NCBI GenBank assembly: GCA_018221065.1
Contig: JAAOXY010000082.1
Location: 1-39,123, forward strand
From: Candidatus Aenigmatarchaeota archaeon
GTDB lineage: Archaea; Aenigmatarchaeota; Aenigmatarchaeia; Aenigmatarchaeales; Aenigmatarchaeaceae
DNA: 39,123 nt
Direction: 5' to 3'
Shown: one piece after another, positions 1 to 39,123 of the stretch
Position numbering within the stretch: the stretch's first letter is position 1
Layout: every line of letters starts with the position of its first letter
Made by a program: the position numbers and the translations under genes
The notes under the pieces: model-generated
Databases searched by the model: none
Told to the model about the DNA's origin: nothing
The model's input: the letters and a program-made list of their open reading frames with translations, nothing else

Positions 1-168
1 GGGATAGTGTGAGATAGTAGATGGACAGTATGAGGGGGAGATAGCATAGTTCCCTATGATCTGAGCGGGAGACTTAGTTTAATACTAGCACCTATGGCGA
101 CTTTGGGAGAGAAACTGTCTCGCTTACTCTAGTGCTATGACTCGCGCTAACAATGAAAGGATGCACTA

Positions 169-336
169 ATGGACGAAAAGGATTGTAGTGGGTGTAATTA
201 TAGAAAGATTGCCGTACAATGTTACAAGTCTATAGATAAAAACTGTCCATGTGCTATATGTATTGTTAAAACAATGTGCTCTGAATCATGTAATGTATGG
301 CATCAATGGTATATAAATAGAGAGAGGAGACCCTAA
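169..336 (+). CDS. small Cys-rich protein, CxGC..CPCxxCxVKxMC family (55 aa)
   Basis: Hand-translated ORF below track cutoff: ATG 169, TAA 334-336. MDEKDCSGCNYRKIAVQCYKSIDKNCPCAICIVKTMCSESCNVWHQWY.. Stop abuts the ATG of the next paralog. Confidence 0.6.
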   Translation: MDEKDCSGCNYRKIAVQCYKSIDKNCPCAICIVKTMCSESCNVWHQWYINRERRP

Positions 337-521
337 TGGATGAAAACTGTGATGGATGTATATGGAACTATGATGGATCACTGTGTGTAAAGTGGCAGGA
401 TGGAAACTGTCCATGTGGGAGATGTGTCGTTAAACCGATGTGCCAGGATCCATGTGACACATGGGGATTATGGTATACAATAGAACATGCAAAAAAACAA
501 AGAAAGGATGGGTGGATATAA
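336..521 (+). CDS. small Cys-rich protein, same family (61 aa)
   Basis: ORF track. MDENCDGC..GNCPCGRCVVKPMCQDPCDTWGLWY carries the full motif. Confidence 0.7.
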   Translation: MDENCDGCIWNYDGSLCVKWQDGNCPCGRCVVKPMCQDPCDTWGLWYTIEHAKKQRKDGWI

Positions 522-522
522 A

Positions 523-681
523 ATGGTAGACTTAGATTATAACAAGTTCTATGAAGAAATACATAATAAGAAACATGCTAACATAACAAAACATGAGCTA
601 AGGGAAGCTATTCGTTGGCCTGTTGAGACATCTCCCGAAGAAGAGGATGTCTCTGATGAGGATATAAACAGTGGATGTTAA
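523..681 (+). CDS. hypothetical acidic protein (52 aa)
   Basis: In-frame ATG 523 immediately after the upstream TAA (519-521). Purine-rich GGATGGGTGG upstream. The longer track ORF from 487 overlaps the upstream gene. Confidence 0.5.
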   Translation: MVDLDYNKFYEEIHNKKHANITKHELREAIRWPVETSPEEEDVSDEDINSGC

Positions 682-1021
682 AACAAGGCTAGTTGATTTC
701 AGTAATAACATATTAGAAGAATATGATATTGACTTGAGTAATAGACCAGTAAGCCCATGTAATGAATGTCTGGTATCTATTATGTGTAAAAAACTATGTC
801 CTGATGTAACCAATTATCTATTTGATTATGAGACATATGATAGAGCCTTAGAAAAAACTCTTATACAATGTGCAACTAACTATCCTCTAAATATGGAAAT
901 ATTTGAACTGAGGTCTCATAGGAAGGGGGAATATAAAAAGTGGGTAGTGCGAACATATAGGGGAAGGATACAAAGCTTTAAAGAGAGGAATAAAGATGAC
1001 AAGTCATCAACTGGTCGATAG
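671..1021 (+). CDS. hypothetical protein with C-half motif PCNECLVSIMC
   Basis: GTG start 671 with GAGGA 8 nt upstream. Contains only the PCxxC-x-V-x2-MC half of the family signature. Confidence 0.55.
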   Translation: MDVKTRLVDFSNNILEEYDIDLSNRPVSPCNECLVSIMCKKLCPDVTNYLFDYETYDRALEKTLIQCATNYPLNMEIFELRSHRKGEYKKWVVRTYRGRIQSFKERNKDDKSSTGR

Positions 1022-1286
1022 TCCATGTAGTATATGTATAGTTCGAACTATGTGTGATAATATATGTCTAGAGGGAACAATATATCTAATTGAACATGAA
1101 GTGGCTGATGAACCAATGCAACGGGTTTTAATACGTGGATGTGATCCTAAGTATAAATCAGACACGATTACAATAAATTCAAACCATAATGGTCAATTCA
1201 GGACATTCAAAATGGAAATTAGAGAGGGTCAAATAACATCTTTCATGCTAACAACTAGAGATCCATTCGATTTAAGGAAGGAATGA
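996..1286 (+). CDS. hypothetical protein with C-half motif PCSICIVRTMC
   Basis: ORF track. ATG 996 preceded by GAGAGGAA. C-terminal architecture parallels 671..1021 (..R.G.I.SF..). Confidence 0.6.
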   Translation: MTSHQLVDSPCSICIVRTMCDNICLEGTIYLIEHEVADEPMQRVLIRGCDPKYKSDTITINSNHNGQFRTFKMEIREGQITSFMLTTRDPFDLRKE

Positions 1287-1290
1287 ATCC

Positions 1291-1332
1291 AAAAAAAAGA
1301 GATAGGGAGACTAGTCCTATTCTCTTTTTTTG
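1291..1332. terminator. bidirectional intrinsic terminator between convergent genes
   Basis: A-run, then AGAGATAGG ... CCTATTCTCT hairpin, then T-run. Lies between the + gene ending 1286 and the - gene ending 1394. Confidence 0.65.
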
Positions 1333-1393
1333 AGCTGTCCCGATGATAGACCTTGGACATTGCGTTTGCTCAGGTTGCCAACTCTTTATTAAT

Positions 1394-1762
1394 CTATACC
1401 GCTGGGCCGCCGATCACCTCTCGTTCATTATCTGGGAGACTTCCTATTTTCAAGCCTTTTGGGAACACCCGACTAAGTACTTGAATACCATACTCATCAA
1501 GGTCATCCCCACGAAGTGCTGCGTTAAGGATATTACTAATCTGCTGAATAACTTGAAATCTAGACTTCATATCCAACAGAAGCTTTTCTTTTGGAACTAC
1601 AGTGTGAAGGCCACCATACTTCGGATGGCTTTTGGGAAATTTCACCTGAGCCATATCACTGTCCGGCTCAATATCAGTATCCACATATAACTTTGTTCCC
1701 TCCGGGATAATAATCCCAGAACTTCTTACCGCTGTACTCTCTCTAAGATATGCTATTTCCAT
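1394..1762 (-). CDS. hypothetical protein (122 aa)
   Basis: ORF track. GGTGGAGGTG RBS upstream of ATG 1762. Confidence 0.7.
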   Translation of the reverse strand: MEIAYLRESTAVRSSGIIIPEGTKLYVDTDIEPDSDMAQVKFPKSHPKYGGLHTVVPKEKLLLDMKSRFQVIQQISNILNAALRGDDLDEYGIQVLSRVFPKGLKIGSLPDNEREVIGGPAV

Positions 1763-1766
1763 AGTA

Positions 1767-1937
1767 TTACACCTCCACCTTTAGATTTTGTATTCTCCAA
1801 TATGTGTTTTCGATCAGTTCTTCCTGGTAAACTTCGGTTTGATAACTGCTATCAAGTTCCTCAATCACTTTGAAGAACACATACGAAGCAGCTAAGAATA
1901 ACCAGCCAATGATTATAAGCACGATTGTTTTTTTCAT
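1767..1937 (-). CDS. small membrane protein (56 aa)
   Basis: Hand-translated: MKKTIVLIIIGWLFLAASYVFFKV.. 57 codons with no internal stop. GGGGGATAAATACT precedes the ATG. Confidence 0.5.
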   Translation of the reverse strand: MKKTIVLIIIGWLFLAASYVFFKVIEELDSSYQTEVYQEELIENTYWRIQNLKVEV

Positions 1938-1942
1938 AGTAT

Positions 1943-2155
1943 TTATCCCCCATATTTAAAGTCTTCTACCATTTCATAGATGATGAGATATAACCTGAAC
2001 ACTGCAAAGAGTATCCACACAACACCAACTATCACTCCAATAAGAGAGAACATAATCCAAACCGGATCCGCAAACATAAATCGAACCAAGTTTATAGATA
2101 CTAGCAGGGTTACAGATACATATAGAGCGACTTTCATGAAATTAAAGAAATTCAT
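1943..2155 (-). CDS. membrane protein (70 aa, 2 predicted TM)
   Basis: ORF track. GGAGGTG RBS. Hydrophobic segments. Confidence 0.65.
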   Translation of the reverse strand: MNFFNFMKVALYVSVTLLVSINLVRFMFADPVWIMFSLIGVIVGVVWILFAVFRLYLIIYEMVEDFKYGG

Positions 2156-2191
2156 TTTTTCACCTCCCTATAGAGTTTTTATATAGACCGT

Positions 2192-2449
2192 TTATGATGC
2201 GAGTCCCATAGGAACTCTTCCCTTATATGCCTTTAATGTAATCAGTGGAGAGACCGTTATACCACCTTCCATAAGCTTCTCCACAATCGGTCTATAGGGA
2301 ACCAATATATCGTCGAATATATGACCGCATATATCGCACTTTGTATATTCGCCCCTGATGGTTAATGCAAGACCCTTTGTAGGACTCTTATGGGGCATGT
2401 CAATAGACTTACATCTGTTACATTTGATTGAAAATGGTAAGTATGCCAT
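2192..2449 (-). CDS. zinc-ribbon-like protein (85 aa)
   Basis: ORF track. CNRC ... CDIC pairs. GGAGGGATATACACT precedes the ATG. Promoter cassette 50 nt upstream. Confidence 0.65.
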   Translation of the reverse strand: MAYLPFSIKCNRCKSIDMPHKSPTKGLALTIRGEYTKCDICGHIFDDILVPYRPIVEKLMEGGITVSPLITLKAYKGRVPMGLAS

Positions 2450-2498
2450 AGTGTATATCCCTCCTTAATTGACTAAGAATTGTTTGTCTTTATTACAT

Positions 2499-2518
2499 AT
2501 TAATATATATAAGGAATT
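2499..2518 (-). promoter_or_regulatory. early promoter-like cassette core (variant ATTAATATATATAAGGAATT)
   Basis: Member of the repeated core motif family, 50 nt upstream of ATG 2449. Confidence 0.45.
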
Positions 2519-2829
2519 GATCTATATGGTCTATTGGATACTGTCCAGGGCACTAATCCGACTGTTTTTTTGGATCATTCGACACTCAGGATGGGGGTTT
2601 GCTCCAACCGACTAGGAACGGTATTTGTTCGTTTGGGATAGGGTCATTAGATAGTTAGCGGGACTGTGAGCAGGGTTTTGCTCGAGATTTAAAGCGATTC
2701 AAATACCAGGGACAAGAAAAGACATAGGGTTTCTTAATCGGGATTTGTGGTTTAGGATGGAGATGTAACCTGTTCTAAAATTTTCATCTCAAAAGAGATA
2801 TGGTAATTTAGAATGGATGTCTAAAATTT

Positions 2830-3024
2830 TTACAATATTTTTTTTCTTATTCTTTCCTTAATGATAGGTGTCCAATACTTATATTTTATAGGGCAATAAT
2901 GATTACCTTTACACATTATTTTAACAAGACACTTCCCGCATGGGCACCCTTCAGAAGTAATTCCAGATCTCATACAATATGAACTGGGATAATTTTGACT
3001 ACAACCAATACAACTATCTAACAT
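2830..3024 (-). CDS. small Cys-rich protein, CxGC..CPCxxCxVKxMC family (64 aa)
   Basis: ORF track. MLDSCIGC..EGCPCGKCLVKIMC. GGAGGTGTG RBS. Confidence 0.7.
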   Translation of the reverse strand: MLDSCIGCSQNYPSSYCMRSGITSEGCPCGKCLVKIMCKGNHYCPIKYKYWTPIIKERIRKKIL

Positions 3025-3057
3025 TTAAACACACCTCCAAAATTTTTTAAAAAAATT

Positions 3058-3076
3058 TTACCATATATAGGGATTT
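3058..3076 (-). promoter_or_regulatory. degenerate promoter-like core (CCATATATAGGGATT)
   Basis: Partial match to the cassette core, about 35 nt upstream of ATG 3024. Confidence 0.3.
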
Positions 3077-3077
3077 A

Positions 3078-3119
3078 CAGAGACATCTAACTGAGTGGTA
3101 GATGTCTCTGCTAACTATC
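3078..3119 (-). terminator. conserved terminator module (GAGACATC hairpin plus TGCTAACTAT)
   Basis: CAGAGACATC 3078-3087 pairs with GATGTCTCTG 3101-3110, followed by CTAACTAT. The same module recurs five or more times. Confidence 0.55.
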
Positions 3120-3126
3120 CCATATA

Positions 3127-3159
3127 TCTCCCGGTCGCGCTTTGCGGGGCCTGTCGAGA
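3127..3159. repeat. GC-rich hairpin element, copy 1
   Basis: TCTC-CCGGTCGCGCTTTGCGGGGCCTGTC-GAGA. Starts 12 nt below the stop of 3171..3410. Near-identical copies at 4884 and 6356. Confidence 0.6.
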
Positions 3160-3170
3160 ATGTCCCTTTA

Positions 3171-3410
3171 TTAATCGTTGATATCAAAAGCAGTGTTATA
3201 ACATTGAATGGCTTTGATCCAGTCTTCTCCGGCGTAGATAATATTGTTGAGATCATATGAATCATTGATATAAACAACATACACAATGACAGGAATGGAT
3301 GGCATCGCCGTTGCATGGAAATATTTTGTTCCTCTCTTATCTATATCTGATGCTATCACATGACTAAATGAAAAAGTTTGTAGATCTAATATGTCTAATG
3401 TGTGTTTCAT
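3171..3410 (-). CDS. hypothetical protein (79 aa), paralog of 9011..9220
   Basis: ORF track. GGAGGAGGG RBS. Shares HV[IL]AS and IY[AS]G.D..KA...YN with 9011..9220. Confidence 0.65.
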   Translation of the reverse strand: MKHTLDILDLQTFSFSHVIASDIDKRGTKYFHATAMPSIPVIVYVVYINDSYDLNNIIYAGEDWIKAIQCYNTAFDIND

Positions 3411-3440
3411 GATATCCCTCCTCCTATAGGATTATTTTTT

Positions 3441-3459
3441 GGAATAATAAGTTTATTCC
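3441..3459 (-). promoter_or_regulatory. 5' leader hairpin GGAATAA-N5-TTATTCC
   Basis: Inverted repeat between the promoter core and the RBS. About 40 nt of the leader is conserved with 5661-5701. Confidence 0.4.
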
Positions 3460-3467
3460 TTTTGTAT

Positions 3468-3490
3468 CATTAATTAATATATATAGAATT
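3468..3490 (-). promoter_or_regulatory. early promoter-like cassette core
   Basis: CATTAATTAATATATATAGAATT, 58 nt upstream of ATG 3410. Confidence 0.5.
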
Positions 3491-3541
3491 AGCAACCAAA
3501 AATAACGGTGCCGCCGGCAGCTAATTATCTCGGACAAAAAA

Positions 3542-3580
3542 AGAGACACCCAACAAATGTTAGATGTCTCTGCTAACTAA
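3542..3580 (-). terminator. conserved terminator module
   Basis: A-run, AGAGACAC ... GATGTCTCT, then GCTAACTA. The TAG stop of 3577..3867 lies inside CTAACTA. Confidence 0.5.
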
Positions 3581-3867
3581 GTGCTAAATGTGTCTATATC
3601 CTCTCTATCAAAATAGTAATCATCTCCATTATCTTCAATCCATGAAGGTATCATAGAATGATACCAATCTGACCACTCCTTACAACTACATCTAGGAATC
3701 ATTTTAACTATACAATTCACACAAATGCATTGCCCCTCATTATGCTCAACACATGACAAATATCTCTTTTCTTTTAGCGATGCATAGATTCTACAACCAT
3801 TACAGTGTTCATTATCTGTAGTAACTTTAATATAAAGATTATTCTTTTTTCTAATCATAGATAACAT
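3577..3867 (-). CDS. Cys-rich protein, extended family member (96 aa)
   Basis: ORF track. ..HCNGC..GQCICVNCIVKMIPRCSCKEWSDWY (CIC in place of CPC). Confidence 0.65.
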   Translation of the reverse strand: MLSMIRKKNNLYIKVTTDNEHCNGCRIYASLKEKRYLSCVEHNEGQCICVNCIVKMIPRCSCKEWSDWYHSMIPSWIEDNGDDYYFDREDIDTFST

Positions 3868-3875
3868 TTTTACTT

Positions 3876-4049
3876 TTACTCTCTTTCTTTTCTTTTCTCC
3901 TCTATTTTACCCTTAGTTTCGTCCAATAAGTTCTCTCCGTCTATTACGAGTTTTGAGACAAATTCAGAAAAGCCACCAGCTTTCTCACATTTTTGAATTG
4001 TTACAACTAACAATATGATAAATACTATGATAAGTATTGTTTTAAACAT
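3876..4049 (-). CDS. small membrane protein (57 aa)
   Basis: In-frame ATG 4049 with GGAGGATAATA RBS. The longer track start at 4085 would sit inside the terminator hairpin. Confidence 0.6.
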   Translation of the reverse strand: MFKTILIIVFIILLVVTIQKCEKAGGFSEFVSKLVIDGENLLDETKGKIEEKRKERE

Positions 4050-4071
4050 TATTATCCTCCTTTCTAAAAAA

Positions 4072-4114
4072 AGAGACAACCCCATAATGGCTAGATGTCT
4101 CTGCTCACTAACTG
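4072..4114 (-). terminator. conserved terminator module
   Basis: A-run, AGAGACA ... TGTCTCT, then GCTCACTAACTG. Directly below the stop of 4115..4438. Confidence 0.5.
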
Positions 4115-4438
4115 TTAACTATATTCCCTCATTGCCACCTGAATGGTCCAGGGTGTATCAACAGCAAACCCTGCCCTATCCAATTTCAAAACTCCTTCAG
4201 TCCCAAAATCATAGTGCCCGAAATGAGGTTCAAGTTTCGCTAACTTCATGTAGTTTTGACATGTACGAAGACTTATATCGAAGGTCTCTTTCACAAAAGT
4301 TTGCCAATTTCCATGACCTACATCCTCTTTCAATTCAAGAAGTTGTTCTCCAATTCTGACAGCACGATCTACATTTCCCTCATTTGAAGTCATCATACAA
4401 GTTTGAATCTCCCTGCTTATTTCAGGTGCTTTACGCAT
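4115..4438 (-). CDS. hypothetical protein, DUF3102-like (107 aa)
   Basis: ORF track. GHGNWQTFVKETFDISLRTCQNYMKLAKL resembles the GxGxW...S.RTA..YM.LA signature. This is recalled from memory, not searched. Confidence 0.65.
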   Translation of the reverse strand: MRKAPEISREIQTCMMTSNEGNVDRAVRIGEQLLELKEDVGHGNWQTFVKETFDISLRTCQNYMKLAKLEPHFGHYDFGTEGVLKLDRAGFAVDTPWTIQVAMREYS

Positions 4439-4475
4439 AGTAATACCTCCTTATAAAATAAGATTTATGTTTATT

Positions 4476-4498
4476 AGTAATTAATATATATAGGGATT
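4476..4498 (-). promoter_or_regulatory. early promoter-like cassette core
   Basis: AGTAATTAATATATATAGGGATT, 38 nt upstream of ATG 4438. Confidence 0.5.
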
Positions 4499-4549
4499 CC
4501 ATCTAAAAATAACGGTGCCACAAGGCATTTATTACATGGGTTAATCATA

Positions 4550-4624
4550 TTAGGTATCTTCTTCTTTATAAGCAAGATGAATACAATTATCTTCTCCTAT
4601 AAAGCATCCCTCACAGTTATCCAT
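4550..4624 (-). pseudogene. N-terminal fragment of the Cys-rich family (24 codons)
   Basis: MDNCEGCFIGEDNCIHLAYKEEDT*. Keeps the CxGC knuckle but lacks the CPC half. Its ATG overlaps the stop of 4617..4790. Confidence 0.35.
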
Positions 4625-4790
4625 AAGACTCACTCTCCCATTTATTCCATGGATCGCATCCCACTCGGCACATAGTTTTAACTAGACAGTAAGTACATGG
4701 GCAGTCTCCATTTGAATTTCGATCTCGAGTTTGTTTAAAACAACCAATAACACATCCTATACAGTTATCTATACAGTTATCTACACTCAT
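4617..4790 (-). CDS. small Cys-rich protein, family member (57 aa)
   Basis: Hand-translated: MSVDNCIDNCIGCVIGCFKQTRDRNSNGDCPCTYCLVKTMCRVGCDPWNKW.. 58 codons. GGAGGAG lies 9 nt upstream. Confidence 0.6.
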   Translation of the reverse strand: MSVDNCIDNCIGCVIGCFKQTRDRNSNGDCPCTYCLVKTMCRVGCDPWNKWESESYG

Positions 4791-4883
4791 GTTCCATGGC
4801 TCCTCCAGCTTATGATTATTTACCTCCTTTATTTAAAAAAAGAGACGGGGCTGGCGTGCTCACACCCCCCGATCTCTTTTCTC

Positions 4884-4919
4884 ATCCTCCGGTCGCGCTA
4901 TGCGGGGCCTGTCGAGGAT
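4884..4919. repeat. GC-rich hairpin element, copy 2
   Basis: ATCCTC-CGGTCGCGCTATGCGGGGCCTGTC-GAGGAT with a perfect 6-bp outer stem. Sits inside what looks like an interrupted terminator module (AAAAAAAGAGAC ... CTCTGCTAACTATC). Confidence 0.6.
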
Positions 4920-4943
4920 ACCTCTGCTAACTATCATAATGTA

Positions 4944-5651
4944 TTACCTCTTTGTTAATTTTGTCTCAGAACAATTGCTGATAACTCTTGACCCGAAACC
5001 GATACCCCAACAATTAGCCGATTTGATTATAGTATGGCCAGTGGTATGAATAGGGGGTTTGATTGATTTTACATCTTTTCTTATGCCATATACTAACGAT
5101 TCAGAAGGATCTGGATCTTCTTTGTTTATTCTGTAGAAATTATATATAGAAGTCCCCGTATATAATCCCCATTCAAGATTGGCGTTTCCACCATTATCAT
5201 CTATCATCCACAGATCACCATCATTGCTACTTGGAGGACTGCTGATAATGTAAAGTCCAGACTGAGCCATTGTAGCTAAAGTATAACCTCTTGTGAAAGA
5301 ACTTTTTCTTGTAGATTCGAAGCTTGTCAATGTAGTGTTGGCTATAGCTTGTAACAGGAAACCTCCACGGCCTATCATTATTCTATCTGATTGACTGAGG
5401 GCATCATAGTTGGTTACAACTTCGTGCATTCCTTGCTGGTCTATATCACCATCCACCAATTCTGCTGCCACATAATGACCTGCTATATGGGTTGCTGCAC
5501 TAGCGGCTGCCCCTATCAGCATCTCTCCAACATCTTCTGCTTTGACTGCTTCATTCACATCAACACCAAGAATATAAAACTTCATTGATTTTGATGATGC
5601 ACACCCACTAAATCCGAGACATAATAAAATGACACAAATAATATATTTCAT
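4944..5651 (-). CDS. putative lipoprotein (235 aa)
   Basis: ORF track. MKYIICVILLCLGFSGC signal peptide with lipobox. GGAGGGG RBS. Confidence 0.8.
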   Translation of the reverse strand: MKYIICVILLCLGFSGCASSKSMKFYILGVDVNEAVKAEDVGEMLIGAAASAATHIAGHYVAAELVDGDIDQQGMHEVVTNYDALSQSDRIMIGRGGFLLQAIANTTLTSFESTRKSSFTRGYTLATMAQSGLYIISSPPSSNDGDLWMIDDNGGNANLEWGLYTGTSIYNFYRINKEDPDPSESLVYGIRKDVKSIKPPIHTTGHTIIKSANCWGIGFGSRVISNCSETKLTKR

Positions 5652-5678
5652 AGTAACCCCTCCTATAGGATTGTTTTG

Positions 5679-5697
5679 GGAATAATAAGATTATTCC
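5679..5697 (-). promoter_or_regulatory. leader or attenuator hairpin GGAATAA-N5-TTATTCC, copy 2
   Basis: Same inverted repeat and flanks as 3441-3459. Overlaps the stop of 5691..5843. Confidence 0.4.
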
Positions 5698-5843
5698 TTT
5701 TCTATTGTTACTTTTACATTGTCGCCTTTCTGGAAACCATTCAAAGTGAACAAATGAACTTCTACTACAAGATAGGTATCTTCTGGCAGATCCCATACTT
5801 TCTCCTGTACTATCGATGTAGTTTCATATTTTTTCTTGGTCAT
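5691..5843 (-). CDS. hypothetical protein (50 aa)
   Basis: Hand-translated: MTKKKYETTSIVQEKVWDLPEDTYLVVEVHLFTLNGFQKGDNVKVTIEKE. GGAGGAATGAATT precedes the ATG. Confidence 0.45.
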   Translation of the reverse strand: MTKKKYETTSIVQEKVWDLPEDTYLVVEVHLFTLNGFQKGDNVKVTIEKE

Positions 5844-6103
5844 AATTCATTCCTCCTTTCTAATATCCTCTCGGCTAATAATGACGCTCTTCATATTTAT
5901 TAAAGATCTATATCTCTATAGATTTTTATGCAAACCCAGTTACCAATCTATCAAACTCGCACGATTTAAACTTCAATTAATATGAAAAGCTGTTCCAATT
6001 ATTATTATCCTCTTTTTTCCTTTGAGTCTGCCTCCTCCGGAAGCCTTACCAGGTAATCAAGAAGTAATAATCAAAACAGTCATTATTAGCAGACAGAATA
6101 TTA

Positions 6104-6146
6104 GTAGAGACATCCAACTGAGTGTTAGATGTCTCTACTAACTATC
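6104..6146 (-). terminator. conserved terminator module
   Basis: GTAGAGACATC 6104-6114 pairs with GATGTCTCTAC 6128-6138, followed by TAACTATC. Confidence 0.55.
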
Positions 6147-6152
6147 ATCCAC

Positions 6153-6339
6153 CTCAATATTTTCCTTCGCATATGTAATTGTCCCATTCAGGACAGCAGT
6201 CATTATTTGCCTTTTGATCAGGATTACATCTCATTACTTTCATCAAACAAATATTACATGGTCATGATTCATCATTAAAAGTATAACATATTAAATCCTC
6301 TATACTATAAAGAGGACACCCCTCACAATTCTTAGACAT
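6153..6339 (-). pseudogene. disrupted Cys-rich family member (in-frame TGA plus 1-nt frameshift)
   Basis: MSKNCEGCPLYSIEDLICYTFNDES-TGA(6262-6264)-PCNICLM, then a +1 shift into KVMRCNPDQKANNDCCPEWDNYICEGKY*. Span is 187 nt (3n+1). Confidence 0.55.
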
Positions 6340-6355
6340 AAAATAATCTCCTTTT

Positions 6356-6391
6356 ATCCCCCGATCGCGCTTTGCGGGGCCTGGTGGGGAT
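6356..6391. repeat. GC-rich hairpin element, copy 3
   Basis: ATCCCC-CGATCGCGCTTTGCGGGGCCTGGT-GGGGAT with a perfect 6-bp outer stem. Directly below the stop at 6393. Confidence 0.6.
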
Positions 6392-6392
6392 T

Positions 6393-6548
6393 TTATCCAC
6401 CAACGGGTTTTCTGTGGGATCTGGGCGGACTGTTGTATTGATAAGAAACGTACCGTTTTTTACTTTTCTTGTATTTGTGGATAACGAAAGGACTGATAAC
6501 AATGATTGTAGCGATGGTTGCATAAAGTGAAATCAAGAATAGATCCAT
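6393..6548 (-). CDS. small membrane protein (51 aa)
   Basis: Hand-translated codon by codon: MDLFLISLYATIATIIVISPFVIHKYKKSKKRY.. GGAGGAGATAAAAA RBS. Promoter core 47 nt upstream. Confidence 0.45.
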   Translation of the reverse strand: MDLFLISLYATIATIIVISPFVIHKYKKSKKRYVSYQYNSPPRSHRKPVGG

Positions 6549-6594
6549 TTTTTATCTCCTCCTTAAAGTTAAATAAGTTTAATAATTTATTATT

Positions 6595-6616
6595 AGTAAT
6601 TAATATATATAGAATT
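6595..6616 (-). promoter_or_regulatory. early promoter-like cassette core
   Basis: AGTAATTAATATATATAGAATT. Confidence 0.5.
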
Positions 6617-6658
6617 AACATCTAAAAATAACGGTGCCGCCGGCAGCTTGCTATCCCG

Positions 6659-6943
6659 TTAAATATCTTGATCTTTCACATCTCCTTTTTTTAAGCAATG
6701 TTTTTGGACACTATAAGGGGGATCCAACTTAAATTCTGCTCTAATACTATTCACAACACTTCTTACTCTGTTAGCTCCAGAATCTTTAGACCCCTTTGGG
6801 CGCTTACTATTTTTAGTAAAGTAATCACATATTATAGAACAATGAACCTGGCTTAATATTGGAGCAACACCTCTATTGTTACTATGTACCATAGCATTAC
6901 ATATAGCAAATGTTATACAGTCTTTACATGGAATTTTACTCAT
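6659..6943 (-). CDS. Cys-containing protein, PCKxCIxxAIC subfamily (94 aa)
   Basis: ORF track. MSKIPCKDCITFAICNA.. parallels 8597..8806. Confidence 0.7.
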   Translation of the reverse strand: MSKIPCKDCITFAICNAMVHSNNRGVAPILSQVHCSIICDYFTKNSKRPKGSKDSGANRVRSVVNSIRAEFKLDPPYSVQKHCLKKGDVKDQDI

Positions 6944-7077
6944 TTGCTTTCTTCCTCTTTATCGTCTTTGTATTTATCGATTGCATCTTTAGCTATTTTC
7001 TGAGCAGTCTTCCATAATCCAACTTCAAGGGAAACTATTTTATTAAGAGCATTTAATAACTCACCAATCGAAGCCAT
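6940..7077 (-). CDS. hypothetical helical protein (45 aa)
   Basis: Hand-translated, 46 codons. ATGA stop/start overlap with 6659..6943. Its ATG overlaps the end of 7061..7267. Confidence 0.4.
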   Translation of the reverse strand: MASIGELLNALNKIVSLEVGLWKTAQKIAKDAIDKYKDDKEEESK

Positions 7078-7267
7078 TGTATCTTTCCTTTCTGCTTTTA
7101 TTTTGTTTTTTCTTAATATAATAATCTTTAATAGTTAAGATGATTGCTATAATTCCACATAAGATAGCCCATGCCACTAGAAAATCAAAGTCATATTTTG
7201 GTTTAGATATTATTCTTAGGAATACAGCAACAACAAACATACTATAGAAAGTTACTTTAATAGACAT
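7061..7267 (-). CDS. membrane protein (68 aa)
   Basis: ORF track. AAGGAGGATAAATTA RBS. Two hydrophobic segments. Confidence 0.65.
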   Translation of the reverse strand: MSIKVTFYSMFVVAVFLRIISKPKYDFDFLVAWAILCGIIAIILTIKDYYIKKKQNKSRKERYNGFDW

Positions 7268-7291
7268 TAATTTATCCTCCTTTTAAAAAAA

Positions 7292-7321
7292 AGAGACATC
7301 CCTTAACTGGGAGATGTCTCT
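7292..7321 (-). terminator. terminator hairpin (AGAGACATC / GATGTCTCT)
   Basis: A-run followed by a 9-bp stem. Lies between 7338..7874 and 7061..7267. Confidence 0.55.
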
Positions 7322-7337
7322 CTATAAATCAAAGATC

Positions 7338-7874
7338 CTATTTATGGATTTTGATCTCGCCGACCTTTTCATCATCATTGACAATCATAACAGTTATTCC
7401 TGTTAATGTCTCATCATTGAATCTCATGTATATCAAGCTGACTTCCTCAACAATTCTATTATTGCTGATCCCTACTCCAGTGTTAAATCCAAAGAATAAA
7501 CCTCTTTGGGTGCGTGTAGTTTGGGTTCCGGCTGGTGTCCCACAGTAATACTTCACTCTATCTATGGGATCGCCTTTTTTAATTTCCTTCCCATCACATT
7601 TTAGGACATTGTCTGATATATCAATTTTGCCCCTATGCCTTTCTGCGGCATCAGATTCAGAGACTCCAACAGCAATCATAAGAGCAACACCAATGAAGAA
7701 AAATATTACTGCTATACAAAACCATCGAATCATCAATCTTTTTAATTGTATTACAATGGGATCCTTCAAACCATATCCTTTTCTTAATCTGTTCTCCCGA
7801 TCTTTTTCAAATGGACTTGCTTTTAGTAATGCAACAATTGCTAGAATCATTGCTAAAGCACCTAGAATAATCAT
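7338..7874 (-). CDS. membrane-anchored protein (178 aa)
   Basis: ORF track. GGAGGTGTCATT RBS. N-terminal hydrophobic segments. Confidence 0.75.
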   Translation of the reverse strand: MIILGALAMILAIVALLKASPFEKDRENRLRKGYGLKDPIVIQLKRLMIRWFCIAVIFFFIGVALMIAVGVSESDAAERHRGKIDISDNVLKCDGKEIKKGDPIDRVKYYCGTPAGTQTTRTQRGLFFGFNTGVGISNNRIVEEVSLIYMRFNDETLTGITVMIVNDDEKVGEIKIHK

Positions 7875-7903
7875 AATGACACCTCCTTTTAATTTAAATT
7901 AGG

Positions 7904-7973
7904 TACCCCGCAGAGGGGTCGAACCTCCTGTGCCGCTTCGTAAAAGAACGGCTGCTCCTAACAGCAACGGGGT
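7904..7973 (-). tRNA. tRNA-like element with a non-canonical anticodon arm
   Basis: Minus-strand read: a 7-bp acceptor stem (ACCCCGT/GCGGGGT), U8, a D-loop GG, a T arm GGAGG-TTCGACC-CCTCT, and a discriminator A followed by CC. The anticodon arm has either a C.A mismatch with loop UUUUACG, or a perfect 5-bp stem CCGUU/AGCGG with a 9-nt loop CUUUUACGA. Confidence 0.4.
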
Positions 7974-7980
7974 ATGATAA

Positions 7981-8520
7981 CTATCCCAATCTACTATCAT
8001 GATCAAACATTTTAACAAATTGTTTTGCCATACCTTTTACTTGGCCTTGTAGTATAATTCCCCAAGTGTCTCTTATTTTTTTTACTGAAAGAATCTCAAG
8101 TTTCTCAAATTCCATTTCCCCCACTTCGACATACATTCGGGCAAGAATGTGACATATTGAATCTCCCTCTGAAACTGATCCGATGATATTCAAACTCTTG
8201 AAATCAACTCCTCCTCCTGCTTCAGAAGCCATCTCTACTGAGTTACGTAAGAAATTTGCGAAGAAGTCTATATCAGACATTTCTTTTATATCTTCTATGG
8301 TTTTTTCACTCCCAAAGAGCCCTTCAAAAAGGCCTGCCGAAAACTCTTCAGGGAATTCTACAGAAGATGCTTCTAATGGGGATGTTATCATAGATTTAAA
8401 CTCTTTCAATGCTTCTGGAGTATACAGTTTAGCAACCTCGTTCCATTCCTTCTTCTGTAGCTTTATAAAATACAATTTGGCCAAGAATTCTTCCGATTTA
8501 ACTACATTGTCTTTTACCAT
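7981..8520 (-). CDS. hypothetical acidic protein (179 aa)
   Basis: ORF track. GGAGGAGATATTACA RBS. Promoter core 40 nt upstream. Confidence 0.75.
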   Translation of the reverse strand: MVKDNVVKSEEFLAKLYFIKLQKKEWNEVAKLYTPEALKEFKSMITSPLEASSVEFPEEFSAGLFEGLFGSEKTIEDIKEMSDIDFFANFLRNSVEMASEAGGGVDFKSLNIIGSVSEGDSICHILARMYVEVGEMEFEKLEILSVKKIRDTWGIILQGQVKGMAKQFVKMFDHDSRLG

Positions 8521-8559
8521 TGTAATATCTCCTCCTGATAAAATAAGATTTTGTTTATT

Positions 8560-8581
8560 AGTAATTAATATATATAGAATA
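8560..8581 (-). promoter_or_regulatory. early promoter-like cassette core
   Basis: AGTAATTAATATATATAGAATA. Confidence 0.5.
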
Positions 8582-8596
8582 AGTCGCTAAAAATAA

Positions 8597-8806
8597 CTAT
8601 CCGACCCGACCATAAACTGGTGGCAAACCAAAGAATCTTCGAGCATTATCAATTGTATCCAAACTATTAGAGTCTATATATTCAAGCAATAGAGAACAAT
8701 CCTTAGACCGTGCTAGATTGGTCACATCCTCAAAAGGGAAAGTACCGATTAAACTTTTACATATAGCTAATACTATACAATTTTTACATGGGACATCAGT
8801 CATCAT
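8597..8806 (-). CDS. Cys-containing protein, PCKxCIxxAIC subfamily (69 aa)
   Basis: ORF track. MMTDVPCKNCIVLAICKS.. Confidence 0.7.
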   Translation of the reverse strand: MMTDVPCKNCIVLAICKSLIGTFPFEDVTNLARSKDCSLLLEYIDSNSLDTIDNARRFFGLPPVYGRVG

Positions 8807-8972
8807 AAGTATTTTTCTTTCTATGACTAAGAAGTCTCATAGATAAAAATGGATGACCGATTTGATCTCTACACCATTTATGCATCGCATCCTCATCTTC
8901 GAACTCCTTCTCCCAAGGCTTCCCGTCAGGAGTTTCCTCATTATATGTTTGGAACGTTCCTATAATTGTCAT
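8796..8972 (-). CDS. hypothetical protein (58 aa)
   Basis: Hand-translated, 59 codons: MTIIGTFQTYNEETPDGKPWEKEFEDEDAMHKWCRDQIGHPF.. Overlaps the start of 8597..8806. Confidence 0.45.
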   Translation of the reverse strand: MTIIGTFQTYNEETPDGKPWEKEFEDEDAMHKWCRDQIGHPFLSMRLLSHRKKNTYDD

Positions 8973-9010
8973 AGATTTAATCCTTTCCTTTTATTAGTTT
9001 CATTAGATTT

Positions 9011-9220
9011 TTAAATACTATTATATTCATGGACAGCTTTCGCTATATCACTTCCAGAATATATAACAGATCCAGCCCTGCATACATTGAATAACATAGA
9101 TTTTATAATAGGGTTTACAGTCATTATAAGATCTTTGTGTTCAGTTCTTCCCCTGATTGAAGCTAAAACATGTTCAATTTTAAAATCCTTTAACTCTTCA
9201 ATACTTATTTGATGTGTCAT
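9011..9220 (-). CDS. hypothetical protein (69 aa), paralog of 3171..3410
   Basis: ORF track. GGAAGGAGG RBS. Confidence 0.65.
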   Translation of the reverse strand: MTHQISIEELKDFKIEHVLASIRGRTEHKDLIMTVNPIIKSMLFNVCRAGSVIYSGSDIAKAVHEYNSI

Positions 9221-9256
9221 TTAATTCTACCTCCTTCCTGAAAAATCTGGCGGGCT

Positions 9257-9293
9257 CACAGTTCCAGAAATTACTTGCATTCCTGGAACTGTG
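9257..9293 (-). other. perfect 11-bp hairpin inside a GC-richer intergenic segment
   Basis: CACAGTTCCAG (9257-9267) pairs with CTGGAACTGTG (9283-9293), 15-nt loop. Enclosed by TCTGGC (9246-9251) and GCCAGA (9362-9367). Confidence 0.5.
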
Positions 9294-9373
9294 ACTTTAC
9301 CTCACCGCGGGATTAGTATAGGAGCTGTCTTTCATCCTTGCGAGAATCAGACGGGCAACCTGCCAGAATTTAT

Positions 9374-9754
9374 TTATCCTATTTTAATATGAAAATCAAT
9401 CTCGATGAATCTCTTGATGAATCTCTTTGCTCTCTTGAATTGGTCTCGGTGTTTTCTTTCTCTACATAACCAGCGGCGTTTTCTTTCTTGACAATAATCT
9501 TCACGCCTTATATGCCGAAAATCGTAATGCCTACATTTACAACATATTCGCTCATCTACATATGCAAGAGAGCAAGTAACTCCATGATAAGGACACTTTC
9601 CCCGAAGCCCATGGTCACTATGTAGATCAGGTTTATCCCAATCACATGCATAGAATTTACAATTACAACAAACTCGCTCATTACCCATACCTTTAAGATC
9701 ACAACCAAAACATCCACCATGATACGCAGCTCCACCACGATAATATCTTCTCAT
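9374..9754 (-). CDS. Cys/His-rich basic protein with internal ER[VI]CCxCxxY repeat (126 aa)
   Basis: ORF track. GGAGGTGAAATT RBS. NERVCCNCKFY and DERICCKCRHY. Confidence 0.7.
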   Translation of the reverse strand: MRRYYRGGAAYHGGCFGCDLKGMGNERVCCNCKFYACDWDKPDLHSDHGLRGKCPYHGVTCSLAYVDERICCKCRHYDFRHIRREDYCQERKRRWLCRERKHRDQFKRAKRFIKRFIEIDFHIKIG

Positions 9755-9797
9755 AATTTCACCTCCTTGAAAAATTTAAGTTTAATAATTATTTATT

Positions 9798-9819
9798 AAT
9801 AATTAATATATATAGAATT
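9798..9819 (-). promoter_or_regulatory. early promoter-like cassette core
   Basis: AATAATTAATATATATAGAATT, 44 nt upstream of ATG 9754. Confidence 0.5.
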
Positions 9820-9826
9820 AGAATCC

Positions 9827-9860
9827 AAAAAAAGATCAGCTAGCTACCCTGATCTTTTTT
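9827..9860. terminator. bidirectional terminator
   Basis: A-run, AGATCAG ... CTGATCT, T-run. Confidence 0.6.
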
Positions 9861-9890
9861 GTATAGGTTCTGTACCTAAGCTCTATAGTT

Positions 9891-10124
9891 CTAGCTTTCT
9901 ATCCGTCTCCGGCATTCAGTTGCGATGGTTTCCACATTCTGAAAGGCATGATACCAACCTGTTACCATAATTGCAAGACTCACAATTCCAAATACCCAAT
10001 AGAACCAAGGCATTGAACCCATCACTTCATAATAATGAAAGATGTTCCATGATAACCAGACACCAATTGAAAACACTATCCAAAACCCAAACGCTTCTTT
10101 CACATTTCTTCTTAAGTCTTTCAT
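9891..10124 (-). CDS. membrane protein (77 aa)
   Basis: ORF track. GGAGG RBS. Two hydrophobic segments. Confidence 0.7.
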   Translation of the reverse strand: MKDLRRNVKEAFGFWIVFSIGVWLSWNIFHYYEVMGSMPWFYWVFGIVSLAIMVTGWYHAFQNVETIATECRRRIES

Positions 10125-10167
10125 AGTGTAACCTCCTATTAAAATAAGTGTTGTATAACTCCTTTAT

Positions 10168-10191
10168 CATTCATTAATATATATAGTAATT
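10168..10191 (-). promoter_or_regulatory. early promoter-like cassette core
   Basis: CATTCATTAATATATATAGTAATT, 44 nt upstream of ATG 10124. Confidence 0.5.
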
Positions 10192-10216
10192 ATTTCTTTC
10201 TTGGGTAAAATGGGTA

Positions 10217-10403
10217 TCAAGGATGCTTTTCTATAATTTCATCAAAATATTTCTGTCTTATTTGACATTCAAAAAATTTTTTACACATAGCTTTAACTAC
10301 ACAAATACCACATAGGACATTTTCCATTATTCAATCCTTCTAAATCACACCCTTTTAAAATCCAGAAATAGTACCCACAACCAGTACAATGTTTATTTTC
10401 CAT
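10217..10403 (-). pseudogene. frameshifted Cys-rich family member
   Basis: MENKHCTGCGYYFWILKGCDLEGLNNGKCP, then one extra base (TGT CCT A TGT), then CGICVVKAMCKKFFECQIRQKYFDEIIEKHP*. Frame 0 stops at 10293-10295. Span is 187 nt (3n+1). Confidence 0.5.
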
Positions 10404-10413
10404 CTTCCTCCTT

Positions 10414-10455
10414 AAAAAAAAGAGATCAGGCCATAAGGACTCCAATCTCTTTTTA
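10414..10455 (-). terminator. intrinsic terminator
   Basis: A-run, AGAGAT ... ATCTCT, T-run. Confidence 0.5.
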
Positions 10456-10537
10456 TCGCAACCTCAAGAAAGGTCCGTTGACTTGGGACCTGCCACAAGC
10501 CAGTTCTGCCACCAAATCAGAAGTATGCGAATTTCAT

Positions 10538-10708
10538 TTAATGAAATGTGAAATTTTCAAATTCCATTCCCAAAAGTTCAAGAGGCATATCTTCATCTAT
10601 GAGCGTTTCAGCTAGGCGTTTATTCTCTAACCATTCTTTTATCACTGGACACATATCACGGCATTCATGTCTACCGGGACATATAGCACAAGGACTATTT
10701 GGATCCAT
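10538..10708 (-). CDS. small Cys-containing protein (56 aa), C-half-like motif PCAIC..C..MC
   Basis: Hand-translated, 57 codons. GGAGGTAATTCGA RBS. Promoter core 40 nt upstream. Preferred over the antisense track ORF 10548..10730. Confidence 0.55.
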   Translation of the reverse strand: MDPNSPCAICPGRHECRDMCPVIKEWLENKRLAETLIDEDMPLELLGMEFENFTFH

Positions 10709-10747
10709 TCGAATTACCTCCTTAAAATAATTAAGATTTTGTTTATT

Positions 10748-10769
10748 AGAAATTAATATATATAGAATT
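10748..10769 (-). promoter_or_regulatory. early promoter-like cassette core
   Basis: AGAAATTAATATATATAGAATT. Confidence 0.5.
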
Positions 10770-10775
10770 AAGAAC

Positions 10776-10943
10776 TTAACTTAATTTTTTAGATTGGTTT
10801 TTATACCACTCATCCCAACTTTCACATCCATAATCACACATCATTTTAACAAGACAATTCGTACATGGACATGAACCATCTTGAATTTTATAACACCTTA
10901 TAGCTATTGTTTTATATGAGCACCCATCACATTTATTCCTCAT
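10776..10943 (-). CDS. small Cys-rich protein, family member (55 aa)
   Basis: Hand-translated: MRNKCDGCSYKTIAIRCYKIQDGSCPCTNCLVKMMCDYGCESWDEWY.. Confidence 0.6.
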   Translation of the reverse strand: MRNKCDGCSYKTIAIRCYKIQDGSCPCTNCLVKMMCDYGCESWDEWYKNQSKKLS

Positions 10944-11112
10944 TATCTATATCCCACTTATCATGATCATCACATATATTGTAGCACATCGGTTTAACGA
11001 CACATATCCCACATGGACAGTTTCCATCATCATTATAATAATTAGAACATACATTGCCTTTAGCGTAACACCCATCGCAATAATTATGATTTATTTCTTT
11101 ATAAGGATTCAT
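10933..11112 (-). CDS. small Cys-rich protein, family member (59 aa)
   Basis: Hand-translated codon by codon: MNPYKEINHNYCDGCYAKGNVCSNYYNDDGNCPCGICVVKPMCYNICDDHDKW.. Confidence 0.6.
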   Translation of the reverse strand: MNPYKEINHNYCDGCYAKGNVCSNYYNDDGNCPCGICVVKPMCYNICDDHDKWDIDNEE

Positions 11113-11295
11113 ATTTAAGATCCTCTTTAAATAAACGCCATTCCCTCCATTTATAGCACCAATCCTGACACATCATTTTTACAATGCATTTGGAGCATGG
11201 ACATGAACCTTCTAGATTAAATTCTCTTACAGAATAACAAGCTCCAATATGGGAGTCACCGGACAACCTTGACAGTTTGGACGATCACCACCCAT
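11099..11295 (-). pseudogene. frameshifted Cys-rich family member
   Basis: MGGDRPNCQGC in frame 0 (stop at 11227-11229). The rest, GDSHIGACYSVREFNLEGSCPCSKCIVKMMCQDWCYKWREW.., is in another frame. Span is 197 nt (3n+2). Confidence 0.5.
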
Positions 11296-11554
11296 AAGAG
11301 TTGGAAAGAAAAGCGGGCTCTACTACAGCCTTTTTTTCTTTATATGTTGGGAGTTTATTCCATGCTTCATATGCTTCTTTGTCACCTCCATGATAAAACA
11401 TATAACTTGCATCACACACGACTTCAATGACATGCTCTTTCGGCATTACTGGAGGTTGCCCATTATCCTCTAAGGCCCTTAAAGAATCACCGCCAATATA
11501 ATCCCATGTTCTTAAAGCCATATTTTGTATTCTTGTTTTCATTCTCTCATCCAT
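11285..11554 (-). CDS. hypothetical protein (89 aa)
   Basis: ORF track. Overlapping-gene operon. Confidence 0.75.
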   Translation of the reverse strand: MDERMKTRIQNMALRTWDYIGGDSLRALEDNGQPPVMPKEHVIEVVCDASYMFYHGGDKEAYEAWNKLPTYKEKKAVVEPAFLSNSYGW

Positions 11555-11804
11555 CTTTTTCCTCCATATTCAAATGTTTTTTAATCTCATCTAAATCATC
11601 TTGAATGTGTATGAGTCTTTCTGTTTTATTAGATTGTTTCCTATGTTGAAGTATATCATCTAAAACTTCTGCTTCTTTTCTACCTGAGACAAATTCCCAG
11701 ATGTAATGACCATATTCAGAAATTAGATGAACAATAACCAAAATTGATAGTATGGCATCCCAATATTTCCATGCCATTAGTGATTGCATTAGATCAAGCA
11801 TCAT
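11547..11804 (-). CDS. hypothetical protein with N-terminal TM (85 aa)
   Basis: ORF track. Confidence 0.7.
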   Translation of the reverse strand: MMLDLMQSLMAWKYWDAILSILVIVHLISEYGHYIWEFVSGRKEAEVLDDILQHRKQSNKTERLIHIQDDLDEIKKHLNMEEKDG

Positions 11805-12114
11805 CTATCTCCTTTTCAACTGTTGGTCTTTCCCCATATGCGTCTAGATCTTTTGGAGCGTCAAATAATAAACTCATTTCTAATGCGCCTCTAATTTGGT
11901 TAAGAAAAAGCGTTTTACACATTGTCCATTCATAGTTTGCAACGCATCTTCCATTTCCGTTTTTAGACCACTCTCCTTCTTTAATTCCATTCTCCCGCAT
12001 AATATTATAAAACTTTTCTTTTAAAGTTTTTATCATTCGTTTGTTTACGGGCATTTTAATAATGTCTTCTGCTACTTTCCTCATCTTTAAATTTCGTTTA
12101 TCATTTTGATTCAT
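11794..12114 (-). CDS. hypothetical protein (106 aa)
   Basis: ORF track. ATGA overlap with the upstream frameshifted ORF. Confidence 0.75.
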   Translation of the reverse strand: MNQNDKRNLKMRKVAEDIIKMPVNKRMIKTLKEKFYNIMRENGIKEGEWSKNGNGRCVANYEWTMCKTLFLNQIRGALEMSLLFDAPKDLDAYGERPTVEKEIDDA

Positions 12115-12309
12115 TTATTATCTCCCTTATATATTCCTTGGGGGTATTGTCTGTTATACCAATCGCTCCATTTGTCACATACCTTTTCATCGTTACACAT
12201 TGGTTTAACCACACATGAAGTACATGGGCAGCCCCCCATTAATATTAATATCATTTTCTGCCTCGCATACCATTGATCCACATCCTATACAATGCCCATT
12301 TTTATTCAT
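12111..12309 (-). pseudogene. frameshifted or split Cys-rich family member
   Basis: MNKNGHCIGCGSMVCEAENDININGG, then a +1 shift at a G6 run (plus-strand CCCCCC 12232-12237), then CPCTSCVVKPMCNDEKVCDKWSDWY..*. An internal ATG at 12239 could start a 42-aa C-half ORF. Span is 199 nt (3n+1). Confidence 0.5.
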
Positions 12310-12314
12310 AGTCT

Positions 12315-12506
12315 CTAAACTCCTTCTATAAATATTTTTTGGTGAACCCATTCCTCTTCCCTATCACAAGTACAATAATGAGGCATCATTTTAACTATAC
12401 ATGTCATGCATGGGCAGCTTTCATCGCTGTTTAATATTGTGCTACATGGCAAAGAGTAGCAGTTTGGGTAATGGCTGCACCCTTTACAATATGGATTTTT
12501 ACTCAT
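12315..12506 (-). CDS. small Cys-rich protein, family member (63 aa)
   Basis: In-frame ATG 12506 (MSKNPYCKGC..ESCPCMTCIVKMMPHYCTC). Overlaps the ligase stop by 8 nt. The longer track start at 12581 lies inside the ligase gene. Confidence 0.65.
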   Translation of the reverse strand: MSKNPYCKGCSHYPNCYSLPCSTILNSDESCPCMTCIVKMMPHYCTCDREEEWVHQKIFIEGV

Positions 12507-13677
12507 AATCTCTAACTGCTTCAGCTTCAGCTGGGACTCCAACTGGTTGAAGTGGAACTCCATCTTCAGATAGTTCTGCATACCTGACAGTTAACATTGA
12601 ACCAATATCATTTGGAAGATTTAGAAGCATTGCTTTACGATCTTCGACTGTGCCTCTTGGCCTGGCATCAAACTCTATTCCTGTTTTGCTAATGCATCTA
12701 TATATGATACATCCCTCATCAGTTCCGGTACCTTCTTTTCCACCAACTATTTCAAACTCATCATCTTGATATGCTTTTACTTTTTCAAGATCATCTGAGT
12801 TATATTGAAATAGATATATTCCGTTTACATTCTTTAACATGGCTCCTTCAAAACCATTTTGAACACAATCATCGTGATATGCTTTTGCTTCAGCGTAGTT
12901 ATGAACTATCTTGCTTGGGGAAAATTTAATAGGACATATCATATCAGAATGATTTAACTCTAGTTTTGTTACTTCTTTCATAATCCATTTTATTCTTTCT
13001 TCAAATGTAGGTCCAATCCAAGCAATATCATATAACCAGTATTCTAAAAGGTGTTGATCTGGTTTTATTTTTTTGGTATATGATCCAATCTTTTGAAGAC
13101 TCCATCCATGAACATATAATTCTCCATGTACTGGAGCTGGAGCCTTAAGTTCTTTCAACCACGAATCAAGATGGGCAAGAGTGTTAAATAAATGACCACC
13201 TCTTGAATGATGAATCATTTGAAAATGTTCTACATCGATTTCAGCCAAATTACAAATGCCATTGAACTTCGGTTGAATATATGCGGGATATACAATCTTT
13301 CCTTTACCAACTCCCTTTGCGAGCTGAGGTAGCATGAGTCTTGGTTCATACTTAGGACCAACATTAGCAGAGCCATTTTTATTAACCTGGGGGTCGAGTA
13401 AGCCCAAATCAAACTCATAGTTGGCAGCTCTCTTAACTGTCAGCTGTGATTCAATTTGAGATTTAGCTTGCTCAAATGGAGTTGTTTCATTTGCTTTTCC
13501 AATATTCTTTCCCTTCTTTATTAGCTTTGGCATTGGTCGAATCTTCTGACCAACATAACCAGACTCAACAATAATAGATGCCGTATGGTTATCATGTTCT
13601 ACAACTTTCGCTTGCCATTGTTTCAATTTCCCTGTTCTACTTACTCCGAATAGTGCTGGAAGTTCTACGTTTTGCAT
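12499..13677 (-). CDS. lig: ATP-dependent DNA ligase (392 aa)
   Basis: ORF track. Nucleotidyltransferase motifs: PKFNG (KxDG-type motif I), EGAMLK (motif IV), LEKVK (motif V). Confidence 0.88.
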   Translation of the reverse strand: MQNVELPALFGVSRTGKLKQWQAKVVEHDNHTASIIVESGYVGQKIRPMPKLIKKGKNIGKANETTPFEQAKSQIESQLTVKRAANYEFDLGLLDPQVNKNGSANVGPKYEPRLMLPQLAKGVGKGKIVYPAYIQPKFNGICNLAEIDVEHFQMIHHSRGGHLFNTLAHLDSWLKELKAPAPVHGELYVHGWSLQKIGSYTKKIKPDQHLLEYWLYDIAWIGPTFEERIKWIMKEVTKLELNHSDMICPIKFSPSKIVHNYAEAKAYHDDCVQNGFEGAMLKNVNGIYLFQYNSDDLEKVKAYQDDEFEIVGGKEGTGTDEGCIIYRCISKTGIEFDARPRGTVEDRKAMLLNLPNDIGSMLTVRYAELSEDGVPLQPVGVPAEAEAVRDYE

Positions 13678-13877
13678 TATATTTCTTTTCCTTTCATTTC
13701 TTTATATCTTTGTCTCCATGCATAATTCCAGTATATCCATTTTGTGCAATCATCTTCTTTATCATGTTTACACATTACTTTAACAATGCAATTATGACAC
13801 GGGCATGAACCATTAATTCCATAGCATACATGAAAGCATGTTTTCTCTACTGAACACCCTCTACAGTTTGTCATCAT
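13677..13877 (-). CDS. small Cys-rich protein, family member (66 aa)
   Basis: ORF track. MMTNCRGC..GSCPCHNCIVKVMC. Stop overlaps the ligase ATG. Confidence 0.75.
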   Translation of the reverse strand: MMTNCRGCSVEKTCFHVCYGINGSCPCHNCIVKVMCKHDKEDDCTKWIYWNYAWRQRYKEMKGKEI

Positions 13878-13881
13878 TTTA

Positions 13882-14070
13882 TTAGTCTTTTAGGTATTCA
13901 TATTCAAGATCATCAGGCTGTTTTCCATATTGCATCTTCATTGTTTCTATTTTACTCTCTGCTGCTTTGGGCAGAGCGAATCCTCCCACAATGCCTTTAC
14001 CATGACAATTCCACCTTGGATCTAATTTAGATTCTAACCACCATGATCCTTCTTTCATACTCATATACAT
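13882..14070 (-). CDS. hypothetical protein (62 aa)
   Basis: ORF track. GGAGA upstream. The in-frame ATG at 14064 has better spacing and may be the true start. Confidence 0.6.
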   Translation of the reverse strand: MYMSMKEGSWWLESKLDPRWNCHGKGIVGGFALPKAAESKIETMKMQYGKQPDDLEYEYLKD

Positions 14071-14118
14071 TCTCCTTTCAGAATAATTATTTTGATTTGC
14101 ATGTCTTCCCTCCTTAAG

Positions 14119-14152
14119 AAAAAAATAGTGCCCCTAAAAATTCGGGGCACTA
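14119..14152 (-). terminator. intrinsic terminator
   Basis: AGTGCCCC ... GGGGCACT 8-bp stem, with a T-run on the minus strand. Below the stop of 14158..14343. Confidence 0.65.
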
Positions 14153-14157
14153 CTTGA

Positions 14158-14343
14158 TTAAAAACTATATTCCATTGCAAGTTCGAGTTCCTTAAGCACT
14201 TGTTCATGAACTGTATCTGGAAGACGTTGACCTGTTTCAAGATCGATGACTTCAAAGATTGATAAGGCTTGTTCAACTTTTGAAAACCAAACCCCATATC
14301 CACAACCGTCGATATAAACATTTTTTGTCATTAGACTTTTCAT
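14158..14343 (-). CDS. hypothetical protein (61 aa)
   Basis: ORF track. GGAGGTAGTACT RBS. Confidence 0.6.
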   Translation of the reverse strand: MKSLMTKNVYIDGCGYGVWFSKVEQALSIFEVIDLETGQRLPDTVHEQVLKELELAMEYSF

Positions 14344-14356
14344 AGTACTACCTCCA

Positions 14357-14623
14357 TCATCGCAGATTTTTGTGCATTATTAAAAGATGACTCCCAACTC
14401 TCTTTCTCAGCTTTGATCTTCTGTTTTGTATGGCAGCTACAGATCTTCCCAAACATCCATGGAGGTCACGATCTGATAGTTCTGATGTAATAATGAGAGC
14501 GTCTTCATCAGCAGTGTATAGTTGACATTTATTTATTGTTGGGTGGAACTGATCATAGTATTTCTTTTTACCTGCTTGCCATATATCCGGATGTTTTACC
14601 CTCCATCTTTTATTCGGTGTCAT
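14357..14623 (-). CDS. putative Myb/SANT-like helix-turn-helix protein (88 aa)
   Basis: ORF track. YTADEDALI...LGRSVAAIQNRRSKL resembles a Myb-like repeat. This is a weak, motif-level call only. Confidence 0.55.
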   Translation of the reverse strand: MTPNKRWRVKHPDIWQAGKKKYYDQFHPTINKCQLYTADEDALIITSELSDRDLHGCLGRSVAAIQNRRSKLRKRVGSHLLIMHKNLR

Positions 14624-14790
14624 TTTTTCACCTCCTTGGTTAGTGACTCTAAAAGTTGAAGACTGGCAACATTTGTATTGTATTTTTTTATCTTCTTTAA
14701 TCGTCTGGCTATTTTTCCACCAGGCCGAAAACGATAGTGATTCATACGTCTTTGATGTTTGAATTTTTTATTCCCGTCTCTTCTTGGCAT
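14620..14790 (-). CDS. highly basic small protein (56 aa)
   Basis: Hand-translated, 57 codons: MPRRDGNKKFKHQRRMNHYRFRPGGKIARRLKKIKKY.. GGAGGAGTTACA RBS. ATGA overlap with the next gene. Confidence 0.45.
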   Translation of the reverse strand: MPRRDGNKKFKHQRRMNHYRFRPGGKIARRLKKIKKYNTNVASLQLLESLTKEVKK

Positions 14791-14815
14791 TGTAACTCCT
14801 CCTTGTTTACAATGT

Positions 14816-15064
14816 TTATTCGGGTTTAATTATGGGGCCGATAACGTAATTCTTTATTTTGTCTAAAACTAAATTTACTTCTGCTGTATCTAAGTTTGAG
14901 GATGTTGCTTGAACATGAAAATTATTTCTATCAATTTTTTCGACGAGAATGACTATACCAGCATTAGGACCTTCAATTTTTTCAGCATCTTTTAACATCC
15001 CCTCTACTGTTTGAAATCTGGTGTCTCCGGTTTTATCATAAAGATCTATGATCTTTCTTGCCAT
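14816..15064 (-). CDS. hypothetical protein (82 aa)
   Basis: ORF track. GGAGGAATT RBS. Confidence 0.7.
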   Translation of the reverse strand: MARKIIDLYDKTGDTRFQTVEGMLKDAEKIEGPNAGIVILVEKIDRNNFHVQATSSNLDTAEVNLVLDKIKNYVIGPIIKPE

Positions 15065-15078
15065 AATTCCTCCTTTGT

Positions 15079-15104
15079 AAAAAAAGGGAATGCCTCAATT
15101 CCCC
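15079..15104 (-). terminator. intrinsic terminator
   Basis: GGGAAT ... ATTCCC stem, with a T-run on the minus strand. Confidence 0.5.
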
Positions 15105-15122
15105 TCTTCCTCTTGATTAGTA

Positions 15123-15317
15123 TTAAACTTTGATAAGCTCAACTTTGTCGCATATGTCATGAGCTAAATTATAAATACCATACCCAAGTAAGTGTGTTGC
15201 TGCTGCATTAAACTTTTCGTTCGCAAGATACACAGTTCCACAATCCATCTCATGAATATTTTCCGGATAGTAATCCCCTTCATCATTTTTCTTTAAGGAA
15301 ACCAATCTTAATATCAT
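15123..15317 (-). CDS. hypothetical protein (64 aa)
   Basis: ORF track. GGAGGTGTG RBS. Promoter core 50 nt upstream. Confidence 0.65.
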   Translation of the reverse strand: MILRLVSLKKNDEGDYYPENIHEMDCGTVYLANEKFNAAATHLLGYGIYNLAHDICDKVELIKV

Positions 15318-15366
15318 TCTTTCACACCTCCTTTCTAATTAAATTAGTAATGAATAACTTCTTACT

Positions 15367-15388
15367 ATTAATTAATATATATAGTATT
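15367..15388 (-). promoter_or_regulatory. early promoter-like cassette core
   Basis: ATTAATTAATATATATAGTATT. Confidence 0.5.
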
Positions 15389-15431
15389 CACATATAAAAG
15401 GAAGGAGTGGGGATAAAAAAAGGGAACATAG

Positions 15432-15626
15432 TTATCCCTTTTTTGGAAGGGAAGATTCGCAACCCCATTCGTAAGTTTTGAATTCTATACATTCTTCTGA
15501 ACACATAACTTTTACAACACAATTAGTACATGGACAAGAGGCGTTTATATTATAGTTGATATATTTACATCGAACGTCTCCACTCTCATAGGAATAGATT
15601 TTACAGCCTTCACAAAACTTATCCAA
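15432..15626 (-). CDS. small Cys-rich protein, family member (64 aa)
   Basis: ORF track. TTG start with AGGAG 7 nt upstream. MDKFCEGC..ASCPCTNCVVKVMC. Confidence 0.65.
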   Translation of the reverse strand: MDKFCEGCKIYSYESGDVRCKYINYNINASCPCTNCVVKVMCSEECIEFKTYEWGCESSLPKKG

Positions 15627-15678
15627 AATATTTCTCCTTTATTCGTCTGCTAAATTAATCAAATCCTCCATTTTTAAT

Positions 15679-15710
15679 AAAAAAAGAGGACCTCCTACTC
15701 CCTCTTTTTT
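15679..15710 (-). terminator. weak intrinsic terminator
   Basis: A-run, AGAGG ... CCTCT, T-run. Confidence 0.4.
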
Positions 15711-15719
15711 GGTTTAAGA

Positions 15720-16028
15720 TTATCGTAAAGTCTGTCTTTTCCATGGTTCTTTTTCTATTCGATAAATATACCAGCCTGCGGATATGAAGACCAGAGCGGT
15801 TACAGTACCACAAATGACCCAGATAGCCCATTTGATATAAACTCCTATTGTTAAGGGCTTATTTCCTTTGATATCCTCATAACTGAATATGGATGCTATA
15901 AATAATCCACAAGCAAACCAGAACATTATCACAAACGTAGTGGGTGGCCATGTGAAATAGAACAGCACAGACATTAGACTACCCCATATGACGAAGAACC
16001 AAATTGGTACGACATTATCTTGTTTCAT
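15720..16028 (-). CDS. polytopic membrane protein (102 aa)
   Basis: ORF track. Three or four hydrophobic segments. Confidence 0.7.
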   Translation of the reverse strand: MKQDNVVPIWFFVIWGSLMSVLFYFTWPPTTFVIMFWFACGLFIASIFSYEDIKGNKPLTIGVYIKWAIWVICGTVTALVFISAGWYIYRIEKEPWKRQTLR

Positions 16029-16059
16029 AAGTTTTTCTCCTTTTTAGATTGTAGATTGC

Positions 16060-16302
16060 TTATACATAATTCCCTATAATATAAACAATCCCACACATGA
16101 CGGTGACTCCACAGGCAGTATACCCAAAAATGATTCCAATTACCTTTACAAACTCAGCATCAATATTCCACCACCATCTTGGCTTATAGTACTTGATGCT
16201 GCCATGTTTGCTTGAGAGATCAACCTGTACTTTTCGATTCTTCTTAATCATGATCAAAAGAATCAGAAATGCCACCGATGCAAACAATATTGGTAGATTC
16301 AT
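16060..16302 (-). CDS. membrane protein (80 aa)
   Basis: ORF track. N- and C-terminal hydrophobic segments. Confidence 0.7.
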   Translation of the reverse strand: MNLPILFASVAFLILLIMIKKNRKVQVDLSSKHGSIKYYKPRWWWNIDAEFVKVIGIIFGYTACGVTVMCGIVYIIGNYV

Positions 16303-16327
16303 AGCTCACCTCCTTACTTTTAATGTA

Positions 16328-16585
16328 TTAGCTCCTGCCCGATTCAAGCTCATAACCTTTTATTTCCATGCACCCCTCAAACACTTTTCTCCAGACTTCA
16401 ACTCGCTCATGATACTTGATGACCCCATCCATAGAAGCTTCATAGGCTTTGGTATTGCAGTAGTCTTTGTCAGCTTCAAACTGATTTTGGCTTTGCATCT
16501 TTAAAGGAGTAAAGAGTTTCTTGGGAGTTTGAGCACATGCTCCAAACATCAAAAACACTAGGGCTATAATCGTTAATTGTTTCAT
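16328..16585 (-). CDS. putative lipoprotein (85 aa)
   Basis: In-frame ATG 16585 with GGAGGAG RBS. MKQLTIIALVFLMFGAC signal peptide with lipobox. Confidence 0.7.
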   Translation of the reverse strand: MKQLTIIALVFLMFGACAQTPKKLFTPLKMQSQNQFEADKDYCNTKAYEASMDGVIKYHERVEVWRKVFEGCMEIKGYELESGRS

Positions 16586-16720
16586 AAGATACTCCTCCTG
16601 TAAAATTATTGAACATCTTGAATTAAGAATAAGACATAACCAATCCACCATAAACTCGCCGCCGTTAATTCATACCACTTGAGTTTATCAATCAACATAA
16701 ATTGATAATCGATTAATAAC

Positions 16721-17194
16721 TTAAGGAGTTGCTTCAATGGTTCCACCTGGCCCATGAACTTCAAACCAATGAAGCGAATTGTCATGTTTGGCGAACATGT
16801 GGTATTGATCAATGCTATGAGTAATAACGATTGTAATATCACTTGAGATATCATTTATTTCCTGACAGGATCCGGTTGAAGCATATGTTTGATAATCAGT
16901 ATAATATGCTTCCTGTGCTAGTACTGCTGTGTGAAGTGCTGACATCGCATCTGTATCAAATGCTCTCACTCGATAATATGCAAACTGAGGAATTGCAATA
17001 GCAGCAAGGGTACCAATGATGGCTATAACTATTATCAACTCGATGAGAGTGAAACCTTTTTCATCGCTTCTAATCTTTATCATCTTTTTTGGTTTTGATC
17101 TAGAACCGAATTTAAGAATCCATAACACCAAGACGACACCGATCATGATTGAGAAACTCCAGATCATAAAATCATCACTTTGTAAATAAGTCAT
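16721..17194 (-). CDS. type IV pilin-like / pseudopilin-like protein (157 aa)
   Basis: ORF track. KGFTLIELIIVIAIIGTLAAIAIPQF is the prepilin N-terminal cleavage/methylation motif. A strong GGAGG RBS serves the long form starting at 17194. An internal ATG at 17083 would give a classic short leader. Confidence 0.75.
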   Translation of the reverse strand: MTYLQSDDFMIWSFSIMIGVVLVLWILKFGSRSKPKKMIKIRSDEKGFTLIELIIVIAIIGTLAAIAIPQFAYYRVRAFDTDAMSALHTAVLAQEAYYTDYQTYASTGSCQEINDISSDITIVITHSIDQYHMFAKHDNSLHWFEVHGPGGTIEATP

Positions 17195-17229
17195 AGTATT
17201 ACCTCCTTTTAATTTAGTATATATTTCTT

Positions 17230-17394
17230 TTATTTTCTGTATTTTTTATTCATTTCTTTAACCAATGGATCAATAATTTCATCTCCCCTTTTAACGAGAT
17301 GTTTAAGTTCATCGTCTTCAATGGTTGTTTCCTTGAGAGTTTTTAACAACATCGCCAAGGTCATAAGATCGGCATCATATATAATAGAACTCAT
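17230..17394 (-). CDS. hypothetical protein (54 aa)
   Basis: In-frame ATG 17394 with AAGGAGG RBS. Promoter core 53 nt upstream. Confidence 0.6.
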   Translation of the reverse strand: MSSIIYDADLMTLAMLLKTLKETTIEDDELKHLVKRGDEIIDPLVKEMNKKYRK

Positions 17395-17446
17395 TTGAAC
17401 CTCCTTTTTTAGGTTAATAAATATATACAAATAGGTCTTTTATTTT

Positions 17447-17468
17447 CATTAATTAATATATATAGAAA
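17447..17468 (-). promoter_or_regulatory. early promoter-like cassette core
   Basis: CATTAATTAATATATATAGAAA. Confidence 0.5.
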
Positions 17469-17525
17469 AACGAAATAAAGGGAACAAAAAAATGTCCGTC
17501 CCTTACACCCGCCCGATAACTATAT

Positions 17526-17548
17526 CAATAATTAATATATATAGAAAG
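17526..17548 (-). promoter_or_regulatory. early promoter-like cassette core (orphan tandem copy)
   Basis: CAATAATTAATATATATAGAAAG. No ORF lies between it and the next core. On the minus strand it is followed by an AAGGGAC..GTTCCCTT hairpin and a T-rich tract. Confidence 0.4.
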
Positions 17549-17563
17549 TGAAACTAAAAAAAG

Positions 17564-17597
17564 GTAGGGGACAACTTATAAATAAGAAGTCCCCTAC
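17564..17597 (-). terminator. 9-bp hairpin GTAGGGGAC / GTCCCCTAC with T-run on the minus strand
   Basis: Seen directly in the strand-switch region. Confidence 0.45.
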
Positions 17598-17691
17598 AGA
17601 AAGGAGATAGATAACTACATGTATACTATTAATAAAGTTGATCCGCGGCATACAAGCGCGAAACTCCAGTATATGAATATACTGGAATAAC

Positions 17692-17700
17692 TAGAACAAA
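17692..17700 (+). promoter_or_regulatory. + strand operon motif TAGAACAAA
   Basis: 19 nt upstream of ATG 17720. One of six copies. Confidence 0.45.
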
Positions 17701-17719
17701 TATCAAAGGAGATTTAGTT

Positions 17720-18322
17720 ATGAATGATTATAATAAAGATAATTATGAGATCAAAAAATCTGATATTCATGGGCGTGGGGTTTTTTCAAATAAGAATTTT
17801 AGCGCAGGTGAATTGATTAATTTGGCTATTGATAATATGCAGGCAACACACTTCGGCGGATTCTTAAATCATTCTGATTCTCCAAATGCCGTTACAAGAA
17901 AAAATAAAAATAAGTATTATACTTTTGCTTTGGCTAGAATTAAACCAGGTGATGAAATAGCAGTTGATTATACTGTCAATAAAGATCTTGAGCAACCAGA
18001 ATCTACATGGAAATATCATCAAGAAGCTTCGCCAAATAATGGAGTATTCACTGATACAAATCCAAAAGTAGATGATGAAACTATTTCTTCTTTATATAAA
18101 GGGACTGTTCCTCAAGGAAAAAATGCTGAAGTAGAAGTTGATGACGATGTTGAAGAAAGCACAACTGCCAATCAACCAAATCCTGGTTTCGCTTCTGGGA
18201 TAGATAAGAGCCCGGACGATTCATATCTTAATCTTCTTAAAAAATCTATCAAACCAACAAAGATAGTAATCAATATAACTAAAGATAATAGGGGAGCTGA
18301 TCCTTATAATAAAGTTCACTAA
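17720..18322 (+). CDS. minimal SET-domain methyltransferase-like protein with acidic low-complexity tail (200 aa)
   Basis: ORF track. HGRGVFS..F.AGELI, GGFLNHSDSPNA (NHSxxPN motif), IKPGDEIAVDY (post-SET-like ELxxDY position). Confidence 0.75.
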   Translation: MNDYNKDNYEIKKSDIHGRGVFSNKNFSAGELINLAIDNMQATHFGGFLNHSDSPNAVTRKNKNKYYTFALARIKPGDEIAVDYTVNKDLEQPESTWKYHQEASPNNGVFTDTNPKVDDETISSLYKGTVPQGKNAEVEVDDDVEESTTANQPNPGFASGIDKSPDDSYLNLLKKSIKPTKIVINITKDNRGADPYNKVH

Positions 18323-18362
18323 AAAATACCACACATAATAGTAACCATGTGTAGTATTTTTG
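18321..18362. terminator. bidirectional terminator
   Basis: A-run, ATACCACACAT ... ATGTGTAGTAT, T-run. Lies between convergent genes. Confidence 0.6.
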
Positions 18363-18370
18363 TTTCTCTC

Positions 18371-18538
18371 CTATTTAGACGATTTCCTGTGATGTGTTGA
18401 TTTTCTCTTTTTGGATTTTTTTCTCTTTGCTTTTGCCTGGAATCTTGCTTCCATTCGTTTCTCTCTGGCTCTGGCGTTCAGTATTGTTACCACCGTACTA
18501 AACGAAAGCAATCCAATGTAAAACCACATTTTTCCCAT
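18371..18538 (-). CDS. small membrane protein with highly basic tail (55 aa)
   Basis: In-frame ATG 18538 with GGGGGATAAATACT, the same 17-nt initiation region as at 1937. Confidence 0.55.
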   Translation of the reverse strand: MGKMWFYIGLLSFSTVVTILNARAREKRMEARFQAKAKRKKSKKRKSTHHRKSSK

Positions 18539-18554
18539 AGTATTTATCCCCCTT

Positions 18555-18740
18555 TTAATTAAACATTTTGAGTCTAGGTTGTGTGAAGACCAGGTCACCA
18601 TTCCTCGGATTTATAACATAATCTTCATATATTTCAAGCGTTCGGAATTTTGGTTTTGTCTCTCTTGGGATGAAATGGAACATCTGGTCAAAGGCTAGAA
18701 ACAAACCGGATAGTAATATTATAAATACTGAAATAGTCAT
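18555..18740 (-). CDS. small membrane protein (61 aa)
   Basis: In-frame ATG 18740 with GGAGGTATTTGCT RBS. Promoter core 25 nt upstream. Confidence 0.55.
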   Translation of the reverse strand: MTISVFIILLSGLFLAFDQMFHFIPRETKPKFRTLEIYEDYVINPRNGDLVFTQPRLKMFN

Positions 18741-18764
18741 AGCAAATACCTCCTTAGATTTATT

Positions 18765-18788
18765 CACTAATTAATATATATAGTAATT
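18765..18788 (-). promoter_or_regulatory. early promoter-like cassette core
   Basis: CACTAATTAATATATATAGTAATT. Confidence 0.5.
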
Positions 18789-18797
18789 CATTTTAAA

Positions 18798-18807
18798 TAA
18801 GAACAAA
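18798..18807 (+). promoter_or_regulatory. + strand operon motif TAAGAACAAA
   Basis: 17 nt upstream of ATG 18825. Confidence 0.4.
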
Positions 18808-18824
18808 TATAATGAGGTAAAAAC

Positions 18825-18986
18825 ATGAGAGAATCTTTTCCAAAAAAAGTTATAAGAGAGTTAAAACAGATGTTAGAAGATGCCCCCTTTCCGGATGAGG
18901 GATCTAAAAAAGATAGTAATGATGTTTTAGATGTTTTAGGGTGGAGACTTAATCTGGATGCTGAAGAAGATTCTGAGGAAGAGTGA
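18825..18986 (+). CDS. small acidic protein (53 aa)
   Basis: Hand-translated, 54 codons. GAGGT RBS. Preferred over the antisense track ORF 18788..19021. Confidence 0.5.
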   Translation: MRESFPKKVIRELKQMLEDAPFPDEGSKKDSNDVLDVLGWRLNLDAEEDSEEE

Positions 18987-19000
18987 ATCTTTTTAAATAT

Positions 19001-19009
19001 TAGAACAAA
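19001..19009 (+). promoter_or_regulatory. + strand operon motif TAGAACAAA
   Basis: 23 nt upstream of ATG 19033. Confidence 0.45.
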
Positions 19010-19032
19010 ATCTAAATTCACTTGGGGGTACT

Positions 19033-19479
19033 ATGATTAAAAGTCTTTCTATAATTTTATTGATATTATTGTTTGCAACAACTGGGATGAGTGCACCTTT
19101 ATCATCACAGCCGAATATACTCAAAGAACAACCAATTCAATCTACTTTTTTATATCATGTTTTTATTCTAGACCAAGAAATTATTCCAGCAATTTATAGA
19201 TATTTTGACTTATCAAACTTTAAAAAAGCTCCAACCATAGAGCAGCAAAAAGAAATTGGTAAAAATATAGAGACTGTATTTTCAGCATATACAGCCAAGT
19301 ATAAATTAGATAAGATGAAGGTAACTTTACAGCTTGTGGATAATGATACAAAATTGATGCTTTTTGTATATTTTTATGAATACAACTCAAGAAGTTCACA
19401 ATATACACTTGCTTCTATAGGCCGGCAAATTCCAATTTTTAAAATGATTAACAATTTTGAACTTGAAACTATGGAGTGA
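19033..19479 (+). CDS. secreted protein (148 aa)
   Basis: ORF track. MIKSLSIILLILLFATTGMSAP signal peptide. Confidence 0.75.
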   Translation: MIKSLSIILLILLFATTGMSAPLSSQPNILKEQPIQSTFLYHVFILDQEIIPAIYRYFDLSNFKKAPTIEQQKEIGKNIETVFSAYTAKYKLDKMKVTLQLVDNDTKLMLFVYFYEYNSRSSQYTLASIGRQIPIFKMINNFELETME

Positions 19480-19484
19480 TCGAT

Positions 19485-19889
19485 ATGACTGCAGATGACA
19501 AATACTTGACAAAAAATGATTTGGCGTTACTAATGGAAAGTTATCAGAATATGTTTTTAATGCATAAAAATATTTTAGATCAACAAAGTGATATGAGCGA
19601 TGATCTGAAGAAAATTATAGATACACAAAATGAGATTGTAAAAGGTCAATCTACAGACCTTAATGAAATAGGTAAAATTGTTAATACGTTAGATTCACTT
19701 TCCAGCAAGTTGGAAAAGACATACGATAGTTTAGATACAACAGAGGGAAAATTGATAGAAAAGATAGATCAGCATAATGTCGAGCTTGTAAAATTTGCTG
19801 GGTCTATAACTAATAAAGTTTATTTAGCATGGGTGGGTAGTGCCACTGTTATTTTGGGTCTTATAGGTTTATTTCTTAAATTAAGTTAA
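19485..19889 (+). CDS. coiled-coil protein with C-terminal TM anchor
   Basis: ATG 19485 lies 8 nt after GGAG (the track uses GTG 19476). C-terminal VGSATVILGLIGLFLKL. Confidence 0.7.
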   Translation: MTADDKYLTKNDLALLMESYQNMFLMHKNILDQQSDMSDDLKKIIDTQNEIVKGQSTDLNEIGKIVNTLDSLSSKLEKTYDSLDTTEGKLIEKIDQHNVELVKFAGSITNKVYLAWVGSATVILGLIGLFLKLS

Positions 19890-19904
19890 GAGGACGAAAA
19901 AAGC

Positions 19905-20441
19905 ATGGAGAAATTAAAAAAAGAACTTGAAGAAACAAAGAAAGAATTAGAAAAAACTAAAACTGCTATTTGGGATATGATGAATTATTCTAGTATGTTT
20001 GTTTTAATTCTTGACGATAAAATGTGTATTCAATTTATCAACTGGAGTTTAGCTACAGCACTTGGTTTTAAAAATGAAGACGAGCCTCTTGGAAAATGTT
20101 GGTTGGATTTTATTCCAATAGAGCAGAGAGAAATTATATCAGGAATACATAATTCAATTAAAAATGCCGACGAAGAAAAACATAGAGAAATGATAAACGA
20201 TATTAAATGTGTCAATGGAGATGTGATGTCTATAAAATGGTTTAATACTAAAATAAACCGTGAACATGAATGGACTTTTAGTTTTGGTTTAGTAGTGGAA
20301 GCAGCCAATCAGGTTACAGAGGAATCTCTTAGATCATATTATCATGATATTATTCAGAAAGATCGAACTGCAATTTTGTCACTGAGGGATAAAATATTGA
20401 ACGGGTCTGTAACTCAAGATGTAGGCGAACCAAAACTTTAA
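19905..20441 (+). CDS. PAS-like domain protein (178 aa)
   Basis: ORF track. N-terminal coiled coil, then a PAS-fold-like pattern (..FVLILDDKMCIQFINWSLATALGF..E.LGK.WLDFIP...R..I...I... .DIKCVNGDVMSIKWFNT). Fold-level guess. Confidence 0.6.
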   Translation: MEKLKKELEETKKELEKTKTAIWDMMNYSSMFVLILDDKMCIQFINWSLATALGFKNEDEPLGKCWLDFIPIEQREIISGIHNSIKNADEEKHREMINDIKCVNGDVMSIKWFNTKINREHEWTFSFGLVVEAANQVTEESLRSYYHDIIQKDRTAILSLRDKILNGSVTQDVGEPKL

Positions 20442-20459
20442 TACACGAAAGGAACAACA

Positions 20460-23105
20460 ATGAATTTAAAGAAGATGCTAAAAATTGAAGGGGAGAATTT
20501 AGATGGTGAAATTAAGAAAAGGAATGATGCTAAAGAGGTATTAATATCAGTTAAATATGCTGATGGTCATATTCATCACATCCTACCAGATGAGACAGTA
20601 TCAAAAGAATTAGTTGAAGATGCTGCATCACAAGTCAATCTAGAGTTTTCCAAAGCAATTGAAAACCTCCCACCAGATGAAATCGTTTTTAAAAACCGTC
20701 AAGCGATTGGCGACATCTTAACCATGACAGCAGGAATACGAGATTTTAAAAGCGCTTTCCCAAATACCAGAGTTGGAGTAATAACAACTGCTATGCATCT
20801 CTGGGATCACAACCCTCATATTGATCATAACTTTAAAGACCCTGAAAAAATTTTAGAGATAGGACCGGGGTTTGCTACAAATAAATCAAACCTATGGAAT
20901 CTACATATGTGTAATGCCTTCCGTATGGATATAGAAAACAAACTTCATATTTCATTTCCACAGGGACCAATACGTCCAGATATATGGATGACACAAGAAG
21001 AATATAAACGACCGCCCTTGATTGATGGTCCATATTGGTTGTTTGTTTATGGTGGAGAACCTGGTTGGCCTGCCAAGCAATACCATTTATGGCAAAGAGT
21101 AATAAACATACTAAAAGATGATATTAAGATTGTTCAGCTTGGAGTTAAGGGTCATCCATATCCGCATCTTGATAATACAGTTGATTATATTGGAAAAACT
21201 GAAGATAGAAACACTGGTCTTAGAGATCTTTTTAATTTGTTTTTACATGCTCAAGGGTCGCTTGGTTTAGTTTCCATGCATATGCATTTAAGTGCTGCAT
21301 TTGGAAACCCCTGTGTAGTTGTTGCTGGAGCGCGTGAACCTGCATGGTTTACAAACTATTTTGGACATCAGTATATTCAATCAAATGGTACTATGTTTTG
21401 TGGTGATCATACAGCATGTTGGAAGTGTAAACTTGAAGGATGTCGTAATCTTATAGATAGTAAGATACCAAAATGTGTTGAGGTAATTGAACCTGAGGAA
21501 ATTGCTGATGGTGTTAGAAAGTATTATAGAGGTGGAAGATTAGAGTATGGGAAAAAGATTCCTAATAAATTTTTTAAGAATATAACCCAAGAATCAAGAG
21601 TGTTTGTCGCTCCAAAAACTGAACAAATCGATAATGACTATTTAAAGAAATGGGGATTCAAATGGGGTGGAGGATGCCTTACAGATAGAGATTGGATGTT
21701 TATGAAAGAGGCTATCAAAAAATATAAAGTTAAAAAGATTCTTGAGTTTGGTGCTGGTTTATCATCTCTATTGTTTGGAACCGTTGCTGATCATATAGTT
21801 ACTTATGAAACAATGCCAGGATGGATAAAGAAAGTAGAGCCATTTAAAACTCCAAAGAATACATTTTTGCTTTGGGATGGAAAAACAATTCCTTCTGTAG
21901 ATAAGTTTGATATGGTATTTGTAGATGGTCCGTCTGGTGGGGAAAATAGACAATGGTCAATCAAATATGCATCTGAACGTGCTGATCTGGTTATCGTTCA
22001 TGACGCAGGACGTGTTCCTGAAAGAGAATGGCAAGCCAAGTATCTTGAACCTGAATTTGAGTTAATAGCTAAAGGCGGGCATCGATGTCACATGTGGAAA
22101 AGAAGAACAGCGATTGTAGTCGATACATCGAAACCATTAGCAAGAATGTTAACCACATGTAGAGGTTATGGTGGAAGCGAAAGATCTACTATCAATATAA
22201 TGCAAATGTTATTAGATAAAGGCTATAGAGTAGAATTAGTACCAACCGGAAATATTAGTGGAGAGTATTTGAAAAATATTCCAGAGGGAGTAGTTAAACA
22301 GAATTGGGGACCTATATTAACAGAACCATCTGATTTGACAGTTTTTTATACAAGCGATACAATATGGAGTTTTAATAAAGAACCATATACTACATTTATG
22401 CCATATCTAAATACAAAAAGAAAGGTCATGGTTTTAAACTATAAAATCGGTGGAGCTGGAAATGTGGATTGGACTTTCGGTTGGGATAAATATTTATTCT
22501 TAAATTCTGAACATGAAGGGGAGATGATTAAGAGGATTCCACAAGCTGTAACTAAGGTGTTGGCACCACCAACTGATTTAACTGAATTTTTTAAAGTTCA
22601 ACCATATTATGGATTCCCTCTAAAACTGATCCGGCATAGTAGTCAAGGAGATAATAAATATCCTGATTATATGAATGATATGATAGAGAATATATTAGAA
22701 ATAAATCCGGGGATTGAGTTTCATTTTATGCCCCCAAGATCAGATTGTATGGTTCATCCACAAGTCCATAAATATGCAAAGAATCAACCTCCTGTATATG
22801 AGTTTCTGAAAAATGGAAATTGCTTCTTCTATCATTTACCCAATAATTATACTGAAGGAGGTCCTCGCACAATTGTAGAAGCTCATGCTTCTGGTTTATC
22901 AGTAATATGTGATAATCACTCTGGACCAAAAGATAGAGTTACAGATGAAACGGGTTGGCTGTGTAATAGTCAAGAAGATTATTTAGAAGTTATAAAAGAG
23001 ATTATAAATAAACCAGAACTTCTCAGGATTAAAGGAGAAGCTGCCAGAGAAAGAGCTAGAAAAGAATTTATTCCAGAAAAATGGATAGAGGAGATATTAA
23101 CATGA
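20460..23105 (+). CDS. three-domain fusion: GT9 (heptosyltransferase-like) / class I methyltransferase-like / GT4 glycosyltransferase (881 aa)
   Basis: ORF track. The N-terminal region has IGDILTMTAGIRDFKSAFPNTRVGVIT (GT9-like). The middle has ILEFGAGLSS...MVFVDGP (Rossmann SAM-like). The C-terminal region has EGGPRTIVEAHASGLSVI (GT4 EX7E motif). Confidence 0.8.
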   Translation: MNLKKMLKIEGENLDGEIKKRNDAKEVLISVKYADGHIHHILPDETVSKELVEDAASQVNLEFSKAIENLPPDEIVFKNRQAIGDILTMTAGIRDFKSAFPNTRVGVITTAMHLWDHNPHIDHNFKDPEKILEIGPGFATNKSNLWNLHMCNAFRMDIENKLHISFPQGPIRPDIWMTQEEYKRPPLIDGPYWLFVYGGEPGWPAKQYHLWQRVINILKDDIKIVQLGVKGHPYPHLDNTVDYIGKTEDRNTGLRDLFNLFLHAQGSLGLVSMHMHLSAAFGNPCVVVAGAREPAWFTNYFGHQYIQSNGTMFCGDHTACWKCKLEGCRNLIDSKIPKCVEVIEPEEIADGVRKYYRGGRLEYGKKIPNKFFKNITQESRVFVAPKTEQIDNDYLKKWGFKWGGGCLTDRDWMFMKEAIKKYKVKKILEFGAGLSSLLFGTVADHIVTYETMPGWIKKVEPFKTPKNTFLLWDGKTIPSVDKFDMVFVDGPSGGENRQWSIKYASERADLVIVHDAGRVPEREWQAKYLEPEFELIAKGGHRCHMWKRRTAIVVDTSKPLARMLTTCRGYGGSERSTINIMQMLLDKGYRVELVPTGNISGEYLKNIPEGVVKQNWGPILTEPSDLTVFYTSDTIWSFNKEPYTTFMPYLNTKRKVMVLNYKIGGAGNVDWTFGWDKYLFLNSEHEGEMIKRIPQAVTKVLAPPTDLTEFFKVQPYYGFPLKLIRHSSQGDNKYPDYMNDMIENILEINPGIEFHFMPPRSDCMVHPQVHKYAKNQPPVYEFLKNGNCFFYHLPNNYTEGGPRTIVEAHASGLSVICDNHSGPKDRVTDETGWLCNSQEDYLEVIKEIINKPELLRIKGEAARERARKEFIPEKWIEEILT

Positions 23106-23278
23106 AAGTAAAAGTTGGAGATAAAGTTTATGATGGGAACGATGTTCCTGTAATGGTTATTTTAAGAAAAGAGGATAAGGAGAATATTAAAAACATGCAT
23201 CCTGACGCAACAAAGTATTGTTCGTATCCAGAATCAATGACTGTTAAGGAAGTTCAGGAATGGATGAAAACTGAATAG
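23102..23278 (+). CDS. hypothetical protein (58 aa)
   Basis: ATG 23102 in an ATGA overlap with the upstream stop. GGAG upstream. Confidence 0.6.
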   Translation: MKVKVGDKVYDGNDVPVMVILRKEDKENIKNMHPDATKYCSYPESMTVKEVQEWMKTE

Positions 23279-23290
23279 AAAGGAGAAAAA

Positions 23291-23896
23291 ATGAATCTAA
23301 TAATTTCGCCTCATATTGATGATGAGGTAATAGGTTGTGGAGGAATGATTGATAAATGTGAAGAAGCATCATATGTTTATTTTTGTGGTGTTGAGGATTT
23401 TCATGAAATAAGTCAGTATGACAGATTAAAAGAAGTTAAAGATGTATCAGAATTCTTGAGCTATGAATGTGAAGTAAACCTTTTTTCGGTTGTTAATGGT
23501 TATAAAGTAGTAGATTTTATTGATATTTTTCAGGAAGTTATTAAGAGAGTAAAACCTGATAAAATATTTATTCCATATGCTTCTTATAACCAGGATCATC
23601 AAGCAGTTTATCATGCTGCTATGATAGCTTTGAGACCACATGACAGAAACTTCTTTGTTAAAAAAGTTCTGACATATGAGGGGATTGGAGCATTTCAATG
23701 GATGAACAATGATTATAAAGTTAATCATTTTGTTCCTATTAATGTTGATACAAAAGAATTAGCTTATGGTCTTCATAAGTCTCAAGTAAGAGAATTTAGA
23801 TCTATGAAGCATGTTAGAGCTTTAGCAGAATTAAGAGGATCACAAATTGGTGTTCCTTATGCTGAAGCATTTATAATAGAAAGGTGGGTAGAATAA
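23291..23896 (+). CDS. PIG-L / LmbE-family N-acetylglucosaminyl deacetylase (201 aa)
   Basis: ORF track. ISPHIDDEVIGCGG matches the PHxDDE signature. Confidence 0.8.
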   Translation: MNLIISPHIDDEVIGCGGMIDKCEEASYVYFCGVEDFHEISQYDRLKEVKDVSEFLSYECEVNLFSVVNGYKVVDFIDIFQEVIKRVKPDKIFIPYASYNQDHQAVYHAAMIALRPHDRNFFVKKVLTYEGIGAFQWMNNDYKVNHFVPINVDTKELAYGLHKSQVREFRSMKHVRALAELRGSQIGVPYAEAFIIERWVE

Positions 23897-24663
23897 TGGG
23901 ATTAGTAGAAAGGAAGTATGGTCATTTATTAGAAATAGCTTTGGAGTTGGGAAAGACATCTTCAGTATTAAGAGTTGAAGATAATAGTTTTACATATGCT
24001 AGAAATCCGCAATATCTTTCAAAGTTAAAAGATACAAAGAAAAATGTTCAGGTTATGGTACCTTTTCCTATATATAAAGAAGCTGAACAGTTACCAATGA
24101 ATGTTGATGTTCACTTTATAGATGGAGAAGATAATATAGAATATATATGGGCTTATATTCATAATGAAGTTAATAAAGACGTTGAACCAGCTCCTATCAT
24201 TATTGGAAATAATTGTTATATACATGAAACTGCAATTATTGGAGTTCATGGAAATACATATGCTCTGGCTCCAGATGGAAGTCGTATTCACTTAAAAGAA
24301 ATTGGCGGGGTTCGTCTTGAAGATGATGTAGATGTCGAAGCTTTGTCAATTGTCCATAGATCATGTTTTAATAATACAGTTATTGGTAAAGGTTCTAAGG
24401 TATGTGTTAAATGTAATATTGGACATAATGTTAGAATAGGAAAAAATTCATTAATAGCTCCTGGAGTCTTATTAGGCGGAGGCACTACAGTAGGGGATAA
24501 TTGTTTTATATGGCAAGGGGTTATTACCCGAAGTTATATAAATATTTGTGATAATGCAATTGTGGGAGCGGGTTCTGTAGTTCTACATGATCTAAGGGAG
24601 CCGGGAATATATATTGGCTCTCCAGCTAGGTATGTAAAACCATATGATGAAACTTTGAGGTAA
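23896..24663 (+). CDS. left-handed beta-helix (hexapeptide-repeat) acyl/acetyltransferase
   Basis: ATG 23896 in a TAATG overlap, GGTGG 8 nt upstream. Hexapeptide repeats IGHNVRIGKNSLIAPGVLLGGGTTVGDNCFIWQGV. Confidence 0.8.
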   Translation: MGLVERKYGHLLEIALELGKTSSVLRVEDNSFTYARNPQYLSKLKDTKKNVQVMVPFPIYKEAEQLPMNVDVHFIDGEDNIEYIWAYIHNEVNKDVEPAPIIIGNNCYIHETAIIGVHGNTYALAPDGSRIHLKEIGGVRLEDDVDVEALSIVHRSCFNNTVIGKGSKVCVKCNIGHNVRIGKNSLIAPGVLLGGGTTVGDNCFIWQGVITRSYINICDNAIVGAGSVVLHDLREPGIYIGSPARYVKPYDETLR

Positions 24664-24666
24664 ATT

Positions 24667-25671
24667 ATGAAAATAGTTGTAGAAGATGTGTTTGGAAAAA
24701 ATCAGTTTAATGCCTGTAAAGAATATAATAGAAGATTGGACGTTATGGAAATTAACATATCAAAGATACATAACAGTTCAAGTAAATCGAGATTTAAAGA
24801 AGGAACTTATGAAAGATGGTATAGGGAGGCTAATACTATTTATATGAATAATAAAAGAGATCAAGATCTGTTTGATAAACTGGGAAAAGATTTATGTGTT
24901 GTTATACCCTCTCATAGATATCAGAGAGTTTGGTTAAAGGCATGTTTGGAAGGAGTTTCTAAGCTTGGCTACTTTTCTATACTGGCTTATGATAATCCAT
25001 TTTTTCAACCAGCTCATAAATTAGATGCAATGCTTCCATCTCCAGCAACTCTTATGTTGGCTGATTATTTATCTTTCAAACCAAGGACTTATCATAGTGG
25101 GGTTGGTTTTCCTCATCTGTGGAATATGTTGTTTGCTGTTACTCAAGCACAGGCGTTTGGTTTTAAATATATATTTTGTATCAATGGTGACTTTATTATG
25201 GAGAGGCCAGAGAATTTTGAACAGCTAAGAGATATGTTGGGGGATGGAGATATATTTCCTTTGGCATGGGATCCAAAAAGACCAACTTGTGGAACTGCTG
25301 CCTTTATAGCAAAAACTGACCATCAGGTAGAATTTTGGAGAAATTATGCGAAAACCTTTTATCAAAATATGGGAAACGCCGAAGCAAGGCTTGGGAAATA
25401 TTATACAAAGAAGAAATTAAAAGTGGTCCATTTTGAGCCAGGCTCTTTATCACATCAGATGCCTAACCCTAAATCTACATGGTATAATACTATTGGTTTG
25501 AGGCATTTACATGCAGAGCATAAAATAAGAAAATGGAATAGGCAAGAACCCATTGAAGAAAAATATTTCGAGAAACAATTTTTTCCTCCTCCCGGAAAGA
25601 ATATAATAGAGCAATATTGGAGGACTGGAGATAAGAAATTTCTTAAGCAATGGTGGGGAAAAGGAAAATAA
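24667..25671 (+). CDS. hypothetical protein, possibly GT-A-like (334 aa)
   Basis: ORF track. CVVIPSHRY and a later NGD are only a weak hint. Embedded in the sugar island. Confidence 0.7.
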   Translation: MKIVVEDVFGKNQFNACKEYNRRLDVMEINISKIHNSSSKSRFKEGTYERWYREANTIYMNNKRDQDLFDKLGKDLCVVIPSHRYQRVWLKACLEGVSKLGYFSILAYDNPFFQPAHKLDAMLPSPATLMLADYLSFKPRTYHSGVGFPHLWNMLFAVTQAQAFGFKYIFCINGDFIMERPENFEQLRDMLGDGDIFPLAWDPKRPTCGTAAFIAKTDHQVEFWRNYAKTFYQNMGNAEARLGKYYTKKKLKVVHFEPGSLSHQMPNPKSTWYNTIGLRHLHAEHKIRKWNRQEPIEEKYFEKQFFPPPGKNIIEQYWRTGDKKFLKQWWGKGK

Positions 25672-25672
25672 T

Positions 25673-26605
25673 ATGGACACAAAAATTTATTATTATTTAG
25701 ATCAGGTAGAAAAACTCAGAAAAGGGGAATGGGTGCCACCTGTAACTTGTGAAATTGATACGTCCAATTATTGTATGCTATCTTGTGATTTCTGTATGTA
25801 TCAGAAATATATTGAAGGAGATAGAAGACATTTATCATATGATCTATATAATTCTCTATTATATGAACTTGATGAAATGGGAACCAAGAGTATAACATTT
25901 ACAGGCGGGGGCGAACCATTAATGAATCCAAAGATAAATCGTATGATTGAAGACGCTCTTAAAATGGAGTTTGAAATAGGGCTGGTTACAAATGGTTTTT
26001 TATTAGACAAAATAAATAATCTTGATAAGTTTAAGTTTATACGAGTTAGTCTTGATGCTTCAAACCCAAGTATGTATCAAGATGTAAAAGGAGTTGATTG
26101 TTTTTCCAGAGTAATAGATAATATTAAGATGACTCTCGAAAAGAATAAAACAGTTGGTTTAAGTTATGTTGTTAATGATAGGAATAATTTTGATTTAGAA
26201 GAGGCGGAGAAATTAGCTGATAAACTCGGAGTATCATATTTACAGTTTAAACCTGCTTGGATGAATGGAAAAGTATTTGATAATTATACTTTACCCGGAG
26301 GAAAAAATGTAATAAAAACAAATAGGTATCTAGCAAAGGATGATCTTCCATGCCTAATAGCTTCTCTTATTGGAGTTGTTGGAGCTGATGGAGAAATTTA
26401 TTTTTGCTGTCAACATAGAGGAAAGCCAAATTTTAGTTTGGGTAGTTTGTATGTTGATAGATTTGAAACTATCTGGAAACGAAGGTTTGATCTACATCCT
26501 GATATTTCAAAATGTCCTATGTGCAGGTATATGAATTATGCTGAGGCTTATAGAACAGTTTTGGAAAGGGGAACATTATTTTTTGAGCATAGGAATTTTT
26601 TATAA
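25673..26605 (+). CDS. radical SAM enzyme (310 aa)
   Basis: ORF track. CMLSCDFC (CxxxCxxC), GGGEP, and a C-terminal Cys cluster CCQH...CPMC suggesting an auxiliary Fe-S site. Confidence 0.85.
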   Translation: MDTKIYYYLDQVEKLRKGEWVPPVTCEIDTSNYCMLSCDFCMYQKYIEGDRRHLSYDLYNSLLYELDEMGTKSITFTGGGEPLMNPKINRMIEDALKMEFEIGLVTNGFLLDKINNLDKFKFIRVSLDASNPSMYQDVKGVDCFSRVIDNIKMTLEKNKTVGLSYVVNDRNNFDLEEAEKLADKLGVSYLQFKPAWMNGKVFDNYTLPGGKNVIKTNRYLAKDDLPCLIASLIGVVGADGEIYFCCQHRGKPNFSLGSLYVDRFETIWKRRFDLHPDISKCPMCRYMNYAEAYRTVLERGTLFFEHRNFL

Positions 26606-26623
26606 TTAAAGAATATTTATTTT

Positions 26624-26632
26624 TAGAACAAA
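26624..26632 (+). promoter_or_regulatory. + strand operon motif TAGAACAAA
   Basis: 29 nt upstream of ATG 26662. Confidence 0.45.
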
Positions 26633-26661
26633 ATATAAATTCGATTAAGTGGGGATCTTAG

Positions 26662-27672
26662 ATGTTACGAGACACTATGATAAGAGGAATAGCATCTGGG
26701 ACTTTAATATGGAAAGGTCCTTGGGTTGACAGTAGTGCCTATGTTGTCAATGATTTAGTCGAAAATAATGGTAGTTCGTATATTGCTACATCGGATCATA
26801 TTTCTTCTCCAGTAACAGAACCAGGAGACGGAACTTCCTGGACTACAGTATGGGATTTAGTAGCTGCAAAAGGCGCTGATGGTACTGATGGAGTAGATGG
26901 TCTTAATGGTTTAGACGGTGTAAGTTTTATATGGCGAGGACAGTGGTCCGATTCTAGTTCATATATAATTAATGACGTTGTATATAATAGCGGTAGTTCA
27001 TATATATCTACAGCAGATCATAACGCCAGTTTCCCAACAGAACCTGGGGACGGAACTTCCTGGACGACTGTCTGGGATTTAATGGCTCAAAAAGGTGACG
27101 ATGGAGATCAAGGACCTCAAGGACCAGATGGCCCACAAGGAGATCCAGGACCTCAAGGTCCAGCAGGTCAAGATGGAGTGTTTGATAGGTGTGATCAATT
27201 AATACTTGAAATGGAAATGGAGTTTAAAACTTCATTTCTTTGTAATTATAAAGAGTTTGCATATAGCGCTCAAAAACTATTAATTGATGTTGATATATAT
27301 ACTGATGCTACAGCTAATGTTAAATTATTTCATAAGGACCTAACATACAATGCTCAGAAACAACTAATCCAAACTGATCTTACGAGAATTTCAGATGGTG
27401 CATTGTTAACTAGCATTTTTTCATATGACGCTCAAAAGAATTTAATTTCAATAGAGAGAAGCGGTTATTGTTCTTGTTCAAGTAGCTCTTCAAGTAGTCG
27501 TAGTTCAAGTTCAAGTAGTAGATCAAGCTCATCAAGCAGTTGTAGTTCAAGTTCAAGCAGGAGTTCAATCTCATCAAGTTCAAGTAGTGCTGCTATTCCA
27601 GAAGGAGCAAGAATAACAGATGATGGAGAAATTCGGATAACAGATGATGGAGAGACCAGAATTATAGATTAA
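26662..27672 (+). CDS. collagen-like tail fibre protein with duplicated CBM5/12-like module and poly-Ser tract (336 aa)
   Basis: ORF track. Two copies of IW.G.W..SS.Y..ND.V...GSSYI.T.DH....TEPGDGTSWTTVWDL, each followed by G-X-Y repeats. Ser-rich tract near 27466-27590. Confidence 0.8.
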   Translation: MLRDTMIRGIASGTLIWKGPWVDSSAYVVNDLVENNGSSYIATSDHISSPVTEPGDGTSWTTVWDLVAAKGADGTDGVDGLNGLDGVSFIWRGQWSDSSSYIINDVVYNSGSSYISTADHNASFPTEPGDGTSWTTVWDLMAQKGDDGDQGPQGPDGPQGDPGPQGPAGQDGVFDRCDQLILEMEMEFKTSFLCNYKEFAYSAQKLLIDVDIYTDATANVKLFHKDLTYNAQKQLIQTDLTRISDGALLTSIFSYDAQKNLISIERSGYCSCSSSSSSSRSSSSSSRSSSSSSCSSSSSRSSISSSSSSAAIPEGARITDDGEIRITDDGETRIID

Positions 27673-27684
27673 GAGGAAAATAAA

Positions 27685-28161
27685 ATGTCAAAAAAAATAT
27701 CAGAGTTAGACAGTCCAACATTACCTTTAACTGGTACTGAATTAATGGAAATGTCACAAGATAGTACATCTGTCCAAGTGACCATTATACAATTAGGAAA
27801 CAGCATTGGTTATGTTGACCGTGGTGATCCTTCTGGGGATGATCTTAATAAAGCAGGTATGACACTAGATAGTGCCTGGAATATTTGGGATGTATCTGCT
27901 GTGGTCCCTGCCGGAGCAACGGCAGTAGAATTGGAAATTACTCAGGTCAATACTAATGTTGGAAAGAGATTAGAATTTAGAAAGAATGGAAATTCAAAGG
28001 AAAAGAATATACTGGCACATAAACAAATAGTTTCCTCAGTCACAGAGGTATGGGGAGGTAAAGTTTCTTGTGATTCTAATCGTATCATAGAATATTTTGC
28101 TACTGGAACTGCTGTACCTTGGATTTCTATAGCAATAGTTATAAGAGGTTGGTACATTTAA
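27685..28161 (+). CDS. fibre-associated protein, tandem paralog A (158 aa)
   Basis: ORF track. About 80 percent identical by eye to 28172..28648. Confidence 0.8.
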   Translation: MSKKISELDSPTLPLTGTELMEMSQDSTSVQVTIIQLGNSIGYVDRGDPSGDDLNKAGMTLDSAWNIWDVSAVVPAGATAVELEITQVNTNVGKRLEFRKNGNSKEKNILAHKQIVSSVTEVWGGKVSCDSNRIIEYFATGTAVPWISIAIVIRGWYI

Positions 28162-28171
28162 GGAAAATAAA

Positions 28172-28648
28172 ATGGAAAAAAAAATATCACAATTAGCAAG
28201 CCCAACATTATCTTTAACTGGTACTGAATTAATGGAAATGTCACAAGATGGTACGTCTGTCCAAATAACAATCATACAGTTGGGAAATAATATTAGTTAT
28301 GTAGACCGTGGTGATCCTTCGGTATTTGATCTTGAAGAGGGTTCTATGATTTTAGATAGCGCCTGGCATATTTGGGATGTATCCTCAGTAGTTCCGACCG
28401 GAGCAGTAGCAATAGAATTGGTAATTACTCAGGTCAATACTATTGTTGGAAAGAGATTAGAATTTAGAAAGAATGGAAATTCAAATGAAAAGAATATACT
28501 GGGACATAAACAAATAGTTTCCTCAGTCACAGAGGTATGGGGAGGTAAAGTTTCTTGTGATTCTAATCGTATCATAGAATACTTTGCTACAGGTACAGCT
28601 GGAAACTGGACTACAGTGCAGGTCGTTATAAGAGGATGGTACATATAA
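28172..28648 (+). CDS. fibre-associated protein, tandem paralog B (158 aa)
   Basis: ORF track. The nucleotide sequence is near-identical to paralog A over most of the 3' third. Confidence 0.8.
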   Translation: MEKKISQLASPTLSLTGTELMEMSQDGTSVQITIIQLGNNISYVDRGDPSVFDLEEGSMILDSAWHIWDVSSVVPTGAVAIELVITQVNTIVGKRLEFRKNGNSNEKNILGHKQIVSSVTEVWGGKVSCDSNRIIEYFATGTAGNWTTVQVVIRGWYI

Positions 28649-28669
28649 CAATTACACCGGAGGAAGAAA

Positions 28670-28861
28670 ATGGCAGTGAGAGATGATCTGTATCGAAAAT
28701 TTGGACCGAAGCTGATTGAGGCATTGGCCTTAGTTATTATGGATGAAATAAATATTTTGAGAGCACAGCATGCATTACCAGATAGGACAGCAAATGATAT
28801 AGTTACAGCTATTGAAAATAAAATTGGTCCAGTAACCAGTTATGATTGGATGGATTCATAA
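28670..28861 (+). CDS. hypothetical protein (63 aa)
   Basis: ORF track. GGAGG RBS. Confidence 0.65.
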   Translation: MAVRDDLYRKFGPKLIEALALVIMDEINILRAQHALPDRTANDIVTAIENKIGPVTSYDWMDS

Positions 28862-28884
28862 TATATCTAAGTAAAGCAAAACTT

Positions 28885-28893
28885 TAGAACAAA
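28885..28893 (+). promoter_or_regulatory. + strand operon motif TAGAACAAA
   Basis: 26 nt upstream of ATG 28920. Confidence 0.45.
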
Positions 28894-28919
28894 AAATAAA
28901 TAAAGGAAGAGGTCAAAAT

Positions 28920-29228
28920 ATGGATAAGCATAGTGAAGAAGAATTGAGGGTTTATTCCCTTTTACAGAAGTTAGAAGAAAAAAAATACCATGAAAATGAA
29001 TTGAAGAAAATTTTTGGCTATAAATGTCCTTTAAACACAACTAGACTTTATAAATATATTCATCTTGAGATTCCAAACATGCAGAATAGATTGTTTACAA
29101 TTCTAAAAGGCGAACTGGTTACTGGAGATGATGTTTCAGGAAGAGAACCCATCTTGAGGGGAAAATATAAAATCACAGCCCTTATCGACGGGGTTCCATT
29201 TGTTTATGTAAAGAAAGGATCAGAATAA
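28920..29228 (+). CDS. hypothetical protein (102 aa)
   Basis: ORF track. Confidence 0.7.
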   Translation: MDKHSEEELRVYSLLQKLEEKKYHENELKKIFGYKCPLNTTRLYKYIHLEIPNMQNRLFTILKGELVTGDDVSGREPILRGKYKITALIDGVPFVYVKKGSE

Positions 29229-29557
29229 TGGGAGAGATGATAGAATTTCCAAATGCAAACGAAGAGCAAAATAAGATATTGAATAAGATTGCTGAACAGA
29301 AAGCTAAGGAATCTAAAGCCAAAAACGATGAATTTGATAAGGAAAAAGATCGAGAAGAGTTCCTTTATTTATGGAAACATTTTGAAGCCCGACTAAATAA
29401 ATATTTAAAAGATTATAAAGAGGATCTTCAACCAAAAGGCTATCATGGATTAGAAGTTTTAATTAGGATTAAGAAGGATGATTCCTCAGATGAATTAAAG
29501 GAGAAGTTTATTTTTAGTGATAAGTTAAAGTTATTCAAGATAACAGAAATAGAATAA
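29228..29557 (+). CDS. hypothetical charged helical protein (109 aa)
   Basis: ORF track. TAATG overlap. Confidence 0.7.
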   Translation: MGEMIEFPNANEEQNKILNKIAEQKAKESKAKNDEFDKEKDREEFLYLWKHFEARLNKYLKDYKEDLQPKGYHGLEVLIRIKKDDSSDELKEKFIFSDKLKLFKITEIE

Positions 29558-29577
29558 CGAGTGAAAGGAAACAAAAT

Positions 29578-30018
29578 ATGAATTGTGATGGGTGTACAAT
29601 GTGTTGTAATTTATTACATATACCCTGGATGGATTCTCCAGCAGGGGAATGGTGTAAACATTGTGATGTTGATAAAGGGTGTAAGATTTATAATACATCA
29701 CCAAAAAAATGCTTGAATTTTAATTGTGCATATAAACAGATGGAGAAAGCATCAATAAATCTACGGCCTGATAAATGTAGTGTAATATTTGAAAAGATTG
29801 GAGATAGAATCTTTATTGGAACTGTGGATCCAAAGGTGACCAAACTTCAAGAAATAGTATTTAGACAAATTGATGCTTTTCTAGCAGAAGGATTTTCTGT
29901 TGTACTATTTAATCAAAAAATCAAAGAGCCTTTGATTTATAATACTTTAGGAATTACACAAGATGAAGTTTGGAAAATTGTCCAAATGGAGGCACAAAAA
30001 TTAGATGACCGCTCCTAA
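29578..30018 (+). CDS. YkgJ-type CxxCxxCC putative Zn/Fe-chelating protein (146 aa)
   Basis: ORF track. N-terminal CDGCTMCC plus further Cys pairs. Confidence 0.7.
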   Translation: MNCDGCTMCCNLLHIPWMDSPAGEWCKHCDVDKGCKIYNTSPKKCLNFNCAYKQMEKASINLRPDKCSVIFEKIGDRIFIGTVDPKVTKLQEIVFRQIDAFLAEGFSVVLFNQKIKEPLIYNTLGITQDEVWKIVQMEAQKLDDRS

Positions 30019-31618
30019 TTATTCGACAGATTTAATATTAATTAATGATGCCGAAAGCGGTACATGGGTAGAAATGGGTTCTCCATATAATGCCGGTGGG
30101 GCACCAGATAATGGAGAGCAAGATTATTTTATTCAAGGTGCTGGTTGCACAAGTCAATCTCTTTCATCATCTAAATCTGGCCTATTATTCTCAATAGCAT
30201 ATGATAACGCTTCAGATTTAAGCGGCTCATTTGCAACAGATGATTGTTTCTTTATGTGGCAGGTACTACTTGCTGGAAATGCTATGGAAACTTTTGCTAA
30301 TGGTGGATTGCGTGCAGTTATAGGAGCAGATCAAAATAATGCTGATGTATGGTTTAGTGGAGGAAGTGATTTCGGTAGAAACCCATATGGTGGTTGGCAA
30401 AATGTTGCTATTGATCCTACCTATACTCCTGTTGATCAAACAATTGGTGGCGGAAGTGGAGGAGCTTGGCAGTTTTTTGGATCTCTTATTAACACTATAG
30501 CAGCTATTTCAAAAGGACAAATGCATGGAGTAGATGCTCTTAGATATGGACGTGGTGAACTTATAGTGGAAGGCGGTGATGGCCCCAATGGTTTTGCTAC
30601 ATTTGATGGGATGGCTGCTAATAATGATTCTCAAAATAACAGATGGGGACTTTTTCAAGATATAGCTGGTGGATTTTTATATAAAGGTCTAATGTCTATT
30701 GGAAGTGATGCAACAGCTGTAAATTTTGTAGACTTGAATAAGGTTATAAATATTGATGTTACTCCCAGAACATATTCTACTTTTAATAAGATTGAAATCA
30801 ATAACTCCAATACTAGAGTAAATTGGGACGGGATACTAATATCTTCTCTTGATGGAACATCATTATCACCAGGACAACTTGAAGTAACAGACGCAACTGC
30901 TGATGTTACCATGATTGACTGTGCGTTTACAGATATGGATACACTTATATTTCAAGAGGGGTGTGCCATTAATGGTACAACATTTCGTAGATGTGGATTA
31001 GTTTCTCAAAACAATGGAACTTTTGACGGGTGCACCTTTGATGAGTCTGATGCTACAGCTTCAATATTTGTTACAAATTTAGATAATATAACTAATAGTG
31101 ATTTTACTAGCGATGGTCTTAATCACGCCATAGAATTAAGTACCGATCATGCTGGAGGTACATTTTCATTAGATGGATGCACATTTAATGAATATGCTAT
31201 TTCAGATGGAGACACGGGAAACGAATCTATTTATAATAATAGTGGCGGAGCCGTGACGATAAATATAATAAACGGTTCTATTCCGTCTGTCAGAAACGGA
31301 GTTGGAGCTTCAACTACTGTAATATTATCTCTTGATTGGTATTTTGAAATTCAAAATGAAGCTGGAACTATCGTAACTAATGCAGAATTTAGAATATATG
31401 ATGATAACGATAATGAATTATATGGAGTTGAGACAAGTAGTGGAACTGAAAAATATACATTTAGCGGAACTATTTCTGGAACTGATGCCAGGATAGTAGT
31501 TCTGAGCCTTGATTATCTATATTTTACACAGACTTTAACTCATCCATCAACATCAAATTCTGCAGCGGCACCTATTGTAATTACTCTTGTTGTAGACAGA
31601 GTTTATGATAATCCATAA
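30005..31618 (+). CDS. putative tailspike / fibre protein with beta-helix-like repeats (537 aa)
   Basis: ORF track. Repetitive N.G.F..C.F segments (INGTTFRRCGLVSQNNGTFDGCTFDESD). The function is an inference. Confidence 0.7.
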   Translation: MTAPNYSTDLILINDAESGTWVEMGSPYNAGGAPDNGEQDYFIQGAGCTSQSLSSSKSGLLFSIAYDNASDLSGSFATDDCFFMWQVLLAGNAMETFANGGLRAVIGADQNNADVWFSGGSDFGRNPYGGWQNVAIDPTYTPVDQTIGGGSGGAWQFFGSLINTIAAISKGQMHGVDALRYGRGELIVEGGDGPNGFATFDGMAANNDSQNNRWGLFQDIAGGFLYKGLMSIGSDATAVNFVDLNKVINIDVTPRTYSTFNKIEINNSNTRVNWDGILISSLDGTSLSPGQLEVTDATADVTMIDCAFTDMDTLIFQEGCAINGTTFRRCGLVSQNNGTFDGCTFDESDATASIFVTNLDNITNSDFTSDGLNHAIELSTDHAGGTFSLDGCTFNEYAISDGDTGNESIYNNSGGAVTINIINGSIPSVRNGVGASTTVILSLDWYFEIQNEAGTIVTNAEFRIYDDNDNELYGVETSSGTEKYTFSGTISGTDARIVVLSLDYLYFTQTLTHPSTSNSAAAPIVITLVVDRVYDNP

Positions 31619-31636
31619 TTCTTCAAAGGAGGCGAA

Positions 31637-31858
31637 ATGGATAGTAGATATTTTTATATAATAGATTCAACTCTGGATTCGTTTCGATCTTTGGAGTATA
31701 CTTGTCGTGGTGAACCTCCTAAGAAGGGTGAGATAATAACACTAACAGATATCAAAACTAAAAAAATAAAAAAGTTTAAGATTGAATTTGTAAAAATTTC
31801 TAGTAATATATACATTCTAAAAAACTCGAATAATACTATAATTTTAAAAAGAAAATAA
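31637..31858 (+). CDS. hypothetical protein (73 aa)
   Basis: ORF track. GGAGG RBS. Confidence 0.6.
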   Translation: MDSRYFYIIDSTLDSFRSLEYTCRGEPPKKGEIITLTDIKTKKIKKFKIEFVKISSNIYILKNSNNTIILKRK

Positions 31859-31870
31859 GGAGACATAAAA

Positions 31871-33235
31871 ATGGCTAAGATAGTTGATCCAGATGATCTA
31901 AATCAAGGAACCGAAATTATCATTGATGCTACGGCATTAACAATTGCATTACAAGTTGCAGGAAATTTATCATGGGATGGGGTATCTTTAAAAGCCCTTT
32001 ACTCATTTATTAAGGAAGAGTGGAGATATGATGCTGATCTTATTCCAGTAGTCTTTCCATTTACTCCTATTACTGATGAACAGTTTGAACTAATCAATGG
32101 ATGGGATTTTGCTGATTCAACATCTGAGCTTCTTATTCGAGATGGTGGTTGGGCTGTAACCGATGTTGGTGTAACTTCAAAATCATTTTTTAATTTAACT
32201 ACGCTTGGATCGTTTGAAGATTCAAACAATGATAGAGCTTATTATATTCAACAAGCAGATCAAACTGCTGTTATATATACAAATTTGGCTGGTGAGGTAA
32301 ACCAGGGTATTCAATTCTTTCAAAATGGAGTATATGACTACTCTGACTTTTTTAAGATTTTCTTAAGAGAGCAGGGTAAAAGATATGATAGTTACGACCT
32401 TTTAACTGAACAGAATTTGACTTCATTGACTTACCGTAAGTATGCGTTGCCTTTATCAAACTCATTAGATGCTAATATTTCTGCTAGTGATAATGATATT
32501 GAAACAGATACTGGAGCCGCATATTCTACTATTACAGTATCGTACTATTCTACTGTGCAAAATAAAGATATTGGAGGTACTTTATATCCATTCCATGTTG
32601 TTATTGATGCTGCTGGTTTGACTAAAGATTTTGTTTATGAAAAGATTCAATATTTACTAAGGCAAGATGCTGATATTGATGCTGGCCCAGATTTTCTATA
32701 TGTCTGGGGTACAGTAACAGATGAATTATTACAATTTATTGGGAATGATCTTTATACCAATCTAACATCATTTGGTGGAACATTTATCGAGAATCATAAT
32801 GTTGACGATGAAAATAATATCTTTTTCACCGATGATAATGGAGTTGTAAGATTTTATCCATTTGTTTCAACTGGACAAATTAACTTTAATGATAACTTAC
32901 AAAATGATCCAGATGCTTTCTTCTGGATGTTCTATACAACAAACCCAAGTGGAAATTATGGAACAAAAGACGCTATTATTGTTCAAGATGCATCGGATTC
33001 AACTGCAAATGATATTGCGGCACTTATTAATGGAGCAGCAGCATATCAATTTACATATGATTATGATAATAATAACCAGGGAGGGAGAACCCCTGCAACT
33101 GATGCAGATATTACGCTTGTAGCTATTGGATTAGATACTGCTCAATATGTTTCAACTACAGGAACGATTGCTAGAGCGAAGAGTCAACAATACTCATTAG
33201 TTGCACCGCTTGAAAGAAACTATTCAAATCCGTAA
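31871..33235 (+). CDS. putative virion structural protein (454 aa)
   Basis: ORF track. AAGGAG RBS. No motif recognised; the call rests on context only. Confidence 0.75.
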   Translation: MAKIVDPDDLNQGTEIIIDATALTIALQVAGNLSWDGVSLKALYSFIKEEWRYDADLIPVVFPFTPITDEQFELINGWDFADSTSELLIRDGGWAVTDVGVTSKSFFNLTTLGSFEDSNNDRAYYIQQADQTAVIYTNLAGEVNQGIQFFQNGVYDYSDFFKIFLREQGKRYDSYDLLTEQNLTSLTYRKYALPLSNSLDANISASDNDIETDTGAAYSTITVSYYSTVQNKDIGGTLYPFHVVIDAAGLTKDFVYEKIQYLLRQDADIDAGPDFLYVWGTVTDELLQFIGNDLYTNLTSFGGTFIENHNVDDENNIFFTDDNGVVRFYPFVSTGQINFNDNLQNDPDAFFWMFYTTNPSGNYGTKDAIIVQDASDSTANDIAALINGAAAYQFTYDYDNNNQGGRTPATDADITLVAIGLDTAQYVSTTGTIARAKSQQYSLVAPLERNYSNP

Positions 33236-33256
33236 AATTTGAAAGGATAGATTTTT

Positions 33257-33823
33257 ATGCCATTTAAAAATGGAAACATTCCTTGGAACAAAGGTAAAAT
33301 TGGTTTACAGAAGGCTTGGAACAAAGGAATAAGTCGGTCAGAAGAAATAAAGAAAAAAATTAGTGAATCCTGTATTGGAAGAATATCTTCTTTTAAAGGT
33401 AAAAGACATACCAACGAAAGTAAAAAGAAAATGTCTCTTTCTAAAAAAGGAATATATTATGGAGTGAATAATCCTAACTATGGAAATGGAGAAAAAATGT
33501 TGGGCGAGAAAAACCCTGCATGGAAGGGCGGATCTTCGTTTCAAGGGTATTGTCAAGTATGGGGCGATTCAGAATATAAACATACTATTAGAATTAGAGA
33601 TTCATTTACTTGTCAAAATTGTGGAATAAGCGAGTTATTATCTTTAAAAGTTTTTGATGAAGTTTTAAGTATTCATCATATAGATTATGATAAACAAAAT
33701 TGTAATCCTAATAATTTAATTACTGTATGTAGGTCCTGTAATAGTAAAGCAAACAACCGAAGAGAAGAATGGATTGAAATATACAAGAATGTGATGGAGA
33801 AAAAATATGGATGTTGTCTTTGA
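33257..33823 (+). CDS. HNH homing endonuclease with NUMOD3-like repeats (188 aa)
   Basis: ORF track. Repeated G..W/HNKG..S.E.KKK.S units. C-terminal HHIDYD...NLITVCRSCN HNH motif. Confidence 0.85.
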   Translation: MPFKNGNIPWNKGKIGLQKAWNKGISRSEEIKKKISESCIGRISSFKGKRHTNESKKKMSLSKKGIYYGVNNPNYGNGEKMLGEKNPAWKGGSSFQGYCQVWGDSEYKHTIRIRDSFTCQNCGISELLSLKVFDEVLSIHHIDYDKQNCNPNNLITVCRSCNSKANNRREEWIEIYKNVMEKKYGCCL

Positions 33824-34301
33824 TGGAACTGCAAGGCTTATTATCATCAACACTGGGATAACAGAGATAGCTGCCGCTGATATTTATTCCTGGTGGAAGC
33901 AATGGGTTCTTGCTCAAAATGCAAATTTTTTAAGAGCATTCAGCACAACGGGAGGAGAACCTGTTTCGCCAACAACTGATATCTCAGCATACTTTTTTCT
34001 AGACAATGATTGGAGACTAAGACCGTGGGAAGGAGATCATCAACTTGTTATACAAGGAAATATCTTTGTTGCAGGCGGTGTTGGTAGTATTGTGGTGCCT
34101 ACTTTAGGTGATTATAATGTTCTTGTGACTAGCGAAGTTTCCCCTCAATCACAGGCAGTCTCAACTGGAGTTGGAACAGTAGACGAAGTTAAAGATGCTG
34201 TTTGGGATACACAAGTTTCAGAACATCAAGATAGCGGAACAACTGGAGAGGCGTTAGATAAGATTGATAAGAATACTACCTTAATACCAGGGACACTATA
34301 A
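33807..34301 (+). CDS. putative virion protein (164 aa)
   Basis: ORF track. Overlaps the HNH gene end by 17 nt. Confidence 0.75.
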   Translation: MDVVFDGTARLIIINTGITEIAAADIYSWWKQWVLAQNANFLRAFSTTGGEPVSPTTDISAYFFLDNDWRLRPWEGDHQLVIQGNIFVAGGVGSIVVPTLGDYNVLVTSEVSPQSQAVSTGVGTVDEVKDAVWDTQVSEHQDSGTTGEALDKIDKNTTLIPGTL

Positions 34302-34313
34302 AGGAGATTAAGC

Positions 34314-34835
34314 ATGCTACAGGGAGTTTTAAACGAACTTGTTTCTGAGCATTTTACTATTGCAGATAGTGATGGTAATTTAGTACCAGGAGTTGATCCT
34401 GCTTCTATTAGTCTCTTTGTTTATAATCCAAGCGGAACAGAAGTATCTGGCTCTGTTGGTGGTTCTATTTCAGAGTTGGGGGATGGAAATTATAAATATA
34501 CATTTACCCCAGATTCTATCGGCGTATGGTATGTAGTTGCTACTCACCCAACGTATTTTCCTTGGGGTAAAACAGATGACGTACAAGTGTTTAATGTTGA
34601 CATTGATGATGTTTATACTGAAGTAGAAAAAACTTTAGGACTATCTAAACATAATATGTTTATTGATGATGCAACTTATGATGAGTATGGGAATATGGTT
34701 TCAGCAAGAGTAAGGACATATTCTGATCCTACATCAGTTGGTACATCAAGCGATGTAATTGAAACATATCGAATAACTGCTGATGGAAGTGAATGTGGGC
34801 AATTCACCTTTTGGAAGCAAGTGGTTGGACCATAA
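34314..34835 (+). CDS. putative virion protein (173 aa)
   Basis: ORF track. Confidence 0.75.
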   Translation: MLQGVLNELVSEHFTIADSDGNLVPGVDPASISLFVYNPSGTEVSGSVGGSISELGDGNYKYTFTPDSIGVWYVVATHPTYFPWGKTDDVQVFNVDIDDVYTEVEKTLGLSKHNMFIDDATYDEYGNMVSARVRTYSDPTSVGTSSDVIETYRITADGSECGQFTFWKQVVGP

Positions 34836-34847
34836 AAGGAGATATAA

Positions 34848-35060
34848 ATGAGCGTAAGTATAGCAACCGGTGGGATGTTTCAAGAGTGTTGTGGATCCCA
34901 AATTAGTACAGGAGGCGCTCCATCTGCTCCAGCATTAGCCGAAAAATATGAGCTAGATCCTTTTAGTGTAAAAATTATAAAAGTTTATTTTGAAGATGTT
35001 AAGAAAAAACACAAACTTCCAAAAATTTCTATTAGGGAAGTTAGATTTGATGATTTTTAA
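34848..35060 (+). CDS. hypothetical protein (70 aa)
   Basis: ORF track. AAGGAG RBS. Confidence 0.6.
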   Translation: MSVSIATGGMFQECCGSQISTGGAPSAPALAEKYELDPFSVKIIKVYFEDVKKKHKLPKISIREVRFDDF

Positions 35061-35071
35061 GAGAGGTAAAA

Positions 35072-35683
35072 ATGTTATATTTAAATCCAAATAAAGAAAA
35101 GACATTGACTTTTGAAGTTCAATTATCAGGAGCTTCTTCAAGTGAGATAACTGGTTATGTTAGATTCATAGTTGAGGGAGTTGAAATTGGATTTCCTGCT
35201 ATAATAAAAGAGGATGAAATACAAGCAGTTATAAGTCCATTGAAAAACTTTTTAAAGAATCCTTTAAAGAATGGTACTATTTTTGAAGCAAATCTAGAAC
35301 TATACACAGAAGAACAAGAATATTTTAATGCATGGAAGGGCGAAATAGAAGTTAAGATGCCAGTTATGATTGAAGCGAAATTAAATGAAGAAGAAAAGGT
35401 TTCTGGTGTTTCTGTTAAAGCCAAAATGGTAGCGCCAAAAGAAAAACCATCACAGGGTAAAGTAATTACGGAAACTAAAATCAGCAAAAAAGAACAACTA
35501 AAAACGAAACTTAGAAACCTAACAGAAGAAGATATCTATAATTATATGGCGAGAGCAGGTACGAAAAATAAACAGATTCAAGAAATTGTTTTATCTGAAG
35601 CTCGAAAGAAAGCTGAGTCAGGAGACTTGTTAAAAGTATTCAAGGAAGTTGTAAACGCTCTAAAAAAACCTAAGAAAAGATAG
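35072..35683 (+). CDS. hypothetical protein (203 aa)
   Basis: ORF track. Confidence 0.75.
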   Translation: MLYLNPNKEKTLTFEVQLSGASSSEITGYVRFIVEGVEIGFPAIIKEDEIQAVISPLKNFLKNPLKNGTIFEANLELYTEEQEYFNAWKGEIEVKMPVMIEAKLNEEEKVSGVSVKAKMVAPKEKPSQGKVITETKISKKEQLKTKLRNLTEEDIYNYMARAGTKNKQIQEIVLSEARKKAESGDLLKVFKEVVNALKKPKKR

Positions 35684-35828
35684 GAGGAAACTCTTGAGAT
35701 TAAACTGGAGACTACGCAGAAGATGGCAAATAAAAGAGTTTAGAAAGGCAAGATGTAAATTAAAGCAAAAGAGGAAATAAAAATATTACAAACGGAAGTT
35801 GAAGGTTCAATGAACCGAGGAGTTGGTT

Positions 35829-36194
35829 ATGAAGAAAGAAATAAAAAACTATTGGAGAGCATTTGGGGTTAAATGTCTTGAAAATTTAGCATCAGTTAAA
35901 GTATGGTTTTTTATATTACCATTTATTGTCTCAACCTTAATATTAGTATGGCTTGTTGGATCACACGTCCTTTTTGTTAAACTGATGCTGGCCAAAGTTG
36001 ATACCCCTACAATGGTAGCTGTTCTAAAAGAAATGAAAACGATTACTGAAACATTTATTGCTTGGTGCACATTTAATGTAAGTTTGGCTGGTACTATAAT
36101 TGTTGTTCGTGAAACATTTAAAGTTAAAAAGTTAATTGCATTAAATGATGAAGAAAAAGATAATTCCGATACCATTGATAAAATGAACGCATAA
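35829..36194 (+). CDS. two-TM membrane protein, holin candidate
   Basis: ATG 35829 lies 8 nt after GAGGAG (the track uses TTG 35823). Two hydrophobic helices. Heads the lysis cluster. Confidence 0.6.
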   Translation: MKKEIKNYWRAFGVKCLENLASVKVWFFILPFIVSTLILVWLVGSHVLFVKLMLAKVDTPTMVAVLKEMKTITETFIAWCTFNVSLAGTIIVVRETFKVKKLIALNDEEKDNSDTIDKMNA

Positions 36195-36204
36195 GGAGGC
36201 GAAT

Positions 36205-36549
36205 ATGGGACCTGAAACTATTTTATATGGACTTGGTGCAATTGGTATTTTTGGGGCATTAGCTTTATTCCTCCCAAAACTATTGGGAAAATCAAAGAAA
36301 AATAAGATTCTTGACAAATTTAAAAAAGACGAAAAACAAAAAGAATTACAAGAAGAATCTGTAGTAATATCAAAAGAGCAACAAGTTATAGCTAAACAGA
36401 TAAAAGCATCAGATCATGCTTCAGAAGAAACCAAAAAGAAAATCAAAAAGAAGCTACAAAAGGCAGCAGTAGAAATTCAAAAAACATTAAAAGAAGATAA
36501 TATAGCTTCAATTGATGAACAGATTGACGAAGAGTGGAAGGATCTATAA
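36205..36549 (+). CDS. N-terminally anchored charged protein (114 aa)
   Basis: ORF track. TM segment ILYGLGAIGIFGALALFL. Confidence 0.7.
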   Translation: MGPETILYGLGAIGIFGALALFLPKLLGKSKKNKILDKFKKDEKQKELQEESVVISKEQQVIAKQIKASDHASEETKKKIKKKLQKAAVEIQKTLKEDNIASIDEQIDEEWKDL

Positions 36550-36550
36550 A

Positions 36551-37087
36551 ATGAAAAAACTAATAGCATTAATAATCATTGGATCATTTGTTTTGTTAGC
36601 TTGTGCTCCGCCACCGTTTAAACCATTTAAACCGGAGATAATTAAGTTTGAACCGTCTCCTTCATATTCAGTTACAGATCAGATTAATGCCATACCAAAA
36701 CCACAACCGCCAAAGAGAATATATGTAAAAAAGATATCTGATAAAGATTTTGAGGTTGTAGCTGCCAAAGAGGAAGCTACTCATATTATGCTGGCTCCAG
36801 CTGAATATGCTAAAGTTGGCGCATTGGTTAAGTTAACAAAAACTTATAAAGAGTTAGTTTTAGATCAAGAGGTATTAATGAATACATATATTGATCAAAT
36901 CAATGCTCTTAAAGAACTTCTTGCAATGGAACAGAGAAAGGCAGAGGTTTATAGAGAACTATGGATGAGCTCTGAAAATGCATACAGATATGAAGTTTGG
37001 GAACACAAATGGGATAACAGGATTAATAAAGCAGGCCTTTATGGAATTACAGTTGGGTCAATTATAGTATTGCTGTTACTACTCTAA
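36551..37087 (+). CDS. unimolecular spanin candidate (lipoprotein signal plus C-terminal TM)
   Basis: In-frame ATG 36551. MKKLIALIIIGSFVLLAC lipobox, a Pro-rich linker, a coiled segment, and a C-terminal LYGITVGSIIVLLLLL. Immediately upstream of the endolysin. Confidence 0.65.
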   Translation: MKKLIALIIIGSFVLLACAPPPFKPFKPEIIKFEPSPSYSVTDQINAIPKPQPPKRIYVKKISDKDFEVVAAKEEATHIMLAPAEYAKVGALVKLTKTYKELVLDQEVLMNTYIDQINALKELLAMEQRKAEVYRELWMSSENAYRYEVWEHKWDNRINKAGLYGITVGSIIVLLLLL

Positions 37088-37097
37088 GGAGAATCAT

Positions 37098-37532
37098 ATG
37101 TATAAACCAAATCATTTTGGAATTAAAGAACTAGTTCCAAAATCTTTATATAATAAATATTCAAGCAGAGGTGATAACTTTTTATTTCAAGTTATATTTG
37201 ATGAACGTCTTTTGAGGATAATTGATACGATCAGAGAAGAGTTTGGATCAATGACTGTAAACAATTGGTCATGGGGTGGACCATTTCAATATCGAGGAAT
37301 TCGACCTCCTGATTCTAATATTGGTGCTGCATTAAGTCAACATAGATTTGGAAGAGCTGTTGATATGACTCCAAAAAATATATCCCCAGATGATATGAGG
37401 AAGCAAATTATTGATGACCAAAATTCTGATAAATGGAAAGATATTGGTGGTCTTGAAATGGGTATAACATGGTTTCATGTTGATGTTAGAGCAAGAACCG
37501 ACGATAAAAAAATAAATTTGTTTTACCCATAA
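37098..37532 (+). CDS. peptidase M15-family endolysin (144 aa)
   Basis: ORF track. SQHRFGRAVD (Hx6D zinc ligands) and WFHVD. Confidence 0.85.
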   Translation: MYKPNHFGIKELVPKSLYNKYSSRGDNFLFQVIFDERLLRIIDTIREEFGSMTVNNWSWGGPFQYRGIRPPDSNIGAALSQHRFGRAVDMTPKNISPDDMRKQIIDDQNSDKWKDIGGLEMGITWFHVDVRARTDDKKINLFYP

Positions 37533-37543
37533 GGAATATTAAA

Positions 37544-37888
37544 ATGGACTGGAAAAAGTTTATAACCCCTGGAATTATTGTGGTTGTTATCATATCTCTA
37601 GTTGGAATAATCTATAATGGGCTTGCTTCTGAATTGAACGAAAAAGCAGATAATAAAACAATTCAGATGTATATTTTACAGCAGGAAAAAGATTCTGTTA
37701 GACGGGATAAGTTTTCTGAGGAACAAAAAAAAGAGAATGAACTAAAGCAGAGAGAACTTGAACTAAAGCAGAGAGAACTTGAACTAAAACAAAAAGAACT
37801 CGAAACCAAACAGTCCGGAGATGATGATAAGTTTATGATGCAACAAAAATCATTAGAACAATTAATAGAAGTATTAAAGGAGAAGTAA
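37544..37888 (+). CDS. N-terminally anchored coiled-coil protein (114 aa)
   Basis: ORF track. TM helix followed by an ELKQRELELKQRELELKQKELE repeat. Confidence 0.7.
   Translation: MDWKKFITPGIIVVVIISLVGIIYNGLASELNEKADNKTIQMYILQQEKDSVRRDKFSEEQKKENELKQRELELKQRELELKQKELETKQSGDDDKFMMQQKSLEQLIEVLKEK
37739..37801 (+). repeat. 3 x 21-nt tandem repeat (GAACTAAAGCAGAGAGAACTT)
   Basis: Units at 37739-37759, 37760-37780 and 37781-37801 (degenerate). In frame and encoding heptads. Confidence 0.8.
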
Positions 37889-38208
37889 TGGATTCAGCTT
37901 TATTTGATGCGATCAATTCTATACAATGGGCGTTACTTTTAAAGTTGGCGGTTGTTGCGGTTCTTGGCTTATATTTAAAAAAACATTTTGATAATTTTGC
38001 ATCTTATATGATGTTTAGATCAAATAAGGACCTTGGAAAAAATGTTAAAGTATTACTCGATGGGAGAGAGGGTTTCATTACTCAAGTTAGTTGGAGGTTT
38101 ATCTATGTAGAATTTCATGATAAGAGTACTGAAAGAATTATTCCTATTACTAAATGGACTTCCTTAAAATGGGAAGTCTGTAAAAATGGAAAAGATAATA
38201 AGGAGTAA
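37888..38208 (+). CDS. membrane protein (106 aa)
   Basis: ORF track. TAATG overlap. One TM helix. Confidence 0.7.
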   Translation: MDSALFDAINSIQWALLLKLAVVAVLGLYLKKHFDNFASYMMFRSNKDLGKNVKVLLDGREGFITQVSWRFIYVEFHDKSTERIIPITKWTSLKWEVCKNGKDNKE

Positions 38209-38211
38209 AAA

Positions 38212-38742
38212 ATGGATAAACTATTATATCTTATTACTGGCTATGAAATAGCAGAGTCAGAAAATTATTCTGATAAAGCTAAAGTACAGCTTATAACTTG
38301 GTTGAATGAAGCTACAGAATCCCAAGTTAAGGCTTTTTTGCTGGATGGAAAAATCGTTAGATTGAATGAACAGGAGGAAGAGTCTGTAAATGATCGATTT
38401 GAAATTAGTGAAGTTGGGGGACGGATTGCCAAGTTGAGAAAATCTTGGTCTAGTCAAGCGGGATCTGGGGCTGGAATGAATGTCTTTTGGCTTGCATATA
38501 GAAAATTAAGATCTATGTTTTCAGCTTGTACTAAAAGGTGTGGTACATATGAAGTTAATACTTCAAGAAGACAACACTGTATGATTAAATGTAAAGTACA
38601 ACAAGCACAGGGTGAAATAGCTGCTGCTAAAAAAGCTAATAATGCTGCCGCAGTTCAGAAAGCTTCAGCAAAATTGGCGAAGGCAAATGCAGCGCTTTCA
38701 AAATCTCAAGCTTCATTTGGATCTCGTGGAGCAGATAGATAA
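38212..38742 (+). CDS. hypothetical protein (176 aa), paralog of 38823..
   Basis: ORF track. The N-terminal 60 aa align with the next gene. Confidence 0.75.
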   Translation: MDKLLYLITGYEIAESENYSDKAKVQLITWLNEATESQVKAFLLDGKIVRLNEQEEESVNDRFEISEVGGRIAKLRKSWSSQAGSGAGMNVFWLAYRKLRSMFSACTKRCGTYEVNTSRRQHCMIKCKVQQAQGEIAAAKKANNAAAVQKASAKLAKANAALSKSQASFGSRGADR

Positions 38743-38764
38743 AAGATCTAATCTGTTGAAATTT

Positions 38765-38774
38765 TAAGAACAAA
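38765..38774 (+). promoter_or_regulatory. + strand operon motif TAAGAACAAA
   Basis: 48 nt upstream of ATG 38823. Confidence 0.4.
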
Positions 38775-38822
38775 TAATAAAATAATTATCTTAATTTCGT
38801 AGAAAAACTAAGGAGCATAAAA

Positions 38823-39123
38823 ATGGACAAGAAATTATTTATTCATGCAGGAGAACTAGTGGTTGAATCCAAGTTAAGCGGACAATCAAAGCTACAATTG
38901 ATTAATTGGATTAAAAAGGAAGCAACCGAAGCACAAATTAAAGCTTTTCTCCTAGATGGGAAAATTACCGCTCTAGATGAGCAAGCAGAAGAAGTTGTTA
39001 ATGATAGATTTAAAGGATCAAACGTACAGCAAATGTTGGAATTTGTGGAACCAGTGTCGACTGTGACAATGGCTCTAGCTGCTGCAGGTCTTATGAAAGT
39101 GTGGGCATTATATCGCATGCAAA
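38823..39123 (+). CDS. hypothetical protein, 3'-truncated by the window end; paralog of 38212..38742
   Basis: Hand-translated: MDKKLFIHAGELVVESKLSGQSKLQLINWIKKEATEAQIKAFLLDGKITALDEQAEEVVNDRF.. AAGGAG RBS. Open to the window edge. Confidence 0.7.
   Translation, partial: MDKKLFIHAGELVVESKLSGQSKLQLINWIKKEATEAQIKAFLLDGKITALDEQAEEVVNDRFKGSNVQQMLEFVEPVSTVTMALAAAGLMKVWALYRMQ

Follow-up and report, generated by a model that had tools for sequence, protein, structure and literature searches.

What is the word AGAACAAA that recurs shortly before genes on one strand of this DNA, and what might read it? The window, that is, the whole stretch of 39,123 nucleotides that we analysed, had been described in an original prediction as carrying six copies of this motif at the heads of plus-strand operons, as one of two promoter classes. 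We suggest that the six copies probably serve a jumbo phage as late (or middle-to-late) promoters, and that one of its own multisubunit RNA polymerases (RNAPs), rather than the host enzyme, probably reads them.

A repeated word in the gaps before plus-strand genes

All six copies are present, at 17693, 18800, 19002, 26625, 28886 and 38767, and all lie on the plus strand; the coordinates given originally are at most 2 nt off, one or two leading bases having been included. Each copy is intergenic, and a gene in the same orientation starts no more than 150 nt away. Between the last base of the 8-mer and the ATG there are 19, 17, 23, 29, 26 and 48 nt, respectively, in line with the predicted 17-48 nt. 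The ~34 kb of coding sequence in the window hold no copy of AGAACAAA. The gaps preceding plus-strand genes in the plus arm amount to ~725 nt of the 78,246 strand positions, and by our own estimate the chance that all six copies land in those gaps is ~1e-12. Of the seven gaps in front of plus-strand genes that exceed 40 nt, all but the one at 35684-35822 contain the motif.

As a control we used 55 permuted words with the same composition as AGAACAAA, which occur in the window with means of 4.1 copies, 0.6 intergenic copies and 0.4 co-oriented ones; the sole other high scorer among them, GAACAAAA, overlaps AGAACAAA. Shuffling of the whole window gives 3.3 expected copies, and six or more copies in 9 of 100 shuffles. 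The latter significance is merely mild because such a shuffle disregards position; the result is significant because of where the copies lie, in intergenic and co-oriented places. The repeated word is genuine. Its flanks also agree with those described before: T stands at -2 in five of the six copies, T or A at -1, A or T at +8 and +9, T at +11 in four copies, and A at +12 to +14 in six, five and five copies, respectively. In full, the element reads TT-AGAACA(A/T)A and continues into A/T-rich sequence; a purine occupies the position 13 nt past the first A.

The genes headed by the motif are those listed in the original prediction, the SET gene being recognised by Pfam and the tail fibre by PHROG. 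P1 (17691..17707, plus strand, ctAGAACAAATATCAAA; predicted start ~17706) precedes the SET-domain gene at 17720-18322, with the Shine-Dalgarno (SD) site AGGAG at 17707-17711. P2 (18798..18814, plus, taAGAACAAATATAATG; predicted start ~18812-18814) is the poorest match among the six copies 3' of the 8-mer, precedes a 53-aa gene at 18825-18986, and is oriented divergently to an early cassette on the minus strand. P3 (19000..19016, plus, ttAGAACAAAATCTAAA; predicted start ~19015) heads the operon which begins at 19033 with a signal-peptide protein and runs through a glycosyltransferase island to 26605. P4 (26623..26639, plus, ttAGAACAAAATATAAA; predicted start ~26638) has the full consensus and heads the tail-fibre gene at 26662-27672 together with tandem 158-aa paralogs. 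P5 (28884..28900, plus, ttAGAACAAAAAATAAA; predicted start ~28899) precedes the long operon of structural genes that runs from 28920 to ~38742, and P6 (38765..38781, plus, taAGAACAAATAATAAA; predicted start ~38780) precedes the last paralog, the gene at 38823; both have TCTAA 20 nt upstream. A possible weak internal copy at 37855..37872 (plus, TTAGAACAATTAATAGAA), with one mismatch in the 8-mer, lies within the end of the gene 37544-37888, directly before the SD and ATG of the gene at 37888. It was left out of the site count.

Before other genes stands a different conserved motif, the early cassette, so the two classes are distinct, as had been proposed. Its core CTATATATATTAA occurs in 11 exact copies, all on the minus strand: one at 18771..18783, divergent from P2, and ten others at 17544, 17465, 15384, 10765, 10186, 9815, 8577, 6612, 4493 and 3486.

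A jumbo-phage clade that carries the motif

The window is a fragment of a jumbo phage of ~310 kb, the genome size that follows from the CheckV completeness values of the clade contigs (58-79% complete for the related contigs, 71% for the contig G026). The close relative G24 has 80-92% protein identity to the window at 35.7-38.2 kb, carries a near-identical P6 site, and is collinear with G026 at 0.7-16.7 kb. G016 encodes a 62%-identical homologue of the window gene 34314-34835 and is syntenic with the window at 34.3-39 kb. Megablast of the window's 17-30 kb against a phage collection found no close GenBank relative. Contig C40 is a phage fragment within a small-genome bin and is foreign to the organism binned there. 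Both the late motif and the early cassette are absent from the bin's other 604,755 bases and are therefore not signals of the binned organism.

In L009 and L037-L045, relatives identified via protein homology, tttAGAACA(A/T)AatATAAAt stands before an SD and ATG. An exact 16-mer scan matched more than 118 viral contigs, many of them with two or three copies on the same strand. Counts of the strict motif versus its reversed control in three contigs of 180-248 kb are 15 versus 0 in G026, 8 versus 0 in G016 and 10 versus 1 in G017; AGAACAAA itself has 17 intergenic copies in G026, versus 2.3 for the control words. Hence the search of further sequence that the original prediction had proposed finds the motif common to a large phage clade, with intergenic enrichment in G026. 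The opposite strand bias of the two classes is seen in the window but goes no further than this fragment: a relative of 223 kb has the motif on either strand, in every case directed at the downstream gene. We rejected another strand bias as a sign of conservation. AGAACAAA occurs 10 times in G2 (86 kb) and 9 times in G3 (104 kb), all on one strand, but these copies are coding and reflect the A-rich coding strand; the two contigs share with the window only the fibre module at 29.5-34 kb. A literature search for the 8-mer as a phage promoter returned nothing but unrelated papers.

In the relatives the motif precedes the major head protein, a virion-protein/tail-sheath operon and an HNH-large terminase (TerL) operon, as well as one polymerase operon and a tRNA. 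The virion genes downstream (head, sheath, terminase and, in the window, tail fibre) are consistent with the late operons proposed originally. One copy in G026 lies within a tRNA array, where the 5' end of a tRNA-Ile is at +16 from the motif start. As there is no SD before this tRNA, the signal probably acts on transcription rather than on translation.

Predicted start site and candidate polymerase

Among 99 sites no SD starts before +12/+13, and 15 sites cluster at +12 to +17. SDs that begin from +13 after the motif start would leave room for very short leaders, as the original prediction suggested. From the SD lower bound of +13 and the tRNA end at +16 we place the start at about +13, where a purine is found in 86% of 82 sites chosen without the exact scan pattern. 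The pattern-independent sites conserve TATAAA only weakly: T reaches 40% at +9 and 37% at +11, while +12, the equivalent of AR9 -1, has A in 59% and T in 27%, with T spread across +9 to +12. The constancy of AACA is partly by construction, as it lies inside the 8-mer used for the site search, and AGAACA(A/T)A is fixed by the search pattern in the site comparisons. We suggest that the recognised element is TT-AG-AACA-(A/T)A and that transcription would start ~13 nt past the first A of AGAACAAA, at the purine in the A/T-rich tail. AACA would thereby come to lie at -11 to -8, as in AR9 late promoters, and leaders in the window would be 12-43 nt long. A weak wCYAA element is seen ~17-20 nt upstream of AGAACAAA in about half of the sites; we do not regard it as established, since many of the sites carrying it are orthologous copies of one another.

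The window contains no polymerase gene and is linked to polymerases via the related contigs, by synteny. G026 encodes two beta' proteins (903 and 1006 aa) and two beta proteins (1000 and 1358 aa), as identified by PHROG and Pfam, and beta-like polymerase genes are found in G026, G016, G017 and G018. Thus the phage RNAP that the original prediction proposed to look for has a counterpart in two multisubunit sets in clade contigs. The beta and beta' of G026 are unsplit, with an N-terminal part corresponding to phrog_2986/2987 and a C-terminal part corresponding to phrog_2962/3015 in one protein. For both beta' proteins, bacterial beta' outscores all else among the best 60 PDB matches, and the nearest polymerase proteins in GenBank phages have 24-28% identity. 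In G016 and G026 the motif also stands before the operon of the larger beta'/beta pair, which fits a polymerase that needs packaging into virions.

Specificity subunits such as AR9 gp226 and phiKZ gp68 diverge past sequence detection. A phmmer search with AR9 gp226 against all ORFs of at least 100 aa in G026, a contig 71% complete, returned nothing at E<=10, and a 492-aa candidate adjoining the polymerase operon has no match in PDB structures. The T7-type polymerase family PF00940 has no match in the bin or in eight contigs connected to the window by the fibre/structural protein, among which G001 (L009) is the only close relative and G002, G003 and G005 share only the fibre/structural module with the window; this search left out G016, G017, G018 and G026, and the control genomes could not score for the family. 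G017 encodes ThyX, and both G016 and G026 have a ThyA-family protein, so that, judging by gene content only, the DNA is probably not uracil-substituted.

The principal alternative, which we consider unlikely, is that host RNAP reads the sites with a small phage sigma-like factor, TATAAA(T) being a T4-type -10 (TATAAATA) and AGAACAAA its upstream extension. T4 late promoters carry TATAAATA at about -13..-6 as their sole conserved element, with the start 6-7 nt downstream, and depend on gp55/gp33/gp45. The sites studied here resemble them in the A/T-rich TATAAA-like stretch, in having no -35 and in the late virion genes downstream; the full-consensus copies hold TATAAAT, which gives seven of the eight bases of the T4 late consensus. 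Bacterial-like beta' makes sigma-type recognition conceivable, and about half of the sites have the weak element 17 nt upstream of AGAACAAA. However, the invariable portion of these sites is AGAACA(A/T)A (in comparisons where the search pattern fixes it) and not TATAAATA, and TATAAA shows little conservation. The T4 geometry is also at odds with the sites: a -10 at +9..+16 would set the start at ~+22, which lies beyond the SD for at least 15 sites and, in G026, falls within the tRNA. Moreover, the clade possesses polymerases of its own, and the search for a sigma-like factor proposed in the original prediction reveals no recognisable sigma70 region 2 in the clade, with no Sigma70_r2 in seven clade contigs. 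The one Sigma70_r2 match in the bin lies on contig C59, outside the phage, and was rejected as the phage's own factor. Given the bacterial-like beta', a sigma-like partner too diverged for detection is possible.

Other sigma-type signals do not suit the gaps either. None of the six gaps gave a match in a scan for the sigma70 consensus (TTGACA-17-TATAAT-like), and such sites are fewer overall than in shuffles (66 versus 92). We rejected an ECF-type -35 (GAAC), whose -10 would land in or past the SD, and a Bacteroidota-type TAnnTTTG on the opposite strand (TTTGTTCT...TATAT), whose spacing is off by one and which is directed away from the genes.

Somewhat less probable still is that the motif is not a promoter at all, being instead an RNA site (for processing, or a translation enhancer) or the site of a phage regulator beside an unrecognised promoter. 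The motif is invariably just 5' of the SD and is A-rich like some translation enhancers, yet its distance from the SD ranges from 13 to more than 80 nt, one copy precedes a tRNA that has no SD, and the motif stands at operon heads and not at each gene. A leader starting at the motif would include neither the conserved TT nor the optional upstream element, and the same gaps, some of just 46-58 nt, show no other promoter-like signal. That chance, or the composition of the A-rich coding strand, produced the copies is scarcely credible: in spite of the shuffle counts and of the complete strand bias in the unrelated G2 and G3, which is purely coding-strand composition, it is already refuted by the placement statistics (six of six copies non-coding, where control words give 0.4 such sites) and by the conservation of the extended motif across many relatives.

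Comparison with the promoters of AR9 and phiKZ

The reading as late promoters served by the phage's own RNAP has its nearest known counterpart in AR9. The late promoters of AR9/PBS1 have the form 5'-A(-11)ACA-(6N)-T-A/G(+1) and are used by the non-virion multisubunit RNAP (PMC5312081, PMC7598289, PMC9209446). The sites described here share with them AACA at an equal inferred distance from the predicted start, a purine at the predicted +1, the lack of a -35/-10 pair, very short predicted leaders and a position before virion genes and a tRNA. The clade likewise encodes two beta/beta' polymerase sets and has a companion AT-rich early promoter with ATATATATTA. Hence we suggest that the motif is most likely a stricter form of AR9's known late promoter.

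There are also clear differences. The motif here is longer and stricter, TT-AG-AACA-WA with 8 fixed bases, the T that AR9 has at -1 is not conserved, and about half of the sites have an extra weak element ~20 nt upstream, which the AR9 model does not include. In phiKZ/AR9-like jumbo-phage RNAPs beta and beta' are each split into two genes; unlike these, the clade's beta and beta' are unsplit and nearer to the bacterial ones, and a gp226 homologue was not found among the ORFs of G026. Template-strand recognition in AR9 requires deoxyuridine at -11 and -10, whereas the DNA of this clade probably does not contain the uracil that the AR9 enzyme requires.

In phiKZ the late promoter is T(-3)ATG(+1) and is unpredictable from sequence (PMC7598289). 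phiKZ resembles the clade in its two-polymerase strategy and in conserved AT-rich early promoters that are detectable from sequence (PMC7598289). However, its late signal is merely TATG at the start, unlike the strong upstream 8-mer found here. According to a review of jumbo-phage polymerases, middle and late promoters of such phages are unpredictable from sequence (PMC7598289); in the present case an invariant 8-base core makes a probable late signal recognisable by sequence alone, and this signal is common to more than 100 environmental contigs. If our reading is true, the genes of a large uncultured jumbo-phage clade could be sorted into early and late classes, and the packaged polymerase set could be guessed as the set behind a late promoter. 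It would also provide a defined template for how an unsplit bacterial-like phage polymerase finds its promoters without a recognisable sigma or uracil DNA.

More tentatively, the AR9-type reading (AACA ~10 nt before the start, with a ATATATATTA-type early promoter) might be an old feature of a wider uncultured radiation of ~310-kb jumbo phages with unsplit bacterial-like beta/beta' and probably thymine (or otherwise modified) DNA. In the clade studied here the signal may have been extended to TT-AG-AACA-WA, with an optional further element ~33 nt before the start, which would suggest that a specificity subunit recognises it in a two-part, sigma-like manner.

Finally, the minus-strand cassette CTATATATATTAAT is probably the matching early promoter. 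AR9 early promoters have the consensus AAATATATATTAT-(6N)-G, and CTATATATATTAAT has the ATATATATTA of the AR9 early promoter, with 10 of 10 core bases and a purine 6 nt on. In this respect it resembles the AR9 promoter that is read by the polymerase injected along with the DNA.

Placement of the motif in the window

The 8-mer core AGAACAAA occurs six times in the 39,123-base window (17693, 18800, 19002, 26625, 28886 and 38767), each time on the + strand. All six copies are non-coding, and 17–48 nt separate the last base of the 8-mer from a + strand ATG that has a Shine-Dalgarno (SD) sequence, which bears out the original prediction on their location. Seven gaps ahead of + strand genes exceed 40 nt, and six of them carry the motif. 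Ungapped alignment of the six copies gives T-W-AGAACAAA-W-W-N-T-A-A-A, and a weighted scan of the window sets them clearly apart from the rest, with one doubtful copy at 37855. No sigma70-like promoter was found by a consensus scan in any of the six motif-bearing gaps.

Shuffling of the whole window gives 3.3 expected copies of AGAACAAA, and six or more in 9 of 100 shuffles; this test is blind to position. For 55 control words of the same letters the window means are 4.1 copies, 0.6 intergenic copies and 0.4 copies that have a gene starting in the same direction within 150 nt, and the sole other high scorer among them is the overlapping GAACAAAA.

Conservation of the motif and the genes behind it

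The first relatives were found via the 454-aa structural protein at 31871-33235, which is 45% identical to Synechococcus phage Syn5 gp53. The module of this protein (29.5–34 kb) is common to otherwise unrelated phage contigs of 40–104 kb. In two of the contigs that share it, G2 (86 kb) and G3 (104 kb), AGAACAAA is completely strand-biased. We rejected this bias as a sign of conservation, since the copies are coding and just the fibre module is in common with the window; it is coding-strand composition.

In the true relatives the motif is kept in front of genes. In L009, a relative with 78% identity, ctttttAGAACATAATATAAAAT stands before a gene, nine contigs reached via the 176-aa protein at 38212-38742 have tttAGAACAAAatATAAAt before an SD and ATG, and an exact scan for TAGAACAAAATATAAA finds at least 118 viral stretches, many of them bearing two or three copies on the same strand. 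The strict pattern AGAACAWAWWNTAAA was counted on whole records against a reversed control, with 15 and 0 copies, respectively, in the related phage contig G026 (223 kb), 8 and 0 in G016 (248 kb) and 10 and 1 in G017 (180 kb); three complete unrelated records hold 1–4 strict copies. Within G026, 17 of the 48 AGAACAAA copies are intergenic versus 2.3 for control words. The late motif and the early cassette, a separate motif that lies on the minus strand in the window, also form a divergent pair on opposite strands, back to back within some 35 nt, at 18765-18815 of the window; the pair is conserved in relatives (G22, G24, G016, L044 and L103). Orthologues of gene 34848 (MSVSIATGGMF...) have the late motif in front in four relatives (G016, L038, L040 and L041), whereas the window has there a junction of 12 nt (34835-34848); thus, close relatives differ by gain or loss of promoters.

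None of the related contigs is complete, and G026 is linked to the window through G24, whose proteins are 80–92% identical to those of window 35.7–38.2 kb and which is then collinear with G026 at 0.7–16.7 kb, the tail-sheath module. G016 has a homologue of window gene 34314-34835 (62% identical) and synteny with window 34.3–39 kb. In G026 the late motif precedes the major head protein, a virion protein with the tail sheath behind it, an HNH gene with the large terminase next in line, other HNH genes, and tRNA-Ile (165061-165153, minus strand; L173 5061-5153) in an array of six tRNAs, where it lies in the 34-nt tRNA-Asn/tRNA-Ile spacer. The early cassette of G026 stands before replication genes and other genes. 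The sequence thus supports, as far as it can show, the proposed second class of + strand promoters separate from the early cassette.

Each of three paralogous HNH endonuclease genes of G026 (24086-25024, 105193-106080 and 217612-218466) is directly preceded by a late motif of its own, and the three look like mobile genes travelling with a late promoter. One of them is an insertion immediately before the large terminase.

The original prediction proposed a search for a phage sigma-like factor or RNA polymerase. G026 encodes two beta/beta′ sets, with beta′ of 903 and 1006 aa and beta of 1000 and 1358 aa, each one unsplit ORF; Sigma70_r2 has no match in the clade contigs. Like polymerase genes are present in G016, G017 and G018, and genes of this kind were not found in the complete records whose motif copies are due to chance. 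The search for a T7-type polymerase, which covered the bin and the contigs reached via the fibre module, gave no match. The 1006-aa beta′ is about 25% identical to polymerase subunits of phiKZ-, AR9- and Staphylococcus-type jumbo phages, and among solved structures both G026 beta′ subunits score best against bacterial beta′. In G016 and G026 the operon of the larger beta′/beta pair is headed directly by the late motif, with a terminator hairpin just upstream of it in G026, and the other pair lies within a long early-type block. This arrangement is expected if the larger enzyme is made late and packaged, while the other one is made early.

Architecture of the putative promoter and predicted transcription start

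At 99 sites both the SD and the start codon are clear; with the first A of AGAACAAA as the reference, none of their SDs starts upstream of +12/+13, and 15 sites cluster at +12 to +17. The 5′ end of tRNA-Ile in G026 is at +16, and in 82 sites that were not picked by the exact scan pattern, +13 is the downstream position kept best (A 73%, G 13%). All three observations would fit a start at about +13, and we predict transcription to begin there. The predicted starts in the window are near 17706, 18813, 19015, 26638, 28899 and 38780 on the + strand. The leaders would then be 12–43 nt, in line with the very short leaders anticipated from the distance to the ATG.

Such a start would put AACA at −11 to −8. 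In phage AR9 the late promoter is A(-11)ACA-(6N)-T-A/G(+1), read by the non-virion polymerase, and the early promoter is AAATATATATTAT-(6N)-G (PMC5312081, PMC7598289). The early cassette of the window, CTATATATATTAAT-(5N)-R, has ATATATATTA in common with the annotated AR9 early promoters; hence, both promoter classes resemble those of AR9. However, unlike in AR9, the late core extends over more bases and is more strictly conserved, the T at −1 is not kept, and a weak wCYAA element lies about 20 nt upstream in about half of the sites, a signal partly confounded by orthology. The polymerase genes are also unsplit, and a homologue of AR9 gp226 was not detected in G026. Taken together, the sequence evidence supports the motif being a variant form of the AR9-type late promoter of jumbo-phage polymerases.

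An RNA-level element or a regulator site would be an alternative reading of the same gaps, but it fails, as the motif is also found before a tRNA, its distance to the SD varies and the gaps of 46–58 nt hold no other promoter. A T4-type late promoter fails as well, since the geometry is wrong and the conserved bases are not those expected. Chance is excluded by the placement statistics and by the conservation in relatives.

A further difference from AR9 is that the relatives carry a ThyX or ThyA-family gene, which suggests that uracil DNA is unlikely in this clade. The ThyA-family protein of 267 aa (G016 43708-44052; G026 185962-186300) matches the thymidylate synthase model weakly, at 38–40 bits, and could be a thymidylate synthase or a pyrimidine hydroxymethylase; its identity would matter for the question of DNA modification. 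G026 also encodes a family B DNA polymerase (180653-183877; L174 653-3877) with an N-terminal domain of the uracil-DNA-glycosylase superfamily (Pfam UDG, 66 bits).

Origin of the contig

The window is the whole of one contig in a 644-kb bin of 109 contigs, rated 78% complete, and this contig is alone among them in resembling the phage relatives. The other 604,755 bases of the bin contain no copy of the extended late motif or of the early cassette. The minus arm of the window carries small early-type genes and a DNA ligase, and the + arm a SET-domain gene, a sugar-modification island, fibres and lysis-type genes. The window has no polymerase gene; capsid, terminase and replication genes are absent, and hence it is a fragment. 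It appears to be a piece of a jumbo phage that was binned with a small-genome organism whose G+C is similar. CheckV completeness is 4–10% for contigs of 12–30 kb and 71–79% for contigs of 223–248 kb, which corresponds to genomes of about 310 kb.

Between structural genes of the window lies a 188-aa HNH-like gene (33257-33823), at the place of which the close relative L009 has just a gap of 96 nt that contains a hairpin; this points to a recent insertion. ARAGORN finds a tRNA with the anticodon TTA at 7902-7973 on the minus strand, which would read the UAA stop codon.

Follow-up and report, generated by a model that had tools for sequence, protein, structure and literature searches.

A phage-like contig that is binned with an archaeon encodes a protein of 200 amino acids beginning with a SET domain, which raises the question of what such an enzyme would act on. 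To our knowledge, nearly all known SET enzymes write chromatin marks, in eukaryotes, a few pathogens and giant viruses. In the papers searched we found no study of the function of a phage SET protein, and the sole mention there was a genome annotation entry. The gene lies at 17720–18322 on the plus strand (stop codon included) of contig JAAOXY010000082.1 in the Candidatus Aenigmatarchaeota assembly GCA_018221065.1. We analyzed the whole stretch of 39,123 nucleotides, which we call the window. Full-length homologues of the protein are 63–82% identical to it.

A compact SET domain

Judging by both sequence and predicted fold, residues ~8–97 (17741–18010, plus strand) are a genuine SET domain. 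They match the Pfam family PF00856 with an E-value of 2.1e-10 and 41.4 bits, above the gathering cut-off of 22.4, and a six-frame search of the assembly places the SET profile at the same position (33 bits, also above the cut-off). A phmmer search of the PDB ranks vSET of the chlorella virus PBCV-1 first (E 2e-5), followed by MLL1 and MLL2, and a profile of 83 relatives matches vSET in one stretch with an E-value of 2.6e-18. In the AF2 model the SET core has a pLDDT of 93–98 over residues ~11–80. Its best Foldseek match is again vSET (3kma_A; E 1.1e-7, probability 1.00, TM 0.67 on the target); among the 219 PDB matches with E <= 0.001, the best 50 are all SET-domain lysine methyltransferases.

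The catalytic motifs are complete. The SAM-binding GxG is G18-R-G20 (17771–17779), within a first hallmark that reads H17-G-R-G-V-F22, and it aligns with GGYG in vSET and HGRG in MLL1. G20 is invariant in 83 sequences and G18 is kept in at least 90% of them. The NHSxxPN motif, whose Asn-His contacts SAM, is N50-H-S-D-S-P-N56 (17867–17887), corresponding to NHSKDPN in vSET and NHSCEPN in MLL1. In the ELxxDY-type motif D78-E-I-A-V-D-Y84 (17951–17971), alignment places Y84 opposite the tyrosine of “EEITISY” in vSET and “EELTYDY” in MLL1, identifying it as the putative catalytic residue. The domain ends in a clade-specific flank, L90-E-Q-P-x3-W97 (17987–18010), that is invariant in an alignment of 12 sequences and appears as the consensus NKxLEQPxxxW in alignments of 50 and 83 sequences. 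A sequence-only reading of this DNA had recognized three hallmarks (GRGVF, NHSxxPN and (D/E)(E/I)..DY) in the N-terminal part, had likened it to minimal viral SET enzymes, and had proposed a PF00856 scan and a check of the catalytic Asn-His and Tyr positions. All three motifs are present and in register with vSET and MLL1, the core is confidently modeled, the Pfam match is above its cut-off, and the best match by sequence and by fold is indeed a viral SET enzyme.

That reading had also called the domain very compact, and it is. Between the GxG strand and NHS, the family profile lacks 18 residues of vSET and 30 of MLL1; when the single query sequence is aligned, 5 of its residues face 27 of vSET. 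In the SET-N/SET-I/SET-C architecture of solved structures, SET-I forms a wall of the peptide groove, and this wall is absent here. SET-I varies among SET proteins, and Pfam membership does not depend on it; its absence marks a variant and does not exclude the protein from the family. As far as we know, vSET is the smallest characterized SET enzyme, and the domains of this clade, at ~90 residues, are smaller still.

Could the domain have lost its activity? The residues that are missing include the SET-I strand and an aromatic motif, and with one groove wall removed, the fold might only bind SAM or a protein. We consider this very unlikely, since S14, G20, N50, H51, E79 and Y84 are invariant in the 83 diverged relatives, and such invariance of SAM-binding and catalytic residues is not expected in a dead enzyme. 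The motifs are also retained throughout a very large clade. We infer that the mini-SET is an active SAM-dependent protein-lysine methyltransferase.

Like vSET (A612L of Paramecium bursaria chlorella virus 1; PDB 1n3j and 3kma), this SET domain is encoded by a virus and has the size of a stand-alone enzyme, with its GxG, NHSxxPN and catalytic Tyr in register and the pre-SET/post-SET zinc cluster absent. It differs from vSET in its shorter core, its NKxLEQPxxxW flank and its fused disordered module. vSET is a homodimer that methylates K27 of the host's histone H3. The next-best matches, MLL1 and MLL2 (KMT2A/B; e.g., PDB 2w5y, 5f5e and 7bre), have profile E-values of about 1e-17 and catalytic motifs that align with ours, but they contain the SET-I insert, carry a post-SET domain and require the WRAD partners. 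Two residues before the catalytic Tyr, MLL1 has a Y whereas the window's SET domain has V82. By the logic of the Phe/Tyr switch, V82 suggests a roomier pocket.

Other SET enzymes encoded outside eukaryotes are those of Methanosarcina mazei (Go1-SET), Chlamydia, Legionella (RomA/LegAS4) and Bacillus anthracis (BaSET) (PMC3980110). Like the predicted enzyme studied here, they are lysine methyltransferases from outside eukaryotes, and Go1-SET methylates MC1-alpha, which belongs to the chromatin of the same cell (PMC3980110). However, they are cellular genes or secreted effectors, and none is borne by a phage, lacks SET-I or carries the module described below.

The mini-SET belongs to a large, uncharacterized metagenomic clade. 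SET domains had been described as uncommon in phages. This is correct for isolated phages, where tblastn finds SET in 7 of 50,697 records, all unannotated or hypothetical. In metagenomes the compact type is abundant, with 392 clusters (50% identity) represented by a match at E <= 1e-10. Relatives were not found in a scan of IMG/VR with the family alignment, or in a scan of GTDB genome contigs with alignment A1. The compact SET type is already contained in two PHROGs of unknown function. Some relatives (P0177–P0190; 255–258 amino acids, 43–52% identical in the SET part) have the SET domain at the C terminus, in contrast to its N-terminal position in the window. Elsewhere, the compact SET is the N terminus of proteins of 1,300–2,160 amino acids that have no other Pfam domain. 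In four of these long proteins, Pfam and PHROGs match nothing beyond the SET part, so that they offer no functional clue. One long fusion, P0037 (1,952 amino acids), has no tblastn match in isolated phages.

The C-terminal module with and without SET

What follows the SET domain had been described as an acidic, low-complexity tail. It is mildly acidic (pI 4.87; 17 D+E versus 12 K+R) and predicted to be disordered, with a pLDDT below 50 at residues 101–164 in the AF2 model. However, the tail is not of low complexity, as its entropy is 3.89 bits, compared with 4.06 for the SET domain. It is also no mere appendage: it is an independent, disordered module whose conservation equals or exceeds that of the SET domain, and in relatives it is a gene of its own or occurs where SET is absent. 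Across seven full-length homologues, the share of invariant columns is 55–81% for the motif and acidic segments of the tail, versus 46% for the SET domain.

The module contains two copies of a motif of ~28 amino acids, in which a basic strand comes after an invariant core, Y-L-x-L-L-K. The first copy, PKVDDETISSLYKGTVPQGKNAEVEVDDD, spans residues 115–143 (18062–18148, plus strand) and includes a candidate lysine, K127. It is matched by an HMM derived exclusively from the stand-alone proteins that other phages encode (i-E 1.5e-4), and hhalign relates the profiles of the two copies with a probability of 89% (E 2e-6). The second copy, GIDKSPDDSYLNLLKKSIKPTKIVINIT, spans residues 160–187 (18197–18280, plus strand), includes the candidate lysine K174 and matches the motif HMM with an i-E of 3e-22. 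Its residues 169–174 are modeled as a helix with a pLDDT of about 50–65. Between the copies lies a linker, VEESTTANQPNPGFAS (residues 144–159; 18149–18196, plus strand), with a pLDDT below 50 and 13 of 16 columns invariant in the seven full-length homologues. The C-terminal end, KDNRGADPYNKVH (18281–18319, plus strand), is shared with the stand-alone proteins of three related loci (L003, L011 and L012), whose common pattern is “KD..PDP...H”. The core, lysine included, is invariant in 13 of 13 aligned module sequences from diverse phages.

Searches of Pfam and PHROGs with the stand-alone forms and the window's tail returned nothing significant for the module, and HMMs of the module matched no other ORF in the window. 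We also considered whether a 53-amino-acid acidic gene at 18825–18986 supplies an N-terminal half that the window's module lacks, and rejected this because the gene is not matched by the stand-alone proteins' HMM.

Related phages have the module in three forms. According to the motif HMM, it is fused to SET in the window and in loci L001, L002, L005, L008, L009 and L024, and it is a gene of its own after a tail-less SET gene in L003, L004, L010–L015, L017, L019 and L021. In L003, the ATG of the module is located 4 nucleotides past the stop codon of SET and has no Shine-Dalgarno sequence of its own; the SET protein of this pair, P0009, has 116 amino acids, and the module protein, P0228, has 65, with Lys25 as its counterpart of the candidate lysines. 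Finally, L016, L020, L022, L023 and L025–L031 have a stand-alone module of 130–136 amino acids and no SET within 3 kb. In all five such loci that were mapped (L016, L022, L025, L030 and L031), the SET-free module occupies the same first plus-strand slot. The fused, split and stand-alone forms show that SET is an optional cassette on a conserved junction protein. Given that the module is separate or free of SET in relatives, it is the best candidate for the enzyme's partner or substrate. Fusion and adjacency fit a targeting handle and a substrate equally well.

The two components are not strictly tied to each other. Tail-less mini-SETs with no module nearby are frequent (e.g., L006 and L007), so in those phages SET evidently works with different substrates or partners. 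Conversely, the lysine of Y-L-x-L-L-K is equally invariant in SET-free phages, which points to a role of this lysine that is independent of methylation.

Expression signals and host

The gene is preceded by a Shine-Dalgarno sequence, AAGGAG (17706–17711, plus strand), with a gap of 8 nucleotides to the ATG as read off the sequence. GGAGG or AGGAG occurs at −15 to −10 before 32–40% of the contig's ORFs. Further upstream, 19 nucleotides 5′ of the ATG, is the motif TAGAACAAA (17692–17700, plus strand). The window has four exact copies of it, all on the plus strand and each before plus-strand genes; besides this one, they lie at 19001, 26624 (before a tail-fibre gene) and 28885. Shuffling predicts 0.93 copies, and 1 of 100 shuffles reaches four. 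When the window is taken together with 25 related loci, 21 of the 26 have GAACAAA ~8–30 nucleotides 5′ of the start annotated for the junction gene, and this position holds whether that gene is SET or a stand-alone module. TAGAACAAA is a putative promoter or regulatory element common to other plus-strand operons.

Downstream, a predicted RNA hairpin with A-run and U-run flanks (18322–18361) separates the SET gene from a convergent minus-strand gene. The hairpin follows the TAA stop codon and is itself followed by a U-run, and has a dG of −11.1 kcal/mol (z −3.84; 0 of 200 shuffles were as stable). It is probably a bidirectional terminator. While the ORF exists where it had been placed, at 17720–18322 with 200 amino acids, a ribosome-binding site and a terminator hairpin, calling it the gene that opens the plus-strand arm is not quite accurate. 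It is an isolated plus-strand unit with its own terminator, between minus-strand neighbours at 17230–17430 and 18371–18767, and the continuous plus-strand arm begins at ~18825/19033.

These signals bear on what the enzyme could target. The sequence-only reading had named a host nucleoid protein, a ribosomal protein or a virion protein as possible targets, to which the fused and split forms add a more specific candidate, the attached module itself. It is possible, though somewhat doubtful, that SET methylates a host protein, for instance a nucleoid-associated, transcription or translation factor, and that the module docks on this target or its complex through its conserved motifs, acting as short linear motifs; phages without SET would then use the module as a binder or inhibitor. 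The closest characterized relative, by sequence and by fold, is vSET, and a disordered module with short, conserved helix-plus-strand motifs is typical of docking. The facts that the module is kept where SET is absent and that mini-SETs occur alone or with other partners also fit. Yet the SET gene bears the plus-strand operon motif, as does the tail-fibre gene at 26662, and it lacks the cassette that precedes the minus-strand, presumably early, genes. This combination does not fit an immediate-early role in host takeover.

The same motif could indicate an enzyme that belongs to the virion. It would be produced along with the structural genes and would either modify virion proteins or be packaged and then ejected together with the DNA, the module serving as its incorporation signal. 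GAACAAA is an upstream element common to the SET gene, the tail-fibre operon at 26662 and the plus-strand units starting at 19033 and 28920. The occurrence of the compact SET at the N terminus of very long proteins would also be compatible with such a role, and vSET is packaged in PBCV-1 virions. However, the gene is monocistronic and ~8 kb from the first recognizable virion gene (the tail-fibre gene), the module lacks a PHROG or Pfam match and any link to capsid or tail proteins, and the long fusion P0037 is without a counterpart in isolated phages. We therefore regard a virion enzyme as rather unlikely.

The contig sits in an archaeal bin, although sequence features suggest that the host is probably bacterial. 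If the phage were instead a virus of the small-genome archaeon in the bin, SET could methylate the histones of that host. The window is the largest contig of the 0.64-Mb assembly, in which we found three histone-fold genes as well as ribosomal protein S8e, but neither HU nor L20. In addition, a relative of the SET protein, P0175, is on a contig of an NCBI assembly in which the protein is labelled Candidatus Pacearchaeota. Much of the contig's content argues otherwise. The only bacterial-type prepilin motif (PF07963) of the assembly is on the window's contig, and relatives carry PilX_N. A peptidoglycan hydrolase is hinted at by a weak Peptidase_M15_4 match in the window, below the cut-off, and SLT is carried by L008 and L009. 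GGAGG precedes 32% of the contig's ORFs versus 4% in the rest of the bin. The contig's tetranucleotide correlation is the third-lowest of 35 contigs, even though it is the longest, and the phage-type SET is present in only 1 of 371 genomes of the phylum, namely this one. We found no CRISPR spacer-like matches and no terminal repeats for the contig. Ribosome-binding-site usage, the prepilin motif, the hydrolase signals and composition thus point to a bacterial host and mis-binning, and we assign the histone reading a very low probability. In this respect the window's phage also differs from the virus encoding vSET, as its host is a prokaryote, and probably a bacterium without histones.

A probable enzyme and its proposed partner module

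We tentatively favour, with somewhat less than even confidence, a reading of the sequence in which the protein works as a lysine methyltransferase whose action is on, or by way of, its attached module, most likely by methylating the module's own lysines. The first part (~8–97) would be a stripped-down SET enzyme, with complete SAM-binding and catalytic motifs and no SET-I. The second part (~98–200) would be the conserved junction protein, a disordered chain with two motif copies, each predicted to form an amphipathic helix with the invariant lysine of Y-L-x-L-L-K and a short basic strand. The module would function as the partner of the SET enzyme. The most likely sites of methylation are K174 and, in the first copy, K127, both of which are candidate acceptors. 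Methylation could take place within one chain (in cis) or from one chain to another (in trans), and might tune the action of the module at the onset of plus-strand gene expression.

A more specific proposal, which the sequences make possible but which we hesitate to call likely, is that enzyme and module constitute a self-contained enzyme–substrate pair of the phage. SET would methylate one or more invariant lysines of its own fused (in relatives, translationally coupled) partner and thereby switch the activity of the junction protein. AF2 does not dock the motif on the SET domain in models of the 200-amino-acid protein or of a 153-amino-acid relative with a short linker; in both, the motif is a free helix with a pLDDT of about 50–65.

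A similar architecture exists in the borosins, in which the methyltransferase OphMA is fused to its C-terminal substrate peptide, and forms split into adjacent genes occur in bacteria. The likeness is one of architecture only. Borosins have a different fold and N-methylate the backbone of their own peptide substrate, whereas lysine methylation is predicted for the window's SET domain.

Among the phage SET proteins studied here or in the literature searched, only this one has a candidate substrate, and the fused, split and absent states supply a concrete hypothesis about substrate or partner. If the module is the substrate, phages regulate their own proteins through lysine methylation; if it is a docking handle, it should point to the host target. 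Should the enzyme–substrate pair be real, it would be the first methyl-lysine regulatory switch made entirely of phage parts, and would define a function for a very large clade of SET domains that are smaller than any characterized.

A SET domain without the SET-I insert

The plus-strand ORF at 17720-18322 encodes 200 residues, of which approximately 8-97 are a SET domain. All three hallmarks described in the sequence-only reading are present (G18-R-G20-V-F, N50-H-S-D-S-P-N56 and D78-E-I-A-V-D-Y84), and PF00856, the Pfam match proposed as a check, was found at 41.4 bits (E 2.1e-10, gathering score 22.4). When all PDB sequences were searched with phmmer, the top match was vSET, the SET protein of PBCV-1 (Paramecium bursaria chlorella virus 1; E 2e-5), with MLL1 and MLL2 next. 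A profile built from 83 relatives aligns to vSET in a single continuous stretch (E 2.6e-18), with GxG, NHSxxPN and the catalytic tyrosine in register. The Asn-His and Tyr positions, which might have been misaligned, are therefore correctly placed. Six residues (S14, G20, N50, H51, E79 and Y84) are invariant in the 83-sequence alignment. With this alignment, AlphaFold2 predicts residues ~11-80 at pLDDT 93-98, and the best Foldseek match in the PDB is vSET (3kma_A, E 1.1e-7, target-normalised TM 0.67), all other matches listed being SET-domain proteins. The assignment is solid, and both the motifs and the predicted fold show an intact catalytic core. That the domain is nonetheless non-catalytic seems quite improbable.

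The domain had been called very compact, and it is. Between the strand that follows GxG and the NHS motif, vSET has 18 residues more than the family profile and MLL1 has 30 more; in a single-sequence alignment, 27 vSET residues stand opposite 5 in the query. The segment missing from the window family is the SET-I insert, which forms one wall of the peptide groove in solved SET structures. Its absence leaves a SET core of ~90 residues, smaller than the 119-residue vSET. A C-terminal flank, NKxLEQPxxxW, is peculiar to the clade. What we take to be the positions of the Phe/Tyr switch of other SET enzymes are occupied by V82 and T59, which would suggest a roomy pocket.

Searching 1.84 billion cluster representatives with a profile yielded 3,176 proteins at E <= 0.001, of which 392 reach E <= 1e-10. 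Many of the best 150 matches listed are stand-alone proteins of 100-130 aa, and one family of 255-258 aa has a C-terminal SET domain. In five metagenomic proteins of 1,300-2,160 aa (P0037, P0047, P0063, P0067 and P0152), the compact SET domain forms the N-terminus. Beyond this domain, Pfam and PHROGs recognise nothing in the first four except a sub-threshold DUF7210 match, and P0037 has no relative among isolated phages. Only 7 of 50,697 isolated phage records contain matches: Pelagibacter phage Kolga, cyanophages P-RSM6 and P-SSM7 (two each), one marine virus and one Caudoviricetes sp. Five of the seven carry the label hypothetical and a sixth is unannotated, while the Caudoviricetes protein is named after the PBCV-1 H3-Lys27 methyltransferase (vSET) structure. 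The matching PHROGs, 28741 and 34170, are catalogued as of unknown function. The sole mention of phage SET-domain proteins that we found in the literature is a genome annotation entry (PMC9025141), and the words "phages" and "virus" are absent from the text of a review of prokaryotic SET proteins (PMC3980110).

A conserved module with a variable link to SET

The rest of the protein had been described as an acidic, low-complexity tail. It is mildly acidic (pI 4.87) but not of low complexity (entropy 3.89 bits, versus 4.06 in the SET domain). It is predicted to be disordered: pLDDT stays below 50 across residues 101-164. Among seven full-length homologues, invariant columns make up 55-81% of the tail motif and linker segments versus 46% of the SET domain. 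The motif, ...TV[FY]GxGxNPxPxDE[ST]YLxLLKxxxKxKVxI..., recurs in distant relatives whose SET identity is just 38-50%, and Y-L-x-L-L-K is invariant in all 13 aligned sequences. Two copies occur in the window tail (residues 115-143 and 160-187), and their profiles align to each other in hhalign with 89% probability (E 2e-6). Both copies are also matched by an HMM built solely from stand-alone proteins of other phages (i-E 1.5e-4 and 1.7e-3); this stand-alone form has an extra N-terminal helix and a VxVDTSDExN segment. The module has no match among Pfam or PHROG families, and neither the motif HMM nor the stand-alone-protein HMM detects it in any other ORF of the window. The tail is a module in its own right, not filler behind a SET domain.

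We searched every ORF in the window and in 31 related loci with the motif HMM; the related loci came from homologue look-ups and one metagenome scan. Both parts share one ORF in the window and in L001, L002, L005, L008, L009 and L024. They are split in L003, L004, L010-L015, L017, L019 and L021, where a tail-less SET gene (111-131 aa) is followed by a separate module gene. In L003 the module ATG lies 4 nt past the SET stop without an SD, and the 65-aa product has a C-terminal end, ...ITKDDKTPDPSIKTTH, like that of the window protein. One or two minus-strand genes separate the two genes in L012, L017 and L019. Finally, L016, L020, L022, L023 and L025-L031 have a stand-alone module of 130-136 aa and no SET gene within 3 kb. 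The module gene is the first plus-strand gene after a minus-strand run in all five SET-less loci mapped (L016, L022, L025, L030 and L031). In L018, a short contig, the module alone was found. The linkage thus varies from fusion through translational coupling and adjacency to absence of SET. Given this pattern, what is conserved at this position in the genomes is the module, to which SET is added as an optional cassette.

Position and upstream elements of the SET gene

An AAGGAG sequence lies 8 nt 5' of the SET ATG, and after the TAA stop comes a hairpin (-11.1 kcal/mol, z -3.8; none of 200 shuffles was equally stable) with an A-run on one side and a U-run on the other. With these borders, the gene is a self-contained unit. 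ARAGORN calls a tRNA at 7902-7973 (-) whose TTA anticodon would read the stop codon UAA; the SET ORF is unaffected, since its TAA is followed by the terminator.

The gene had been placed first in the plus-strand arm. It is on the plus strand, but minus-strand genes lie on both sides (17230-17430 and 18371-18767), and the uninterrupted arm starts only at ~18825/19033. In L001-L005, L008 and L009, the first plus-strand gene at the strand switch is SET. As in the window, it is followed by small genes and then, often, by a PAS-domain gene and a glycosyltransferase cluster. The region at 18371-18767 (-) comprises two small genes (76 and 70 aa) with hydrophobic stretches. A comparable minus-strand pair follows SET in distant relatives (L038, 5410-5868; L012, 2223-2729) and stands between the SET and module genes in split loci. 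The PAS-domain protein is kept a few genes downstream of the junction gene, i.e., the SET or stand-alone module gene (window, 19905-20441 (+); L008, 10370-11287; L038, 6325-7236). The PAS match is weak in the window, while the 305-aa L008 protein has two, and in L038 and L040 PAS is fused to a response-regulator receiver. This conserved protein looks like a phage-borne sensor.

The sequence TAGAACAAA, containing a GAACAAA motif, occurs 19 nt 5' of the SET ATG. It is repeated exactly before the plus-strand units at 19033, 26662 (tail fibre) and 28920, giving four copies versus 0.93 expected. Of 26 loci (the window plus 25 relatives), 21 have GAACAAA ~8-30 nt upstream of the annotated junction gene start, whether or not SET is present. 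From sequence, we infer that the SET gene is co-regulated with the plus-strand operons (glycosylation, fibre, structural and lysis genes); it does not look like a member of the minus-strand small-protein gene set. Association of the protein with the virion is an unlikely reading.

An AT-rich 20-nt cassette, TTAATTAATATATATAGAAA, has 11 copies in the window between 3470 and 18786 (0.06 expected), all in one orientation. Two, at 17449 and 17528, are in the intergenic region 5' of SET (17431-17719). In several relatives the cassette precedes the GAACAAA motif of plus-strand genes by 6-22 nt, so it may act towards either strand. Between the copies at 17449 and 17528 is a conserved hairpin-containing segment (GGGAACAAAAAAATGTCCGTCCC...), also found in L001 (region 1020-1170), L002 and L005. 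Compared with these three, only the window has an additional ~130 nt upstream of SET, which hold a GC hairpin (17564-17597) and, at 17619-17690, a mini-ORF of 23 codons that has an SD of its own.

Host and possible function

The window is the entire contig C40, the longest of a 0.64-Mb, 109-contig assembly. The bin is archaeal: it has three histone-fold genes and ribosomal protein S8e, and neither HU nor L20 was found in it. The SET protein of one relative, P0175, is on a contig of an NCBI assembly and is labelled Candidatus Pacearchaeota. However, GGAGG precedes 32% of ORFs on the window contig versus 4% in the rest of the bin, where GGTGA at -9 is preferred. The contig carries the assembly's sole bacterial-type prepilin motif (PF07963, E 8e-10), and PilX_N occurs in relatives. 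A weak Peptidase_M15_4 match in the window (22.8 bits, under the cut-off) is accompanied by SLT in L008 and L009. The tetranucleotide correlation with the bin, 0.955, is the third lowest of 35 contigs despite the contig's greatest length. Given the ribosome-binding sites, prepilin motif, peptidoglycan-hydrolase signals and outlying tetranucleotide profile, the contig is considerably more likely to be a mis-binned bacteriophage. No spacer-like matches to it were found. Among 371 genomes of the phylum, the phage-type SET occurs in this bin alone. Eight others (L043-L050, in G119, G167, G187-G189, G264, G316 and G339) have weaker SET matches (E 1e-11 to 1e-14), mostly in frames of 148-167 aa, with one of 452 aa. 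All eight genomes come from small-genome archaea in the bin's own class, and at least two of the SETs are deep within long contigs of near-complete genomes. These SETs differ from the phage type and are probably cellular genes. An archaeal histone as the target of the window protein is very improbable.

The sequence evidence suggests that SET is an active lysine methyltransferase whose function would be tied to the module. Our favoured reading, held tentatively, is that the module is the substrate, with K174 and K127, the motif lysines of its second and first copies, methylated in cis or between chains. Borosins, enzymes that modify their own C-terminal peptide, likewise occur in fused and split forms. 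As a close rival, the module could be a docking handle through which the enzyme reaches a host protein. This is a possibility that we rate lower, yet it stays strong, because the motif lysine is also invariant in SET-less phages, other mini-SETs occur without the module, and AlphaFold2 did not dock the motif onto SET. Virion association, a non-catalytic SET and a histone target are each less likely than substrate or docking. A SET domain lacking the SET-I insert occurs here as an optional cassette on a conserved, previously undescribed phage protein, and what is new is a specific partner module together with a concrete hypothesis for the substrate.

What the first reader, a model, noticed from the sequence alone, without database searches (positions are those of the whole stretch)
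20460..23105. 881-aa single polypeptide fusing GT9-like, methyltransferase-like and GT4 modules
A heptosyltransferase-type N domain, a Rossmann (E/D)FG.G plus VDGP segment, and a C-terminal GT4 EX7E domain sit in one ORF.

This would combine two glycosyl transfers and a methylation in one enzyme. I do not know of this architecture from characterised phage proteins.
Basis: partly seen in the sequence, partly recalled or inferred. Interest (0 to 1): 0.6.

Follow-up and report, generated by a model that had tools for sequence, protein, structure and literature searches.

The report
Phage three-module sugar-and-methyl transferase
An uncultured large phage encodes one 881-residue enzyme that joins two sugar-adding modules and a methyl-adding module. 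It most likely coats the long all-serine stretches of the phage's own tail-fibre proteins with methylated sugars, a kind of virus-particle glycosylation I found no paper describing.

Summary
ORF 20460-23105 (+) encodes an 881-aa soluble protein with three catalytic modules.

- **aa 72-385:** a GT9 (heptosyltransferase-type) GT-B domain.
- **aa 395-550:** a class I SAM methyltransferase.
- **aa 560-881:** a GT4 domain with the EX7E motif.

Pfam supports only the GT4 module for this protein itself. The other two needed family profiles and AlphaFold/Foldseek.

The architecture is real and conserved. There are 316 full-length homologues in metagenomes and none in 50,697 deposited phage genomes. 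The modules also occur alone and in other fusions, including GT9 fused to unrelated methyltransferase families.

The GT9 module carries a four-cysteine insert that aligns with the iron finger of TibC, the E. coli enzyme that puts heptose on serines of an adhesin. LPS heptosyltransferases lack this insert.

Phages with this enzyme encode tail or fibre proteins with near-pure serine tracts of 50 to over 1000 residues. Half of 30 loci have one within 10 kb, as does the window's own fibre (27448-27606). Two further phages have them elsewhere on the contig. Control DNA (605 kb) has none.

Best reading (about 0.5): cytoplasmic O-glycosylation plus O-methylation of poly-Ser tracts on virion proteins. 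Donor sugars, order of steps and the acceptor are all inferred. Other agents of this scan reached the same idea in other genomes.

The parts
20460..23105 (+). ORF of 881 aa (P0001): GT9-like, methyltransferase and GT4 modules in one polypeptide
   Evidence: AlphaFold mean pLDDT 90.4
20460..20669 (+). N-terminal extension, aa 1-70: a small alpha/beta unit with the conserved His-rich motif DGHIHH (aa 35-40; H39 nearly invariant). Function unknown. It is not the beta-barrel of TibC.
   Evidence: the motif is duplicated in homologue P0116
20673..21614 (+). GT9-type GT-B domain, aa 72-385. Putative catalytic base D85 in the 'IGDIL' motif, K206, and the nucleotide-sugar motif 'LVSMHMHLSAAFGNPCVVVAGAREP' (aa 270-294).
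   Evidence: PF01075 passes its cut-off in relatives. PDB profile hits to WaaF, WaaC and TibC. D85, K206, R292 and E293 are nearly invariant in 126 domain instances.
21399..21476 (+). Four-cysteine insert (C314, C320, C328, C339) in the C-lobe of the GT9 domain; candidate metal finger
   Evidence: Invariant in the three-module family. C314, C320 and C339 are nearly invariant across the wider family, and C328 is present in 67 of 107. The insert aligns with the iron-finger cysteines of TibC.
21642..22109 (+). Class I SAM-dependent methyltransferase domain, aa 395-550: motif I LEFGAGLS (428-435), E450, FVDGP (487-491), HDAGR (514-518)
22137..23102 (+). GT4 (GT-B, retaining type) domain, aa 560-881: GGSERS (571-576), R725/K733, E799-x7-E807
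23291..23896 (+). PIG-L / LmbE-family de-N-acetylase, co-directional, second ORF downstream after a 65-aa ORF (23081-23278)
   Evidence: PF02585, 37.9 bits
23884..24663 (+). Hexapeptide-repeat acyltransferase
   Evidence: PF00132, E=2e-14
24667..25671 (+). 334-aa protein of an uncharacterised family ('c1'). It is the most widely conserved neighbour of the three-module gene (16 loci, often two copies).
   Evidence: No Pfam or PDB sequence match. The pattern YDN...NGDC suggests a GT-A-like enzyme, by eye only.
25673..26605 (+). Radical SAM / SPASM enzyme
   Evidence: PF04055, E=3e-18; PF13186
26662..27672 (+). Tail-fibre-like protein (two CBM5/12-like modules and collagen triplets) that carries the poly-Ser tract; proposed acceptor
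   Evidence: phrog_5073 tail fibre, E=4e-27; Pfam Collagen and CBM_5_12 weak matches, both just below their cut-offs; sequence
27448..27606 (+). Poly-Ser tract, aa 263-315 of the fibre protein, encoded with mixed AGY and TCN codons
   Evidence: the orthologue in L004 has a 68-residue tract at the same place

Best explanation
P0001 is a soluble, cytoplasmic, three-activity glycan-building enzyme of a clade of uncultured large phages. It most likely modifies the phage's own virion proteins on their long poly-serine tracts. In this window the candidate target is the tail-fibre-like protein 26662-27672. One GT-B module would put the first sugar on serine hydroxyls. The GT9 module is the better candidate, because it shares TibC's four-cysteine metal finger, and TibC O-heptosylates serines of a protein substrate. 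The other GT-B module, a retaining-type GT4, would add a second sugar. The class I methyltransferase would O-methylate a sugar hydroxyl, capping the glycan. The variable genes downstream would tailor the donor or the attached sugar. Here these are a PIG-L deacetylase, an acyltransferase, the c1 protein and a radical SAM enzyme. In relatives they are an NDP-sugar dehydratase, a DegT aminotransferase and Methyltransf_24 enzymes. Shown: the three folds, the conserved active-site residues, the conservation and modularity of the family, the metal-finger homology with TibC, and the co-occurrence with poly-Ser tail or fibre proteins. Inferred: the acceptor, the donor sugars, which module acts first, and that the methyl goes on a sugar.
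For: Folds and motifs. Purifying selection on catalytic positions in all three modules. Two independent inteins sit inside the two most conserved GT9 motifs: after T90-M-T in the 1305-aa L030 homologue, and before C285 in P0116. TibC link: TibC is the only GT9-type structure among the 50 listed Foldseek PDB hits (E=2.6e-9). The family profile aligns with TibC residues 214-388 (E=2e-4). C320-W321, C328 and C339 fall in the same columns as three of TibC's iron-binding cysteines. C314 lies two columns from the first one, beside a gap. The WaaF and WaaC alignments stop before this insert. The modelled N-lobe has only three to four strands, like TibC's. Rosetta-stone evidence: the same GT9 module is fused elsewhere to GT4 without a methyltransferase, to Methyltransf_24, to Methyltransf_12/25/11, to GT2 and to Mannosyl_trans3. 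Poly-Ser link: strict tracts (at least 70% Ser over 30 aa) occur in 15 of 30 loci centred on the gene (485 kb), and in the window's own fibre. Two phages without a nearby tract have at least 5 and at least 8 poly-Ser proteins elsewhere on their contigs. Controls: none in 604,755 bp of the rest of the assembly, and none in 50 kb of phage AR9. The tracts mix all six Ser codons, so the selection is on the protein. Carriers include a tail fibre and a phrog_1101 tail protein at E=2e-47. The protein has no membrane segment, which suits modification of proteins that assemble in the cytoplasm.
Against: There is no biochemical evidence of any kind. The co-occurrence lies within one phage clade, so shared ancestry could explain it without a functional link. 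Two more distant GT9-module relatives (stand-alone, and fused to Mannosyl_trans3) sit next to tail genes but have no Ser tract within 10 kb. The best PDB sequence match of the GT9 module is an LPS enzyme, WaaF (2e-10), not TibC (2e-4). TibC's N-terminal beta-barrel is absent, and the cysteine spacing differs (C-x5-C-x7-C-x10 here, against C-x2-C-x15-C-x11). Six related phage records show no match to the SIS_2 family of the heptose-pathway isomerase GmhA, so a heptose donor would have to come from the host, or the donor is another sugar. The GT4 module shows no specific sequence affinity to the known Ser-O-GlcNAc transferases: SdgB appears only at ranks 34 and 41 of the fold search, and neither SdgB nor GtfA appears in the sequence search.
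Confidence: 0.5

Rival explanations
1. The enzyme builds or remodels a glycan that is not protein-bound. It could be a methylated oligo- or polysaccharide made on a lipid or free primer (like capsule multienzymes or mycobacterial methylmannose polysaccharide), used for example to mask the infected cell surface or to decorate the particle non-covalently.
For: The top whole-chain fold match is the capsule-synthesis multienzyme 8qoy (E=1e-13), and the methylmannose-polysaccharide mannosyltransferase 7qsg is at rank 9. Pairing of glycosyltransferase and methyltransferase is typical of such pathways. Downstream genes are ordinary sugar-nucleotide tailoring enzymes.
Against: TM-scores for 8qoy are low (0.26-0.30), so the match reflects shared GT-B modules rather than architecture. 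This reading does not explain the TibC-type finger or the striking co-occurrence with poly-Ser virion proteins. No polymerase-type repeat, transporter or lipid-carrier gene was seen in the island.
Confidence: 0.15
2. The GT9 module is an LPS-core type heptosyltransferase, and the protein remodels the host's outer-membrane glycolipid during infection, for example to block superinfection or receptor recognition.
For: Most characterised GT9 enzymes act on the LPS inner core. The best PDB sequence hit is WaaF (2e-10), followed by WaaC. JGI pipelines name the homologues 'ADP-heptose:LPS heptosyltransferase'.
Against: LPS enzymes lack the four-cysteine insert, and their alignments stop before it. 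The N-lobe is reduced, as in TibC. The gene lies in the same-strand block as fibre genes, and relatives lie beside tail modules. This reading gives poly-Ser tracts no role.
Confidence: 0.12
3. The enzyme hypermodifies phage DNA, glycosylating hydroxymethyl-pyrimidines and then methylating the sugar, to evade restriction.
For: Phage GT-B enzymes are classic DNA glucosyltransferases, and diverse DNA glycans are now known (bioRxiv 10.1101/2023.12.21.572611, listed and not read). Divergent thymidylate-synthase-family genes, which could be hydroxymethylases, occur in two related phages. A radical SAM enzyme is nearby.
Against: The ThyA-like genes are about 90 to 200 kb from the gene and are weak matches (41 and 22 bits). 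Neither GT9 nor GT4 has a known DNA-modifying member (my own knowledge). The neighbours are sugar-nucleotide tailoring genes and fibre genes, not base-modification genes.
Confidence: 0.08

Closest known systems
TibC / AAH, bacterial autotransporter heptosyltransferases (BAHT; PDB 4RAP, 4RB4; PMC4358343)
   Same: Both are soluble GT9-type GT-B enzymes. Both have a reduced N-lobe and a four-cysteine metal finger inserted in the C-lobe. Three of the four cysteines fall in identical alignment columns, including the C-W pair. TibC's acceptor is serine in a protein, which matches the proposed acceptor here.
   Different: Sequence similarity is only remote (E=2e-4 with a family profile). There is no N-terminal beta-barrel. 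The cysteine spacing differs. No beta-hairpin thumb is evident in the model. The protein is fused to two further catalytic modules, is phage-encoded, and its proposed substrate is a poly-Ser tract rather than a beta-helix repeat. Metal content, oligomeric state and donor are untested.
LPS heptosyltransferases WaaF / WaaC (GT9; PDB 1PSW, 2GT1, 2H1H)
   Same: They give the best sequence-profile match over the nucleotide-sugar-binding half of the domain. They share the GD motif at the start of the N-lobe and the 'MH(L/I)AAA..P' motif.
   Different: They have no cysteine finger and a full-size N-lobe. They act on a lipid A-core acceptor and are not fused to other transferases.
GT4 retaining glycosyltransferases (BshA, MshA, PglA, TreT, PimB'; and the Ser-O-GlcNAc transferases SdgB and GtfA of serine-rich adhesins)
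   Same: The C-terminal module has the GT4 fold, EX7E motif and R/K phosphate-binding pair. A PIG-L-family deacetylase gene lies close downstream of the GT4-encoding gene. A GlcNAc-transferring GT4 followed by a PIG-L-family deacetylase is also the logic of bacillithiol, mycothiol and GPI-anchor synthesis (my own knowledge). SdgB and GtfA show that GT4 enzymes can glycosylate Ser-rich repeats (PMC6973325).
   Different: There is no specific sequence affinity to SdgB or GtfA. The donor and acceptor are unknown. Here GT4 is the last module of a three-module protein.
Chlorovirus PBCV-1 A064R (two glycosyltransferase domains plus a methyltransferase domain; PMC9614988)
   Same: It is a virus-encoded single polypeptide with two sugar transfers and one O-methylation. 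It builds and caps the glycan of the virus's own structural protein. That review calls it one of the few enzymes known with three transferase domains.
   Different: There is no homology: A064R has a GT-A domain, a novel GT and then the methyltransferase, in a different order. It works on an N-linked glycan of a eukaryotic-virus capsid protein, and its activities have been demonstrated.
Mycobacteriophage virion O-glycosylation (Freeman et al. 2023, as cited in PMC12619734)
   Same: Phage-encoded glycosyltransferases decorate C-terminal parts of the phage's own capsid and tail proteins in the cytoplasm.
   Different: It involves different enzyme families and stand-alone enzymes, with no poly-Ser tracts or methyltransferase module reported. 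I know that work only through the citing paper and from memory.

Membership tests
CAZy GT9 / Pfam PF01075 (heptosyltransferase family) | Significant match to the family model | tested here: inconclusive
   The window protein itself scores E=0.21, 11.3 bits against a cut-off of 22. 16 of 49 close homologues match at E<=0.05, and 3 checked pass the cut-off. 8 of 10 wider-family proteins pass it, at 23-129 bits. dbCAN was not available.
CAZy GT9 / Pfam PF01075 (heptosyltransferase family) | GT-B fold with an N-terminal G-D catalytic-base motif and a C-lobe nucleotide-sugar motif | tested here: met
   AlphaFold model. PDB profile hits: WaaF 2e-10, WaaC 1.7e-4. D85 is D in 101 of 102 ungapped domain instances, and K206 is K in 106 of 107.
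CAZy GT9 / Pfam PF01075 (heptosyltransferase family) | ADP-heptose as donor | not testable with these tools
   No match to the SIS_2 family (which includes GmhA) in six related phage records. This neither supports nor excludes a host-supplied donor.
BAHT (TibC/AAH) protein O-heptosyltransferases | Four-cysteine iron-finger insertion in the C-lobe | tested here: met
   Four invariant Cys. The profile alignment to TibC 214-388 puts three of them in identical columns with TibC's iron ligands, and the fourth two columns away beside a gap. The bound metal itself is untested.
BAHT (TibC/AAH) protein O-heptosyltransferases | Reduced, four-stranded N-lobe | tested here: met
   DSSP of the model shows strands 74-79, 104-109 and 131-133 only, in a lobe of about 100 residues, as described for TibC. 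This rests on a prediction, not on a superposition.
BAHT (TibC/AAH) protein O-heptosyltransferases | N-terminal beta-barrel domain | tested here: not met
   aa 1-70 are modelled as three helices (3-12, 16-20, 45-58) and two short strands. TibC has a 97-residue barrel.
BAHT (TibC/AAH) protein O-heptosyltransferases | Beta-hairpin thumb and dodecameric ring | not tested
   No hairpin is evident between strands 223-228 and 241-244. The oligomeric state cannot be assessed here.
BAHT (TibC/AAH) protein O-heptosyltransferases | Transfers heptose to serines of a protein substrate | not testable with these tools
   Only indirect support: co-occurrence with poly-Ser proteins.
CAZy GT4 / Pfam PF00534 | Family model match above the cut-off | tested here: met
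   35.1 bits against 26.4. All 49 homologues match.
CAZy GT4 / Pfam PF00534 | EX7E motif and GT-B fold | tested here: met
   E799-x7-E807, with E807 invariant. The top structural matches are PglA, BshA, TreT and others.
Class I SAM-dependent methyltransferases (cation-dependent O-methyltransferase group) | Seven-stranded Rossmann-like fold | tested here: met
   Domain model with pLDDT 93.5 and beta1-7 topology. All 50 listed Foldseek hits are class I methyltransferases, with 428 hits at E<=1e-3.
Class I SAM-dependent methyltransferases (cation-dependent O-methyltransferase group) | Motif I (E/D)xGxG, an acidic residue at the end of beta2, and an acidic motif after beta4 | tested here: met
   E429-F-G431-A-G433, E450, D489; G431 and D489 are invariant.
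Class I SAM-dependent methyltransferases (cation-dependent O-methyltransferase group) | Match to a curated methyltransferase family model | tested here: not met
   No Pfam methyltransferase family at E<=0.05 in any of 49 members. Only profile-to-PDB hits: 3ntv 1.4e-5, 2yvl, 8k1f, 3r3h, 5zw3. The domain is therefore a divergent lineage of the fold.
Chlorovirus A064R-type trifunctional enzyme | Homology to A064R domains | not tested
   No A064R sequence was compared. The folds differ (A064R-D1 is GT-A), so the resemblance is functional only.

The most novel reading that the evidence does not exclude
A widespread and unpublished virion-maturation system. Large uncultured phages would build mucin-like stalks, made of poly-serine tracts of tens to more than a thousand residues, into their tail fibres. 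A TibC-derived, metal-finger GT9 module working with a GT4 and a methyltransferase would coat these stalks in the cytoplasm with methyl-capped O-glycans. The variable sugar-tailoring island downstream would give each phage its own 'serotype'.
Probability: 0.4. Interest if true: 0.8.

Novelty: new variant of a known kind. Interest (0 to 1): 0.62.

Why it matters
If the reading is right, glycosylation of phage particles is far more common and elaborate than the few mycobacteriophage cases suggest. It would also have a recognisable genomic signature: a GT9 module with a cysteine finger together with poly-Ser proteins. A sugar coat on fibres would bear on host recognition, particle stability, sticking to mucus or particles, and antibody recognition of phages.

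It would also extend the TibC type of protein glycosyltransferase, known from a handful of adhesin systems, to viruses. It would offer a compact three-activity enzyme and a simple genetically encodable tag (Ser)n for glyco-engineering.

The test is cheap: co-express two genes in E. coli and weigh the product.

Tried and rejected
- **Plain domain scans** (Pfam, NCBIfam, PHROGs) of the protein support only the GT4 module. On their own they would have wrongly refuted the finding.
- **tblastn against 50,697 phage genomes:** no match.
- **A narrow N-domain profile** of close homologues found nothing in the PDB even at E<=10. It needed the wider family gathered.
- **Fusion artefact or mis-assembly:** rejected, because hundreds of full-length homologues exist.
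- **Stand-alone 365-aa 'paralogues'** in my neighbour clustering were DegT aminotransferases, joined to the cluster only through shared inteins.
- **The conserved neighbour c1** could not be assigned by Pfam or PDB profile search.
- **Promoter and terminator scan** of 17-30 kb gave fewer promoter-like sites than shuffles and nothing useful.
- **A reverse search** for poly-Ser genes by DNA pattern was dropped, because the tracts mix all six codons.
- **Phage-encoded heptose synthesis** was sought (Pfam SIS_2, the family of GmhA) in six related records and not found.
- **Source names** for wider-family proteins: one pipeline name ('ADP-heptose:LPS heptosyltransferase') for a single protein and no organism for any; all are metagenomic.
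- **The archaeal labels** on a few homologues (Heimdallarchaeaceae, Pacearchaeota MAGs) are most likely binning artefacts. The window itself is a phage contig inside a 644-kb MAG.
Full report
**1. The observation**

The window has one uninterrupted ORF at 20460..23105 (+) of 881 codons. An AGGA-type ribosome-binding site lies 7 nt upstream of the ATG. It lies in a co-directional block of genes that starts at about 17.7 kb (tightly spaced from 19033) and runs on to a tail-fibre-like gene and beyond. The protein has no segment hydrophobic enough for a membrane helix.

The fusion is not an artefact. A search of 5.8 billion proteins returned 316 matches, and nearly all of the best 120 cover the whole length at 47-91% identity, apart from a few partial entries and one intein-bearing form. 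28 IMG/VR viral contigs carry the gene. Invariant residues occur in all three parts.

**2. The three modules**

*GT4.* A plain Pfam scan supports only the C-terminal module: PF00534 at 35.1 bits against a cut-off of 26.4. GT9 scores E=0.21, and no methyltransferase family appears. NCBIfam and PHROGs agree. The GT4 module also has the GGSERS loop, the R725/K733 pair and an invariant E807.

*Whole-protein model.* An AlphaFold model built on 73 homologues is confident within domains (mean pLDDT 90.4). It is not confident about their mutual arrangement (pTM 0.49). Its PDB matches are GT4 enzymes (PglA, BshA, TreT, PimB', MshA and others), a capsule multienzyme, and TibC. TibC is the only GT9-type entry among the 50 listed (E=2.6e-9).

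*Methyltransferase.* I cut out aa 385-560 from 25 homologues. The profile hits cation-dependent class I O-methyltransferases in the PDB: 3ntv at 1.4e-5, then 2yvl, 8k1f, 3r3h, 5zw3 and 3dul. The alignments run through motif I and the beta4 'F(V/I)D' segment. The domain model (pLDDT 93.5) has the canonical seven-strand order. All 50 listed Foldseek hits are class I SAM methyltransferases, including the sugar O-methyltransferase MycF and COMT. Motif I, E450, D489 and H514-D515 are conserved. The domain therefore looks active, although no Pfam family claims it.

*GT9.* A profile of close homologues found nothing in the PDB. PF01075 passes its cut-off in three relatives I checked and matches 16 of 49 at E<=0.05.

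The exhaustive profile search changed the picture. It found 884 representative clusters at E<=1e-30 with many architectures:
- stand-alone N-modules of about 310-350 aa;
- stand-alone GT4 modules;
- GT9-GT4 proteins without the methyltransferase;
- the N-module fused to Mannosyl_trans3, GT2, Methyltransf_24 or Methyltransf_12/25/11;
- a 1223-aa GT9-GT4-GT9-Methyltransf_24 protein.

PF01075 passes its cut-off in 8 of 10 of these. A profile of 18 diverse N-modules, with the window's first, hits WaaF (2.1e-10), WaaC (1.7e-4) and TibC (2.1e-4). D85 lies in the 'GD' motif, where WaaC and TibC have their catalytic base. D85, K206, R292 and E293 are almost invariant over 126 domain instances.

**3. 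The GT9 module is of the TibC type**

TibC differs from LPS heptosyltransferases in several ways: a reduced four-stranded N-lobe, a beta-hairpin thumb, an N-terminal beta-barrel, and an 'iron finger' inserted in the C-lobe with Cys-339, 342, 358 and 370 (PMC4358343).

The phage family has four invariant cysteines at 314, 320, 328 and 339. In the wider family C314, C320 and C339 stay nearly invariant, and C328 is present in 67 of 107.

The WaaF and WaaC alignments stop before this insert. The TibC alignment runs through it. C320-W321 falls on TibC's second Cys-Trp. C328 and C339 fall on the third and fourth cysteines. C314 lies two columns from the first, next to a six-residue gap. The four TibC cysteines in that stretch have the published spacing x2, x15, x11.

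The distance from the catalytic Asp to the first finger Cys is 229 residues in both proteins (85 to 314 here; 110 to 339 in TibC). The modelled N-lobe has only three to four strands. The beta-barrel is absent and no thumb is evident. I therefore do not file the module as a BAHT member. I read it as a relative that shares the finger.

Two homologues carry inteins inside this module, at two different sites. One lies after 'GDILMFT', close to the catalytic Asp. The other lies before 'CVVVAGAREP', in the nucleotide-sugar motif. This fits these being the most constrained sites.

**4. Context**

The genes following P0001 in the window, after a 65-aa ORF (23081-23278), are a PIG-L-family deacetylase, a hexapeptide acyltransferase, a 334-aa protein of unknown family, and a radical SAM/SPASM enzyme. 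Then comes a fibre-like protein with CBM5/12-like modules, collagen triplets and a serine tract.

In relatives the large gene is conserved while the genes after it vary. They include an NDP-sugar 4,6-dehydratase or epimerase, a DegT aminotransferase, up to three Methyltransf_24 enzymes, and extra glycosyltransferases. The unknown 334-aa family is the commonest neighbour: 16 loci, often in two copies. It has no Pfam or PDB sequence match.

A constant core enzyme followed by a variable tailoring set is how surface-glycan loci are usually built (my own knowledge).

**5. Poly-serine tracts**

Two earlier notes of this scan prompted this test: one on this window's fibre and one on a homologous enzyme in another genome. 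I scanned the six-frame translations of the window and 30 related loci.

Strict tracts (at least 70% Ser over 30 residues) occur in 15 of 30 loci (485 kb), and in the window's fibre at aa 263-315. They range from about 30 to 1284 residues. One 2563-aa protein is half serine.

Over 68 tracts (7204 residues), serine makes up 85%. Runs peak at 4-10 serines and are separated by single L, I, R, F, V or K residues. All six Ser codons are mixed. The tracts are therefore held by selection on the protein and are not a DNA slippage product.

Two phages with no tract within 10 kb of the gene were read whole or in large part. The 273.6-kb contig (97% complete by CheckV) has at least 5 poly-Ser proteins. 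The first 96 kb of the 132-kb contig has at least 8.

Controls: no strict tract in the other 604,755 bp of the assembly, which has similar G+C, and none in the first 50 kb of phage AR9.

Carriers that can be named are tail proteins: the window's fibre (phrog_5073, 4e-27), its orthologue in L004, and a phrog_1101 tail protein with a C-terminal tract (2.4e-47). Many others have an N-terminal domain, a Ser tract and a shared C-terminal domain of about 110 residues, which is the layout of a stalk or linker.

Limits: all of this lies within one clade. Two distant N-module relatives lie beside tail genes (a tape-measure module, and a 2564-aa LamG protein) but have no Ser tract within 10 kb.

**6. 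Mechanism proposed**

The enzyme is cytoplasmic and soluble. One GT-B module starts an O-glycan on serine, the other extends it, and the methyltransferase caps a sugar hydroxyl.

I favour the GT9 module as the starter because of TibC. However, GT4 enzymes such as SdgB and GtfA also start glycans on Ser-rich repeats (PMC6973325; SdgB is at ranks 34 and 41). The order is therefore open.

The recurrent fusion of the GT9 module with methyltransferases of unrelated families argues that methylation belongs to the same product.

In this window a PIG-L gene lies close downstream of the GT4-encoding gene. This recalls the GlcNAc-transfer-then-deacetylation logic of bacillithiol, mycothiol and GPI synthesis (my own knowledge). 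BshA and MshA are among the best GT4 matches. This suggests, weakly, that the GT4 module transfers GlcNAc.

No match to the SIS_2 family, which includes the heptose-pathway isomerase GmhA, was found in six related phage records.

**7. Rivals**

- A non-protein glycan such as a capsule-like or methylated polysaccharide (0.15).
- Host LPS remodelling (0.12).
- DNA hypermodification (0.08). Weak ThyA-family genes exist in two relatives, but about 90 to 200 kb away from the gene.

None of these explains the TibC-type finger together with the poly-Ser proteins.

**8. Comparison and novelty**

The closest homologue with known function is TibC/AAH. The closest functional analogue is chlorovirus A064R, a viral GT-GT-methyltransferase polypeptide that finishes and methyl-caps the capsid glycan and is not homologous (PMC9614988). 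Phage virion glycosylation as such is known from mycobacteriophages (cited in PMC12619734).

My literature searches found no paper linking poly-Ser phage proteins, BAHT-like enzymes or this architecture. The library does not cover all journals.

Within this scan the idea is not new. Several earlier AI notes on other genomes propose GT9-like enzymes paired with poly-Ser proteins. They are unchecked and are not independent evidence. I re-derived the link here from this family's own loci.

I class the finding as a new variant of a known kind: a multi-domain glycan-building transferase for viral or protein O-glycosylation. The three-module observation is secure. Confidence in the proposed target is about 0.5.

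Noticed in passing
P0116; L030:1616-5437; L018 737-aa ORF (L018_7; coordinates not printed): Inteins with LAGLIDADG-type inserts interrupt homologues of the enzyme at two different sites of the GT9 module. One is after 'GDILMFT' and one is before 'CVVVAGAREP'. A third intein sits in a neighbouring DegT aminotransferase. Inteins seem common in the sugar genes of this phage clade.
   Followed up: partly
window 24667-25671: A 334-aa protein of an uncharacterised family is the most conserved neighbour of the three-module gene (16 loci, often two tandem copies). It has no Pfam or PDB sequence match. Its conserved YDN...NGDC...P-E pattern looks GT-A-like by eye.
   Followed up: partly
window 19905-20441, and 19476-19889: The two genes just upstream (a weak PAS_9 match, and a coiled-coil protein) recur upstream of the enzyme gene in L021, L028 and L031. 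Other relatives have a larger PAS/GAF/response-regulator protein in that position (L003, L005, L006, L010, L011).
   Followed up: no
window 27685-28161 and 28172-28648: Two tandem 158-aa paralogues, very similar by eye, lie directly after the fibre gene. No family match was found for the first (27685-28161) or, in PHROGs, for the second.
   Followed up: no
L011:21327-22205, L020:17729-19075, L027:3177-4007: Several poly-Ser proteins share a C-terminal domain of about 110 residues after the tract (...YKTG...W..Y.G.SF.SLGWV...). It has no PHROG match and may be the distal, exposed module of these stalked proteins.
   Followed up: partly
window 20559-20585 (aa 34-42): A conserved His-rich motif, DGHIHH, sits in the N-terminal extension of the enzyme and is duplicated in homologue P0116. 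It may be a metal or interaction site and is unexplained.
   Followed up: no
window 29578-30018: A 146-aa protein begins MNCDGCTMCCNLLHIPW. This CxxCxxCC pattern is reminiscent of the YkgJ-type zinc/iron-chelating domain (from memory; not scanned).
   Followed up: no
G003:C1:30496-30852 and G004:C1:245682-245921: Divergent thymidylate-synthase-family genes (41 and 22 bits to PF00303) occur in two related phages. They could be hydroxymethylases, so DNA base modification in this clade is not excluded.
   Followed up: no
whole window (G000:C40): The window is a complete 39-kb contig of phage origin, binned into a 644-kb, 109-contig MAG. Homologues labelled Heimdallarchaeaceae or Pacearchaeota in NCBI are probably similar binning artefacts.
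   Followed up: partly

Follow-up and report, generated by a model that had tools for sequence, protein, structure and literature searches.

A phage gene cluster proposed to O-glycosylate poly-serine tracts of virion fibres

The gene cluster at positions 20460-26605 of the window, the 39-kb contig of a metagenomic phage, probably encodes a cytoplasmic O-glycosylation system that would modify the poly-Ser tracts of virion fibres and tailor the glycan in variable ways. In the window, the substrate would, as the best explanation, be the collagen-like protein encoded directly downstream. The first-pass annotation had named the virion fibres, the host envelope and DNA as candidate targets; comparison with related loci points to the poly-Ser tract on the virion and speaks against DNA, for which no modification partner enzymes were detected, while the envelope is less well excluded. 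The genes concerned are the following:

20460-23105, + strand: GT9-like/methyltransferase/GT4 fusion enzyme, 881 aa, three domains
23102-23278, + strand: small ORF, 58 aa from an ATG preceded by a Shine-Dalgarno motif (65 aa from 23081)
23291-23896, + strand: PIG-L/LmbE-family de-N-acetylase, 201 aa, predicted accessory tailoring enzyme
23896-24663, + strand: left-handed β-helix (LbH, hexapeptide) acyltransferase, predicted accessory tailoring enzyme, 255 aa (259 aa from the listed start 23884)
24667-25671, + strand: predicted GT-A-fold glycosyltransferase, 334 aa, new small family
25673-26605, + strand: radical SAM enzyme, 310 aa, PF04055
26662-27672, + strand: collagen-like fibre protein, 336 aa, downstream of the six genes, proposed acceptor

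The six ORFs all lie on the + strand where they had been placed initially, and both the ORF list and the junction sequences bear out their description as co-directional and tightly packed. Intergenic gaps within the cluster are 1-12 nt, the fusion stop and the small-ORF start overlap in ATGA (translational coupling), the PIG-L stop and the LbH start overlap in TAATG, and a Shine-Dalgarno-like motif is found upstream of each of the six genes. The likelier start of the small ORF is 23102, and that of LbH is 23896 because of the TAATG overlap with PIG-L. The six genes form one Shine-Dalgarno-driven, translationally coupled block inside the structural-gene block, continuous with the fibre genes, and the collagen-like fibre gene expected after the cluster is indeed present. 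No hydrophobic segment of transmembrane length was found in any of the six proteins. GC content does not differ between the cluster and its flanks and, therefore, the term “island” used at first is a functional and not a compositional label.

The packing is confirmed, but the cluster is not one evolutionary unit: it consists of a three-gene core and a variable three-gene cassette. The core, conserved in close relatives, comprises the fusion, GT-A and radical SAM genes, which adjoin each other in six of them, whereas the cassette (small ORF, PIG-L and LbH) occurs among close relatives only in the nearest one, L109. There, the small ORF has a homolog at the same position (66% identical) and the PIG-L homolog is 74% identical, this being the only close relative with PIG-L. 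A weaker match to the small ORF, which has no Pfam, NCBIfam or PHROG family hits, occurs in L010; PIG-L is also encoded in L049 and L076; and in 12 of 83 loci the radical SAM gene lies next to the fusion or GT-A gene.

The association that points to the acceptor is with poly-Ser proteins. The collagen-like protein contains two CBM5/12-like repeats, G-X-Y repeats, a poly-Ser tract and a short tail of ITDDGE repeats, with matches to Collagen (3.5e-6), CBM_5_12 (1.1e-4) and the tail fibre family phrog_5073 (4e-27). Its tract is short (residues ~265-312, nt 27466-27590, ~45 aa), is encoded by mixed AGY and TCN codons and is retained, at different lengths, in the orthologs of L005 and L107. When poly-Ser ORFs were defined by at least 18 Ser in a 30-residue window, 53 of the 79 viral loci that the fusion retrieved encoded one on the same strand at a distance of up to 10 kb; these loci are related by descent, so that the counts are not independent events. 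The fusion loci hold 87 such ORFs, 71 of which reach at least 25 Ser in 30 residues; the 27 control loci anchored on a ligase (0.52 Mb), which form one redundant clade from other samples, have none. The tracts have a median length of 149 aa (maximum 1,467 aa), are 77% Ser and are C-terminal in 66 of 91 cases. All six Ser codons are used and, therefore, serine itself appears to be under selection. The genomes that hold the loci range from AT-rich to GC-rich. Where they can be recognised by sequence, the carriers appear to be tail/fibre or other virion proteins, with matches to a tail protein (phrog_1101, 2.4e-49), tail fibre, virion structural protein and ConA-like lectin domains. The distribution across the fusion loci is bimodal, with extreme tracts or nothing: no poly-Ser or S/T-rich protein is within view in 26 of 83 loci, and at least one locus lacking a nearby tract has poly-Ser elsewhere on its contig. 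A reverse search starting from poly-Ser-coding DNA found a fusion or GT-A gene in the short flanks of 6 of 41 strong loci (five contigs, four of them new), while the other 35 poly-Ser viral loci had no fusion in their short flanks.

As for the enzymes, profile searches agree with the domains first assigned, namely the glycosyltransferase/methyltransferase/glycosyltransferase fusion, PIG-L, the hexapeptide acyltransferase and radical SAM. The fusion, of which more than 313 full-length homologs were found and whose AF2 model has a pLDDT of 84.3, is divided into a GT9-like domain (~70-385), a class I SAM-dependent methyltransferase (~390-550) and a GT4 domain of GT-B fold (~556-881), and in L109 it is naturally split into proteins of 565 and 318 aa. 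The C-terminal domain passes the PF00534 (GT1/GT4) cut-off (35.1 bits vs 26.4, residues 775-865), which assigns it by sequence to CAZy GT4 / PF00534 and a predicted GT-B fold; the best Foldseek matches of this part are PglA, BshA, PimB', HepE and WaaG. SdgB, which modifies Ser-Asp repeats, is also among the top Foldseek hits of the fusion. The middle domain matches O-methyltransferases in a profile search of the PDB (3ntv, 2.6e-6; 2yvl, 8.4e-6; 3r3h, 1.6e-4) and carries an invariant glycine-rich E-F-G-x-G-x-S motif (LEFGAGLSS, residues 429-435 of the window's protein) and an invariant FVDGP, and is thus a predicted class I SAM-dependent methyltransferase.

The N-terminal domain is best described, from its profile matches, as GT9-like and not as a clear family member. 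PF01075 (CAZy GT9) gave no hit for the fusion protein of the window, is recorded for some homologs and matches 4 of 12 N-terminal domains (best 2.7e-4); a heptosyltransferase model, TIGR02201, matches residues 83-125 with 19.2 bits vs a cut-off of 170.2; and a profile search of PDB sequences with this domain found nothing. Of the enzymes compared by alignment, TibC, which O-heptosylates protein serines, appears nearer to the domain than WaaC and WaaF, which add heptose to LPS. Foldseek aligns the fusion with TibC (4rap/4rb4) at E~1e-8, 18% identity and an rmsd of ~4.7 Å, and hhalign aligns the N-terminal domain with TibC 186-386 at E 7.4e-5 over 187 columns, a weak match (probability 62%) that nevertheless exceeds the controls WaaC (0.019) and WaaF (0.002 over 43 columns). 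The GT-B (GT9-like) core is homologous to that of TibC by this weak match.

TibC and AAH (BAHT family) are soluble enzymes of the cytoplasm; they form a dodecameric ring and hyper-glycosylate secreted or surface proteins at many serines, heptosylating those in autotransporter passenger domains; TibC uses Asp110 as catalytic base, binds ADP-heptose through T226, K230, R286 and W305 and needs its N-terminal β-barrel (residues 1-97) for activity (PMC4358343). Like these enzymes, the fusion has a GT-B/GT9-like core and is predicted to be soluble from its lack of transmembrane segments. The invariant K206 aligns with the essential K230 of TibC, and the catalytic base D110 falls outside the aligned region, the fusion having an invariant G84-D85 at the GT9-typical position. 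Four cysteines of the domain are invariant (C314, C320, C328 and C339) and C323 is conserved at ≥90%; this cluster lies in the same C-lobe insertion as the four-cysteine iron finger (Cys4 knuckle) of TibC, and in the weak hhalign match C314, C328 and C339 align with three of its four cysteines (C342, C358 and C370). TibC C339 has no aligned Cys in the fusion, so that the fourth ligand of this putative metal site would be C320 or C323. On the other hand, TibC W305 is matched by the invariant H276 and R286 by L257, which lies two columns away from the invariant R255, and P300 is likewise not conserved; therefore, the donor may not be ADP-heptose. Unlike TibC, the phage domain shares its polypeptide with a methyltransferase and a GT4 domain and has no N-terminal β-barrel: residues 1-67 have no hhalign alignment to TibC and are modelled by AF2 as helices with two short strands. 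Where TibC acts on a β-helix strand-loop-strand motif, the acceptor presumed here is a disordered poly-Ser tract, and no autotransporter gene is encoded in the window.

The 334-aa protein, a real ORF previously left as an unknown, belongs, by its predicted structure, to a new, small family of GT-A-fold glycosyltransferases. Pfam, NCBIfam and PHROG searches gave no hits for it, and no CAZy-family sequence model matches. Its AF2 model (pLDDT 92.9, pTM 0.90) matches α-1,3-GalT, glycogenin, the LH3 GT domain, GnT-I and WrtF in the PDB (E~3e-6), with probability 1.0 and TM 0.34-0.42 to GT6, GT8, GT13 and LH3 GT domains, and viral GT-A glycosyltransferases in BFVD also match. A search of 1.84 billion proteins yielded only 129 representatives of the family, which carries N173-G174-D175 in place of DxD, and D109, N173, D175, E239, G277, R279 and E284 are invariant. 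Its distant members are fused to GT9 (P0422), methyltransferase, sulfotransferase or deacetylase-like domains. The two glycosyltransferase domains first noted are thus both in the fusion, and with the GT-A protein the total becomes three or four modules.

Among the tailoring enzymes, the radical SAM protein passes PF04055 (66.9 bits vs 29.5) and SPASM PF13186 (22.1 bits vs 21.5). Its CX3CX2C motif (C34/C38/C41) and five C-terminal cysteines (C227/C245/C246/C281/C284), predicted to hold a twitch/SPASM-like auxiliary cluster, are invariant in 31 family members. PDB matches include MoaA (2.4e-7), SkfB, YydG, BlsE and DesII, all NCBIfam hits to functional subfamilies are far below cut-off, and the more than 318 homologs are all unnamed. 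PIG-L passes PF02585 (37.9 bits vs 28.2) and aligns with diacetylchitobiose deacetylase (4.6e-5), including the PHxDD and DH motifs (SPHIDDE, QDHQ). The LbH protein passes Hexapep (53 bits vs 27) and matches LpxD in the PDB (6e-23), where IGHN, around the catalytic His, pairs with IAHN; it is thus classed as an LbH acyltransferase whose core resembles LpxD and whose catalytic-His region is conserved. Its identification as LpxD itself was rejected: the TIGR01853 match (8e-38) scores 130.2 bits, below the equivalog cut-off of 242.5, and covers LpxD residues 159-308 only, the N-terminal 104 residues have no match to LpxD, whose own N-terminal domain binds uridine, and the protein stops where the C-terminal, ACP-binding helices of LpxD begin. 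The conserved catalytic motifs are consistent with the proposed logic of re-acylation by a deacetylase and an N-acyltransferase.

The same enzymes could instead remodel the host envelope (LPS core, capsule or teichoic acid) during infection or lysogeny, adding heptose or HexNAc and re-acylating amino sugars to block superinfection or change serotype. GT9, GT4, LpxD-like and PIG-L are classic envelope-glycan families, and JGI labels the fusion homologs “ADP-heptose:LPS heptosyltransferase”. Nevertheless, this is an unlikely reading, since membrane segments, flippase, polymerase and ligase are missing, the genes lie in the structural block and not in an early or lysogeny module, the LpxD and BshB matches are far under curated cut-offs, the N-terminal domain aligns better to TibC, and the poly-Ser association is left unexplained. 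Quite unlikely, too, is glycosylation at ordinary Ser/Thr sites of capsid, tail or fibre proteins, with poly-Ser as flexible spacers common in the same lineages. Polyserine linkers are spacers in bacterial carbohydrate-active enzymes, which is a point for this explanation, as are the 26 fusion loci without poly-Ser in view. The mycobacteriophage precedent, with its short C-terminal S/T-rich extensions, also favours it (PMC12619734). Against it, the association crosses very different genomes in its all-or-nothing form, and the search from poly-Ser DNA recovered new contigs with the fusion.

It is very unlikely that the cluster has an auxiliary metabolic function and makes a glycoconjugate, soluble or lipid-linked, in the manner of BshA/BshB or MshA/MshB, with a GT4 step followed by PIG-L and acylation: the GT4 domain does have BshA among its best structural matches, and in NCBIfam PIG-L matches BshB1 and BshB2 best, but the latter score far under cut-off (22.9 vs 182.5 bits), cysteine ligase and other thiol-pathway genes are absent, and PIG-L and LbH are missing in most relatives while the fusion, GT-A and poly-Ser proteins persist. 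DNA hypermodification for restriction evasion is highly improbable, for although phage glycosyltransferases often glycosylate hydroxymethylated bases, the contig showed no gene for a cytosine methyltransferase, TET/5mYOX, hydroxymethylase or base kinase, the cluster sits in the structural module beside the fibres, the GT9/TibC-like and GT-A families differ from described DNA glycosyltransferases, and the poly-Ser link would be unexplained.

Glycosylation of the poly-Ser tracts has further parallels besides TibC. In the Gram-positive serine-rich-repeat (SRR) and SD-repeat adhesins (GtfA/GtfB, SdgA/SdgB), cytoplasmic GT4-type enzymes add HexNAc to very long Ser-rich repeats, further GT-A/GT8-type enzymes extend the glycan, and the product is a fibrillar surface appendage, with a dedicated accessory Sec export and a chaperone-like GtfB partner. 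GT4 and GT-A enzymes and a long Ser-rich fibre as proposed acceptor are common to both; unlike those systems, the phage cluster is viral and has no accessory Sec or GtfB-like partner, and its tracts are near-pure Ser and not SASA/SD dipeptide repeats. The chlorovirus PBCV-1 protein A064R resembles the fusion in joining two GT domains and a methyltransferase in one polypeptide, and it makes a methylated glycan on a virion protein; clustered virus-encoded sugar-tailoring genes also serve giant-virus fibril glycosylation. However, A064R has GT-A-type domains and acts on N-linked glycans of a capsid protein in a eukaryotic virus; it is unlike the phage system in fold types, linkage, acceptor and host domain. 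Virion glycosylation in mycobacteriophages also involves an O-methyltransferase. There, the O-glycosylation of C-terminal extensions on virion structural proteins by phage-encoded glycosyltransferases is established, which makes it a precedent (Freeman et al. 2023, cited in PMC12619734). Set against that account by description and not by sequence, the enzyme families and architecture here differ, the acceptors are 50 to >1,000 serines on fibres as opposed to short capsid or tail-tube extensions, and radical SAM, PIG-L and LbH tailoring is not among the features it reports.

Set beside the observed domain identities, conserved catalytic motifs, core/accessory structure and poly-Ser virion-protein association, the scheme that we infer for acceptor, donor sugars, order of steps and biological role would run as follows. 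The N-terminal GT9/TibC-like or the C-terminal GT4 domain would put the first sugar, from a nucleotide sugar, onto the tract serines; the remaining GT-B domain and the separate GT-A enzyme would lengthen the glycan; the embedded methyltransferase would O-methylate it; and the radical SAM enzyme may carry out a radical tailoring of the sugar, or possibly of the peptide. In this phage and its nearest relative, by family logic, PIG-L would strip the N-acetyl group from a HexNAc glycoside, the reaction that BshB, MshB and PIG-L carry out once a GT4 has acted, and the LpxD-like acyltransferase would add a different acyl group to the free amine. No earlier description of poly-Ser fibre glycosylation by fusion-type enzymes was found in the literature. 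If the scheme is true, the product would be a mucin-like glycan brush on the fibres, and the spread of these loci suggests that phage fibres sugar-coated on poly-Ser are a widespread, hitherto undescribed kind.

The six open reading frames that the first-pass annotation had listed between 20460 and 26605 were all recovered on the + strand at their coordinates in the ORF list, and encode an 881-aa fusion protein (20460-23105), a small ORF product, a PIG-L deacetylase, a hexapeptide acyltransferase (LbH), a 334-aa protein (24667-25671, GT-A in what follows) and a radical SAM enzyme (25673-26605). Intergenic gaps inside the cluster are 1–12 nt, the fusion overlaps the small ORF (ATGA) and PIG-L overlaps LbH (TAATG), and a Shine-Dalgarno-like motif precedes every gene; on the basis of the overlaps and of these motifs, the likeliest starts are 23102 for the small ORF and 23896 for LbH. 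Promoter and terminator scans gave nothing convincing between the cluster and the genes before and after it, with gene boundaries not above shuffled expectation, the GC content of the cluster is unremarkable, and none of the 6 proteins contains a hydrophobic segment of transmembrane length. Nucleotide and tblastn searches with the cluster against 50,697 GenBank phage records returned no matches.

Annotation of the whole 39,123-bp contig reveals the gene content of a tailed virus, with small, minus-strand early genes including an ATP-dependent DNA ligase, and with an HNH endonuclease and a collagen-like tail-fibre protein. The contig was deposited in a “Candidatus Aenigmarchaeota archaeon” MAG (protein GOV02_03105), and those carrying homologs are labelled Heimdallarchaeaceae, Pacearchaeota or Deltaproteobacteria; because their gene content is viral, all of them are probably mis-binned virus contigs, or else possibly archaeal viruses. 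PHROGs and Pfam identify no terminase, no portal and no major capsid protein across the 39-kb contig, and a terminal repeat is absent from the window. The syntenic contigs L004 and L107, which come from other samples, measure 39,765 and 39,748 bp and carry the fusion at different offsets, and these sizes and offsets hint at a complete, permuted genome of ~39.5 kb. Stop-codon recoding was tested as the cause of the sparse long minus-strand ORFs and was rejected. The genes neighbouring the cluster include:

16721-17194, - strand, type IV pilin-like protein with a prokaryotic N-terminal methylation motif (PF07963, 8.4e-9; weak ComP_DUS match)
17720-18322, + strand, SET-domain protein, 200 aa, a few genes upstream of the cluster
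19905-20441, + strand, PAS-domain protein (weak Pfam match), directly upstream of the fusion
27685-28161 and 28172-28648, + strand, two tandem 158-aa paralogs (487-bp repeat unit, 86% identical), after the collagen-like fibre gene
30005-31618, + strand, 537-aa protein, repetitive and Asn/Gly/Thr-rich, no family matches
31871-33235, + strand, 454-aa homolog of the Syn5 structural protein gp53 (44.6% identity, full length)

The SET-domain protein, unusual for a phage, keeps its position in four related loci (L109, L004, L107 and L108), three of which (L004, L107 and L108) have a response-regulator receiver with several PAS domains at the place of the PAS gene, and a small N_methyl protein similar to the pilin-like one occurs also in L109. 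The tandem paralogs, which have no family matches, may be alternative fibre tips or chaperones, while the repetitive sequence of the 537-aa protein, homologs of which follow GT-A genes in L005, L006 and L107, suggests a beta-helix tailspike. Further matches of the gp53-like protein are in S-TIP28 and Maribacter phage Panino, and its L107 counterpart shares 82% identity.

The fusion is made up of three domains, the C-terminal one scoring above the Pfam GT1/GT4 threshold and matching, in a Foldseek search with the AF2 model, the GT4 enzymes PglA, BshA, PimB' and HepE. The profile of the middle domain, in which an EFGxGxS motif is invariant, retrieves class I SAM-dependent O-methyltransferases from the PDB (3ntv, 2.6e-6; 3r3h, 1.6e-4). 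The N-terminal domain is GT9-like, weakly, by sequence models, and a PDB sequence search with its profile gave no match. TibC, an iron-containing autotransporter heptosyltransferase which, like AAH, heptosylates serines of autotransporters (PMC4358343), is among the Foldseek matches of highest identity to the fusion; since Foldseek reports no query range, this match was assigned to the N-terminal domain by hhalign, with TibC as encoded on the chromosome of ETEC H10407. The similarity is marginal (E 7.4e-5, probability 62%, 187 columns corresponding to the TibC C-lobe). In this alignment the invariant C314, C328 and C339 of the fusion fall exactly on the TibC iron-finger residues C342, C358 and C370, and its invariant K206 on the essential K230. 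Clearly weaker scores were obtained by the same profile against the LPS heptosyltransferases WaaC (E 0.019) and WaaF (E 0.002 over 43 columns). The N-terminal beta-barrel of TibC is, however, absent from the fusion, and W305 and R286 are not conserved; because several TibC features are missing, the domain is best classified, from its sequence, as a relative of the TibC lineage rather than a member, and its donor may be a sugar other than ADP-heptose. Metagenomes hold >313 full-length homologs of the fusion, which is naturally split in L109 into a GT9-like plus methyltransferase protein and a GT4 protein. One homolog of 1,340 aa, P0197, contains intein/LAGLIDADG domains (PF14890, PF14528), so that in some phages an intein resides in the fusion gene.

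The 334-aa protein, without a match in Pfam, NCBIfam or PHROGs, is predicted by its AlphaFold model (pLDDT 92.9) to be a GT-A-fold glycosyltransferase, the nearest structures being alpha-1,3-galactosyltransferase, glycogenin and the LH3 glycosyltransferase domain; the model also resembles many viral glycosyltransferases. Its family, with invariant D109, N173, D175, E239, G277, R279 and E284, is small (129 representatives in 1.84 billion proteins), was recovered in viral contigs by HMMs and not by a single-protein scan, and has distant members fused to a GT9 domain, methyltransferases, a sulfotransferase or a deacetylase-like domain. The PIG-L protein is above the Pfam threshold and keeps its metal-binding motifs. 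The LbH protein most closely resembles LpxD's beta-helix core and keeps the catalytic-His region, but it falls below the LpxD equivalog threshold and is without the LpxD terminal domains. The radical SAM protein combines the canonical cluster motif with five invariant C-terminal cysteines and belongs to a family of >318 unnamed metagenomic proteins, with no functional subfamily assignable.

The first-pass annotation had described the six genes as one island. They are indeed present and packed, but they do not form one unit: the fusion, GT-A and radical SAM genes are adjacent in six close relatives (L109, L004, L107, L108, L033 and L055), whereas the small ORF, PIG-L and LbH are found, among these, only in the nearest one, L109, where PIG-L and GT-A are separated by four additional genes, namely two unknowns, one Methyltransf_24 and another LbH. 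Across 83 loci the pattern is that of a conserved glycosylation core and a rapidly exchanged tailoring cassette: the GT-A family, frequently as a tandem pair, is present in about two thirds of those loci that have enough downstream sequence, the radical SAM family in 12 of the 83, and PIG-L and LbH sporadically. The sugar genes around the fusion differ in two further loci, L002 (7618-8694 and 11342-14160; a DegT-type aminotransferase, several methyltransferases and a MORN-repeat protein) and L001 (4882-9915; a 928-aa multi-GT2 protein and an NAD-dependent epimerase/dehydratase), which supports a variable glycan-tailoring neighbourhood.

A genomic association links the fusion to poly-serine proteins. 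In the first related contig examined, from a GC-rich phage that has genes for terminase, portal and capsid, the fusion is flanked by two proteins with long SSSSSSR-type tracts. In a forward test, 53 of 79 viral loci retrieved via the fusion have at least one poly-Ser ORF (at least 18 Ser per 30-residue window), although these loci are related by descent and their counts are therefore not independent; the ORFs number 87, are nearly all on the fusion's strand, and in 71 cases reach at least 25/30. None was found in 27 ligase-anchored loci, a weak control because these represent one redundant clade. The flanks examined around the loci were short. The distribution is bimodal, tract-free loci showing nothing intermediate, and in one of these, L026, poly-Ser is found at another place of the contig (L161). 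The tracts have a median length of 149 residues (maximum 1,467), are 77% Ser and are C-terminal in 66/91 proteins; all six serine codons are used, which indicates that the amino acid is selected and not a DNA repeat. Those carriers that can be identified by their non-Ser parts belong to the tail, tail-fibre or virion structural proteins and have lectin-like domains. A reverse search from the AGY/TCN serine-codon pattern alone yielded 41 strong poly-Ser loci, six of them with a fusion or GT-A gene in their short flanks; these six correspond to five contigs, four previously unseen. The window's own carrier is the collagen-like fibre, the gene of which lies 56 nt downstream of the cluster. Its tract, of about 45 residues only, is retained, at differing length, in the orthologs of L005 and L107 and is followed by the end of the protein:

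27591-27669, + strand, tandem peptide repeat ending the fibre protein after the poly-Ser tract, ARITDDGEIRITDDGETRIID, 24-nt period

On the 188-kb viral contig L013, a fusion homolog is flanked by the gene of a 2,553-aa protein (L013:13538-21199), ~1,300 residues of which are in poly-Ser tracts, and by a 1,634-aa ORF (L013:3-4907) with ~1,470 such residues; both would be extreme cases of the proposed acceptor class.

The simplest model joining these observations, which we favour with moderate confidence, is that the cluster is a phage-encoded cytoplasmic O-glycosylation system for the poly-Ser tracts of virion appendages. The analysis establishes what the domains are, that their motifs are conserved, how core and cassette are arranged and that the genes are associated with poly-Ser proteins, whereas the poly-Ser acceptor, the choice of initiating glycosyltransferase, the donor sugars, the methylation target and the radical SAM substrate are inferences within the model. 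Tailoring would proceed from HexNAc transfer to de-N-acetylation and N-re-acylation, by analogy with the bacillithiol, mycothiol and GPI pathways, in which a GT4 step is followed by a PIG-L step. Among other readings, remodelling of the envelope is unlikely, and glycosylation of the virion at other sites, with poly-Ser a mere spacer, is slightly less likely still; a pathway for a small-molecule glycoside appears improbable. Glycosylation of DNA, for which no base-modifying partner enzymes were found in the 39-kb contig, is very improbable. Returning to the O-glycosylation of poly-Ser, a broader and more tentative proposal, to which we give slightly less than even chances, is that many uncultured phages, AT-rich and GC-rich, with genomes from ~40 kb to >200 kb, make “phage mucins”, virion fibres or appendages whose serine tails, tens to >1,000 residues without a break, would receive dense O-glycosylation in the cytoplasm of the host. 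The dedicated phage-encoded machinery would consist of the TibC-like Ser-O-glycosyltransferase/methyltransferase/GT4 fusion and the private GT-A family, with the radical SAM enzyme in some clades, and glycan diversity would come from a hypervariable cassette that encodes a deacetylase, acyltransferases, and methyl- and sulfotransferases.

Gram-positive bacteria glycosylate serine-rich-repeat (SRR) and SD-repeat adhesins. These systems are, together with TibC/AAH, mycobacteriophage virion glycosylation and A064R, a GT-GT-MT enzyme of a chlorovirus, the closest to the one proposed here, yet none has the same enzyme architecture or a near-pure poly-Ser acceptor. To our knowledge, phage virion glycosylation has so far been demonstrated essentially in mycobacteriophages alone. 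The glycosylation of mycobacteriophage virion proteins is stated in PMC12619734, which cites Freeman 2023. No relevant paper came up when the literature was searched for a link between glycosyltransferases and phage proteins that are poly-serine or serine-rich. For the glyco-engineering of serine-rich polypeptides, the three-domain enzyme would be useful together with its tailoring cassette, and the routine annotation of such proteins as LPS heptosyltransferases in archaeal and bacterial MAGs would be corrected. If the link is real, phage-encoded glycosylation of virion proteins would be common among environmental phages, with very long poly-serine tails as an unrecognised acceptor and the fusion, the radical SAM enzyme and the private GT-A as uncharacterised enzyme families; “phage mucins”, if true, would be a new, widespread class of viral glycoproteins with a new enzyme system for poly-Ser glycosylation. 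A glycan brush on the fibres could alter how virions adsorb to host glycans, or to mucus and marine particles, how well they withstand proteases and decay in the environment, and how host defences or antibodies recognise them.
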